DNA from: Chiloscyllium plagiosum
Taxonomy: Eukaryota
Direction: 5' to 3'
Length of the DNA: 64,000 nt
Assembly (NCBI RefSeq): GCF_004010195.1
Contig: NC_057719.1
Coordinates: forward strand, 2,017,280 to 2,081,279
Below are positions 1 to 64,000 of this stretch, piece after piece (positions within the stretch are counted from its first letter, which is position 1; each line of letters starts with the position of its first letter). The position numbers and the translations under genes were made by a program. The notes beneath the pieces are model-generated. The model made no database searches, had not been told where the DNA came from, and saw only the letters and a program-made list of their open reading frames with translations.

Positions 1-126
1 GAGTGTGTGTGTCTGTCAGTGTGGGTGTGAGAGTGTGTGTGAGTGTGTGTGTGAGTGTGTGTGTGATTGTGTGAGTGAGTGTGTGTGTGAGTGTGTGTGA
101 GTGATTGTGTGTGAGTGAGTGTGTGT
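1..126. repeat. (GT)n/(GA)n compound microsatellite
   Basis: Directly visible. Confidence 0.95.
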
Positions 127-644
127 TTTGAGGACTTGTTATTAATGGTGGTATTTATTTTGCCAGTTATGTGGTAGTAAATCAGCCAGCTGTCTGCACT
201 TCCTTCAACAATGATTTACAGAGTTTGTCATTTTTTCCAATACAAGGTAATCCATTCTTGTTTCACACCTAAATTGTGTCCCATCACCTCCCTGCCTGCA
301 GATTTACACAGGCTCCTGGTCAATGCAAGCTTCTAAGTTACACTCCTCATGTTTAAATCCCTCCAAAACCTCACCCATTTCATACCCCAGTCAATACTGC
401 TCATACCTCCAGGATTCCTGCCACATCCAATCGGGAATGGTGGTGGACAATTACACACCTCACTGGTGGGGGAGGAGGCTCCACAAATATCCCCCTCCTC
501 AATGATGGAGGAGCCCAGTACATCAGTGCAGTAGATAAGGCTGAAGCTTTCACAGCAATCTTCAGTCAGAAGTGCTGAGTGGATGATTCTTCTTAGCACC
601 ATGGTGTGGGGGTGCAGTGTCGGACTGGAATGGGCAAAATCGGA

Positions 645-727
645 AGTCACACAACATCAGGTGACGAAGGAGCAGCACTCCGAAAACTTGTGATTTTAAA
701 TAAACCTGTTGGACTATAACCTGGTGA
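645..727 (+). mobile_element. Penelope-type short element, family B, with a degenerate hammerhead
   Basis: gtgacgaaggagcagcactccgaaaacttgtg...aataaacctgttggactataac; same family as the copies at 11.0, 37.1 and 52.8 kb; core mutated. Confidence 0.65.
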
Positions 728-959
728 CTCCTGAAGAAGTCTGAGTGTCACAGATGGATCTTTAACCAATTTGATTCACTCCTTGTGATCCAAGGAAAGA
801 GTGGAGGGCTCTGGGTAGTGCAAAGACAGTGGGCCCAGACAACAGCCCAGCGAATACCCCAGAATGAGCCACGGCCCTAAGTCTGGCTGTTCCGTCTTCA
901 ACGGCTTTAGTTCCTTTAATTTCATCACAGGGTTCGCTGAGGATTGCAGTGTTCAGAGG

Positions 960-1627
960 CATTCACAACTCCTCAGATGCTGAAGCAGTCCATGTTCAAA
1001 TATCCAGGCTTGGGCTGAAGAATGGAAAATAACATCCATTCCACACAAATGCCAGGCAATGACCACCTCCAAGAAGAGACAATTTAACCACTGCCACTTC
1101 ATATTCACTGAATTCCCCCATCAACATCCTGAGGGTTAGCATTGACCAAAAACTCAATTGGACTTGTCACATAAACACCGTGCCCACAAGAGCAGGTCAG
1201 AGGTTAGGAATACTGCGGTGGGTAACTCACCTCCTGACCCCCCCAAAGCCTGTCCATCATCTACAAGGCACAAGTCAGGAGTGTGATGGAATACTCCCGA
1301 CTTGCCTGGATGGGGGCAGCTCCAACAACACTCAAGAAGCTCGACACCATCCAGGACAAAGCAGCCGCTTGATTGGCCCCACATCCACAAACACCCCCTC
1401 CCTCCCCCACCGACGCTCAGTCGCAGCAGTGTGGACCATCTACAAGATGCACTGCAGACACTCACCAAAGACCCTCAGACAGCACCTTCCAAACCCATGG
1501 CCATTCCATCTGGAAGGACAAGGGCAGCAGATACATGGGAACACCACGCCCTGCAAGTTCCCCTCCGTGACCCTCACCATCCTGACTTGGAAATATATCG
1601 CCGTTCCTTCAGTGTCACTGGGACAAA
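960..1627 (+). mobile_element. L2/CR1-group LINE 3' fragment
   Basis: Near-identical to copies at 6910-7420 and 21480-22470; frameshifted RT C-terminal coding (RAGQRLGILR..HLL). Confidence 0.8.
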
Positions 1628-1805
1628 TACCAATTAATTCCAATCTCTGTGCTGTTTCCTTTTTTTTGGACTTGAAGTATTTATCTTGTTCTTTTTTGGA
1701 AGTTACTAATGAATCTGTGTCCTCTGCCATTTTGTTGTGTAAATGTGTTTCTCATGTCATCTCTGATTCTTTCAGTATTTCAGTTCAACCTGTGTCCCTC
1801 ACTTA

Positions 1806-2505
1806 TCTTATGAAGATGCGGGTGAACTATACTTCTTAAGAGAATTAAAAGCTAGCAGTGACAGCACCAAGTGTTCTCAATAAGACACAATGTGACATGT
1901 GCTCCAGCTACTGGGGTAGCTGGTTGCCTGGAAATGACAAAGCAGATTTGAATTAGGCCAATCAGTTTAAATTTGCCCTGAAAAATACCGAATTCCAATC
2001 TAGTTTGAATTGAGTATATTGCCAATTTTAAAAGCCAATGATGCTCTGGGGGTATAAGACCTGGGAAAATTGAGCAGTTAAGAGGAGAACTGTCAAGCCA
2101 CCAGCTTGTAAAAAGACTGCCTGAAAAATAGCTCTCTTAAAGGTACCTTTATCAATCAGTAACCTGTGAAGCAGAAATTCCTAAGAAGAAGAAAAGACAC
2201 AGGAAGATCCAAATAGAAGATCTGAAAGCTGCCTGGTTTCGAGATGAGAAGTTTTATTTTGTAAATCTCAGTTGGGAGTTTTATCAAACTAGTATTATAA
2301 AAGGGAAGATCAAGGATAGGTTAGAGGAAGGACTTGTACTAGTTGTGAGTTAATTATTCTCTGTTATACTTTAAGAAAATAAAGTTAATTTTTACTTTAA
2401 ATAGTTCTTGGCCACTCAGTTTTTTTACAGATTACTGCACGGGATAAATCTTTTCTGTGTTGCTGGTTTTAAATTAAACAGGAGAGTTTGTTCCGTGTTG
2501 TAACA
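1806..2505 (+). mobile_element. Solo LTR (Gypsy/ERV-like), about 700 bp
   Basis: Ends ...TGTAACA and begins T(C)TTATGA (probably a degenerate TGTTA). Contains CCAAT boxes (~1959, ~2034), TATAAG (~2053) and AATAAA (~2378). Flanks ctta/ccta resemble a 4-bp TSD. Confidence 0.65.
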
Positions 2506-3129
2506 CCTATTAACACTCCTGCCTGGGGAAACCATTCCTGTTCATTTACTCAAACAGTGCCATGATATTGATACCCCTGGCTGTGGGGGCTGCTCCTCTC
2601 TATTTGCTGTATCCCTGCATTCTATTTGGATCTGTCACTGGCCAGGCTGGGATTTATTGTCTGTTGACTAAGGGTCCTGATGACTGAAAGTACTTTTGCA
2701 TCAACCCACGCTGATTTGGGACTGGAGCCGTATGCTGACTAAGAATGGGAGATTTCTTTTCTAAAAGGACATTAATGAACCTCATGACAACAGCACAGCA
2801 GTTTTCTGTTCACTTTTACTAACATGAGGTTTAAAGCAGGGAATGCCAGGAATTTCTGCTTCATTCAGAATGAACAGGATTCAGACTGGACTACCATGTT
2901 CATTCTTGAAATGTTATTATTTGGGTCATGGGACATCGCTGGCTGGTCCAGCATTTATCGCCTGTCCCTAATTTCCCCCTTGAGAAGGTGGGGGTGAGCT
3001 GCCTTCTTGAACCGCTGCAGTCCATGTGCTGTGGGTTGACCCACAATGCCCTGAGGGAGGGAATTCCAGGATTAATGACTGAGCAACAATGAAGTAACTG
3101 GGATAAAGGTAGAGTCACCATAATCCAAC

Positions 3130-3297
3130 TCTGTCATTAGCCTGAGGTTCACCACACCTCAGTTGAGGGGCGAGCTTGAGGAAGAGAGTCTCTCTTGGAA
3201 TGGTAGCCTCAGCTGGTGCCAGAATTGTACTCATGCTGGTGGCGTCATTTGGGCACTGCAGACTAACTGACCAGTCAACTGAGCTACCCAACCCCCT
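3130..3297 (-). mobile_element. Degenerate tRNA-derived SINE
   Basis: Minus strand begins GGGGTTGGGTAGCTCAGTTGACTGG (A-box-like), followed by a decayed B-box region. Confidence 0.45.
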
Positions 3298-4429
3298 CCA
3301 TGTCTGTCACAACCTCAGCAAGTTCCAACGCAGCTTCTCTACTCAATGCACTGACCAGTGAAGGTGTTCTCTCATCTCTCTCATCTCTCTCTCTCTGACT
3401 GGACTTCAGCGTAGCTGGTACTGTCCTGGGCAGGTTCCAGGTTGATCTCAGTCTCCTGTCCACTCTGTAGCAGTGATACTCTCCAGGAAGCGATCCAGCC
3501 TGCGGATATTTGACATCTCCATCCTTACCATGGCACTGTTCTCTTGGCTGAGTTTGCTCTCTCACAGTGAATATTGTTGCTTCATAACGAGAGACAGTGC
3601 TGTGGTGTGGTAACGTCGCTGGGTTAGCAATCTCAAATCCTAGCCTAACGTGCTCTGGGACATGGGGCAGATGGTGAAATTTGAATTCAATAAAAATTCA
3701 GAATGCAAGTTATTGTAATGACAACCATGTGCTTGCTACCAAAGGAGACCATTCTGTCATCCAATGAGTTCATGGCAGATGTGCCCATCCTAACCCCCCT
3801 TTCCTGCCTTTTCTCCTACAGCAGATGAAGGGAGCACATGCCCATGGTATTGAAGAGTACGATTGTATTTCTCTGAACTGACTTGCTGGGGTTCCCAGAG
3901 ATGATGATGCCATTGGTGGACTCAGAGCTGATATTCTAAATGTTTCTCTGGAGAAAGACATTGGGAAAAGCGAGAATTCCCGATCCTGGCCCTGGCTCGA
4001 TAACGATGCCTGCCTGAGGTACACCCACTGGCCTCTTCATTGAAAGCTGCTTTCTTTCACAGAAAGTCCCAGAACAATGAAAATCTGTTATTTGAGGAAA
4101 AATTCATAAATTTCGTTGTAGTGAGCAGCGAAACATGTAGGAAAACAGTTCAGTTTCCTGCCAACATAAATAGTCCCCACACAATAACAGTTGGTGCACT
4201 GGGAGCTTACAGGCTCTTATCAGTCAATTCCACGAGGTCGATTGACTCCAGTTTATTCAATGCGTCTACAAGCTGCCTGTTCCCTGAGAAACAACAAGGC
4301 TGCCCATGTATACGTGACTTTTCCTGTTATCGAATCTGGTATTCTCTGGGAGCTGTGGCCCATTGGATGGAGCTTGCCTACCTTCCTGACCACAGGAGAA
4401 AACCTAACCCAGCGATCTATCCTGCGCTG

Positions 4430-4590
4430 TCAGAGGGGCCCATTTCCCAGATGCCATGCTAAAGCACGACATCACGAGTGAAATTAAGGGCGTTATTTTG
4501 AAGAAGTGTAGGATGGTTTTCCTCGATGTGCTGGCCAATCCATTTCTCTAGGTCAACATCACAAGAACGCAGATTATACAGCCACAGATT
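4430..4590 (+). mobile_element. DeuSINE (SacSINE1-like) remnant
   Basis: ttttgaagaagtgtagga...gtgctggccaat...tcaacatcac resembles the Deu domain as I recall it. Confidence 0.45.
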
Positions 4591-4859
4591 CAGAGAGATC
4601 TACCATGTGGAAAAAGACCCTTCAGCCCATTGTGTCCATGCTGGTCAGAAACAACCAGCCAACTATTCCAAAATAAAGCAAAGAATTGCGGATGTGGGAG
4701 ATCTGAAACAAAACAGAATTGTTGGAGGAACTCAGCATCTGTGGAGAGAGGAACAGTTCTGAAGAAGGGTCACTGGACCCATTAACTTTGTTTCTTTCTC
4801 CACAGGTGCTGCCAGACCTGCTGAGTTTCTCCAGCAATGTCTGTATTTTGTTTGTTACC

Positions 4860-5077
4860 TAACTGTTCCAATCCCATTTCCCAGCACTTGGTTCAGTACA
4901 GAAAGAGACCCTTCGGCCCATCCAGCCTGTGCCAGTCAATAACAACCCCATAACTGTTCCAATCCCATTTCCCAGCACTTGGTTCAGCACAGAAAGAGAC
5001 CTTTCGGCCCATCCAGCCTGTGCCAGTCAATAACAACTCCCTAACTGTTCCAATCCCATTTCCCAGCACTTGGTTCA
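4860..5077. repeat. 91-bp tandem repeat, about 2.4 copies, within a LINE tail
   Basis: taactgttccaatcccatttcccagcacttggttcag recurs at ~4860, ~4951 and ~5042. Confidence 0.9.
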
Positions 5078-5384
5078 GAGGCTTGAAAACCTTGGAGTCA
5101 CAAGTGCACAACTAAACACACTTCCTCGATGTTCTGAGGGTTCCTACTCCTCCCACCCTCACGGGCAGTGAGTTCCAGATCCCCCACCACCCTCTGGGTG
5201 ACAGAGAATTTCCTCAACTTCCCCTTGTCCCTCACCTTCAATCTCTGCCCCCGGTCACTGAGGACTCCATCAAAGGGGGATATTTCTTCCTGTTTATCTA
5301 TACCCCTCAGTCACTACCTGCTTAGCTGTTTGTTGATGTTTTTGTGTACAGACAGCGAGAAAACAATAACAATTGGAATCACAG

Positions 5385-5788
5385 GTAGATAGGATAGTGA
5401 AGAAGGTGTTTGGTATGCTTTCCTTTATTGGTCAGAGCATTGAGTACAGGGGTTGGAAGGTCATGTTATGGCTGTACAGGACATTGGTTAGGCCACAGTT
5501 GGAATATTGCGTGCAATTCTGGTCTCCTTCCTAAAGAGACCTGAGGGGCAACGTTTTCATGCAGAGGGTAGTACGGGTATGGAATGAGCTGCCAGAGGAA
5601 GTGGTGGAGGCTGGTATAATTGCAACATTTAAGAGGTATTTGGATGGGTATATGAATAGGAAGGGTTTGGAGGGATATGGGCCGGGTGCTGGCAGGTGGG
5701 ACTAGATTGGGTTGGGATATCTGGTCAGCATGGACGGGTCAGACCAAAGGGTCTGTTACCGTGATGTACATCTCTATGACTCTATGAT
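5385..5788 (+). mobile_element. CR1 LINE 3' end (internally deleted)
   Basis: RT C-terminal coding (LVRPQLEYCVQFWSP), 3' UTR and (ctctatga) tail. Confidence 0.85.
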
Positions 5789-6119
5789 TGCACTGACAAG
5801 ACTAGATTGGCTTTGTGATGTCCTGAGGATGGGAATGGCCCTGACAACATTCCAGCAATAGTGCTGAAGACTTGTGTTCCAGAACTTGCCACTCCCCTAG
5901 CCAAGCTGTTCCAGTACAGTTACACTGGCATCTACCTGAGAATGTGCAACAGGCCTGCCCTGTACATAAAAAGCAGGGCAAATCCAACCCAGCCAATTAC
6001 TGCCCCATTGTAACACCGTTACAAACACGAACAGCAGCAGTCTGTTGGGACCCTCTAGGCTGCTCTACCAATGTAAAGGATCAGGACTCATCCAACATTC
6101 CTCATGTCCATGTTCCTGC

Positions 6120-6785
6120 CCTTTCCGTGTAATCCTCCACTCTCTGACTGATCAAGAGTCTATCAATCTCAATCTTAAATATATACAAGGAGTCTGCTCC
6201 ACCCAGCTTTCTGTGGTAAGGAGTTCCAAAGACTCTCAACCCTCTGAGAGAGGAAATTGGTGCCCCTTTATTCTGAGAGTGTGCCCTCTGGTCCTAGACT
6301 CTCTCATGAGGGGGAACATCCCTCTCAGCATTGACCCTGTCAAAGCCCCTTAAGAATCCAATAAACCTCAATGAGGTCGCCTCTCAATCTTCCCAACTCC
6401 GGTGAGTAAAGTCCCAACCTGTTTAGCCTTTGCCCATAAGACAATCCCTCCATCCCAGTGATCATCCTCCAAAACCTTCTCTGAACTGCCCCCAATAAAG
6501 GCCAACGTTCCATTGGCCTTCCTGATTCCCTGCTGTACCTGTGTGCTAGCTTTCTGTGTTTCATTTACAACTTCCCCCTACGGCCCACTGTGTTGCAGCT
6601 TTCTGCAGTTTTTCTTCATTTAAATAATATTGTTCTTTTATTCTCTGTTCCAACATGAATGACTTGACATTTTCCCCATTTTTGCCAACTTTGTGCCCAC
6701 TTCCTTAAACTATTGATATCTCTCTCTGAAATGTTTGTATCCCTCTTGCAACTTGTTATTCCAGGTGTTTTAGTGCCATCAATCT
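6120..6785 (-). mobile_element. CR1 LINE 3' fragment
   Basis: Minus ORF AVQRRFWRMITGMEGLSYGQRLNRLGLYS...RLRGDLIEVY. Confidence 0.8.
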
Positions 6786-6909
6786 ACTCAACCTCACCAC
6801 GTGGGACAGTCAGGGTCCAAAGCCGGGGTCAGTGTTGTGAACGTCCTCCTGAACGATGTTATTAAGCAGCACTTGGTTGGCAAAAACCCGCTCACTGACA
6901 ATTCAGTTT

Positions 6910-7420
6910 GAGTGTGATGGAATACTCCCCACTTGCCCTGGATGGGGACAGCTCCAACATCACTCAAGGAGCTTGACACCATCCAGGACAAGGCAGCCGC
7001 TTGATTGGCCCCACATCCACAAACACCCACTCCCTCCACCACCGGCGCTCAGTAGCAGCAGTGTGTACCATCTACAAGATGCCCTGCAGGAATTCAACAA
7101 AGACCCTCAGGCAGCACCTTCCAAACCCACAGCCACTTCCATCTAGAAGGACAAGGGCAGCAGATACATGGGAACACCACCCCCTGCAAGTTCCCTCTGA
7201 GCCCCTCACCATTCTGGCTTGGAAATATATCACCATTCCTTCACAGTCACTGGGACAAAATCCTGGAATTCCGTCCTTCGGGGCATTTTGGGTCAACCTA
7301 CAGCACACGGACTGCAGCGGGTCAAGAAGGCAGCTCACACCCACCTTCTCAAGGGGCAACTAGGGACGGGCAATAAATGCTGGGCCCAGCCAGCGATGTC
7401 CATGTCCTATCAGTGAATAA
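6910..7420 (+). mobile_element. L2/CR1-group LINE 3' end
   Basis: Same family as 960-1627 and 21480-22470; ends ggcaataaatgctgggcc...gaataaaa. Confidence 0.8.
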
Positions 7421-7615
7421 AACCAGTGATTGTTGATTCAGTTCCCACTGTCCGACCAGCCACTTGCTCCTGATTCAAACTCCATGTGTCTATTACATAT
7501 TTTTGCAGATTTCTGTCTAAGATCTTTTGCCAGTTACCTTATGTGTGTAATTGTTGTCTCCTGTTAGAATCCTTGCCTCTGGAGCTAACAAAGGCATAAC
7601 TGATAGAGTCCGTCA

Positions 7616-8115
7616 NNNNNNNNNNNNNNNNNNNNNNNNNNNNNNNNNNNNNNNNNNNNNNNNNNNNNNNNNNNNNNNNNNNNNNNNNNNNNNNNNNNNN
7701 NNNNNNNNNNNNNNNNNNNNNNNNNNNNNNNNNNNNNNNNNNNNNNNNNNNNNNNNNNNNNNNNNNNNNNNNNNNNNNNNNNNNNNNNNNNNNNNNNNNN
7801 NNNNNNNNNNNNNNNNNNNNNNNNNNNNNNNNNNNNNNNNNNNNNNNNNNNNNNNNNNNNNNNNNNNNNNNNNNNNNNNNNNNNNNNNNNNNNNNNNNNN
7901 NNNNNNNNNNNNNNNNNNNNNNNNNNNNNNNNNNNNNNNNNNNNNNNNNNNNNNNNNNNNNNNNNNNNNNNNNNNNNNNNNNNNNNNNNNNNNNNNNNNN
8001 NNNNNNNNNNNNNNNNNNNNNNNNNNNNNNNNNNNNNNNNNNNNNNNNNNNNNNNNNNNNNNNNNNNNNNNNNNNNNNNNNNNNNNNNNNNNNNNNNNNN
8101 NNNNNNNNNNNNNNN
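7616..8115. other. Assembly gap (500 N) in Jagged intron 2
   Basis: N run. Confidence 1.
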
Positions 8116-8262
8116 TTCACCAGGGGGGGGTAAGCTTTTAATTTTAAAATCCCCGTTGGGTGGGAGGGAGCTAATTCCGCATTCCCTGCTCCTCTCCCCC
8201 CGCAGTGCAAGGTTACTGGAAGGTTTTTTTAGGATCAATAACATGCAATTCAGCTAAAGCCA

Positions 8263-8340
8263 GACAGAGAGAGAGAGAGACAGACGGACAGAGAGAGAGA
8301 GAGAGAGAGACACAGACAGAGAGAGAGAGACAGAGAGACA
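8263..8340. repeat. (GA)n/(GACA)n microsatellite
   Basis: Directly visible. Confidence 0.9.
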
Positions 8341-8641
8341 GCTGTGTTGGAGGGTAATTGTTTGGAATGGTGCTTTGAATGTCTTTTATTTTGGTGGGAT
8401 TGAGAAAGGAGTTCCCTGTTTTTAAGGAATATAAGAGGGGGATTATTCACCCCAATGAGTACGTTTTATTTCTGGAGGGGTCAGTTTAAATTCTTTCCCC
8501 CACCCCCATCAGCAATTCGTGAAATGGATCTCTCTCACCCAATGCAACGTTTAAAAGTCACTTAGAGAAAAACAGAAATCGCCTGGTCAGGATTGTGGAG
8601 AGAAGTGAGAAGGTCGGCTGGAGTGGAACAAAGTCACTTAC

Positions 8642-8941
8642 CGGCCAGGCAAATAGGAAGGGGATAACAATGCTCCCTGCTGTGTTTTTATCCGGGAGGG
8701 AGAAGGTGTTTTTGCCCAGGACAGGGGTTGATCCACTGCCGAAAGTGCAGGCTCCTGTGGTGGTAATGCGGGCTTGGTACTCCTTCAGGCAGAGTCTAAA
8801 ATAGGTATCACACTCGTCCCGAGTGCATTTTCGATCCAGAGGATTCCGAGATCCATCACAACAATCCCCGTTCTCCAACTCGCCGTTAACGTTCTGCACC
8901 GAGTCAAACCTGACCTGGAAATAGCCCGTTGCAAAAGACGC
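8642..8941 (-). CDS. jag2: Jagged gene, exon 2 (N-terminal MNNL/C2 domain of Notch ligand), JAG2-like
   Basis: Translates to [100 protein letters not shown]. The NVNGEL, CC, DECDTYF.CLKEYQ and PF.FAWP motifs are diagnostic of Jagged/Serrate. Acceptor is a pyrimidine tract plus TTGCAG| at 8942; donor is CCG|GTAAGT at 8641; 300 nt, phase 0-0. Family call is firm; JAG2 versus another paralogue is less so. Confidence 0.95.
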
Positions 8942-9108
8942 CTGCAAATAAAGAGAAGGGACACACAAACAGAATATAAACCCAAATGCAAAGAGAAGAA
9001 AAGCAACACATTGAGGAAAGACAGTGATGCACACCCCGGAGAGAGAGAGAGAAAACGAAAATATAAATCAGAAATGCAATGCCTGATGTGGATTATTTTA
9101 TTGCATAC
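8942..9108 (-). other. Jagged intron 1 (GT-AG, 167 bp)
   Basis: Starts GTATGC and ends ...CTCTTTATTTGCAG on the minus strand. Confidence 0.85.
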
Positions 9109-9177
9109 CTGAATGCAGAAAGTTGACAGCACCGCACCTACAACCATAAGGTGATAGATCCCTTTAAAATCCAGCAT
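9109..9177 (-). CDS. jag2: Jagged gene, first coding exon (signal peptide MLDFKGIYHLMVVGAVLSTFCIQ)
   Basis: ATG at 9177 (GAAGGC-ATG, purine at -3), then 23 codons with a hydrophobic stretch, ending CAG|GTATGC (donor at 9108). Phase 0 joins in frame to the MNNL exon across a 167-bp intron. Jagged genes begin with a short signal-peptide exon and short intron 1. Which Jagged paralogue this is remains uncertain. Confidence 0.85.
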
Positions 9178-9645
9178 GCCTTCGCTCTTCTCGTTGCTAG
9201 CCTTTTCAATAAATCTTCCACCAGCAACTGTAGGATTCACACTAGCTGTTCTTTTCCTTCCTTTTGCAATGCAACGACTCCAAAGGACTAAGGTTACATT
9301 TGTGTGGTCTATTTTTCCTGCCTTTTCCCCTTACCTACAATGGGTTTTCTTTTGATATAGTAAAAGGCAAAATGAGTGTGTTATGTGTGTAGGGCTGTCT
9401 TGGTGTAAGTGCTGGCTGTGTCTGAGAAAGGGGTGGGATATGGGTGGGAGCAGAATATCACAAGCAATAGGACTGACTGAGTCTCTCCCTCTCCCTCTCT
9501 CTCTCTCTCTCAGCTCCTGGGAGAGGGCACAGCTCTTGTTGCACTGACTGAGGGAAATATCATTGGAGTCTTTGACTGAGGGGGCGAGGCAGCAGCTTTT
9601 AGGGAATTAAAGTGGGGTTAAAGAAGGGATGGGGGGATTAAAGTG

Positions 9646-10574
9646 NNNNNNNNNNNNNNNNNNNNNNNNNNNNNNNNNNNNNNNNNNNNNNNNNNNNNNN
9701 NNNNNNNNNNNNNNNNNNNNNNNNNNNNNNNNNNNNNNNNNNNNNNNNNNNNNNNNNNNNNNNNNNNNNNNNNNNNNNNNNNNNNNNNNNNNNNNNNNNN
9801 NNNNNNNNNNNNNNNNNNNNNNNNNNNNNNNNNNNNNNNNNNNNNNNNNNNNNNNNNNNNNNNNNNNNNNNNNNNNNNNNNNNNNNNNNNNNNNNNNNNN
9901 NNNNNNNNNNNNNNNNNNNNNNNNNNNNNNNNNNNNNNNNNNNNNNNNNNNNNNNNNNNNNNNNNNNNNNNNNNNNNNNNNNNNNNNNNNNNNNNNNNNN
10001 NNNNNNNNNNNNNNNNNNNNNNNNNNNNNNNNNNNNNNNNNNNNNNNNNNNNNNNNNNNNNNNNNNNNNNNNNNNNNNNNNNNNNNNNNNNNNNNNNNNN
10101 NNNNNNNNNNNNNNNNNNNNNNNNNNNNNNNNNNNNNNNNNNNNNNNNNNNNNNNNNNNNNNNNNNNNNNNNNNNNNNNNNNNNNNNNNNNNNNNNNNNN
10201 NNNNNNNNNNNNNNNNNNNNNNNNNNNNNNNNNNNNNNNNNNNNNNNNNNNNNNNNNNNNNNNNNNNNNNNNNNNNNNNNNNNNNNNNNNNNNNNNNNNN
10301 NNNNNNNNNNNNNNNNNNNNNNNNNNNNNNNNNNNNNNNNNNNNNNNNNNNNNNNNNNNNNNNNNNNNNNNNNNNNNNNNNNNNNNNNNNNNNNNNNNNN
10401 NNNNNNNNNNNNNNNNNNNNNNNNNNNNNNNNNNNNNNNNNNNNNNNNNNNNNNNNNNNNNNNNNNNNNNNNNNNNNNNNNNNNNNNNNNNNNNNNNNNN
10501 NNNNNNNNNNNNNNNNNNNNNNNNNNNNNNNNNNNNNNNNNNNNNNNNNNNNNNNNNNNNNNNNNNNNNNNNNN
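9646..10574. other. Assembly gap between the Jagged ATG exon and the CpG promoter candidate
   Basis: N run flanked by G-rich sequence. Confidence 1.
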
Positions 10575-10880
10575 GTCTCTGAGGGAGTGTGTCTGGGGGA
10601 GGGGGGTCTCTGAGGGGGGTGTCCGGGAGGGGGCGATCTGAGTCCGCGCCACCAGCCCACCCCCTGCTGCCCGCAAAAGCCAATCGGTGACCGGCTCGAG
10701 GCCGGCCAATGGGAGAGGCGCTCCTCCGACCAGGTCAGCCAATCAGCGCCCTCGGACCGCACCTCTCCACCAATCAGAAGCCGGTGTCCTGCGCGTGCGC
10801 ACTTCTGCAGTGTGAGCCTGTCTGGGATGTGTTCAAAGGCAGAAGCAATGGGTGCTGTTTGGGGGGAGTCTCTGATTGGA
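10575..10880. promoter_or_regulatory. CpG-rich promoter candidate with tandem CCAAT (NF-Y) boxes and an NRF1-like site
   Basis: The densest CpG segment of the window. CCAAT at 10680, 10706, 10739 and 10770; ATTGG at 10875; TGCGCGTGCGCA at 10790-10801 (one mismatch to the NRF1 consensus TGCGCATGCGCA). Lies about 1.4 kb upstream of the Jagged ATG, next to a gap. Confidence 0.7.
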
Positions 10881-10927
10881 GCCCTCTGCTTCCAGCAGCT
10901 TTTAAAGTTTGCAAACAGGACTCAGAC

Positions 10928-11013
10928 TTAAAAATGACACTGCACCAGGTTATAAAGTTAAAAATGACACTGCACCAGGTTATAAAGTTAAAAATGACAC
11001 TGCACCAGGTTAT
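10928..11013. repeat. 30-bp tandem repeat, 3 copies, at the end of a Penelope-type element
   Basis: ttaaaaatgacactgcaccaggttat(aaag) three times. Confidence 0.9.
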
Positions 11014-11036
11014 GATCCAACAGGTTTATTTGGAAA

Positions 11037-11071
11037 CACTAGCTTTCAGAGCACTGCTCCTTCATCAGGTG
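11037..11071 (-). ncRNA. Minimal hammerhead ribozyme motif (family B)
   Basis: Minus strand: CAC-CUGAUGA-A-GGAGC-AGU-GCUCU-GAAA-GC-UA-GUG. Stem I is CAC/GUG, stem II closes with G-U, stem III is the palindrome AGCU. Confidence 0.65.
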
Positions 11072-11896
11072 GTTGTGTGAATCAGGTGATGCATCCAAAT
11101 AAACCTGTTCGACTATAATCTGGTGGCATGTGACTTCAGATTTTGGAATGGTTGGGTAAAACTCCCAGAAACTCCCTCTGTAACATCATTGCAGCAATTC
11201 AAGGAGGCAGTTCACCACCATCACCTCACAGGTAATCAGGGATAAGCAATAAACGCTGGCCCAGCCAGCAGCATCCACATCCCCTTAACAAATTCTTTTT
11301 TAATGCCATGATATATTCCTGATATTGATAATCACATCACAATCTCCCTCTTCAATGAAATTAGCGATTATTTTTAAGAAGTTGTTCAAAGGATATGGCC
11401 GTAGCTGACAGAGCCAGCATTTATTGCCCATCCCCTAATTACTCGTGAGAAGGCAGTGGCTGCTTTCTTGAACTGCTGCAGTCCATTTGGCATATTGTCC
11501 CTAATTGTTAAGACAGCATTTAAGAGTCATGGGTAGACCTCACCGGGCAAGAAGAGTGCATTTCTTTCCCTTGAGGACATTGGTGAACCAGATGGGGTTT
11601 TCACAGTTTGCAGAAGAAGGTAATTCAGCCTATCATGTCAGTACCATTTGTTAAATATTCATTCACGGTACAAGGACATCACTGGCCAGGCCATCATTTA
11701 TTGCCTATCCCTAAATACCCAGAGGGCAGTTAAGAGTCACCCACATTGCTGTTGGTCTGGAGTCACATGTAGGCCTGACCAGGTAAAGATGGCAGTCTCC
11801 TTCCTTAAAGGGAACAGTGAGCCAACAATCTGGCAAGTGTTTCACAGTCATCATTAGAGTATCAATTTCAGACTTTTTTAATTCAAAGGGGCGGCG

Positions 11897-12201
11897 GGGC
11901 GGCACAGTGGCACAGTGGTTAGCACTGCTGCCTCACAGCACCAGGGACCCGGGTTCGATTCCAGCCGCAGGCGACTCTCTGTGTGGAGTTTGCACATTCT
12001 CCCTGTGTCTGCGTGGGTTTCCTCCGGGTGCTCCGGTTTCCTCCCACAGTCCAAAGATGTGCAGGTCAGGTGAATTGGCCATGCTAAATTGCCCGTAGTG
12101 TTAGGTGCATTAGTCAGGGGTAGGTTACTCTTGGTTGGGTTGGTGTGGACTTGTTGGGCTGAAGGGCCTATTTGCATTCTATAGGGAATCTAATCTAATC
12201 A
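11897..12201 (+). mobile_element. HE1-type tRNA-derived SINE, full length
   Basis: A box TGGCACAGTGGTTAG, B box GGTTCGATTCC, central gtgtggagtttgcacattctcc, (aatct)n tail. Confidence 0.9.
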
Positions 12202-12429
12202 AATTCCACCATCTGCTGGGGTGGGATTCAAACCCAGGTCCCCAGAACATTACCTGGGTCTCTGGATTAACAGTCCAACAATTATACCACTAAGTCGTCC
12301 CCTCCACATTATCCCCTTGTGCCAATCTCCTGCCTTTTCTCCATATTCTTGCATACGACTTCTATCCAAATAACCATCCCATGCCCACCTTGAATGTCCA
12401 ATTGAAACTCCTCCACCATATTTCTGGTA

Positions 12430-12598
12430 GAAAGTGAGGACTGCAGATGTTGAAGATCAGACTCGAGAATGTGGTGCTGGAAAAACACAGCAGGTCAGGC
12501 AGCATCCGAGGAACAGGAGAGTCGATGAAATGGCAATTCTCCTGCTCCTCAGATGCTGCCTGACCTGCTGTGTTTTTCCAGCACCACACTCTCGACTC
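12430..12598. mobile_element. Palindromic Penelope-derived short element (family A)
   Basis: Inverted arms gtggtgctggaaaaacacagcaggtcaggcagcatc and its reverse complement; imperfect direct repeats ctccaccat.tttc on both flanks. Confidence 0.8.
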
Positions 12599-13094
12599 CA
12601 CCATCTTTCCAGGTAATGCATTCCAATTTGAACCACGATGATTAAATGGCACCAGTAGGCTAGTTTTTAATCCAAATTTATATTGAGTTCAAATGTCACC
12701 ATCTGATTTGAACCCATGTTGCCAGAATGTTAGCCTGGAATTCCATTAGTTCAGTCACTACAACACAACCTCACCATATACTGTTTTTCTCCATGCTGAA
12801 GTGAATTGTTCATCCAAAATCATTATGATGCAACTCCTTCAAGCACCAGTGGAGTTGTACCAAGTCTTATTAATTTTCTATGTTAAAGTTTTATTGGGTT
12901 TATATATATATATATATTAAATGACTCTAGGCTGTGCTTGGCATTGCTATTCTCTAAATATTTGTAGGGGAGGTTTGACCCAGCTCTCTAAAAGCCTCTC
13001 CACAGTGTGGCCTCCATTGGTCTCTCTTGTCATGCATTGATTTGCACACAGTAAGCTCTAGGACACCTCTAGATGCACAGCTTTTGTTTTCCTG

Positions 13095-13340
13095 CTCCGC
13101 CTCCCACTCCACCAAGGACATGCAGGTCCTTGGACTCCTCCATCGCCAGACCATAGCAACACGTCGGCTGGAGGAAGAGCGCCTCATCTTCCGCCTAGGA
13201 ACCCTCCAACCACAAAGAATGAACTCAGATTTCTCCAGTTTCCTCATTTCCCCTCCCCCCACCTTGTCTCAGTCCCAACCCTTGAACTCATCCTTGGATG
13301 CTGCCTGACCTGCTGCGCTTTTCCAGCAGCACATTTTCAG
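13095..13340 (+). mobile_element. Penelope-like element 3' remnant (GIY-YIG endonuclease C-terminus plus pseudo-LTR sequence)
   Basis: Encodes SHSTKDMQVLGLLHRQTIATRRLEEERLIFRLGTLQPQRMNSDF, the R..EE..IF.L.TL.P.G.N signature of PLE ORF ends. It continues into the family-A sequence ggatgctgcctgacctgctgcgcttttccagca. Confidence 0.8.
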
Positions 13341-13614
13341 TTTTGTAGATTGAATAGGTCAATTTCAGTTTGCAATAGTAAAATTTCCATTCGCACAACC
13401 GCGATATGTTCTATCTCAGCCCTCCCTCTTCCTGCTGTACTGTCTCTAAGCTATTGGATTAATTTGCCCAACAATCAGAAATAAGTAGAAACTGCCTTCA
13501 ATTAAACATTGGGTAGATCAAAGCCATTAACCTTAGTCCTCACCAAAAACTCCATTCTATAGCTGCTGATTTTCACCTAGGACCTGAATCAGGCTCTTTG
13601 CAATCTTTGTGTCA

Positions 13615-14260
13615 AATAAACGAAAGAACAAAGAGAGGTACAGGACAGGAACAGACCCTTCAGCCCTCCAAGCTTGTTCCCATCATCACGCCCTAATTAA
13701 ACTAAGAAACAAATCTGCCCTTATTCAGTCCATATCCCTCCATTCCTGAAGAAGGGCTCATGCCCGAAACGTCGATTCTCCTGCTCCTTGGATGCTGCCT
13801 GACCTGCTGCGCTTTTCCAGCAACACATTTTCAGCTCATATCCCTCTATTCCCTCCCTATTCATGTAACCATCCAGATCCCTCCTAAACTGCATGCTTCC
13901 ATCTTCTGGCAGCGCGCTCCAGGCTCCTAGCGCGCTCTGAGTGAAATACTTCCCTCGCACATCTCCCTTAAACTTTCCCCCTCCCCTCACCATGAACCTG
14001 TGCCCCCTTGTAATTGAAACGTCAACCCTGGGGAAAAGCCTCTGACTATCCACCTTGTCTATGCCCCATATAATCGTGTAGGCCTCCTAGGTCTCCTCTC
14101 AGCTGCTATCTTTCCAGTGAAAACAATCCTAGGCTTTGTAACCTTCCCCATAACTAATGCCCTCGAGACTAGGCAACATCCTGGTGAACCTTCTCTGTAC
14201 TCTGTCTCTAAAGTTTCTGCATCCTTCTGGTAGTGTGGTGATCAAAACTGCACACAATAT
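13615..14260 (-). mobile_element. CR1 LINE 3' end with a nested family-A Penelope fragment
   Basis: Minus ORF SQRLFPRV...TRGHRF.VRGGKFKGDVRGKYFTQ. Confidence 0.8.
13742..13777 (+). ncRNA. Minimal hammerhead ribozyme motif (family A), intact core
   Basis: AUUC-CUGAAGA-A-GGGC-UCAU-GCCC-GAAAC-GUC-GAUU. Perfect stem II, palindromic ACGU stem III, GUC cleavage triplet. Confidence 0.7.
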
Positions 14261-16384
14261 CATGTCTTATCTTCAAATGATATTCTGAAGATATTCTTTT
14301 CTTTATTTTTTTCGTGTGATGTGGGCATCACGGGCAAGACCAGCATTTGTTGCCCTTTCATGATTGCCCTTGAACTGAGTGGCTTGCCAGGCTATGTCAG
14401 AGTCCAACATATTTAAGAGTTGCATTTGGGTGGCATCTCAAGGGTTTGAGGTCAGATGTTAGCCAGGTAAGGCCAGCAGTTTCTGTGGGTAGCAATCGGC
14501 TAATGCTGGAAATGGGGAATCTACCTAATGAGAAGGTTGAACCCGTACTTGTTGGATTCTAAAAGAATGAGTGATAACCTGACCAGTCACGATCAAATGG
14601 TGGAGCAGACTTGATGGGCTGAATGGTCTAATTATAGAATCCTACAGCACAGAGACAGGCCCTTTGGCCCAAACTGGTCCAAAATGTCTCCTATATCTTA
14701 TGGTCTTATAATAATCAAGAATATATTCACCTCTTGCCTTAAACATGTTTCAAGAGTCTGCAACCACTGCTTTTTGAGGAAGAGAATTCCAAACATTCAT
14801 AACTCTCTGAGAGAAAAAATTATTTCCCATCCCTGTGGCCCTTGTTTATAAACTTCCCAACAATATCAATGTGATGATTAAAGCTGCCCATATCCAACAC
14901 TGACATCTGACTTGACTTCATCGCCATCTCAGTTCATCTGCTGCTGAAATCTTCAGTTATGTCGTCACTATCCCTTCGAATGCACTGTTGTCTGGAATCC
15001 CAGATCTATCCCCCATCAACTTGGGGTCCTCCGAAGTTCTGCTACCCAGGCCCTTGTCTCATTGACCTTCGCTCACCAGCTTTCACTTAAGTAACATCTT
15101 GTTTCCGAAAGTCTAATCCTTGTTTCCAAATTGCTCCATGATTTTGTCCCAACCCACCCCTGAAACCGCCCCCATCCCCACGATCCTTTGTGACCTCTGG
15201 CCTCTTGTGAATCCCTAATTTTAATCATACTGCCTGTGGTAAGTGTGCCTAAACTGTGCTCTGAAATTCCTGGCCTCGATCTCCCTGTCACTTGATTTTA
15301 CTCTCTCTCTTCCTTAAACCTACACAGAATATGCAACAAAAAAAATCCTTTGGGTCCTGGAAAAATGAAAACCCTTATTAACCGGGATAGCGGTACTGGC
15401 ACCTTCCAAACCCAGCAACTAGACTAATCACAGAGAATGCTGTCAGTCTTTTAAACTGGAGTGCATTATCTGAAGCTTTTTTGAAGAGCTGGTGCAGTTA
15501 CAATGGATCAAACGGCCCTCATCTGGGCTGTAAGACTCAATAATTCTATTCCATTCGGATTTCTGAATCTCTGCCTGACCAGGGATCCTCTGTGTGACCC
15601 AATGGCGGATGTAAGCTGTACCTCAGCAGATTGTCAGTGTCAGTGTGGAGAAAGCAACCCTGAATTATTCATCCTTATACATGAGGCTCTATTGCACAGG
15701 ATATAATCTTCATTACCCTGATAGATTACGTCTGTTATCAAACAGAATGTCACTGGCCTTTCAAAAGGACTTAAAGTGATTACCAGATACAAATGGTGTA
15801 CACAGGGTGAAGTTTAATTTCTGATGTGTCTATATTGATGTATGGCTATACCCATATCCTACAGGTGCCTTCTACAGAGTGAGTGTTGTTTTTGGGCATT
15901 GTTGTGATGTGCCCCTGACAGGCCAGACATGGAGCAGGAACTTGTCCATTCACCTTCAGAATCGCAATGTTATGGAGGGAGGGAGGGAGAGGGGGGGGGG
16001 GGGGGGTCAAGTTCCAGTCCAGAGAGCAGAGCATGAAGTTGATGATGACACAATTGCAGTGCTGAGGGAGGGCTGAAGGGTCAGAGGTGTTCTCACCCTC
16101 ACCCTGTCTGTCCCCTCGGCTGGTGACTCTTCGAGATTTCAGCGACATTCCGCCCACAGTCAACAACATAACAGAAACTGACTGGCTGGTCACTTGTCAT
16201 ATGACAGTTTACACAGAAACTAAGAGGAGGAGTAGGCCATTCAGCCCCTCGAGTCTCTTCTGCTGTTGAACATGATCACGACTGATTGTCTGTCTCAATG
16301 CTGTATTCCCACTTTCTCCCCAAACCCTTCGATGCCTGTAAAATCTAAAAAAAAGTCTATTTCTTTCTTGAACAAACATCCCTA

Positions 16385-16608
16385 GGAGAAAGTGAGGACT
16401 GCAGATGCTGGACTGTCAGAGTTGAAAAGTTTGGTGCTGGAAAAGCCCAGCAGGTCAGGCAGTATCCGAGGAGCCGGCGGGTTGATGAAGGGCTTTTGCC
16501 CGAGGCATCGATTTTCCTGCTCCTCGGATGCTGCCTGACCTGCTGTGCTTTTCCAGCACCACTCTGATCTAAACTCTGGTTTCCAGAATCTGCAGTACCC
16601 ACTTTTGC
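16385..16608. mobile_element. Palindromic Penelope-derived short element (family A)
   Basis: Inverted arms around a degenerate core ttgatgaagggcttttgcccgaggc. Confidence 0.8.
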
Positions 16609-17399
16609 CTGGAGTCACATGTAGGCCAGACCAGGTAAGGACAGCAGATTTCCCTCCCTGAAGAACATTAGTCAACCAGATGGCTTTTTGTGACAGTGGT
16701 CACCATTAGAGTGACTTTTTATTCCAGATATTTTATTGAATTTGAATTTCACCATCTGTCAGGATGGGATTTGAACCCATGACCCAGAACATTAGTCTTG
16801 AATTCTGCGTTACTGGTCCAGTCTCATAGAACGTAGAACATAGAACAGTACATCACTTCAGCCCTCGATGTTGTGCCAGTCCTTTATCCTAGTCATTGCT
16901 GTGATGTCATCATCTCCTCAGCACCAGCTCATATGTGCGTATATATTGCTATAGACAAGCTCAGTAGTCCATATATGTCTTATTGTATGGGGACATGGTA
17001 TCATATAGATATGTAGGTACCTTAATCATCAAGGTTTACAAAGAAGGATTTTCAGACTGTCAGGTCAGTGCTGGTCAAAACCAGCCACCCTGTAAATATT
17101 TAAACTTTATGATGACGTTTAATATATGAGGTAGAGGCAAGTTATAAATACCATTAAGCATAATTTGGAAAACTTTTTAATGTTAACACTAGCTTTCTGA
17201 CTTCAGTTCTGTCCTTCCACACAGTTCACCATTTCTTCTGTGGTGCCCATTCTCAGTCAGTTTTAGCATCTGAAACAAAATGAAAATAACTTTAAAGCAA
17301 CATTAACAGCACAAACTTTACAATTTGTGCCAATTGTGCTTTGCTCCTATCAAGTTAAGGTTATTAAAGTTTGAAAGTGCCCCGGGTCTTAACAAAAAC

Positions 17400-17485
17400 A
17401 GACACTGAGTCATTTGTGATTCAGCATTAAGTGTACGTCACTGTCCATCACCAACCAAACCATTACTCCTGGTGACGTCATCAAG
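17400..17485. promoter_or_regulatory. Candidate bZIP (AP-1/CRE) motif cluster
   Basis: TGAGTCA 17406-17412, TGATTCA 17417-17423, TACGTCA 17434-17440 and TGACGTCA 17473-17480 in non-repeat DNA. Confidence 0.35.
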
Positions 17486-17593
17486 ACTTTCCAGATAAAA
17501 TATTATCAGTATAGATCATCCAGACTGGCTAGGATTATAAGATTACAGAAAGTAAACATTGCGGCTAGAGCCAGTGGGATTTTAAAAGTTATT

Positions 17594-18128
17594 GAGTCAT
17601 AGAGTCCTACAGCTCAGAAACGGACCCTTCGGTCCAACCAGTCCAGGCTGCCCATAATCCCCAACTAAACTAGTCCCTAACCAAAAGAGAAAATGCTGGA
17701 AAATCTCAGCAGGTCTGGCAGCATCTGTAAAGAGAGAACAGAGCTGACGTTTCAAGTCTAACTGACCCTTTGTCAAAGTTAGTCCAACCTGCCTGCACTT
17801 GGTCCATATGCCTCCAAACCTTTCCTGTTCATGTACTTATCCAAATGTCTTTTAAACATTGCAACTGTACTCTCATCCACCATTTCTTCAGGATGTTCAC
17901 GCCACTCTCTGTGTAAAAAAAATTACCCTCATGTCTTTTTTAAATCTTTCTCCTCTCATCTTAAAAATACATGCCCCAGTCTTGACATTCCCCACCCAGG
18001 GGAAAGCCACCTGCCATTTACTTTATTTATGCCCCTCATGATTTTATTAACCTCTATAAGGTCACCCCTCAACCTCCGACCCTCCACGGAAAACAGCCCC
18101 AGCCTATCCATCCTCTCCTTATAATTCA
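17594..18128 (-). mobile_element. CR1 LINE 3' end with a nested short element
   Basis: Reverse complement of the CR1 3' UTR and RT end (ataaggtcacccctcaacctcc). Confidence 0.8.
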
Positions 18129-18884
18129 AGTTATGGAGAGTGAGTAGGAGAGTGTGATCAGACAGAGTGGCTCATGCAGAAACCAACACTGGCGCTGAGC
18201 TGATGGGCTGAACAGCCTGATTACTGGACAATCCCATAAAATGTCACTGGCATTTACTGTCCAACTATCAGATACCAGAGGGGACACAACATCCAGTCCA
18301 CAGGAATCCAGAGAGGGTCAGGACTGAGTCACATCAGCTCCAGCTTTGAGACTATGACACTGTTTTAATCCCAAACCATATCCACTGACCTTCAGCAGTG
18401 AACACCCCTCATCAGTGACGATGTTTCAGTATCTTAAAGGGTTGTCCTCTTCTTCATTACCAGGATCACATCATTAATAATCTAAAAAGAAGTCTTAAAA
18501 CTGTGTTGAACGATTAATGTATATTTACGGAACAATTTGCACAACCTGAACATGTCTGAAAGTGTTTTACAGCCAATGAAATATTTGTCAGGAGTTAACA
18601 TTATGGTGATGGAGGACGTAGCAAGCTCACACAAACAGCAATGTGGAAGTGATAACAGAAGAGATGGTGATGTCAGTAAATTGGTGACCCAGGCTAATGC
18701 TTTGTGGAACAGATTCAGATCCCACTGCAGGGAGCTGGTCACATTTAAATTCATTGAATAAAGATCGAATTTAAAGCCGTTCTCAGTAATTGTGACTCTC
18801 ACAACTTAATTGCTGGTAACATCTCATCTGGCTCTCTGCTATAAAATGATCCATTCTCTCAAGAAAAATGAAAAAAGCTGCATA

Positions 18885-20830
18885 TTATCGAAATAGTGAG
18901 AGACTCGAGAGCTCTGGGATGCAGACGGGCCTGAGTAAGGATCACAGAAGGTTAGTGTGCACTTACAGTAAGTAATCAGGAAAGCTCATAGAATAGTATC
19001 ATTTTTTGCAATGGGAATTAAAAGCAAGAATAGGGAGGTTTTGTTTCACCTATACAGGGCATTGGTGAGACCACATCTGGAGTAATACATACAGTATATA
19101 TTTCTGAAGAAGAGTCATTAAGGTTTGATTAGGCCACTGTTGGAATATTGTGTGCAATTCTGTCTCCTTCCTATCGGAAAGATGTTGTGAAACTTGAAAG
19201 GGTTCAGAAAAGATTTACAAGGATGTTGCCAGGGTTAGAGGATCTGAGCTATAGGGAGAGGCTGAATAGGCTGGAGCTGTTTCCCTGGAGCGTCGGAGGC
19301 TGAGGGGTGACCTTATAGAGATTTATAAAATTATGAGGGGCAAGGTCTTTTCCCTGGGGTGGGGGAATTCAGAACTAGAGGGCATAGGTTTAGGGTGAGA
19401 GGGGAAAAATTTAAAAGCGACCTAAGGAGCAACTTTTCCACGCAGAGGGTGGTGCATGTACAGAATGAGCTGCCAGAGGAAGTGGTGGAGGCTGGTACAA
19501 TTATTACATTTAAAAGGCAGCTGAATGGGTACATGAATAGGAAGGGATTGGAGGGATATGGGCCGGGTGCTGGCAAATGAGACTAGATTAATTTAGGATA
19601 TCTGGTTGGCATGGATGAGTTGAACCAAAAGATCTGTTTCCGTGCTGTGTATTTCTATGTCGCTATGAATGGTGCAGGAGGGGCTGAATGGCCTCACCTG
19701 CTTCTATTTTCTATGTTTCTCTCTGGCCTCTCCTGAGAGCCTTTTATGTGGTTATGTTGAGTAGAATTCTTTTCCTTTTAAACTAGATTAGTTTAAGATA
19801 TCTGCTCAGCATGGATAAGCTGGACTGAGGGTCTGTTTCCGTGCTGTACATGCCTATGACTTAATGACTCTAATAGTATCATTTTTTGCAATGGCAATTG
19901 AAAGCAAGAGTAGGGTGGTCATGTTTCAGTTATACAAACAGTTGGTGAGACCACATCTGGAGTAATATGTACAGTGTATGATTCTGAGGAAGTGTTGTGA
20001 AGTGTTGTGAAGTCTTAACACTGTCTTTCTCTGTCCACAGATGCTAACACAGCTGCTGAGTTTCTCCAGCATTCTCTGTGTCTGTTCAGATTTTCAGCAA
20101 CCGCAGTAATTTGCCCTTTTTAAAATTATATTACTGTGTACAGTGTTGGTCATCTTATTTAAGGAAGGGCTAAGCTGGATCAGTCCAGGGAAGGGTTTAA
20201 GAAGCGTGGTGCTGGAAAAGCACAGCCAGTCAGGCAGCATCCAAGGAGCAGGAGAGTCAACGTTTTGGGCATAAGCTCTTCACCAGGAATGGCACGTATG
20301 CCCAAAACGTCGACTCTCCGGCTCCTTGGATGCTGCCTGACTGGCTGTGCTTTTTCAGCACCACAACGTTTTGACTCTCATCTCCAGCACCTGCAGTCCT
20401 CACTTTCTCTTCAGGGAAGGGTTTACCCAATGAATACCAGAGGAAAGATTGGGTGGGCTGTGTTTGTATCCACTGAAATGTTCAAGAGTGTGAGGTGACT
20501 TGATTGAAACAGATACGATCCCGGGAGGGTCTCAATAGGGATGATGCGGAGAGGATGAGGGAGAATCTCGAACGAGGGGTCTCTGTTTACACATCAGGGG
20601 TCAGCCATTTAAAAGAGAGATGAGGAGAAGGTTTTTCGCTTGTAAAGTTGAGATTCTTTGGAACTCTGTCCCTGACAAACAATTGGAAGCAGGGTCTTGC
20701 AGTATTTTAAAAGCAGAACTGGATTCAGCAGAGGGGGTAAGAGATTATTGGGAAAGGCAGGAATGTGAGTTTGAGGTCACAGTCAGATGAACCATGAAGT
20801 TGTTAATACACAAGAGTTGGAATGGTTTAC
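18885..20830 (+). mobile_element. Old CR1 3' region with younger CR1 and Penelope-type insertions
   Basis: Several RPHLEY/CVQF-coding segments and 3' UTRs; younger CR1 at about 19125-19665. Confidence 0.75.
20200..20411. mobile_element. Palindromic Penelope-derived element with 14-bp TSD
   Basis: cagggaagggttta at 20186-20199 and 20412-20425 flanks the inverted arms. Confidence 0.85.
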
Positions 20831-21102
20831 TCCTGCTCCGAATTTGTGTGCAAGGTCCTTCAGGGAAGGAAAACTGCTGAGGTTTGTGATGCAAAGTGGT
20901 TGACTTTTAAATGTCTTTGAAATGGCCGAGCAAGCCCCTCAGTTCAGGGCAGCTCGGAAATGAGCAACAAATGCTGAGCTTACCAATGAAAGCACCCCAA
21001 ATAATCAAACAAAAATAAAATCACACAGATCCAAGTGTGGTTTGAGAGGTAAATATTGACCAGGGAGAACATGGATGACCACTGATAGAATCCACTGAAG
21101 AC

Positions 21103-21397
21103 AGACGGTGGCTCAGTGGTTAGCACTGCTGCCTCACAGCACCATGGTCCCAGGTTCGATCCCAGCCTCCTGCGACTCTCTGTGTGGAGTTTGCACATTC
21201 TCCCCGTGTCTGCGTGGGGATGCTCCGGTTTCCTCCCACAGTCCAAAGATGTGTGGGTCAGGTGAGTCAGCCAGGCTAAATTGCCCGTTGTGTTAGTCAG
21301 AGGGAAATGGGTCTGGGTGGGTTACTCTTCGGAGGGTCAGTGGGGACTGGTTGGGCCAAAGGGCCTGTTTCCGCACTGTAAGAAACTAATCTATCTA
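21103..21397 (+). mobile_element. HE1-type SINE
   Basis: A and B boxes, same body as 11897-12201. Confidence 0.9.
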
Positions 21398-21469
21398 AAG
21401 AAGCTGGGATGTGGGTTTTTTTACATTTTATCTGAGAATCTTTTACATTTTATCTGGTATCGGGAGGGA

Positions 21470-22472
21470 AAACGCTCCGCTGGTTGGAGTCATACCTGAC
21501 ACATAGGAAGATGATTGTGGTTGTTGGAGGTCAGTCATCTCAGCTCCAGGACATCCCTGCAGGGGTTCCTCAGGGGAGTGTCCAAGACCCAACCATCTTC
21601 AGCTGCTTCGCCAATGACCTTCCCTCCGTCATAATGTGATGATTGCATAGTATTCAGCACCATTCACGACTCCTCAGATACTGAAGCAGTCCATGTTCAA
21701 ATGCAACAAGATCTGGACAATATCCAGGTTTGTACTCATGAGTGGTACTTGCTCTCCACAAATGTCAGGCAATGACAATCTCCAATAAGAACCACCACCC
21801 CTTGGACATGCAAAGGTATTACCATCACAGAATCCCCCACTATCAACATCCTTGGGGTTACCATTGACTAGAATCGCAACTGGACTCACCATATAAACAC
21901 CGTGCCTACAAGAGCAGGCCAGAGGCTGGAATACTGCAGTGAGTAACTCACCTCCTGACTCCCCAAAGCCTGTCCACCATCTACACGGCACAAGTCAGGA
22001 GTGTGATGGAATCCTCTCCACTTGCCCTGGATGGGGGCAGCTCCAACAACACTCAAGGAGCTCGACACCATCCAGGACAAAGCAGCCGCTTGATTGGCAC
22101 CACATCCACAAACACCCACTCCCTCCATCACCGACACTCAGTAGCAGCAGTGTGTACCATCTACAAGATGCACTGCAGAAATTCACTAAATATCCTCAGA
22201 CAACACCTTCTAAACCCATGGTCACTTCCATCTAAAAGGACAAGGGCAGCAGATAATGGGAACACCACCCCCTGCAAGATCCCCTCCGAGCCCCTCACCA
22301 TCCTGACTTGGAAATATATCACCGTTCCTTCAGTGTCACTGGGTCAGAACCCTGGAATTCCCTCCCTCGGGGCATTGTGGGTCAACCCACAGCACATGGA
22401 CTGCAGCGGGTCAAAAAGGCAGCTCACCCCCACCTTCTCAAGGGGCAACTAGGGACGGGCAATAAATGCTGG
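21470..22472 (+). mobile_element. L2/CR1-group LINE, decayed RT and 3' end
   Basis: Encodes VVVGGQSSQLQDIPAGVPQGSVQDPTIFSCFANDLPS (RT PQGS motif) with frameshifts. Confidence 0.85.
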
Positions 22473-22519
22473 ATTTTATTTGCAACATGCTCTTAGCAAA
22501 TAATAAGAAACCCTTCAGA

Positions 22520-22775
22520 TGGGTATGGAGAAACCATCTGCTCTTTCATGTGGAAATGAAATACCGCATAGCCGGTCCTGGAAGCACAGGGGAGTGCTGC
22601 CTGAGCAATATTTAATTGTCCACGAACAGGTTCCCTTGTCATTGTTATATTGCTGCTTGTGTGAGCTGACTCTTTGCAGATTGGTTGCTGTGCTTGCTAC
22701 AGTGCAGCAGTGACATCACTTCAAAGCCACTTTATTGATTGCAAAGTTGTGAATTGTCACTATACAAATGCAATT
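22520..22775 (+). mobile_element. DeuSINE (SacSINE1-like) remnant
   Basis: gaagcacaggggagtgctgcctgagcaatattt...gcagattggttgctgtg...cacttcaaag...tatacaaatgcaa. Confidence 0.5.
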
Positions 22776-22972
22776 GGTTTCTCATACTCTTTCTAAAGAA
22801 CACCTGCCAATTTAGTGGTGATTATTAATTTAATGTTTAATCCAGGCAGCTATGTGATATGAGCTCAAACTAAAAGGGTATGTGTTGAACTCTTCACAAA
22901 TGAAAAACAGTACGCTCATGAGAGGACAGGCTGCTCCGGGTCTGTATGTGACTCCAGTCACTCTCAAATCAT

Positions 22973-23462
22973 GGGCACGGTGGCTCAGTGCTTAGCCCTG
23001 GTATCTCACAGCACCAGGTACCCGGGTTCGATTCCAGCCTCGGGCGACTGTCTGTGTAGAGTTTGCACATTAGATTAGATTAGATTACATTACAGTGTGG
23101 AAACAGGCCCTTCGGCCCAACAAGTCCACACCGACCCGCTGAAGTGCAATCCGCCCATTCCCCTACATTTACCCCTTTACCTAACACTACGGGCAATTTA
23201 GCATGGCCAATTCACCTAACCTGCACATCTTTGGACTGTGGGAGGAAACTGGAGCACCCGGAGGAAACCCACATTCTCCCTGTGTCAGCGTGGGTTTCCT
23301 CCGGGTGCTCCAGTTTCCTCCCACAATCCAAAGGTGTGCAGGTCAGGTGAATTGGCCATGGGAAATGCAGGGTTACAGGGATAAGGTCTGGGTGGGATGC
23401 TCTTCAGAGGGTCAGTATGATCTCAGGCCGAATGGCTTGCTCCCACACTATGGGGATTCTAT
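22973..23462 (+). mobile_element. HE1 SINE with an antisense HE1 3' part inserted
   Basis: Minus-strand HE1 tail at 23072-23269, flanked by cacatt (23066-23071 and 23270-23275). Confidence 0.85.
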
Positions 23463-24864
23463 GAAACGCTTTCCTCTGGCTCCTGATGTGATTCAGCAAG
23501 GGACACTGGTTGTACCAAAACACATGGAGTTTAAAGTAGAAGATGTACTGGCCTCTCATTCGCAGAATCAGTGTGGGCGATGAAGGCCAATGGTGGGAAC
23601 ATCCCAAAATCCAATAACCCAAAGGGTGAACTACACTCATGCACCATCCCACTCGCTGGGTTCAGGGCGGCTCAGCCAGGCTTACTGAAACTCTTCATTC
23701 TCTTCCACCAAGAATGGGCCGAATGGCCTCCATCTCTGCTATGTGATTACTCTGATCCTACGAAGAAGAGCTTTGAGGAGAATGAAAGAAAAGAGCAAAG
23801 TTGAGCCAACACAAAGTGTGTGAGGTGTTTATTCATTGATGGAGAAGTGCACCCTCTTCCTGAGCAAGATGATTAAAGCTGCGACATTAACATCCCAGCT
23901 GACGACGGGGATCCAAGTGACATCTCCCAAGATTTCAACACCTACTGACCCTGAAATAAGAAATCCCTGAGGTTTGGCAAAGAGGTGTGGTTTAATTTCC
24001 ATCTTCCACTACTTTGGTTTTGACAAATGTGCAATGGTGGTTGTCAAGGAAACTCCAAGTGATTCTAAATGAACCTGAGGGGGCTGTTGCCAGGGCGATG
24101 AGACCCTACTGATTTGTACACAAGAGCAGAGGCTCCACATTGCATCCTCCGGCTCCCATTCCCTCCACAAGGTAAATCCCTCAAGGTGCACTCAATCTCC
24201 AACTCTCAATCAGCCCCAGAACCCTCGCTTTTTGACTTGGCCTTGCTGTACACAATTCCTATTGTCACCTTCATTGCTCTGAACTGTGTAACTTCCTCCT
24301 TTGCAAACCTCCTTCTTTCACTTTGAGAATTCTTTGTTTTCCAACAATGATACATCTCTCCCCCTTATTAATTTAACTAATTACCTTATTCATAAAGCAC
24401 AGTCACCTGCCACTCTCTCTTCCCCCCTCCACACCCTTTCAAAACTCAACCACTTTGATATGAATCCCCTTCCCTCCCCCCCCCAAGCTCATCCTCGGGT
24501 TGAATTTGACTGTTATCTGATCGTACCTCATTACACTTAGCAACATGACGATACATTGCGTTGCAGTGTGGTTGCTGGATCCATTGTCTCACTTAGAATC
24601 CGGAAGTTGTCTCAGTGTGTTCAGGGATCAACTGTATCTGAGCCTGTTAATTAGAAAACACTTCAGACCTTTATCTTGTTGGTAACTAACATACAAATGG
24701 TTGCAATGGATTTGTACCAGTGAAAGAGCCAATAAACTACAAACTGTAAACCTCACGGACCAGCTGAGTGTCAGTAAGTCACCATGGCGTATATTTAAAA
24801 TAAACCACAAACAGCAGGCTCAGCAAGGACAGAGGAAGGGTGCACAAGGTGTTGTTGGGAAGTG

Positions 24865-25806
24865 GTTACATATAGAACAAAGATAATCGGGAGAGAATGA
24901 TGTTCACCCAGGAGTAAACGACAAACTGGAATTTAATTGAGGGCTTCGGGTTGGTTTATATATAGAAAACAGATACCCGGGAGTGAGGTACAGACTGGAA
25001 TCTAATCATGCGGTTTGGGGTGGTTTATATACAGAATAACAGATACCCGGAAGGGAATTACAGACTGGAATCTAATCGAGGGGTTCGGGGTGGTTTATAT
25101 CTAGAATAACAGATACCTAGGACTGAGATACAGACTGGAATCTAATCGAGATGTTCAGGGAGGTTTATATAAAGAATAACAGATACTCAGGAGTGAGTTA
25201 CAGACTAGAATCTAATTGAGTGGTTCAGGGTGGGTTATACACAGAATAACAGATACCTGAGAGTGAGTTACAGACTGGAATCCTGAGAGTGAGTTACAGA
25301 CTGGAATTTAATTGAGTGGTTCAGGGTGGTTTATATACAGAATAACAGATACCCGGGAGTGAGTTACAGACTGGAATCTAATTGAGGGGTTCAGGGTGGT
25401 TTATATACGGAATAACAGATACCTGGGAGTGAGTTACAGACTGGAATCTAATCGAGGGGTTCAGGGTGGTTTATATACGGAATAACAGATACCCGGGAGT
25501 GAGTTACAGACTGGCATCTAATTGAGGGGTTCAGGGTGGTTTATATACAGAATAACAGATACCCGATTGTGAGTTACAGACTGGAATCTATTTGAGGGGT
25601 TCGGGGTGGTTTATATACAGAATAACAGATACCCGAGTGTGAGTTACAGACTGGAATCTAATCGAGGGGTTCGGGGTGGTTTATATACAGAATGACAGGT
25701 ACCCGGGAATGAGTTACAGACTGGCTTATAATTGGGGGGTTTGGGGTGGTTTACACTGTATGTAGAATATAAGATCCTTGGGAAATGTTACAGACTGTAA
25801 TCTAAT
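24865..25806. repeat. 70-bp minisatellite, about 13 copies
   Basis: Unit acccgggagtgagttacagactggaatctaatcgaggggttcagggtggtttatatacagaataacagat, with anchors at 25351, 25421, 25491, 25561, 25631 and 25701. Confidence 0.95.
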
Positions 25807-26196
25807 TTAATTTTGAATGATGGTACAGGTGATATCAAACATTGTTATGACCAATTTATAACTTTGAAGAAAGGAAATGTTTGTCATAAAAATGTAAATA
25901 GATCTGTTTGTAAAGGTTCTGTTTATTGAAGCTTCAATAGCACTGGGCGGCAATAGGAAATGCTTTAGCTGTTTGGGATTGTTTACGGAATTACCTGACG
26001 CTGCTGATTGATGTGGTTCACACTTCAACAGGGAGCCCACACCTCCATCAGGTATTCCGACTCACAGCAACGAGTACAAACCCTCTTTACACAGCTCTCC
26101 AAATCTGCAATTAGCCCACAGTCCCATCCACAGCACAGAGACCAAGTGCAGTGAGGCCAGACTGAGAACAATCCTGCCTTGGCTCCTTAAAGCGTG

Positions 26197-26396
26197 TAGG
26201 AGAAAGTGAGGTCTGCAGATGCTGGAGATCAGAGCCGAAAATGTGTTGATGGAAAAGCGCAGCAGGTCAGGCAGCATCCAGGGAACAGGCGAATCGACGT
26301 TTCGGGCATAAGCCCTTCTTCAGGAATTCCTGTTCTCGATTCTCCTGTTCCCTGGATGCTGCCTGACCTGCTGCGCTTTTCCAGCAACACATTTTC
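26197..26396. mobile_element. Palindromic Penelope-derived element with TSD
   Basis: ggctccttaaagc at 26181-26193 and 26397-26409. Confidence 0.85.
26291..26329 (-). ncRNA. Minimal hammerhead ribozyme motif (family A), intact core
   Basis: Minus strand: GAAUUC-CUGAAGA-A-GGGC-UUAU-GCCC-GAAAC-GUC-GAUUC. Confidence 0.7.
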
Positions 26397-26439
26397 GGCT
26401 CCTTAAAGCATGGAGGAAGGAATGTCATTTCCACAGGCC

Positions 26440-26720
26440 CACTTTACAATCTGAAGCATCCTGAAACACCTGGCAAACAAAACCAAAACTTGGAAATATC
26501 TGCGCTGTTGGAATGAAAGAAGCTGTCCAATTTGCACACAGCAAGATCCCACAGAGAGTGTGCCTTTCACTGATGGTGATTTATGGAGATTATTGACCAG
26601 GACATGTGGAGAGAGAAATCCACTGCTTCGCCATCAAATTGCACCAGGGAAGATCCTAAATCCACTGGTGTAAGAAGGTGTTGTGTAATTTAGAGTCTCA
26701 CACAACACATACCATAATGT
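26440..26720 (-). mobile_element. DeuSINE remnant leading into the 33-bp minisatellite
   Basis: ccaatttgcacacagcaagatcccaca...tattgaccaggaca...gatcc...tccac matches the reverse complement of the Deu-SINE body as I recall it. Confidence 0.55.
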
Positions 26721-27712
26721 AGCACTCCTTCAGCACTGACCCTCTGACAGTGCGGCACTCCTTCAGCACTGACTCTCCGACAGTGCGGCACTCCCTCATC
26801 ACTGACCATCTGACAGTGCGGCACTCCCTCATCACTGACCATCTGACAGTGCGGCACTCCCTCAGCACTGACCCTCTGACAGTGCAGCACTCCCTCAGCA
26901 CTAACCCTCTGACAGTGCCCACTCCCTCAGCACTGACCCTCTGACAGTGCGGCACTCCCTCAGCACTGACCCTCCGACAGTGCGGCACTCCCTCAGNNNN
27001 NNNNNNNNNNNNNNNNNNNNNNNNNNNNNNNNNNNNNNNNNNNNNNNNNNNNNNNNNNNNNNNNNNNNNNNNNNNNNNNNNNNNNNNNNNNNNNNNNNNN
27101 NNNNNNNNNNNNNNNNNNNNNNNNNNNNNNNNNNNNNNNNNNNNNNNNNNNNNNNNNNNNNNNNNNNNNNNNNNNNNNNNNNNNNNNNNNNNNNNNNNNN
27201 NNNNNNNNNNNNNNNNNNNNNNNNNNNNNNNNNNNNNNNNNNNNNNNNNNNNNNNNNNNNNNNNNNNNNNNNNNNNNNNNNNNNNNNNNNNNNNNNNNNN
27301 NNNNNNNNNNNNNNNNNNNNNNNNNNNNNNNNNNNNNNNNNNNNNNNNNNNNNNNNNNNNNNNNNNNNNNNNNNNNNNNNNNNNNNNNNNNNNNNNNNNN
27401 NNNNNNNNNNNNNNNNNNNNNNNNNNTCTGACAGTGCGGCACTCCCTCAGCACTAACCCTCTGACAGTGCCCACTCCCTCAGCACTGACCCTCTGACAGT
27501 GCGGCAATCCCTCAGCACCGACCCTCTGACAGTGCGGCACTCCCTCAGCACTGACCCTCTGACAGTGCGGCAATCCCTTAGCACCGACCCTCTGACAGTG
27601 AGGCACTCCCTCAGCACTGACCCTCTGACAGTGCGGCACTCCCTCAGCACTGACCCTCCAACAGTGCCACACTCCCTCAGCACTGACCCACTGACAGTGC
27701 GGCAGTATCTCA
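26720..27712. repeat. 33-bp minisatellite spanning the gap at 26997-27426
   Basis: Unit cactccctcagcactgaccctctgacagtgcgg; it produces spurious 11-aa repeat ORFs. Confidence 0.95.
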
Positions 27713-28011
27713 GGGCACACTCTATAGGTGAGTATATACACCACACACTCACGGTCTCTGGCCTACACAAACAGCAGCCTCTCCACACTGCCATGGTACA
27801 TCTCCAAGTCACTACAAGATCATTGTGCAGCTCAGCCTTGCTCTCTGCAGCATGCTGGCACCTCTCATTCTGATGGCATGGCCAAGACATGTTGGTTACA
27901 GGGGCAGGCTCCCAGCTCACAGATCAGACTGAGCAACACCTCACAACCAGCTGCTGCCATACCTGGCACTAACTCACCTTGCGCCTACTTGGATTCTAAC
28001 AGCATCTCTGC

Positions 28012-31000
28012 TTACCCTATCCGACCTTTCCACATCTGACCTTCCATGTCTGACTTTACCCTATCTGACCTTTCCTCTATCTGACCTTTCCCCGTCTGAC
28101 CTTTCCCTGCCTGACCTTTCCTTATCTGACCTTTCACCTATCTGACCTTTCCCTGTCTGACCTTTCCCCGTCTGACCTTTCCCTATCTAACATTTCCCTA
28201 TCGGATCTTTCCCTGTCTGACCTTCCCCTGTCTGACCTCTCCCCATCTGACCTTTCCCTGTCTGACCTTTTCCCATCTGACCTTTCCCCTATCTGACCTT
28301 TCCCTATCTAACATTTCCCTATCTGACCTTCCCCTGTCTGACCTTCCCCCTGTCTGATCTTACCCTGTCTGACCTTACCCTATCTGACCTTTCTCTGTAT
28401 GGCCTTTCCCCTATCTGACCTTTCCCCTTTTTGACCTTACCCTATCTGATCTTACCCTGTCTGACCTTTCCCCTATCTGACCTTTCCCCTGTTTAACCTT
28501 ACCCTATCTGACCTTACCCTGTCTGACCTTTCCTCTATCTGACCTTTCCCCTGTTTGACCTTAACCTATCTGACCATACCCTGTTTGCCCTTACCCTTTC
28601 TGACCTTTCCCCTGCCTGCCCTAACCGTATCTGACTTTTCCCCATCTGACCTTACCCTATCTGACCTTACTCTATCTGACCCCACCCCTTTCTGACCTTA
28701 CCCTATCTGAACCCTCCCCTGTCTGGCCTTACCCTATCTGACCCCTCCCTTATCTGACTGTACCCTATCTGACCTTTCCCTTGTCTGACCTTACCCTATC
28801 TGACCCCTCCCCTGTCTGACCTTACCCTATGTGACCTTTCCCTTGTCTGACCTTACCCTATCTGACCCCTCCCCTGTCTGACCTTACCCTATGTGACCTT
28901 TCCCTTGTCTGACCTTACCCTATCTGACCCCTCCCCTGTCTGACCTTACCCTATGTGACCTTTCCCTTGTCTGACCTTACCCTATCTGACCCCTCCCCTG
29001 TCTGACCTTACCCTATGTGACCTTTCCCTTGTCTGACCTTACCCTATCTGACCCCTCCCCTGTCTGACCTTACCCTATGTGACCTTTCCCTTGTCTGACC
29101 TTACCCTATCTGACCCCTCCCCTGTCTGACCTTACCCTATGTGACCTTTCCCTTGTCTGACCTTACCCTATCTGACCCCTCCCCTGTCTGACCTTACCCT
29201 ATGTGACCTTTCCCTTGTCTGACCTTACCCTATCTGACCCCTCCCCTGTCTGACCTTACCCTATGTGACCTTTCCCTTGTCTGACCTTACCCTATCTGAC
29301 CCCTCCCCTGTCTGACCTTACCCTATGTGACCTTTCCCTTGTCTGACCTTACCCTATCTGACCCCTCCCCTGTCTGACCTTACCCTATCTGACCTTTCCC
29401 TTGTCTGACCTTACCCTATCTGACCCCTCCCCTGTCTGACCTTACCCTATCTGACCTTTCCCTTGTCTGACCTTACCCTATCTGACCCCTCCCCTGTCTG
29501 ACCTTACCCTATCTGACCTTTCCCTTGTCTGACCTTACCCTATCTGACCCCTCCCCTGTCTGACCTTACCCTATCTGACCTTTCCCTTGTCTGACCTTAC
29601 CCTATCTGACCCCTCCCCTGTCTGACCTTACCCTATCTGACCTTTCCCTTGTCTGACCTTACCCTATCTGACCCCTCCCCTGTCTGACCTTACCCTATCT
29701 GACCTTTCCCTTGTCTGACCTTACCCTATCTGACCCCTCCCCTGTCTGACCTTACCCTATCTGACCTTTCCCTTGTCTGACCTTACCCTATCTGACCCCT
29801 CCCCTGTCTGACCTTACCCTATCTGACCTTTCCCTTGTCTGACCTTACCCTATCTGACCCCTCCCCTGTCTGACCTTACCCTATCTGACCTTTCCCTTGT
29901 CTGACCTTACCCTATCTGACCCCTCCCCTGTCTGACCTTACCCTATCTGACCTTTCCCTTGTCTGACCTTACCCTATCTGACCCCTCCCCTGTCTGACCT
30001 TACCCTATCTGACCTTTCCCTTGTCTGACCTTACCCTATCTGACCCCTCCCCTGTCTGACCTTACCCTATCTGACCTTTCCCTTGTCTGACCTTACCCTA
30101 TCTGACCCCTCCCCTGTCTGACCTTACCCTATCTGACCTTTCCCTTGTCTGACCTTACCCTATCTGACCCCTCCCCTGTCTGACCTTACCCTATCTGACC
30201 TTTCCCTTGTCTGACCTTACCCTATCTGACCCCTCCCCTGTCTGACCTTACCCTATCTGACCTTTCCCTTGTCTGACCTTACCCTATCTGACCCCTCCCC
30301 TGTCTGACCTTACCCTATCTGACCTTTCCCTTGTCTGACCTTACCCTATCTGACCCCTCCCCTGTCTGACCTTACCCTATCTGACCTTTCCCTTGTCTGA
30401 CCTTACCCTATCTGACCCCTCCCCTGTCTGACCTTACCCTATCTGACCTTTCCCTTGTCTGACCTTACCCTATCTGACCCCTCCCCTGTCTGACCTTACC
30501 CTATCTGACCTTTCCCTTGTCTGACCTTACCCTATCTGACCCCTCCCCTGTCTGACCTTACCCTATCTGACCTTTCCCTTGTCTGACCTTACCCTATCTG
30601 ACCCCTCCCCTGTCTGACCTTACCCTATCTGACCTTTCCCTTGTCTGACCTTACCCTATCTGACCCCTCCCCTGTCTGACCTTACCCTATCTGACCTTTC
30701 CCTTGTCTGACCTTACCCTATCTGACCCCTCCCCTGTCTGACCTTACCCTATCTGACCTTTCCCTTGTCTGACCTTACCCTATCTGACCCCTCCCCTGTC
30801 TGACCTTACCCTATCTGACCTTTCCCTTGTCTGACCTTACCCTATCTGACCCCTCCCCTGTCTGACCTTACCCTATCTGACCTTTCCCTTGTCTGACCTT
30901 ACCCTATCTGACCCCTCCCCTGTCTGACCTTACCCTATCTGACCTTTCCCTTGTCTGACCTTACCCTATCTGACCCCTCCCCTGTCTGACCTTACCCTAT

Positions 31001-32491
31001 CTGACCTTTCCCTTGTCTGACCTTACCCTATCTGACCCCTCCCCTGTCTGACCTTACCCTATCTGACCTTTCCCTTGTCTGACCTTACCCTATCTGACCC
31101 CTCCCCTGTCTGACCTTACCCTATCTGACCTTTCCCTTGTCTGACCTTACCCTATCTGACCCCTCCCCTGTCTGACCTTACCCTATCTGACCTTTCCCTT
31201 GTCTGACCTTACCCTATCTGACCCCTCCCCTGTCTGACCTTACCCTATCTGACCTTTCCCTTGTCTGACCTTACCCTATCTGACCCCTCCCCTGTCTGAC
31301 CTTACCCTATCTGACCTTTCCCTTGTCTGACCTTACCCTATCTGACCCCTCCCCTGTCTGACCTTACCCTATCTGACCTTTCCCTTGTCTGACCTTACCC
31401 TATCTGACCCCTCCCCTGTCTGACCTTACCCTATCTGACCTTTCCCTTGTCTGACCTTACCCTATCTGACCCCTCCCCTGTCTGACCTTACCCTATCTGA
31501 CCTTTCCCTTGTCTGACCTTACCCTATCTGACCCCTCCCCTGTCTGACCTTACCCTATCTGACCTTTCCCTTGTCTGACCTTACCCTATCTGACCCCTCC
31601 CCTGTCTGACCTTACCCTATCTGACCTTTCCCTTGTCTGACCTTACCCTATCTGACCCCTCCCCTGTCTGACCTTACCCTATCTGACCTTTCCCTTGTCT
31701 GACCTTACCCTATCTGACCCCTCCCCTGTCTGACCTTACCCTATCTGACCTTTCCCTTGTCTGACCTTACCCTATCTGACCCCTCCCCTGTCTGACCTTA
31801 CCCTATCTGACCTTTCCCTTGTCTGACCTTACCCTATCTGACCCCTCCCCTGTCTGACCTTACCCTATCTGACCTTTCCCTTGTCTGACCTTACCCTATC
31901 TGACCCCTCCCCTGTCTGACCTTACCCTATCTGACCTTTCCCTTGTCTGACCTTACCCTATCTGACCCCTCCCCTGTCTGACCTTACCCTATCTGACCTT
32001 TCCCTTGTCTGACCTTACCCTATCTGACCCCTCCCCTGTCTGACCTTACCCTATCTGACCTTTCCCTTGTCTGACCTTACCCTATCTGACCCCTCCCCTG
32101 TCTGACCTTACCCTATCTGACCTTTCCCTTGTCTGACCTTACCCTATCTGACCCCTCCCCTGTCTGACCTTACCCTATCTGACCTTTCCCTTGTCTGACC
32201 TTACCCTATCTGACCCCTCCCCTGTCTGACCTTACCCTATCTGACCTTTCCCTTGTCTGACCTTACCCTATCTGACCCCTCCCCTGTCTGACCTTACCCT
32301 ATCTGACCTTTCCCTTGTCTGACCTTACCCTATCTGACCCCTCCCCTGTCTGACCTTACCCTATCTGACCTTTCCCTTGTCTGACCTTACCCTATCTGAC
32401 CCCTCCCCTGTCTGACCTTACCCTATCTGACCTTTCCCTTGTCTGACCTTACCCTATCTGACCCCTCCCCTGTCTGACCTTACCCTATCTG
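28012..32491. repeat. Satellite of 15/16-bp monomers forming a 62-bp higher-order repeat (about 60 HOR copies)
   Basis: HOR = tctgaccttacccta + tctgacccctcccctg + tctgaccttacccta + tctgacctttcccttg. Confidence 0.97.
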
Positions 32492-32918
32492 GAGCAGGGG
32501 TGATGTTCCCTTTGGGTGTGGGGTGTGGGGATGGTGACAGTAGGATCTGTGGGGGGGCATGTTGGCAGTATGCAGGTGAGTGGCGTTGGACGTGCACTCT
32601 AATCTTGACTCTGTTGTTGACAATATCTTATCAAGGGGGTGGATGTATTGTTGGATAGCACAGTGCTATATCAGGGTCAGTAGTGTTTGGGATGGACACA
32701 CTGCATCCATTTCTCCCATTGTAGGGTCCTGAACCTGGAAGGAAACAGTGCTCAGTCAACCCAAGACCAATCCCTTCAGTCAGAGAGCTGTGGACAGTGA
32801 GTCTGGGGCAACCTCTGATCTCAGTCCAGGGTATGGGCACGGTCAGGGGATTCAGTCATGGTCCTCTCCTAGTAGGGAGTAAGGAACTAAATGTCAGATG
32901 TCCTCAATCCCCTCCCCT

Positions 32919-32920
<2 letters not shown>

Positions 32921-32957
<37 letters not shown>
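32921..32957. repeat. (CT)n microsatellite
   Basis: Directly visible. Confidence 0.95.
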
Positions 32958-32960
<3 letters not shown>

Positions 32961-33112
32961 ACTGTGGACTGTTTTCTCCCGGACTAAGGGGAACGGAGGG
33001 ATTGAGTGAGATCTGAGTGGATGGCACAGCAGATAGAGCTGGTGCTGGTGGGCTAAGGATGAGGAGGTATCTAGAGTGAGTGAGTGAGTTAGGCAATACA
33101 GAGGCGAGGAGG

Positions 33113-33412
33113 GAAGGGTAATTGAGTGGGTGAGAGTGAGTGAGTGAGGGTGGTGGGAAATGGGCACAATAACAGAGATAATCCTCAACTTTCTTGCTTT
33201 TTCCTCCTGGCTGTTTCTGTCCGCCTTGACAATACTGAATGACCCAGCCTGGAAGGGTAATTGAGTGGGTGAGAGTGAGTGAGTGAGGGGATATGTTGAG
33301 GTGGTAGTGAGGGTGGTGGGAAATGGCCACAATAACAGAGATAATCCTCAACTTTCTTGCTTTTTCCTCCTGGCTGTTTCTGTCCGCCTTGACAATACTG
33401 AATGACCCAGCC
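33113..33412. repeat. Local tandem duplication, about 140-160 bp, 2 copies
   Basis: gaagggtaattgagtgggtgagagtg...aatactgaatgacccagcct occurs twice; the second copy has about 20 extra bases. Confidence 0.9.
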
Positions 33413-34060
33413 TCGACAGCCCTCTGTGGGAAAGAATTGCACAGATCCACTCCCCTCAGAGAGAAGAAATTCCTCCTCATTCTCAGCCTTAACTGGGCAA
33501 CCCCTTGCTCTGAGATGCTTATTCATCCTTATTCTGGTCCCAGACTGTCCCACAAGGGAAACAGCTTTTCCCCATTTCCCTCGTCAAGTTCCCTCAGAAT
33601 CATTGTCTGTTTCAATAAGACTGGTTCTCATCCTTCTAGTGAGTACAGGCCCCACCTGCTCATCCTCTCCCCATGAGACAATCCCTTTCCCATCTAGGAT
33701 CAGCTGATTGAACCTTCTCTGGACTGCCTCCAATGCCAGTCTGTCTGTCACAAAAAAACATAAATTACTGGAGAAACTCTGGCAGCATATGTGGGGAGAA
33801 AGCAGGGTTAACATTTCATTTGAATTCCCTATTACTCGTTGACCTTGGTTGAGGTCCCTATTACTCGTTGAGGTTAGTGAATGAGAACTCCCTCTCTTCT
33901 GTACCTTTCTGCAGCCTTTCTCCTTTTAAATAATATTCAGCTCCTCTATTCTTCCTGTCAAATTGTATAAGCTCACATTTCCCCAAATTGTATTCCATCT
34001 GCTAGGATGTTTGCCCACTCACTCAACCTGTCTACACCCCTCTGTATACCTTGTGTGACA
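33385..34060 (-). mobile_element. CR1 LINE 3' fragment
   Basis: Minus ORFs MRRNFFSLRGVDLCNSFPQRAVEAGS and LALEAVQRRFNQLI. Confidence 0.75.
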
Positions 34061-34429
34061 CCCTCACTATATGTCTTCCTAATAATTTGCTGGAGTTTAA
34101 AAGTATTTTATACATGGGGGAGAGGAATGGAACTAAATGGATATATCCTTCTCCATATTAATCTCCCCCGCCCTCTCCTTCACCCTCTCCAATACGTTGC
34201 TGTCCATGTTAGCCAGGCTCTGACACTGGGTGCTCAGGGACAAGGGACTCGTTTCCAAGCTGACTTCCTGCTTTCATTCTCCAGAGTCCACGAGCACAGA
34301 TCCTCCAAATGACTGGAGTGGTTCCCTAACTGGATGAGGGACACGGGTCACACCAGAGTGGGCTGCGAAATTTAATTTAGTTTAAAGAACACTGAAATGC
34401 AAACTCGGCCTCAGTGCACGTTTCATGAG

Positions 34430-34600
34430 CCAAAACAGAAATTGTTGGAGAAACTCAGCAGGTCCGGCAGCTTCCGTGGAGAGAAAAAACACGGGTTACG
34501 TTTCGGGTCGAGGCACCCTTCTTCAGAACTGGATGCTGCCTGTCCTGCCAACTTTCTCCTGCACTTTCAGTTCTCGTTTCAGATTTCCAGCATCCGCAAT
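34430..34600. mobile_element. Palindromic Penelope-type element (family C) with a hammerhead-like core
   Basis: Minus strand CAGUU-CUGAAGA-A-GGGU-GCCUCG-ACCC-GAAAC-GUA at about 34496-34531; flanking inverted arms. Confidence 0.6.
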
Positions 34601-35214
34601 TGTTTAAGATTAACCTCTCATAAAGCTCTCCCGATTGTCATGAAAATACAACGGGTTCATTTTTGTCCTTTCAAGAGGAAAGCCCACAGTCCTGACGCAG
34701 GTATGTGACTCCAGAGCCCACACTGTTGCTGATGACCATAAGAGCCTCTGAAATGATTCACTGCGTTACATCGCTGTGAGATAAAAGCTACACGCTGAGA
34801 CAGACCAAGAATATAACTACTGCCAGCAATCAAATAAGATGGTGAGTAACACTCAGTGAAGGCAATGCCAGTTAACCTGAGATAAAAAGATGTTTAGTTT
34901 GACTGTTCCCCACCCTGTACCCACACAAGATATAGATGATCGATAAGGTTTTGCTTTATCTGCATTCCAATTTTTTTTGTAGTTTAAGGAGTCTGATCAA
35001 CTTGCTGCAACAGTTCAGGAGATTTCCTTTCATTATCCAGCCCTCTCCTCCCATTGTCAATGTCTGGATAGCAACCTTCAAAGAACTAACTTACACAATA
35101 AAAGCATTTTCTCCTTCATAACTACCTTCACCTTTGTTAGGTGGCATTTGTTTTTTAATCATGCAATGGATGTGGGTGTCGCTGGCTGGGCCCAGCATTT
35201 ATTGCCCCTTGAGA

Positions 35215-35989
35215 ACAAAGAACAAAGAAAACTTACAGCCCAGGAACAGGCCCTTCGGCCCTCCCAGCCTGAGCTGATCCAAATCTACTGTCTAAACCTG
35301 TCACCCAATCCCTCAGCATCTGTATCCCTCTGCTCCCCACNNNNNNNNNNNNNNNNNNNNNNNNNNNNNNNNNNNNNNNNNNNNNNNNNNNNNNNNNNNN
35401 NNNNNNNNNNNNNNNNNNNNNNNNNNNNNNNNNNNNNNNNNNNNNNNNNNNNNNNNNNNNNNNNNNNNNNNNNNNNNNNNNNNNNNNNNNNNNNNNNNNN
35501 NNNNNNNNNNNNNNNNNNNNCCTCTCCAAAGCGTCCACATCCTTTTGGTAATGTGGCGACCAGAACTGTACACAATATTCTAAATGCGGCCGGACCAATG
35601 TCTTGTACAATTTTAACATGACTTGCCAGCTCTTATACTCAATACTCATGTATACTATATTCCTTCTTGACCACTCTATCCACCTGTGCAGCAGCCTTCA
35701 GGGTACAATGGACCTGCACTCCCAGATCTCTCTGCCGTCAACTTTTCCCAAGGCTCTTCCATTCACTGTATAATTCGCTCTAGAATTAGACTTGCCTAAA
35801 TGCATCACCTCACATTTGTCTGGACTGAATTCCATCTGCCACTTTTCCGCCCAACTCTCCAGTCTATCTATACCCTCCTGTATTCTCTGACAGCCCCTTA
35901 TACTTTCTGTTACTCCACCAACCTGTGTGTCATCTGCAAACTTGCTGATCATACCAACAGAGTCCTCTTGAAGATCATTTCTGTATAAG
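35215..35989 (-). mobile_element. CR1 LINE RT and 3' end inserted into an L2-type tail
   Basis: ISKFADDTQVGG...WAEKWQMEFSPDKCEVMHLGK and LYKTLVRPHLEYCVQFWSPHYQKD; tgagaa on both flanks. Confidence 0.85.
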
Positions 35990-37117
35990 GTGAGAAGGTG
36001 GGGGTGAGCTGTCTTCTTGAACCGCTGCAGTCCATGTGCTGTGGGTTGACCCACAATGCCCCCTTAGGGAGGGAATTCCAGGATTCTGATCCAGCGACAG
36101 TGAAGGAACGGCGATATATTTCCAAATCAGGATGCTGAGGGGCTTGGAGGGGAACTTGCAGGAGATGGTGTTCCCATGTATCTGCTGGTCATGTCGTTCT
36201 AGATGGAAGTGGCTGTGGGTTTGGAAGGTGCTGCCTGAGGATCTTTGGTGAGTTTCTGCAGTGCATCTTGGAACTACTGAGCATTAGTGCTGGAGGAGTG
36301 AATGCTTGTAGATGTGGTGCCAAATGTTCTTGCTGTGTAACTGGGTCAGTATCCTGCAACAGCATTGTGGGTCTATCTACAGCACATGGACTGCAGTGGT
36401 TCAAGAAGGCATCTCACCCCCACCTTCTCAAGGGGCAACTAGGGACGGGCAATTAATGTTGGCCCACTTAGAGCTGCCCATATCCTATGAATTAATGAAG
36501 AAAAGAACATTTATTGGAGTTCTTTGAAGACATACCATGTTCTGTGGATAAAGGGGACCTGCTACATGTACTGTACTTAGATTTTCATAAGTCATTTAAG
36601 AAATTATTGAAAATTTTATAACAACTTAAAGTAAATAAATAAAACACTGAAGATGAAAGCCTCTGGTGTGGGGGGCAGGACATCCCTGGGTAGAAGCTTG
36701 GATTGCTGACAGGAGATGCAGAAACATAGAAAACAGAAGCAACGGGAGGCCCTTCAGGTAAAAACAAGGACTGCAGATGCTGGAAGCCAGAGTCGAGATC
36801 AGAGTGGTGCTGGAAAAGCACAGCAGGTCAGGCAGCATCCGAGGAGCAGGAAAATCGATGTTTCGTGCAAAAGCCCTTCATCAGGAATAGAGGCAGGAAT
36901 CCTGAAGGGTGGAGGCCATTCAGCTCTTCGATCCTGCTCCACCATTCAATATGATCATGGCTGATTATCCAACTCAGTCCTGTATTCCTGCTTTCCCCCC
37001 ATAGCCTTTGATCCCCTCAGCCTTAAGAACTATACCTAATCTCTTCTTGAAATCATACAATGTTTGGCCTCAACTAATTTCTGTGATGTGGTAGTGCCTG
37101 TGTGCTGCTCTCTTGCC

Positions 37118-37154
37118 TCACCTGAGGAAGGAGCAGCGTTCTGAAAGCTTGTGA
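37118..37154 (+). ncRNA. Minimal hammerhead ribozyme motif (family B)
   Basis: UCAC-CUGAGGA-A-GGAGC-AGC-GUUCU-GAAA-GC-UU-GUGA. Stem I is UCAC/GUGA; stem II contains G-U pairs. Confidence 0.6.
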
Positions 37155-37886
37155 TTTCATAGAAACCTGTTCGACTATAACCTGGTGTCATGTGACGTCT
37201 GACCTTGAACTACCTTCTGTGACAGAGAATACCACAGGCTGACTGAGTGAAGACATGTCCCCTCACCTCCCATCTCAGCAGCGGGGAGGGAGAGAGCGCG
37301 AGCCGGGGGCAGCTGGGAAGGTAAATTAGAACATTAATCACTTACCTGATCAGGATGGGAAGCGGACACAAGGACTGCTGGGTAAGTGAACTAATATATT
37401 CAGGCAGTAGCTAAACCCGAAACACTGCATGTGTAGTGTGTCCTGCTCGTCGTCCACCTCTAACCATAAGTAAAGACTCTGTGTGAAGGGTTGGTATGGT
37501 AAGGCTTTTTAAAAAATCTCTCTTGGTAATGTAGAGCAGAGGGGATGGAGGCTCGAGCAGTTGTATGCTCGCCTTGCAGGATATGGGAGCTAAGGGTCAC
37601 CCTGCTGACGTCTCCTGTGAGAAGAGCACCCAGCTCCAGCTCCTCACAGACTGCGTTAAGGAATTAGAGCTGGAGGAACTTTGGATTATTCAGAGGCTGA
37701 GGGGGGGATAGAGAGGAGGTATAAGATGGAAGTCACATCTAAGTTATAGGACAAAGGTAGCTGGGTGACCGTCAGGAGAGGAGAAGGGAATATGCAGACA
37801 GTGCAGGGACGTCCTGTGGCCGTTCCCCTCAATAATAGGTACACTGTTTTGGGACCTATCATGGGAGGGACGGTACCCAGGTTTAT

Positions 37887-38146
37887 GGCACTGAGCCTGG
37901 GTCTGCGGCTCAGAGGGCACTGAGCCTGGGTCTGCGGCTCAGAGGGCACTGAGCCTGCGTCTGCGGCTCAGAGGGCACTGAGCCTGGGTCTGTGGCTCAG
38001 AGGGTACTGAGCCTGGGTCTGTGGCTCAGAGGGCACTGAGCCTGGGTCTGTGGCTCAGAGGGCACTGAGCCTGGTCTGTGGCTCAGAGGGCACTGAGCCT
38101 GGGTCTGTGGCTCAGAGGGCACTGAGCCTGGGTTTGTGGCTCAGAG
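37887..38146. repeat. 29-bp tandem repeat, 9 copies, inside CR1 ORF1
   Basis: Unit ggcactgagcctgggtctg(c/t)ggctcagag with an internal inverted repeat CTGAGCC/GGCTCAG. Confidence 0.95.
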
Positions 38147-40228
38147 GGGAAGGGGGAGAATAGGAGAGTGATAGTGAGAGGAGATTCAATCGTGATAGGA
38201 ACAGACAGGAGATTCTGTGGTGGTGAGTGAGACTCCTTGATGGTATGATGCCTCCCGGGTGCCAGGGTCAGGGCTGTCTCAGGTTGAGTCTACAGGATTC
38301 TTCAGGGGGAGGGAGAGCAGGCAGAAGGCATGGTACACATCGGGACCAATATCATAGGTAGGGGAAGGGAGGAGGATCTGAAGAGAGAATATAGGGAGTT
38401 GGGTTGGAAGCTAGTAGGCAGGATGAGCAAGGTAGTAATCTCCGGATTGCTACTGGTGCCACGTGCTCATGAGGCTAGGAATGGAGAGTGAGTGCAGATG
38501 AACATGTGACTGTAAAGCTGGTGTAGGAGGGAGGGCTTCAGATATGTGGATCATTGGGATACCTTCTGGGTAAGTGGGACCTGTACAAGAAGGACGGGTT
38601 GTACCTGAACTGGAGAGGCACCAATGTCCTGGGCGGGAGGTTTACAAGAGCTCTTTGGGAGGGTTTAAGCGAGTTTGGCAGGGGGTGGGGACTGGAGCTA
38701 TGGATCAGAGGATGGAGTAGGTAGTGAACAGACTGAGACAGTGTGCAGAGAGTCTGTGACGAGGGATAGGTACTTGATAGGGCAAATGTGCAGTCAGAGT
38801 GATAGGTTGAAGTGTGTCTATTTTAACGCAAGGAGTATCAGGAATAAGGGTGACGAACTCAGAGCATGGACCAGTCCTTGGAACCACGATGCTGTGGCCA
38901 TTACAGAGACTTGTATATCACAGGGACAGGAATGGCCGTTGGATGTTCCAGGGTTCAGATGTTTCACAAGGAATGGGTGCAAGGGGAAGGTAAAAAAAAT
39001 GGGGGAGTGACATTATTATTCAGGGACAGTATCACAGCTGCAGAAAGGGAGTGTGTCGAGGAGGGTTTGTCGACAGAGTCAGTATGGGTGGAAATCAGTA
39101 ACAGGAAAGGAGCAGTCAGTTTATTGGGAGTTTTCTACAGGCCCTGCAATAGCAACAGAGGCACAGAGGAGCAGATTTTGGAAAGGTGCAGAAGTAACAG
39201 GGTTGTTGTTATGGGTGATTCCCTAATATTGCTTTGACCTAGGAAGGGTTTCTGATGCAATATGCACATAGGCTGTCCAGAGGCTAGGCCATGTTGGATT
39301 TGGTGCTTGGCAATGAACCAGGTCAGGTGTCAGATCTCTCAGTGGGAGAGCATTTCAGTGATAATGACCTTTACTATAGTCATGGAGGGAGATAGGAGCA
39401 GACAGTATAGGAAAGCATTAAACTGGGGGAGGGGGAATTACAATGCTATCAGGCAGGAACTGGAGCACCTAAATTGGGAACAGATGTTCTCAGGGAAATG
39501 CACAACAGAAATGTGGAGGCTGTTTAGGGAGCACTTGCTGATAGTGTTGGACAGGCTTGTCCCACTGAGGCAAGGACGGGATGGTAGGGTGAAGGAACCT
39601 TGGATGACAAGAGATGTGGAAAATATAGTCACGAGGAAGAAGGAAGCTTACTGAAGGTTGAAGAGGCGAGGATCAGACAGATGTCTAGTGGGTCACAAGG
39701 TAGCCAGGAAGGAACTGAAATATGGACTGAGGCGAGCTAGCAGGGGGCAGGAAAAACCTTTAGCGGGTAGGATTAAGGAAAACTCTAAGGCATTCTACAC
39801 TTACGTGAGGAATAAAGGGATGGCCAAAGTGAGGGTAGGGCTGACCAGGGATAGAGGAGGGAATTTGCGCCTGGAGTCGGAGGAGGTAGGGGAGGTCCTT
39901 AATGAATACTTTGCTTCAGTATTCACTACGGAGAGGGATCTTGCTGTGGACAGCGTGAAACAGACTGATACACTCAATCATGTTGGTGTTAAGAAGGAGG
40001 ATGTGCTGGAAATTTTGAAAAACTTGAGGATAGATAAATCCCAAGGGCCAGATGGGATATACCCAAGATTACTATGGGAAGCGAGGGAAGAGATTGCTGC
40101 ACCTTTGGTGATGATCTTTGCATCCTCATTGTCCACTGGAGTAGTACCAGATGATTGGAGGGTGGCAAACTTTATTCCCTTGTTCAAGAAAGGGAATAGG
40201 GATAATCCTGGGAATTACAGACCAGTTC

Positions 40229-40961
40229 AGGAAATGCAAGGTGATATATTTTGGAAGATCCGATTCAAGGGCGAACTCTACAGTAAATGGAAAAGCCCTG
40301 GGGAAAATTGATGTACAGAGAGATCTGGGTGTTCAGGTCCATTGTCTCCTGAAGGTGGCAACGCAGGTCAGTAGAGTGGTCAAGAAGGCATATGGCATGT
40401 TTTCCTTCTTAGGATGGGGTATTGAGTACAAGAGTTGTCAGGTCATGTTACAGTTGTGTAGGACTTTAGTTTGGCCACATTTAGAATACTGTGTACAGTT
40501 CTGGTCACCACATTACCAAAAGGATGTGGATACTTTGGAGAGGGTGCAGAGGAGGTTCACCAGGATGTTGCCTGGTATGGAGAGCGCTAGCTATGAGGAG
40601 AGGTTGAGTAGATTAGGATTATTTTCATCGGAAAGACGGAAGTTGAGGGGGGCCCTGAATGAAGTCTACAAAACCATGAGAGGTATAGACAGGGTTGATA
40701 GCAAGAAGCTTTTTCCCAGAGTGGGGGACTCAATTACTAGGGGTCACGAGTTCAAATTGAGTGGAAAGGTTATGGGGAGGTATGCATGGAAAGTTTTCAC
40801 GCAGAGGGTGGTGAGGGCCTGGAATAGGTTGCCAGTGGACGTGGTAGAGGCTGGCATGATAGCGTCATTTAAGATGTATCTAGGCAGATACATGAATGGG
40901 CAGGGAGCAGAGGGATACAGATCCTCAGAAAATAGGCAACAAGTTTAGATCGAGGATCGGG
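40229..40961 (+). mobile_element. 5'-truncated CR1 nested in the RT of the host CR1
   Basis: KCKVIYFGR...LVWPHLEYCVQFWSPHYQKD...YMNGQG lies between host NYRPV and host FFEDV. Confidence 0.85.
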
Positions 40962-43431
40962 ATTCTTTGAGGATGTGATGAAACACATTGATGAAACATG
41001 GATAGTGGATGTGGTGTATATGGACATTAGCAAGGTGTTTGATAAGGTTCCCCTGATCAGGTGGTAGGCTAATTCAGAAAGTAAGGAGACATGTGATACA
41101 GGGAAACCTGGCTGTCTGCATGCAGAATTGGCTGGCCCATAGAAGACAGAGGGTGGTGGTAGATGGAAAGTATTTAGCCTGGAGCTTGGTGACCAGTGAT
41201 GTTACACAGGGATCTGTTCTGGGACCTCTGCTCTTTGTGATTTTTATAAATGACTTGGATGAGGAAGTGGAAGGGTGAGTTAGTAAGTTTTCTGATGACA
41301 CGGAGGATGGTGGAGTGGTAGATAGTGTGGAGGGCTGTTGTAGGTTGTAACAAGACATTGATAAGATGCAGAGCTGGGCAATTAAGTGGCATATGGAGTT
41401 CAACCTGGAAAAGTGTGAAGTAACTCACTTTGGAAGGTCAAATTTGAATGCGGATTACAGGGTTAAAGGCAGGATTCTTGGCAGTGTGGAGGAACAGAGG
41501 GATCTCGGGGTCCACATCCATAGATTCCTCAACGTTGCCACCCAAGTTGATCGGGTTGTTAAGAAGGCATGTGGTGTGTTGGCTTTCATTAGCAGGGGGA
41601 TTGAGTTTAAGAGCCGTGAGGCTATGCTGCAGCTCGATAAAACCCTGGTTAGACCACACTTGGAATATTGTGTTCAGTTCTGGTCACCACATTATAGGAA
41701 GGATGTGGAAGCTTTAGAGAGGGTGCAGAGGAGATTTACCAGGAAGCTGCCTGGACTGGAGGGTGTGTCATATGAAGAAAAGTTGAGGGAGCGAGGGCTT
41801 TTCTCATTGGAGCAAAGAAGGATGAGAGGTGACTTGACAGAGGTGTTGAGGCATAGAGTGAGTGGATAGACAGAGACTTTTCCCAACTGCAGAAATGGCT
41901 GTCATGCGGCGGTATAATTTTAAGGTGATTGAAGGAAGGTTTTGGGGAGATGTCAGAGGGAGGTTCTTTACACAGACAGTGGTGGGTGTGTGGAATACAC
42001 TGCCAGCAGTGGGAGTAAAGTCAGAGACATTAGGGACATTTAAGTGACTCTTGGATAGGCACATGGATGATAGTAAGATGAAGGGTATGTAGGTTCTTCT
42101 GATCTTAGAGTAGAATAAAAGGTCAGCAGAACATCAAGGGCTGAAGGGCCAGTACTGTGCTGTACTGGTCTATGTTCTCTCTCAGTCCTAAATGGCCTAC
42201 CCTGTATCCTTAGACTGTGAGCCCTGGTTCCAGATTCCCAGTCATCAGGAACATCCTTTCTGTGTTTACTCTGACTAGTCTTGCTGACTAGTCTTATACA
42301 TTTCTGTGAGACCCTCCTGTGCTGCCAGAGGAAGTGGTGGAGGCTGGCACAATTGCAACATTTAAGAGGCATCTGGATGGGTATATGAATAGGAAGGGTT
42401 TGGAGGGATGTGGGCCGGGTGCTGGCAAGTGGGACTAGATTGGGTTGGGATGTCTGGTCAGCATGGATGAGATGGACCGAAGGGTCTGTTTCTGTGCTGT
42501 ACATCTCTATGACTCTATTCTATGTCAATATAATCTGAATTGATCCACGTCAATCCTACCATTGATATCAACAGTATCCTTCCTCAGATAAGGAAACTAA
42601 AACTGCACACAATAACCCAGGTGTGGTCTCCCCAAGGCTCCTGTACTCAAATCATCTCACTGTGAAGGTTGGGACACAGTTTCTACCTGCTACACCTGCA
42701 TGTTACCTTCAGCGACTGCTGAGCAGGGTCTCACTGTACCTCCCCTCCCCAATGTGGCACCATTCAGATAATAACCTGCCTCCCTGCTTTTGTTCCCAGG
42801 GTGGGTAACCTTCCATTGGTCCACATTGAACTGCATCTGCCACTCCCTCAGCCTGACCCCCTCACACTGCAGCATCTCTCCATCCTCCTCACCGATTCCC
42901 CCTCCCACCCAGCTTTGGGTTCTCTGTAAACTTGGAGATTTACCTTTAGTTCCAACTTCCAAATAACTAACCTATGTTGTGATTAGCTGAGGTACTGATT
43001 CCTGTGGTACTCCACCAGTCACTGTCTACCGTTCAGAAAAAGACCCATTTATTCCCACTCTTTGTTTCCTGTCTACGGAACAATTTCCTATCGATCTGAA
43101 TACACTATATCCAATCCCATATTCTTTAAGTTTACTCATTAATCTCTTCTGTGGGACTTTGTCAAAAAGCCTTCCGTAAATCCAAATAAACCACATCCAC
43201 TGACTCCCCTGATCAACCCAACTGGTTACATCATCAAAGAATTCCCAAATATTTGTGCAGTATGATTTTTAATTTGTAAATCCACACTGACTCTGTCTGA
43301 CACTGCTACTGTTTTCTAAGTGCTCATTATTAAGTCTTTTATAATGGACTCTAGTATTTTCCCCATGACCAACATCAGACCCACTGGTCTATAATCACCT
43401 GTTTTTTTCTCTCCCTCCCTTTTTAAAGAGT

Positions 43432-43451
43432 GGGGTTAGGGTTAGGGTTAG
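43432..43451 (+). repeat. Short interstitial telomeric repeat (GGGGTTAGGGTTAGGGTTAG)
   Basis: About three TTAGGG-phase units at a deletion junction in CR1. Confidence 0.6.
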
Positions 43452-43611
43452 ATTCAGTCAATTATCAGGCTCTGGGAATTTATCAGCCTTGAATCCCATC
43501 AACCTCTCAGCACCATTTCTGTACAAAATACTGATTTGCTTCAGTTCCTCCTTCGTCCTGTGCTCCCCATCATCTCTGTGATGTTACTTGTGTCTGCCTT
43601 TGTGAAGACAG

Positions 43612-43848
43612 AACTAACCAACAGGTTCAAGAACAGCTTCTTCCCACTGGTATTAGACTTCGGAATGGACCTCTCAAATTTCAAATGTAATGTTGATCTC
43701 GCTCTCTGTGCACCTTCTCTGCTGCCGTAACATTGTATTCCTCGCTCTGCTCAATCACCCTAATGCACTTTGTATCTGCTAGTACCACACGCAAAACAAT
43801 ACTTTTCACTGTACCTCGGTACATGGGACAATAATAAATTAAATCAAA
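43612..43848 (+). mobile_element. Rex1/Babar-like LINE 3' end
   Basis: TNRFKNSFFP C-terminal motif, then cttttcactgtacctcggtacatg.gacaataataaa tail. Confidence 0.65.
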
Positions 43849-44172
43849 AAAGTACATATTTAATTGGTGTACCATATCTTTATTCCCGATTATAAATTCT
43901 CCTCTTTGGGACAGGAAGGACCCTACATTTGTCTTCACCAATCTGTTTCTCTTCATCTACCTAGAGAAGCTTTTATCCTCAGGTTTTATGCTCACTGTGA
44001 GCTTACTGTCATTCTTTATTTTCTCTTTCTTAATCAATCTCTTTGTTGAATTCTAAACTGCTCCCATTCCTCGGGTCTGTTGCCTTTTCTGAGCAACTTG
44101 TAAGCCTCTTCTTGGATCTAACGCTACCTCAGATTACCCCCATGAGCCATGGTTTGACCACCTTTCCTGTTT

Positions 44173-44497
44173 TAGATTAGATTACTTTAGATTAGATTAC
44201 TTTACAGTGTGGAAACAGGCCCTTCGGCCCAACAAGTCCACACCGACCCGCCGAAGCGCAACCCACCCATTCCCCTACATTTACCCCTTTACCTAACACT
44301 ACGGACAATTTAGCATGGCCAATTCACCTGACCTGCACATCTTTGGACTGTGAGAGGAAACCGGAGCACCCGGAGGAAACTCATGCAGACACAGGGAGAA
44401 TGTGCAAACTCCACACAGACAGCCGCCCGAGGCGGGAATTGAACCCGGGTCTCTGGCGCTGTGAGGCAGCAGTGCTAACCACTGTGCCACCGTGCCG
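44173..44497 (-). mobile_element. HE1-type SINE, full length and young
   Basis: Minus strand begins GGCACGGTGGCACAGTGGTTAG; B box GGTTCAATTCC; CpGs retained; (taatc) tail. Confidence 0.92.
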
Positions 44498-45910
44498 TCC
44501 AGACCTTTAGCTGCCTGATAGGAATGAACAATTGTTGCCGTGACATGGTCTTTAAATGTTTGCCACCCACCATCATTTCTTTAAGAACCGTTCCCCAATT
44601 TATCGTAGCCAGCTCACACTCCACACTATCATAATTTCTGCTATTTAGATTCAGCACCCTCATCTCAGAACCATCTACATCACTCTCCATCTTGATGAGG
44701 AATTCTATCCTTTTGGCAATCCAGTTGTACGAGGTTCCTTGCTGGTGGACCCAGTATTTATTGCCCGTCCCTAGTTGCCCCTTGAGAAGGTGGGGGTGAG
44801 CTGCCTTCTTGAACCACTGCAGTCCGTGTGCTGTGGGTTGACCCACAATGCCCTTAGGGAGGGGATTCCAGGATTCTGACCCAGTGACACTGAAGGAACG
44901 GCGATATATTTCCAAGTCAGGATGGTGAGTGGCTTGGAGGGGAACTTGCAGGGGGTGGTGTTCCCATGTGTCTGCTGCCCTTGTCCTTCTCGATGGAAGT
45001 GGTCTTGGGTTCTCAAAGAAAACTGGGGACAAGCAGTAAGAAAAATCTGGAATTAAGAATCTAGTGATGACCCTGAATCCATTGTCAATTGTCGAAAAAA
45101 CCCATCTGATTCACTAAAGGTAATGAGAGAAGGAAATCTGCCACCCTTACCTGGTCACGCCTACATGTGACTCCACAACCACAGCAACGCGGCTGACTCT
45201 TACCTGCCCCCTGGATAATTGGGGATGGGCAATAAATGCAAGCCCAGCCAGTGACACCCTCATCCTCTGAATGAATTAAAATAAAACACTGCCAGCAATG
45301 TTCATGTCCCATGAGTGAATTAAAAAGAATTTTATGGTCACTCATCCCCAGAGGGCCTCGCACAATAACATTGCCAATTATTCTTTTCTCAATCCCCAGG
45401 ATAGTAGGATGGACCGGTCTCGAGGTAAAAACAATGACTGCAGATGCTGGAAACCAGATTCTGGATTAGTGGCGCTAGAAAAGCTCAGCAGTTCAGGCAG
45501 CATCCGAGGAGCTTTGAAATCGACGTTTTGGGTAAAAGCCCTTCATCAGGAATAAAGGCAGAGAGCCTGAAGGACCTGGACCGGTCTCTAGTTGGTTCCA
45601 GGAAACCATCCTGTACACAGTCCAGGAATTCCTCCATAAAGAATTGTTATGAATTTGATTTGCCCAATCTATAAGCAGATTAAGGTCACGCATAATTAGA
45701 GATGTTTCTTTGTTGCATGCATCAGTAATTCCTCGCTTAACGCCCATTCCCAGAATCACCATGAATGTTTTCTGTCCCTTGGTGTTTCTCAGCTTTCCCG
45801 TACAGATTCCATGTTGTCAGAGCTACATCTTTCCTCACGATTGTGTTAAGTTCCTCTTTAAGCAGCTGCGCAATTCAACTACATTTTCCATTTTGCCCAT
45901 CCTTCCGAAA

Positions 45911-46410
45911 NNNNNNNNNNNNNNNNNNNNNNNNNNNNNNNNNNNNNNNNNNNNNNNNNNNNNNNNNNNNNNNNNNNNNNNNNNNNNNNNNNNNNNNNNN
46001 NNNNNNNNNNNNNNNNNNNNNNNNNNNNNNNNNNNNNNNNNNNNNNNNNNNNNNNNNNNNNNNNNNNNNNNNNNNNNNNNNNNNNNNNNNNNNNNNNNNN
46101 NNNNNNNNNNNNNNNNNNNNNNNNNNNNNNNNNNNNNNNNNNNNNNNNNNNNNNNNNNNNNNNNNNNNNNNNNNNNNNNNNNNNNNNNNNNNNNNNNNNN
46201 NNNNNNNNNNNNNNNNNNNNNNNNNNNNNNNNNNNNNNNNNNNNNNNNNNNNNNNNNNNNNNNNNNNNNNNNNNNNNNNNNNNNNNNNNNNNNNNNNNNN
46301 NNNNNNNNNNNNNNNNNNNNNNNNNNNNNNNNNNNNNNNNNNNNNNNNNNNNNNNNNNNNNNNNNNNNNNNNNNNNNNNNNNNNNNNNNNNNNNNNNNNN
46401 NNNNNNNNNN
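45911..46410. other. Assembly gap (500 N)
   Basis: N run. Confidence 1.
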
Positions 46411-49177
46411 GCTCCCTGTGATGTAGAACTTCAGGTCTGTGGAGAAGTGGAGCCTAGCGAAGAGAAGTTTTAATGACGCTGTTCACAAGTCATTATGGGT
46501 TTTGACAGAGTGACAAGGAGAAACAGTTTCCTGTGGTTACAGGATCAGTTACCAGAGATGCAGGAAATTAATAAAGGACCCAGAGACAAGGTGAGGTGAG
46601 GTTTTGGTTAGCACCGGGATGTACTGCCTGAAAGCACAGTGGAAGCAGACGGTGATCACAGGGGAATCCTATCAAGACTGGAGCTAAAATGTGTGGGCCT
46701 GTAGGGAAAGGTTAGGCTAGAGAACATACATAAGACCATAAGAGCTAAGAGCAGGAGTAGGCCGTCTGGCCCTTCGAGCCTGCTCCGCCATTCAGTATGA
46801 TCATGGCTGATCTTTTCATGGACCCAGCTCCACTTACACACCCACTCACCATAGCCCTTAATTCCCTTAGTGTTCAATAATGTAAATCTTTGCCTTAAAA
46901 ACATTCAATGGGGCAGCCTTAACTGCTTCACTGTGCAGGGAATTCCACAGATACACAACAGTCTCCTTTGAACGTATCTGCCAAGGAGTCAGCACAGGTA
47001 TAATGACTAACTGGCCATCAATCCTGCTCCATTCAGTGGTAGAGGTGCTTGGGAGAAGAGTTGAGGATTGAAAAAACGGGCAGTGATGATGCAGTTGTGA
47101 GTACATTCTGTACAACCTGCAGGAAGTGTGGTGGGGGGGAAGGGGGGGGGTGCAATGGTGGTGGGTCACTGGTACGGAGAGGAGGGAAAGTTGTAAGGTG
47201 ATGGGTCTATCGCTTCTCACATGGGAGTGATGATCTTCACGTAGAGGTGAGGAAGGACATGAAATGGGGAGCTGTGGACGTTGGAGATCTGAAACAGAAA
47301 ACCAGAAATTGCCAGTGAAACTCAGCAGCACCTGTGGAAGTAAAAGCAGAGTTGATTGAAGAGTTGCTGGACGCAATGTTAGCTCAGCTTTCTCCCACTG
47401 ATGCTGCCAGACCTGCTGAGTTTCTCTGTTTTTGTTGGGAAGGAAATGATACTCTGCTAAAGTTTTTTGGGATGATGGATATCCTTGGAAAATTGAGGGA
47501 CTGAGCTTTGTGGGAAGGGAGAGGCGATGCAGGGGAGTGTGGATGTTCTTGGAAGAAGTGAAGTGCTGATGAAGTGGATCTGCGTTCTGAAATGTTGCAA
47601 ACCCCTCAGTAATTTTTCAAAGATTATTACTTGTTTCTCTGTCAAGTTGTGGATCTCTACCTTGTAGAAGCTTCAACTGGGAAGTTAGTCACTAACTAGC
47701 TTATCAAGAGGTCACTAGGATTGTGTCACATTGGATTTAGGACAAACTCTTGCTGAAGTTGATCTTGAGTCTGTACTGTTTGGATTCGACCAGTTAAGGG
47801 ATGCTAAATCTCCTCTCCATCTGCCGATATCCCAGTGATCTCCTTGCCACTGTTTCCGGGATGAAGGTACTTTAAGACATAATAAGAATACTTTGCTTGG
47901 CATGTAATTTGAGAGTTTATTGGTCTGTTACTGGTAACTGAACACCTTTTTGGTGTTCCTGGCTCCAATTAAAACCCAGCCCACTTCTTGCCATTGGAAG
48001 GGGAGAAGTTGGGGTTGGAGATGTGACTTTCTTTTTTAAATAAAAAAAAAAGTCACAGTCGTTGATAGCCCGCAGTACGTCGAAACCCTGGCCTTGCAGA
48101 AGGAAGAAAATTGTTCTTGAAACACACAGCACTGCATCAGAACCAGAGGAGAGATGAGCAGAATCTTTCAATGCTCTTCAAACTTGGTGTGAACAGATTA
48201 GCTAGTAATTTTCAGCAGGGCGTTGAGCAGATACTTAAAAAGGAAATGTTGCAGGCTTATGAGGCAAGGGGAGAGGAAGTGGGACTAATTGGATAATTGG
48301 TGCGATGTACCAAATGGTCTCCATCTGTACTGTATGAGCGTATGAAATAGCAATCCTCCAGTGTTCTGTTGTGCAAGCATTGGAATGTGTGGAGAGTGTC
48401 GGATTTTGTTCGTATCTTACCTCGCGTGCCGCAATGTGTCGTACTCACTAAGTGGAAGGAAAAATTGGGCTCCACCCAGAAAGCAAGACCCGCTGCTTCC
48501 TTGTGACTCACTGATATTTCTTCATAAATGGCAGTGATTGCAGAGGCTGAGTGGGATGGCTGCGTCAGTATTAACCACAGGGCTGCTGTCATCAACTTCT
48601 TACTGTCATTGGTACAACCACTGTCTTTAATAACAGGGGAATGGGTGCCTTGGAGAGATCCTCCAGGCTGTCATTGCCTCCTTTTTGGGTGGGGGCTTCA
48701 ACTATCATTCTGAAAGTGCTGCAGCTATGTGGTTTATAACTTGATTTGATCCTAAGCTCAGGTTATATTCAGTAAACTTTCTCCAGTTTACATTGTTTTC
48801 TGAAAAGTGAACATTTACGATGTCATGGAAAACATTGGGATCTGTCAATGAATCTGACCGTCCCCGTTGCGTTCAGCTTTTGGTCATTTGCCCACTTGTT
48901 TGCCTGAGTTTTCTGCATTGTTCCCCAGCTTTTAGTCTGCTCAAAGGTTACCCACTTTCCAATAATTGAGAGCAGACCCAATTGCTGCGCTAACATGCTG
49001 AGTATCTGATCTGGTGGCTTTTATCCCTGCAGCAGTTTACCAGCTTGCTGTCCAGCTCAGTCAAGGACAGGTATGCTCCTGGGTCCTGTGGCATTCTTGT
49101 TGTGTTTGTGTTTTCTGGGAAGCGGGTTGAAAGGAGTGGGGTGCACCGTTAATATCAGCGTTGTATGTAGTAACTTG

Positions 49178-49835
49178 TGTAACGATACTGTGCCTTTGAG
49201 ATGTGTTCTGTTCTGTTTCTTGTGCAGAGGGGTTTTGTCACAATACTGCTGAACTATCTCCTTTACACAGGGAGTTGGTAAACATCTTTGAGTTCACTTT
49301 GAGTATTTTTTTAAGGTAAGAGAAAAGAATTGTGAGTGGGCATGGTCAGTCTCACACAGATTCACAAGAAAACTTTAGTTTCATTTTCAGTGGGTTGAGT
49401 GGGTTTTTCTGGGTGCTGGAGTGGAAACCTTGAGTTCACTGTTGCTAGAGTGAGTTTCTCTTAAACATCAAAAGAAACAGTTTGTTTCTTTCGATGGGAC
49501 TGGAGAGAGGCAGCACATGAGAATAATAACTGCTGCTGAATTGCCTTTGCCAAAGGTGTGTTAATGGATGCTGCCTACATTGGAACAGTTGATGATTAGT
49601 TGTTATATAATACATTATTTTGTTAAGTATTTTAATAGAGTAAAGTTATGCCAGTTCTTCTTTTTGTATTTTATCTGTGTTGTAAGAATAAAATGTGTTT
49701 TGATTGAAGTTTAGAGGTGGACCAATGTAGTCCTATCTGGAACACAGTACCTTACACTCTACTTGTAAAAAAAGTCTAAATGCTAAAGTCTAGGCTATCT
49801 CCATAATATACTTTGGGGAGGGGGTCTGGTGTGGT
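49178..49835 (+). mobile_element. LTR-like element, possibly followed by decayed internal sequence
   Basis: Starts TGTAACG and contains AATAAA (~49688); composition resembles the 1806-2505 LTR. The 3' boundary is unclear. Confidence 0.45.
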
Positions 49836-49911
49836 TGCCTGAGAGGCCAGGTAAAATTCATCTACTGTGTAAGCCTAACTCAGTGTTATAATTCAATTAT
49901 TTGGGATAGTT

Positions 49912-50217
49912 AAGGTCTTTTCCGCAGGGTGGGGGAGTCCAGAACCAGAGGGCATAGGTTGAGGGTGAGAGGAGAAAAGATATAATAGGGGCAACTTTTT
50001 CACACAGAGGGTGGTGTGTGTATGGAATGAGCTGCCAGAGGAAGTGGTGGAGGCTGGTACAATTGCAACATTTAAAAGGCATCTGGATGGGTATATGAAT
50101 AGGAAGGATATGGGCCGGGTGCAGGCAGGTGGGACTAGATTGGGTTGGGATATCTGGTCGGCATGGACGGGTTGGACCGAAGGGTCTGTTTCCATGCTGT
50201 ACATCTCTATGACTCTA
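49912..50217 (+). mobile_element. CR1 LINE 3' end
   Basis: Same sequence as the copies at 5.5 and 19.3 kb. Confidence 0.85.
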
Positions 50218-50374
50218 CTTGTGGGGCTACCTAGTTGATGCTTCTATGGTAGGGACCCTGGGCCATTCAATCTGGATGCTGGCGATAAAGGAAATTTCGG
50301 GGGCTTTTTCTTATGCTGTATTTTGATTGGTTGCTAAGGGAAATCTGGGGACACTAGCAAAAGAGCCAAAAATC

Positions 50375-50512
50375 CCAAAGAACTGTGGGTGCTGGAAATC
50401 AGAAACTAAACCCCCACCCCCAGAAATTGCTGGAGAAACTCAGGTCTAGCAGCATCCGTGGAGAGAAAACAGAGTTAACGTTTCAGGTTCAGTGACACTT
50501 CCTCAGAACTCC
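50375..50512 (-). mobile_element. Penelope-type family C element with a decayed hammerhead
   Basis: Minus strand GAGUU-CUGAGGA-A-gugucacugaaccu-GAAAC-GUU-AACUC. Stem I is perfect; stem II is mutated. Confidence 0.6.
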
Positions 50513-50892
50513 ATGAATCGTTTGCCAAGGACTGAGCACATTTTAACTGGGAGCAAAGATGTTTGTCAGTGAATTGGCAGGAAGTTTTATAGGAAGTTAA
50601 GTTCTGTATTGATCAGCAGTCTTCTGTTGAGTCGAATAGGTTTTTTAGACTCCTCCAGGCGTAATTCCCAATTTGTAGTCAGTTGAATCTTAACTAGAAG
50701 ACTTTGGCTGTGAAGTCTTTTCAGTACATCATGAGGTTATAGAGGATGCCACAGGGATGCAAGCTCTTCAGTGGGGACGTATTGGAGGCTCTGTCAGGCT
50801 TAAAAAACACACAAATCCCCTGGCCTGGGTGAATTGCATCCCGTACTGCTATGGGAGGCGAGGCAGGAAGTACTTAACTTAGCCTTGGGCAA

Positions 50893-51270
50893 CCGTGCAA
50901 ACTCCACCCAGATGTTCTCCCCTTGTCTGAGTGGGTTTCCTCTGGGTGCTCCAGTTTCCTCCTGCAGACCAAAGATGTGGAGGTTACGGTGGATTGGCCA
51001 TTCCAAATTACCCCATAGTGTTCAATGATATGCAGATAAGGGTGAACTGGCCATTCCAAATTACCCCATAGCGTTCAACGATGTGCAGGTTAGGGTGGAA
51101 TGGCCATACTGCATTGCCCTATAGTGTCCAGTGATGTGCACGCTAATTGGATTAGCCATGGGAAGTGCAGGGTTACAGGGATAGGGTAGGGGACTGGGTC
51201 TGGGATGCTTTTCGGAGGATCTTTGTAGACTGGATGAACTGAATGGCCTGCTTACACACTGTAGGGATTG
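50893..51270 (+). mobile_element. HE1-like SINE with an internal ~50-bp triplication
   Basis: tggccattccaaattaccccatag...gatgtgcag repeated. Confidence 0.7.
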
Positions 51271-52809
51271 TGGAGTAGCAGGAGACCACAATCGGGCTGG
51301 AAGGGAGAAGCTGTGCAGGGAGCTTGCTACCCAGTAACCTGCGCTAGGGGAGAGGACTGTCTGGAATATGGGCACGGTTATGATCGTCTGCGGTTCACCA
51401 CTTGGTTGAATAGTCAATCTTCTTCCAGATGCTGACCTGTTCCTCACCCACATCCCCACCCCCCCAAAATAAAATTCTCATACATCCTCAGTGATCCACT
51501 CGGAGGATGAGAGAGTGACCCAGGGAGCTATAGGATGCTCACTTTGTGCTCTGCAGCAATGTGTAGTAAGGAGTTAGCAAGCAGTCGGTGCAAGTGTTGT
51601 GTTGGAGCCCGGGCTGTTTGGCTGTTGCAGTATGTGTGTAGTGCTGGCGCGAACTAACTGTGTCGCGGGAAAGGCTGCAACTTAATCCGATAAAGGTCAC
51701 TGAGTGGGTCTCCAGCCACCTGTTGAGATCCTTTCTGACTTCAGCAGCCAAATGTTTAACTAAAGCTGCGAAGAGTTGGAATGTTTACATTCAGAAAAGC
51801 TCAAGATCATTAATTTCCTAAGCTCAAGACCCATTTGAGGTGACATTCAGGCCTTAAAAGGGAAATTTAGGGGAGTCTGCTCTGCCATAGCCTCTTGTAT
51901 TGCCCAGTCTAAACCCTACTCCACCATCCAATATTCTTCAACCCTTGTTCAGGAACAAGCGGTTACTTTTCCTGCAGCAGTGTGTTGCCAGTTACACAAA
52001 ATCCTCTCTCTCTCTCTGTGACTATAAGCTTTAAACCCGACTTGGTGATGACTTCCTGAAATAATTTCGACTTTCACGCAGACAGCTGTGAACATGTGGT
52101 ATGAGGTGCAAGAATGTGCAGTGATGTCAGTCCCTAATCTGCACCTTGTGGTTAATTTTAAATCGCATTTCTGTCAAGCTCTGTCCAGTTTTTATGCTGG
52201 GAACATGCAGCTTGAATGGAATATTCAAGACAATTTTCATTCCGTTGCTGACACCATATCTTGGAAATTTTAAGGTTTGTTCATTTAAAAAGGACAGTGA
52301 GATGTGAACGGCTTTCTGGATTGCTTGTGTGCATCTCCGTCAGGGATTCAGTAGGAAAGGGGAGCTGTTTGTAATTTCCTTGTAATTTAGTTCCTCACTT
52401 GCTTGTTTAAATGGGAGTGTGTAACCTTTGACTCTTCCGGCTGTGCGCTATTTAATTGCAGGGGGCATCTATGATTCCCAAATCAGTTGAACCGACAGAT
52501 TTTCAGTGTAGCGTTTTGAAAACCTAAATGGATTACAGCACAGAAGGGGGCCATTTAATCTGTGTGTCCATGTTGAATTCTTGTCAAGTTGCTCTGACAA
52601 GTCCCATTGCCACACCTTTTCTCCAGAGCCTTGTAAACCTTTTCCTTCTTGTGAATCTTTTTTTTTTGCACTCTCTCCAATGCCCTCACATCCTTCTCAA
52701 AGTGCTTAGTTCAGAATTGGACGCACTGTTCCAACTGCAGCCAAACCAGTGCCTTACAAAGGTTTGCCCTGATGTGGCGATGCTGGTGTTGGACTAGGGT
52801 GGACACAGT

Positions 52810-52935
52810 CCGAAGTCACACGACACCAGGTTATAGTCCAACAGGTTTATTTCAAATCACAAGTTTTCAGCACAGTGCTCCGAAAGCTCAAATAAACCTG
52901 TTGGACTATAACATGGTGTCATATGACTTCGGACT
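52810..52935. mobile_element. Palindromic family-B Penelope-type element
   Basis: gttatagtccaacaggtttattt and aaataaacctgttggactataac form inverted arms. Confidence 0.75.
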
Positions 52936-53339
52936 TTTTACAAAGATTCGGAAAAGTTTCCATTTTACGTGCTCACTGCCCCTATTTGTAAATCCCAAGA
53001 TACCTTTCTCCTTATTAATTGCCCTGCTACATTCTACAATCTGTGCACAGATATGCCCAGTTTTTCTGCACCTGCACCCTCTTCAGAATTGTATCCTTTA
53101 TATTCCTTTGTCTCATTTTTCCTTCTGAAATGTATCTTTTCACTCTTCAGTCATGTAGTTATAAAAAGTGATGGCATTAGCTTCTAAAAGATTCAGAGAA
53201 TTTCGTTTCATAGACACCCTACAGTGTGGAAGCAGGCCACTTGGCCCAACAAGTCCACACAGATCCTGACAGGGTAGTTTCCCTGATTTTTCAAGCCAGC
53301 GTTTATTTATTCTTTATTATTGCACCAGTTAGAAGTGCC

Positions 53340-53820
53340 GCTGTCGGAGGTAATGGATTAGCATGGACTGAGGATTGGTTCACACACACAAGACAGAGTC
53401 AGGCTTAATGGGTCTTTTCCAGGTTGGAGAGATGTAACAGCCGGAGTGTCGTATGGTTCAGTTCTGGAGCCCTGACTACTTGCTGTCCGTGTGAATGACT
53501 TGGTGGAGGGGCAGAGTGTAACGTATCTAAATTTGTTGATGATACAAAAAAGAGGTAGGAGGGCATATTGTGGTGAGGCCTTCAGGAATCTGTTAACGGG
53601 TCTGGGCAGGTTAAGTGACTGGGCCAAACCTGGGCAGCTGGAGTTTAATGGAGGGAAGTGAGCTGGGACGCACTGTGGTAGGAAGAATCAAAAGGCAGAC
53701 GATTATTTAAATGGAGAAATACTAAAAAAAAGGGCAGCCAGGAATCTGGGCGTTCTTAGGCATACAATACAAAAGGTTAGGATGCAAGTAATTAAGACAA
53801 TGGAATTTTTGCCTTTTCAC
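53340..53820 (+). mobile_element. Decayed CR1 RT fragment
   Basis: Degenerate GV..GSVL.P, SKF.DDTK and W..EFN coding. Confidence 0.65.
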
Positions 53821-54812
53821 ACAATCATAGAATCCCTGTGGGGTGGAAAAAGGCCATTCGGCCCGTCGAGTCCAAACCCACCCTCCGAAGAGTATCCCAC
53901 CCAGACCCAGCTCCTTACCCTATCCCCCAACCGTGTATTTGTCCCATGGCTAACCCCCCTGGCCTACACATCCCTCAACACTATGAGCAAGTGAAGCATG
54001 GCCAGTCCACCGAACCTGCGCATGTTTGGACTCTGGGAGGTAACCGGAGCACCCGGATAAACCTGTGCAGACACTGAGAGAACGTGCTATAGAAATGCAA
54101 GATTTCTTCACCTGTGTGATACTTACTTCAAAGGTTTTCCTGGGACCAAGAATGAAGGTGAATTTGAGCCAATGGTGCTAAACACCCTTTGGCTTATGAT
54201 GCGTCTTTGCCAGTGTTTGTTTCTGAATAACTATTTAAACCTCTGCCATTCCAGCAATTCAGTTTGAAAATTATAAATAGTGACTGACAGAAATGGCCAG
54301 GACAACGATTAAAGGTTTTTTGTGATTGTCAGTGGTCTGGCTGTATATCCGTGTTGGTTGAATAATGACCCTGTAGCACTATGAGAGAATGAATAAACCC
54401 AGCATTGTGTCACATCTTCTGTGTGGGTGCCCGTGAGCAGCTTACAGCCAGTTCTGCCTTTTATGTTGAAGTTCAGGAAAAGGCAGAAGCCAATTTGCGC
54501 ACAGCAAGCTCCCATAAACGATACAGTCCCGAAACGTTGACTTCCCCTCCTCCTGATGCCGCCTGGCAAGCTGTGTTCTCCCATCCTCCTGCCTGTCTAC
54601 CCATAAACAGCAAGCTGACTCAATGAAAGATAAATATTCTCATCAGGCATAACTCCTATTCAGACAAGAACAGTACGATGGGACCTTTTAATGTTCCTCC
54701 AGTGGGGAATTAGGATTGTTTTAATCTGAAAAAGCAACAGATCTGACTGTGTGGGTCTTCCATTTGATTAGAGAGTCAGCCTGGATTGGTTTCCGCCCAC
54801 ACTCTTTCCTCA

Positions 54813-56026
54813 AAGTGGAGAGTGGTGAATGTTGTGCCCCTGTTCAAAAAAGGGAGTAGGGATAACCCCGGGAATTACAGGCCAGTTAGTCTTACTTCGG
54901 TGGTAGGCAAAGTAATGGAAAGGGTACTGAGGGATAGGATTTATGAGTATCTGGAAAGACACTACTTGATTAGGGCCAGCCAGCACGGATTTGTGAAGGG
55001 TAGGTCATGCCTTACAAGTCTTATTGAATTCTTCGAGGAGGTGACCAAGCATGTGGATGAGGGAAGAGCAGTGGATGTAGTGTACATGGATTTCAGTAAG
55101 GCATTTGATAAGGTTCCCCATGGTAGGCTTATGCGGAAAGTCAGGAGGCATGGGAAAGTGGGAAGTTTGGCCAGTTGGATAGAGAACTGGCTAACCGGTC
55201 AAAGTCAGAGAGTGGTGGTAGATGGTAAATATTCAGCCTGGAGCCCAGTTACAAGTCGAGTTCCGCAGGGATCAGTTCTGGGTCCTCCGCTGTTTGTAAT
55301 TTTTATTAATGACTTGGAAGAGAGAGTCGAAGGGTNNNNNNNNNNNNNNNNNNNNNNNNNNNNNNNNNNNNNNNNNNNNNNNNNNNNNNNNNNNNNNNNN
55401 NNNNNNNNNNNNNNNNNNNNNNNNNNNNNNNNNNNNNNNNNNNNNNNNNNNNNNNNNNNNNNNNNNNNNNNNNNNNNNNNNNNNNNNNNNNNNNNNNNNN
55501 NNNNNNNNNNNNNNNNNNNNNNNNNNNNNNNNNNNNNNNNNNNNNNNNNNNNNNNNNNNNNNNNNNNNNNNNNNNNNNNNNNNNNNNNNNNNNNNNNNNN
55601 NNNNNNNNNNNNNNNNNNNNNNNNNNNNNNNNNNNNNNNNNNNNNNNNNNNNNNNNNNNNNNNNNNNNNNNNNNNNNNNNNNNNNNNNNNNNNNNNNNNN
55701 NNNNNNNNNNNNNNNNNNNNNNNNNNNNNNNNNNNNNNNNNNNNNNNNNNNNNNNNNNNNNNNNNNNNNNNNNNNNNNNNNNNNNNNNNNNNNNNNNNNN
55801 NNNNNNNNNNNNNNNNNNNNNNNNNNNNNNNNNNNNNNNNNNNNNNNNNNNNNNNNNNNNNNNNNNNNNCTGCCTGTGGGAGTGGCAGAGTCAGAATCAT
55901 TGGTGACCTTTAAGCGGCAATTGGATAGGTACATGGATGGGTGCTTAAGCTAGGACAAATGTTTGGCACAACATCGTGGGCCGAAGGGCCTGTTCTGTGC
56001 TGTATTGTTCTATGTTCTATGTTCTA
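54813..56026 (+). mobile_element. Young CR1 LINE (open RT frame, gap, 3' tail)
   Basis: [32 protein letters not shown]...[12 protein letters not shown]...[11 protein letters not shown]...VPQGSVLGP; (ttctatg)n tail. Confidence 0.92.
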
Positions 56027-56789
56027 AAGTGATTTCCTCCTAAGAACTGGTGCGAGAATAGACATAGGGTGTCTCAGTTATGAGCGTCTGACTTATAAGC
56101 CATTCAGGGGTGGAATTTTAAAGACTTGACGTACGAACGTTTCCTGTTCTTATGAATGACTGTACCGTGTTGCAGTGTGTTCTGACCTGTGTACAGATTG
56201 ACTTGTAAACTGACTCTAGAATGGAACCCATTCACAGCTTGTACGTCATTGAGAGTGTTGGGGCCCACATGGTGCAAACCTTGCTCCCCATGTCCACCAC
56301 TCCTTTAATGTTGTTCTCTCTGACCCATTAGGTTGGACACTTGGATTTTAACACCCTGGCCTAAAGGAGGAATATGGAAAAAAGGCATATTTGTCAAACG
56401 TTTGTAAATTGCACTCACTAATTCACAATTTTCAAAGCTTTGACAAAACTTTTTTATTTTCGCTCAGCGGTACTCAAGCTCTGTACTCGCAAATGGCTGG
56501 GTCACTAAAGGAATTAGAATCCTGCCTTCACAAAACAAAGGAAAGATGTGGGATAAGGTGAAGAGCCAAGGCCTTTTACCTAGGGTAGGGGAGTCGACAG
56601 CTAAAAGGTGAAGGTTTAAAAGGGTCCTGAGAGGTCTGCGTGGCTGTGTCAGACAAAGGGTCTGTTTCCATGCTATATGACTACTGGTTTTCAGAAGGGA
56701 ATTAGATCATACTTAAAAGTAGAGAAACATTGTAAGACTGCAGGAAAAAGCGCAGGAATATGGGACGAATTGAGATCAGTATTTCAGAG

Positions 56790-57290
56790 GGCAAAACTGA
56801 AGATTGCAGATGCTGGAAATCAGAGTCTAGATTAGAGTGGTGCTAGAAAAGCACAGCAGATCAGGCAGCATCCGAGGAGCAGGAAAATCGACATTTCGGG
56901 CAAAAGCCTTTCATCAGGAACAGAGGCAGGGTGCCTCCGGGGTGCAGAGATAATTGCAGGCTTCCTGCCTCTATTCCTGATGAAAGGCTTTTGCCCGAAA
57001 CGTCGATTTTCCTGCTCCTCGGATGCTGCCTGACCTGCTGTGCTTTTCCAGCACCACTCTGATCCAGACATCAATAATTCAGATAGAAGAAAGTGAGGTC
57101 TGCAGATGCTGGGGATCAGAGCTTAAAAATGTGTTGCTGGAAAAGCGCAGCAGGTCAGGCAGCATCAAAGGAACAGGAGAATCTACGTTTCGGGCATAAG
57201 AAGGGCTTATGCCTGAAACGTCGATTCTCCTTCTCCTTTGATGCTGCCTGACCTGCTGCGCTTTTCCAGCAACACATTTTTAAGCTAAGA
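56790..57290. mobile_element. Two adjacent palindromic Penelope-derived elements (family A)
   Basis: Elements at about 56790-57066 and 57085-57290. atcaataattcaga occurs at 57070-57083 and 57291-57304, with a 12/14 match at 56775-56788. Confidence 0.85.
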
Positions 57291-59394
57291 ATCAATAATT
57301 CAGAGTCAGCACTGGCATAACGGCCAATTGACCTCCTCTGCTGTGAAGTCCTTAGAGATGTGGAGTTGCTATTTTCAAGTTTCTGGTGATACACTGCTGA
57401 TGGACCAAAGGCAGATTATTATTGCAAACATGCTGTAAAGGAGAAAGGGTATCACTCGAACAAAGACACAGTGGATTTGTAGATTCGTATAGTGCTGAAA
57501 AGGCCATTCGGCCCACCACCATCAAGTGTTGGTGCTGAGTCTGAATGTGAAAAGGGACCATTGTTTAGCTTGTCCAGCTGTCCCATGAAGTCCTCAGAGG
57601 TACTTCTGCTATGTGTGATGTAGAATTGAATTTGGTTTGAGTGTCCCTCACGGTGGTCTCTGGTCTGGAATATGTATGTATTTGTTCCTGCCGATACTCG
57701 GTGCTACAATCACACCATTGAGCTGCTTTGGTAGGTCTTCGAAACAGCAGGCTTTCCCCACACGCCAGAGCAGCATGTCTCTCTCTCTCTCTCTCTCTCT
57801 TTTATAGTGGAGGAAGTGCTGAGTTGTTGAGCACAGTGACATTAAGAATTAAAGATCGAAAAGAGTTGGATGTCATCAGTTTCTTGACGTGTTAATTTCC
57901 TTGTGACATGCATCAGCCTGAGAATGAAAGAGCTCAGGATGGGCCGGGAGCTGGTTTGGGAAGGACATTTGGTTCATTAAACCTGCTTCCTGTGAAATTT
58001 CTCCTTGACCTCTTGAGGTAATCTGCTGAAACTCCGGCACATCAATCTAATGTTACAGCCTTGCATTATTTAAGCTTGACTGGTAGTATTCTCCAGATAT
58101 TTCCATTATATTAACAGAACAGGCACCGTGTTCTGTCTAAGTACACATGGATCCACATGGCAGTAACATGGTTTCAATTTGGGTGACAGCTGTGCTTATT
58201 CCTTCATCTTGTACAGTCTCGATGCAGGTTCCCAGCCTGTTGGATTCCAATCTCCTGAGGGAATTCTACAGTGTTTGTGACAGAAAGTTTAAACTAAAGT
58301 TAGCGGCTTAATGCATGGAGACGTGTTTAAATATTTTAACTGAAGCTGTACTTGATGCAATCTCAATTTTTTTTAAAATCTGAAAACTTTCTATTTGCTG
58401 AAATTCGTTGCTGATTAGTTTGACAAAGTAAAATAAAACAGGGCAGTTTGACCCTGGTATTCTAACAGTAAATGCGGCTAATGGCCAATGTTGTCTTCCT
58501 GAGTGTGACTCTATAGCTAATCCGTGCAAAAATATATTTGTGAACCCAGCAAATATTTCCACTAAGTGAATTTGACAGTTTTAAAGGGGAAAAATAAAAT
58601 TCCTCAAATGTGGGTGACTTTTATAAAAAAGAGCTTTAGTTTGCATAAACTGGTTTATCTGCACCCCCCCCCCCAGCTTAGTTGCCAAAGGTAATTGAAT
58701 AGTCCTGCCTTTGATATCGCACTTGAATGTAGCTAGTCAAGCCAATAAACTTCTGAAGCGTGCTGACTGTAATTGACTCTGGAGTTTATTGTAAAAGGAT
58801 CCCTTACACAGCAGAGAGATTAGGAGCCTCCCACCTGTTGCCTTTTCAACATTTTCTTAACCTATCTCCTGCTACCCCCCAGAACTCCTTCCATTGCTTG
58901 CTTCAAAGAATCGGGTTTGTTATTTGAAACTTTAATACGTGTTCCCTGAACATTGGACTCTGGGAATTCTCTTTTCTCTGGATTATAGCTCAGTGTACTG
59001 ACTGTCTAAAACAGAAATGAAGGATTTAACTAATCGTGCTAGTATTAGGTGTAGAGATGACAGCTGTCTCTTAATGTCTTTAGAAATTATTCTATCCTCC
59101 ACAAAGCAAGCTTCTGTATCTTTGTAAAGCATGAAGTTGGAAGCCCTTGAACCTTCAGTTACGTTTTCCTGCATGTTTTTTTTTTCCTTCTCTCATCCTG
59201 CCCCACAGCTTCAGGTTATGAATCTTCCATTTCCAAAAATTGCCACGCAGATCAACCTTCGATTTGAAACTGAATTCTATTTTAAAATGTTTCTGTCACT
59301 CCTGATCTACTGTAAGGGCTGTGAGTCAGGGAAAGATTTGGTATTGCTATTTCCCAGCACAATCTTGACTATGTTTCTGTTTATAGTCAAAGGG

Positions 59395-59593
59395 GCTGGT
59401 GCTGGAAAAGCACAGCAGGTCAGGCAGCATCCGTGAAGCAGGAGAGTTGATGTTTCGGGCATAAGCCCTTCATCAGAGCTTATGCCTGAAACGTCAGTTC
59501 TCCTGCTCCTTGGATGCCGTCTGACCGGCTGTGCTTTTCCAGCACCACTATTTTCAACACTGACCTTCAGCATCTGCAGTCCTGACTTTCTCC
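59395..59593. mobile_element. Palindromic Penelope-derived element (family A)
   Basis: Inverted arms; minus-strand core CUGAUGA-A-GGGC-UUAU-GCCC-GAAAC-AUC. Confidence 0.8.
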
Positions 59594-59929
59594 TATGGTT
59601 GTGTTTCTATTTGTGTATGGGAGAAAGAGAGGCAGAGACTGCACACCCGCCTTCAAGTTGGGGTGGGGAGATCAGTTTATGAACATCCTGGTTTCTGATC
59701 GTGTAAATCTCTGACCAACTTTGAAGAAAGGGTGCTGACAGACATTTCTAAGTTGAGTTGGTGGTGTGTGTGTATTGCTAGTATTGGGATGAGATGACTA
59801 CGGTGTAAGTAACAAAAAGAACAGTGGAATCTCATGAACTCAACTAGAGATCTGGATTAGTGACCAATCCTTTCATCAGGAAATGAGAAATCAAACAAAT
59901 ATGCACGTTGGCTGGGAGTTCCTGAGATT

Positions 59930-60265
59930 GTAGAGTCCTACAGCACAGAAACAGACCCTTTGGTCCAACCAGTCCATGCCAACCATAACCCCAAACTAAA
60001 CTAGTCCCAGCTGTCTGCACTTGGCCCATATCCCTCCAAACCTTTCCTGTTCATGTACTTATCCAAATTTCTTTTAAACATTGTAACTATACCCTCATCT
60101 ACCGCTTCCTCTGGCAGTTCATTCCACACACAAACCACTCTGGGGAAAAAAGGTGCCCCTCCTGTCCTTTTTAAATCGCCTTCAAAATATGCCTCCTAGT
60201 TTTGCACACCCCCACCCTAGGGCAAAGACTCTTATCTCTGCCTGTCATGATTTTATAAACCTCAA
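59930..60265 (-). mobile_element. CR1 3' end
   Basis: Reverse complement of the CR1 3' UTR. Confidence 0.8.
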
Positions 60266-60584
60266 TAAATAGCACAGTCCCTTTAGTAATGCAGGAAACA
60301 CAGCAGCCCATAGGATGCACATAGCAGGCCTGTACAAAAGCCAATCATAAGACCAGGTCGCTTGTTAGTGGTATTTGATATTGACCACAGAATCAGGGCT
60401 GTCGGGGTGGAAACATCCTCTGTCTCCTCGGAATATTGCTGTGGGATGTCCCTCTTCCACCTCAGAGGACAGGCAGGTTTTATAACAAATTCTGGTCTCC
60501 CTAAGATGTTGTTAAACTTGAAAGTGTTTGGAAAAGACAAGGAAGAGTTGCCAGGATTGGCGGGGAGGGTTGAGCTACAGGGAG

Positions 60585-61156
60585 TGTCAGAGGCTGAGGG
60601 GTGACCTTATAGAGGTTTATAAAATCATGAGGGGCATGGATAGGATAAATAGTAAAAGTCTTTTTCCCTGGGGTGGGGGAGTCCAAAACTAGAGGGCATA
60701 GGTTTGACGTGAGAGGGGAAAGATATAAAAGAGACCTAAGGGACAACATTTCCACACAGAGGGTGGAATGAGTTGGAGGGATATGGGCCAAGTGCAGACA
60801 GTTGGGACTAGTTTAGTTTGGGGTTACGGTTGGCATGGACTGGTTGGACCAAAGGGTCTGTTTCTGTGCTGTAGGACTCTACAATCTCAGGAACTCCCAG
60901 CCAACGTGCGTATTTGTTTGATCTTCCTTTCTCATTTCCTGGTGAAAGGATTAGTCCCTAATCCAGATCTCTGGTTGAGGAAGTGGGCAGGTACACTTAC
61001 AGCATTTAAAAGGCATCTGGGTGGGTATATGAATAGGAAGGGTTTGGAGGGATATGGGCTGGGTGCTGGCAAATGGGACTGGATCAGTTTAGGACTCTGG
61101 TTGGTGAGGATAAGTTGGACTGAAAGGTCTGTTTCTGTGCTGTATAACTCTGTGAC
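60585..61156 (+). mobile_element. CR1 3' end interrupted by an inverted copy of 59846-60039
   Basis: LRGDLIEVYKIMRG coding; insertion at 60773-60973. Confidence 0.8.
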
Positions 61157-61914
61157 TCATTTGAAAGATGGCCCTTTACTCCTTTAATGCAGTATTGAGG
61201 TCGGCCTGGGTTACCTGCTCAAGTCTCTGGAATATGACTGCAGCCTCTGACCAATCCTCATGATGAATTGCAGGACAAGGTGCAGGGGTTAATTTGCTAC
61301 CTGTGGGAGTCAGAGAGGGCAGTGCTAGCCTATGCTTTGTGATGGGTGAGTGCAGGTCCAGGTATTGTGTGCTAATTTAACAAAGACATTCCAAACAGTG
61401 ATTGATTTATGATTAACATCAAATGTTGTCACTTGGTTTCGGAGCAGGGTAATGTATGAATCTTACTGCATCCACTTTAATTTTGTAAAACACTGGTCTG
61501 TGTCTAGAACTGAACATTTGAACTTAGTGATTCAGTCAGTTTCAGGTGATGAATTGAGTATCAGAGATGAAGCTTAATTTTTCCTGGTAGGCAAGTGACA
61601 GTAATAACATCTGTACATGAGGGGTGACATTGAACAGACTTGTAACAGTCATTGTTCTTACCTAGAATAGCAGTGTCTTAGGAACATGCTTGGAACGTTT
61701 TCATCTATTAGTTTTAGTTATTGTCTCATTCATACAGACCTGCTCAATGTTTCTCTCTCAACTAACAGAATTAAAAATTATGACTTGGTCACTGTCATTT
61801 TGTTTGGATGCTTGCTATGCACGAATTGATTGACATATTTTCTCCTTTGTAACATAGAGTCCCTACAGTGTGGAAGCATTGAGTCCAAAAGAGCACCCCA
61901 CTCCAACATACCAA

Positions 61915-62282
61915 CTCCGGTTTCCTCCCACAGTCCAAACATGTGAAGGTCAGGTGAATTGGTCATGCTAAATTGGCCATTGTGTTCGGTGTAGTAGTCA
62001 GAGGGAAATGGGTCTGGGTGAGTTACTCTTCAGAGGGTTGGTGTGGACTGGTTGGGCCGAAGGGCCTGTTTCCACACTGTAGGGAATCTAATCTATCCCT
62101 GTAACCCCACATTTCCCATGGCCAATCCATCCATCCTGCACATCTTTGGACCTGTGGGAAGAAACCCACACAGACACAGGGAGAATGTGCAAACTCCATA
62201 CAGACAATTGCCCGAGGCTGGAATCGAACCCAGGTCCCTGGCTCTGTGAGGCAGCAGTGCTAACCACTGACTCACCGTGCCA
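61915..62282. mobile_element. Tail-to-tail HE1 SINE fragments
   Basis: Plus-strand 3' half runs to ~62095; minus-strand copy has its A and B boxes ending ~62280. Confidence 0.85.
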
Positions 62283-62499
62283 CCTGGTAATGGCCACACA
62301 TAGTACTGTATTTGCTTTGGAAATCCTTAAGGCTGCTACAAACGCAAGTCTCTCACTGAATGATATCGTTCTACACTATAGGGCATTATATCTATAAACA
62401 CTTTATCATTCACTATGGGTGTCTGAAAGTAAACACATTGTATGATGTCCTTTTTTTGAACTGCTTTAAGCAGAATAAGCAAATACCGGTATTTCCATT

Positions 62500-62790
62500 A
62501 TACCTCTCACAACTTCCAGAAGTCCCCAAGTGTGCTGTAACCTATGAAGTAATGTGCAAAACGTGGAGTTCAATTTGCACAGAGCAAGCTCCAATGAATA
62601 CTGAGATAATTACCTGTTTGGTGGTGTTAGTTGGTGGATAAGTGTTGGTTGGGGAAAAGTCCCCTGTTCTTCTTTGAAGTAATACCCATGAAATGTTTTA
62701 CTTGCACCTGAGGGGGTAGATGGAGCCTCTGCTTAGCTTTTCCTGTGAAAGGTGGTAATCTTAACAACACCATGTCATTCCTGTGCTGGG
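62500..62790 (-). mobile_element. DeuSINE remnant
   Basis: caatttgcacagagcaagctcc...tcccctgttcttctttgaa...cacctgagggggtagatggagcctc matches the reverse complement of the Deu domain as I recall it. Confidence 0.6.
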
Positions 62791-64000
62791 GTTCCAACCC
62801 TGAACTCGTACCCACTACCTTCGGACTTGGAAACAGAGGGGATTATACAAATGCAAATATTTATCTTTTGCAGTTTTTACAGGGTCAGGTAGTGATATAC
62901 TTGAAGCATTTTATTTCAGAAAAAAATGCACACTCACTTTGTGTGTGAGGGTAATGTTCGAGAATTAGAGCCAAGTCTCCATTTAAACAGTGTAATCAGC
63001 ACAGACCATCCGTGGTGAAAATCACTGTGTTTACTGAAGGTAATAGCAGTTTGAGCCTTCCATTAGAGCGAGACTGTAAGAGTACAGTACTCCAAGGCTA
63101 AATGACAGCTTCTTTGAGGCACAATTGTGAGCTTGGCTCGCGTTGCTAGGATGCAATTTAATAGTCTCTTTGAGTAAGTGATTATGCCCCCTGGACAGAT
63201 ACTCCAGGAGCTGTGCACCTGTGCAGTGATCACTTGGGGATAGAGCTCCTGACTAACCTCTTGCGAAAACTGTTTTGCATGTAGTTCTGTTCAATTTGAA
63301 ACTTCGAGGGAAAATCTGAGACAAAAAAAATCAGTTTTGAAATATGAAAATATTTTTGCCACAATTAGAATGTCATTTGATGTCCTATATAATTGCCTGT
63401 GTGCATGAATGCATCACAGGTATGTGTGTACTATGTAAGGCTGAGAGTATAGGTGCTTTGAACTGCTGCCAATTTTGACTTTATTATAGCGCCAGATTTA
63501 CCCACTGTCCGATTGTTGGGTGAGAGTTGTGGTTTGAGTGCGCTATGTATCTTCCTGTGTGTAGTGCTGGGAAAATTAATTTTCTGCACTGTGTAAATTT
63601 GCTCATTTTGTCTATTCAAGACACACCTGATATTCAGACAACTTAAGTGATTCAGCCTGTTTGAATCCCTACAATGCAGAGAGAGGCCATTCGGCCCATT
63701 GAGTCTGCACCAACCCTCCAAAGAGCATCCCAACCAGACCAAGTGAACTTGAATAAGTTGCTGTCAGAGTCTCTTAAAACATTTTGGGTTGTACTTGTTC
63801 TTTCCGCTCATGAGACATCCCATAGTTACCTTGAGAAGGTGACAGTGTGTCACCTCATTGAACTGCTGCTACTATCTGCTTCAGAGCCCAGTTAACAGTG
63901 AACTGCTCGATGTGCGACTGAAATCACATGAGTGAATAAAGATTGATTCCTTCCCTCAAAAGAAACCTGTTTGGGTTTTCTTTTAGACCATAAGACATAG

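Follow-up and report, generated by a model that had tools for sequence, protein, structure and literature searches.

Hammerhead-bearing short repeats in Chiloscyllium plagiosum as probable pLTR end pieces of Neptune-type Penelope-like elements

Introduction

A 64,000-nt stretch of the Chiloscyllium plagiosum genome (NC_057719.1, positions 2,017,280 to 2,081,279; hereafter the window) contains many short dispersed repeats which, according to a preliminary description, fall into three families (A, B, and C) and carry minimal type I hammerhead ribozymes. This raises the question of what these repeats are, how they were copied, and what remains of the ribozymes in them. Our preferred reading, to which we give a probability of about 0.85, is that they are pLTR end pieces, each built round a hammerhead motif, from two or more Neptune-type lineages of Penelope-like elements (PLEs), one comprising family A and its older sister C and the other family B, and that they were likely copied from uncut RNA and are mostly decaying without function.

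Hammerhead Motifs in the Window

A structural descriptor (CUGANGA, a stem II with a minimum of 3 bp, and GAAA) matched six sites in the window, against a mean of 0.54 and a maximum of 4 expected from 100 block-wise dinucleotide shuffles. Every copy listed in the preliminary description was found at its given position, but the list was incomplete, since a profile search recovered 31 repeat ends (18 of family A, six of B, and seven of C; Table 1). Only two of the 31 are strictly intact (C3 at 13746 on the plus strand and 26323 on the minus strand); both had been named as the best copies of family A. Two listed copies of family B, 11068 minus and 37122 plus, carry G-U pairs.

The core follows the type I order (C3-U4-G5-A6-N7-G8-A9, G12-A13-A14, A15.1-U16.1, and H17), as had been claimed. 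All eight representative natural copies have the extra A after A9, C, A, or U at H17, and, where helix III would be, a palindromic tetramer at 15.1-16.1 (ACGU in families A and C, AGCU in B); G10.1-C11.1 is present in seven of them and replaced by G-U in the window copy of family B. Full pairing of stem I did not hold, since the main A subfamilies have a U-U mismatch at the third pair and stem I of family B is only 3 bp long. Nor are families A and C independent of each other, as downstream sequence is common to both.

Table 1. Repeat ends and hammerhead motifs located in the window
Feature	Position	Strand	Remarks
Family B end	651..726	+	decayed; C3 and palindrome altered
Family C end	4753..4850	+	GAAAC deletion
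Family B hammerhead	11037..11071	-	near intact (11068); G-U at 10.1-11.1; insertion ~10982-11140 with inverted arm
Family A inverted pair	12430..12599	.	without core; weak pre-miRNA hairpin score
GIY-YIG C-terminal fragment, then family A end	13096..13340	+	fragment 77% identical to family A EN; hammerhead deleted
Solo family A insertion	~13741-13838		contains the 13742..13777 hammerhead; 10-bp target duplication
Family A minimal hammerhead	13742..13777	+	strictly intact, with C3 at 13746 and cleavage predicted after 13773
Family A inverted pair	16383..16609	.	core decayed
Family C-type end	17685..17775	-	decayed
Family C end	~20014	+	decayed
Family A inverted pair	20204..20409	.	A6 and G12 altered
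Head-to-head palindrome	~26199-26401		encloses the 26292..26327 hammerhead; predicted hairpin pairs the cut site
Family A hammerhead	26292..26327	-	strictly intact; C3 26323
Family C end	~33818	-	decayed
Family C end	34435..34532	-	intact core and stem II; stem I broken
Family A end with tail	36757..36915	-	stem II and palindrome altered
Family B end	37118..37213	+	37122; intact core; stem II with two G-U pairs
Family A end with tail	45424..45573	-	G12 to A
Family C end	~47357	+	decayed
Family C end with tail	50386..50511	-	stem II damaged
Family B inverted pair	52765..52950	.	cut off within core
Family A inverted pair	56791..57068	.	G10.1 to A in both arms
Family A inverted pair	57087..57285	.	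cut off within core
Family A inverted pair	59397..59595	.	minus arm: core and stem II kept, stem I and palindrome lost

Parent Elements

The attribution of the motifs to minimal type I hammerheads of PLE pLTRs was supported, and is now tied to element ORFs in families A and B and to remnants in C. A full-length family A element consists, in this order, of a hammerhead, a leader of ~170 nt, an ORF (RT, a C-x4-C-x2-C linker, and GIY-YIG), a 3' UTR of ~200 nt, a second hammerhead, and an optional tail; the two motifs lie ~3.45 kb apart, and copies are ~3.5 kb long. Two full-length copies (L205 and L206) are 84.6% alike across 3,702 columns, and a further locus (L207) is a partial tandem. In 12 of 30 family A EN loci a same-strand hammerhead follows 404-513 nt downstream, and 10 others reach assembly gaps. 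Same-strand pairs 2 kb apart (L197 and L198), considered as possible element ends, proved to be separate insertions and were rejected.

The GIY-YIG domain of family A scored above the Pfam cut-off (E 3e-05) and the RT below it. In 20 of 25 family B loci a separate RT-EN frame lies upstream (397 aa, 31% identical to family A). [quoted passage not shown] The PLE hallmarks of pLTRs, partial tandem, inverted 5' copy, optional tail, and target duplication are all present. The linker expected of Neptune (CX2-5CxxC before GIY-YIG) occurs as C-x4-C-x2-C in both A and B, and by this sequence motif the two families are classed as Neptune-type; Neptune and Poseidon are described as widespread vertebrate groups (bioRxiv 10.64898/2026.07.22.740005).

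Insertion Boundaries and the Copying Template

Short copies vary in where their 5' ends fall and may or may not carry a tail; they also have inverted partners (present in 43 of 78 copies of family A, 18 of 31 of B, and 6 of 46 of C), and target duplications, which reach at least 8 nt in 12 of 41 solo edge-starting copies versus 14 of 478 random pairs. Their 3' ends form two clusters ~35-40 nt apart. Most insertions start within ~12 nt of C3: 80 of 145 sampled 5' ends lie at -13 to +11, and 11 at +24 to +32, round the cut site. The flanks upstream of edge starts are mutually unrelated. The pile of 5' ends at the upstream edge of the ribozyme, with few at the cut site, suggests that the templates were likely uncut, the 5' end of the RNA being read here solely from insertion boundaries.

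On the mechanism suggested by these boundaries, the element RNA would start a few bases upstream of C3, and RT would prime at two internal sites ~85 and ~125 nt downstream and then run off the RNA 5' end. Such internal priming, described in vitro for the anole Poseidon element (PMC11167929), would with run-off produce mini-copies, and priming at the 3' pLTR would produce long copies. The ribozyme would be selected only in source elements, whose transcripts contain two motifs that could pair with each other via the ACGU or AGCU palindrome, probably aided by the element's protein; dispersed solo or palindromic copies would likely not cut. The 4-bp palindrome duplex alone is worth only -1.7 to -2.5 kcal/mol, and the dimer fold, not representable in the cofolding set-up used, was absent from its output. 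Self-cleavage, as a dimer or aided by protein, is putative, being predicted from sequence.

The preliminary description had regarded the repeats as non-autonomous derivatives. For the most part this is unneeded, the short copies being end pieces of autonomous-type Neptune elements, but one real derivative was found, with an identical inversion junction at 29 loci, a fixed inverted pLTR end, and a variably cut other end. Since it is fixed at the pLTR end, this end appears to be enough in cis. It is nonetheless unlikely that most short copies stem from non-autonomous masters of their own (RNAs 90-130 nt long, of solo pLTR or SINE-like type), which the Neptune protein would have mobilised in trans, a source that would also suit the size of the copies (126 of the 145 sampled are no longer than 150 nt, with clustered ends) and for which there is a precedent in trans-mobilisation by pLTRs (PMC3846280). 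The stem II loop variants compared (TTTT, TCAT, and ATGT/CTGT) also occur downstream of EN, the 5' ends spread over ~25 nt, with longer copies trailing far upstream, and ORF-carrying copies (L199, L205, and L206) begin at the same edge as the short ones, so one template explains both size classes. Short copies could equally have come from transcribed solo pLTRs.

It is quite unlikely that the 5' pile-up was made by RT stalling at a folded or protein-bound hammerhead instead of by the end of the RNA. Although the pile and the ribozyme occupy the same place, and the ribozyme itself contains 24 of 137 starts, at +12 to +32, an RT moving 3' to 5' should stop at the 3' edge of the structure; there are 3.8 starts per nt at -13 to -1 versus 1.25 per nt at +25 to +32, and the fold is weak.

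Retrozyme-like circular RNAs, released by double hammerhead cleavage as proposed in PMC4209133, are a very improbable spreading form here, even though full-length elements carry two same-strand motifs and closely spaced pairs on one strand occur in a few cases (L034/L035; L199). Cleaved linear templates would start at +28, to which only 11 of 145 copies come near, and tandem hammerhead arrays are absent from the 64-kb window. Same-strand neighbours within 600 nt accompany 12 of 78 copies of family A, some as separate insertions, and none of 31 of B or 46 of C.

Covariation between Families and Decay within Them

As claimed previously, the stems differ between the three families yet stay paired. 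Changes on both sides affect pairs 2.1-1.1, 2.2-1.2, and 2.3-1.3 of stem I, 10.3-11.3 and 10.4-11.4 of stem II, and 15.2-16.2 of stem III, a comparison that covers only three related lineages and is not a statistical test. Pairs were counted by a script with structural anchoring, MAFFT having placed family B one column out of register.

Within family A, changes were counted at 12 of 472 non-CpG core positions, at 64 of 324 positions in CpG columns of the core, and at 84 of 1420 flank positions; G12 is altered in 9 of 54 copies, a loss at the CpG rate. The non-CpG divergence of the core (2.5%) is somewhat lower than the raw divergence of the flank (5.9%). The latter figure takes in three subfamily-diagnostic columns, and the scoring of matches favours intact cores, but there may be weak constraint on some copies. 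A core conserved no better than its flanks, which the preliminary description had regarded as speaking against the motif, was indeed found within families, but compensatory changes were seen between them. Decay of the core like the flanks points to neutral decay after insertion and does not thereby refute the motif: the selection signal lies between families, not within them.

None of 19 Rfam matches (E up to 10) is a hammerhead, and the weak pre-miRNA matches are palindromic insertions. The folding energy of the motifs alone was no better than that of shuffles (z -1.1 to +0.7 in all six cases), as expected of minimal hammerheads. Both results would suit chance look-alikes within ordinary repeats, but this explanation, of negligible probability, is refuted by the stem pairs changed on both sides between families, as well as by a core, extra A, G10.1-C11.1, and palindrome kept across lineages with 31% identical proteins, in the published pLTR position.

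Copy Number, Age, and Transcription

Intact-looking motifs number 71,809 for family A, 14,648 for B, and 91 for C genome-wide, in sum ~86,000-86,500, and by extrapolation the genome would contain roughly one million repeat ends. Family A is young, with 15,500 exact 32-mers. This favours the earlier suggestion that some copies are possibly still active; on the other side, neither the 30 RT loci nor the seven extended loci yielded an intact full-length ORF. Many long young family A copies run into assembly gaps.

Run X19 placed 2,806 reads on an interval of the partial tandem (L207:1200-2200), with a depth of ~770 and 1,010 on the two strands over the pLTR end versus less than 20 over the ORF start, and 98% of the reads continue into unlike sequence. 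No pile of read starts or ends was seen in this interval, the polyA single-cell library being a poor test of ends. No GT-AG joint indicating a leader intron, as found in some PLEs, was present among the joints shown by the mapped reads, whose depth in the leader was low. Run X20 gave no reads on the same interval. The read pattern shows passenger transcription only and is not counted against cleavage. It is hardly to be expected that the ~86,000 intact motifs, carried in host RNAs by read-through transcription of either strand, would pair in trans by their palindromes and cut host pre-mRNAs, with the Neptune protein as chaperone, when the element is expressed; if true, this would be a genome-wide RNA cleavage system switched by transposon expression.

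Comparison with Known Systems

The value of these repeats is their scale: about a million dated insertion ends allow the PLE copying mechanism to be read from boundaries, which point to an uncut template with its 5' end at the upstream edge of the ribozyme and so bear on what PLE hammerheads are for. A caution follows for surveys, since hammerhead counts in such genomes largely tally dead transposon ends.

Minimal hammerheads in pLTRs of metazoan PLEs have been known since 2014 (Cervera and De la Pena 2014, PMC4209133); the class is already published, and the families described here are unusual only in number. [quoted passage not shown] Stem II is 4-5 bp long here versus 7-8 bp in Schistosoma, and ~86,500 intact motifs compare with ~4,000 in coelacanth and ~9,000 in Xenopus, counted by different methods. 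No cartilaginous fish is named in the sections of that paper considered here, and a shark-specific report was not found in the freely accessible literature searched.

Compared with the Neptune clade of EN+ PLEs (Craig et al. 2021, PMC8557442), the present families are extreme in their surplus of very short copies that consist of an end alone. In the green anole, Poseidon_Ac (Frangieh et al. 2024, PMC11167929) similarly has two 3' end points, one on either side of an optional tail, and evidence for an uncut RNA template, with no read ends at the cut site. However, the hammerhead there contains the ORF start, and RT primes 111-118 nt into the ORF, whereas here the ORF likely starts ~170 nt downstream of C3, and the leader holds both end points. 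The non-LTR retrozymes of animals, surveyed with one chondrichthyan genome included (bioRxiv 10.64898/2026.07.22.740005), likewise carry type I hammerheads derived from PLE pLTRs, but they are head-to-tail tandem units, whereas the copies in the window are solo or head-to-head.

Hammerhead Motifs in the Window and Across the Genome

The hammerhead motifs listed in the preliminary description, which form three short-repeat families (A, B and C), were all found in the sequence. A descriptor combining the core and stem II matched the window six times, against a mean of 0.54 and a maximum of 4 in 100 shuffles, and a search with profiles built from genome copies yielded 31 repeat ends (18 of family A, 6 of B and 7 of C). 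A strict filter for intact copies demanded the core, 4 bp or more in stem II, two pairs in stem I, the palindrome and G10.1-C11.1 together. It was passed by 12 copies in 471,277 unselected bases, the window counted in; two of them lie in the window, with the first core nucleotide, C3, at 13746 on the plus strand and at 26323 on the minus strand. The family B copies at 11068 and 37122 contain G-U pairs in stem II, and all other window copies are broken.

In the 3.56 Gb assembly, one family A 32-mer has 15,500 exact matches, while the patterns for intact motifs (a degenerate one for A) matched 71,809 times for A, 14,648 times for B and 91 times for C, with zero matches for the reversed-pattern control in each case. 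A sample of 387,921 bases, drawn as forty arbitrarily placed 10-kb stretches, contained 110 ends, of which 51 belong to A, 38 to C and 21 to B; this extrapolates, roughly and with weak hits included, to about one million ends genome-wide. Family A is young and family C is old. More decayed hammerhead variants with different stems, among them an AGUC stem I, a GGGUUA stem II and, in one case, an AGCA/UGCU stem II, occur at L020:426-466, L112:4259-4462 and L004, three further loci of this genome, and the lineages therefore number more than three.

Further features of the window
Feature	Coordinates	Strand	Remarks
Notch-ligand gene exon	8558-9067	minus	Pfam MNNL, E 6e-38; presumably Jagged-like
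Near-intact family B copy (region)	10575-11140	that of the Notch-ligand gene	several CCAAT boxes in a GC-rich stretch ~100-150 nt away
30-bp part of B end	10928-11013		present three times
Family A inverted pair	12430-12599		palindromic; pre-miRNA hairpin score below threshold
EN fragment (a family A end follows)	13096-13263
Palindromic repeat of other type	23233-23329		pre-miRNA hairpin score below threshold
Minisatellite	24921-25753		70-bp unit
Minisatellite	26722-27704		33-bp unit
Tandem array	28015-32491		62-bp unit, 72 copies, 96% matches, strong C/T skew
Minisatellite	37887-38148		29-bp unit
LINE-type RT frame fragments	39256-41869, 54768-55913		RVT_1 E 7e-25 for 54768-55337; presumably CR1-like

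The GC-rich stretch near the family B copy may be the promoter of the Notch-ligand gene. The intron downstream of the exon would hold, in antisense orientation, the copies at 661 and 4753. Palindromic pairs such as the two in the table could supply much double-stranded RNA.

Parent Elements

Family A copies have the sequence downstream of the motif in common and vary in their upstream reach, the longer ones entering the C-terminus of a GIY-YIG endonuclease (EN; 8 of 20 loci examined). Among 30 GIY-YIG loci, a same-strand hammerhead follows 404-513 nt downstream in 12, and another 10 run into a gap; walking upstream through the reverse transcriptase (RT) and then the N-terminus reached the 5' terminal repeat (pLTR) at 3 of 30 loci. 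The walk recovered L205 and L206 as full-length copies, which agree in 84.6% of 3,702 columns, together with L207, a partial tandem; the layout is hammerhead, ~170-nt leader, ORF, ~200-nt 3' UTR, hammerhead and tail. The ORF, read across stops and frameshifts, would comprise about 1,000 codons, with GIY-YIG over and RVT_1 under the Pfam cut-off. Family B has a distinct ORF: a same-strand B end lies downstream in 20 of 25 loci with the cysteine linker, and one locus (L221) holds a single 397-aa frame with RT, linker and EN, 31% identical to A. ESM Atlas neighbours of both proteins carry HTH_animal and GIY-YIG, and in both families C-x4-C-x2-C precedes GIY-YIG, a kind of linker given as a Neptune and Nematis trait in PMC8557442. 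As for family C, EN remnants lie 205-397 nt upstream of four copies, and its downstream sequence is shared with A.

The repeats had been attributed to non-autonomous derivatives, which holds for one family of 29 copies, whereas A and B ends are tied to ORF-bearing elements. The 29 loci (L268-L296) share an identical inversion junction and represent one family A derivative; its inverted pLTR end is constant (14 with the tail, 15 without), the opposite side ends at many points, and several copies are identical but for 1 of 378 bases. As a family it is non-autonomous, small and recent, and its copying likely proceeded from the antisense direction; L142-L146 look like a second family resembling it.

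Insertion Anatomy and Proposed Copying Mechanism

In 471 kb of unselected DNA, a head-to-head inverted partner accompanies 43 of the 78 family A ends, compared with 18 of 31 in family B and 6 of 46 in family C. Counted from C3, the 3' ends form two clusters, at ~+80 to +95 and at ~+118 to +130, the latter near the limit of the reference used. With 10 hits set aside as weak or bordering a gap, 145 copies remain, and 126 of these measure at most 150 nt; 80 of the 145 begin at -13 to +11 and 11 at +24 to +32, the predicted cut being at +27/+28. Solo edge-starting copies share no mutual similarity in their upstream flanks, and a duplication of at least 8 nt was found in 12 of 41, versus 14 of 478 random pairs. 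The unrelated flanks and the excess of duplications indicate that the 5' pile is a true insertion boundary.

The element RNA would start just upstream of C3; internal priming by the RT at two tail-defining sites, with run-off at the RNA 5' end, would yield the mini-copies, and priming at the 3' pLTR the long truncated copies. According to PMC11167929, the RT of an anole element primes internally, its hammerhead cleaves only with protein, cleavage is not required for insertion, and RNA-seq ends are absent at the cut site. Alternatively, solo-pLTR masters could be the source of the short copies and would leave similar ones; counted against run-off are the placement of the RNA start from the boundaries and the lack of an intact parental ORF among the loci walked. 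One RNA run, a weak test of ends, showed the repeats transcribed as passengers from both strands, with no end piles seen.

Conservation and Decay of the Motif

Across families, the core, the extra A and G10.1 are constant and six stem pairs are altered on both sides, in line with the covariation proposed earlier. Within family A, changed cells amount to 12/472 in the non-CpG core, 64/324 in CpG columns and 84/1420 in the flank, three subfamily-marker columns included in the latter; families B and C decay similarly. G12, the general base of the hammerhead (PMC6155905), lies in a CpG and is altered in 9 of 54 A copies. Thus, the comparison of core with flanks suggested in the preliminary description reveals intra-family decay resembling that of ordinary DNA in all three families. 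Constancy between families together with decay within them points to upkeep of the motif in source elements rather than in dispersed copies. Palindromic insertions are predicted to fold into a very stable hairpin (-143 kcal/mol for 26225-26410) with the cut site paired, so that the copy at 26291-26329, previously rated among the best, is likely blocked in its natural context.

Comparison with Known Hammerhead Elements

Retrozyme identity is ruled out by the absence of tandem hammerhead arrays, and identity with an Rfam hammerhead by the lack of any model matching the window motifs. A literature search, with repeat libraries and supplements outside its range, found no report of hammerheads in shark Penelope-like elements (PLEs). 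As regards activity, metazoan minimal hammerheads were described as inactive as monomers and of low activity as dimers in PMC4209133, and eight of nine Xenopus dimers as lacking cleavage in bioRxiv 10.64898/2026.07.22.740005. The two 3' end clusters agree with the optional tail of PLEs described in PMC8557442, PMC3846280 and PMC11167929. The assignment to Penelope pLTR hammerheads is upheld by all sequence tests and, for A and B, by linkage to an ORF. The 2014 description (PMC4209133) covers every diagnostic trait noted in the preliminary description, as well as Neptune elements of fishes; the repeats belong, by their sequence, to the published PLE minimal-hammerhead kind, with putative catalysis.
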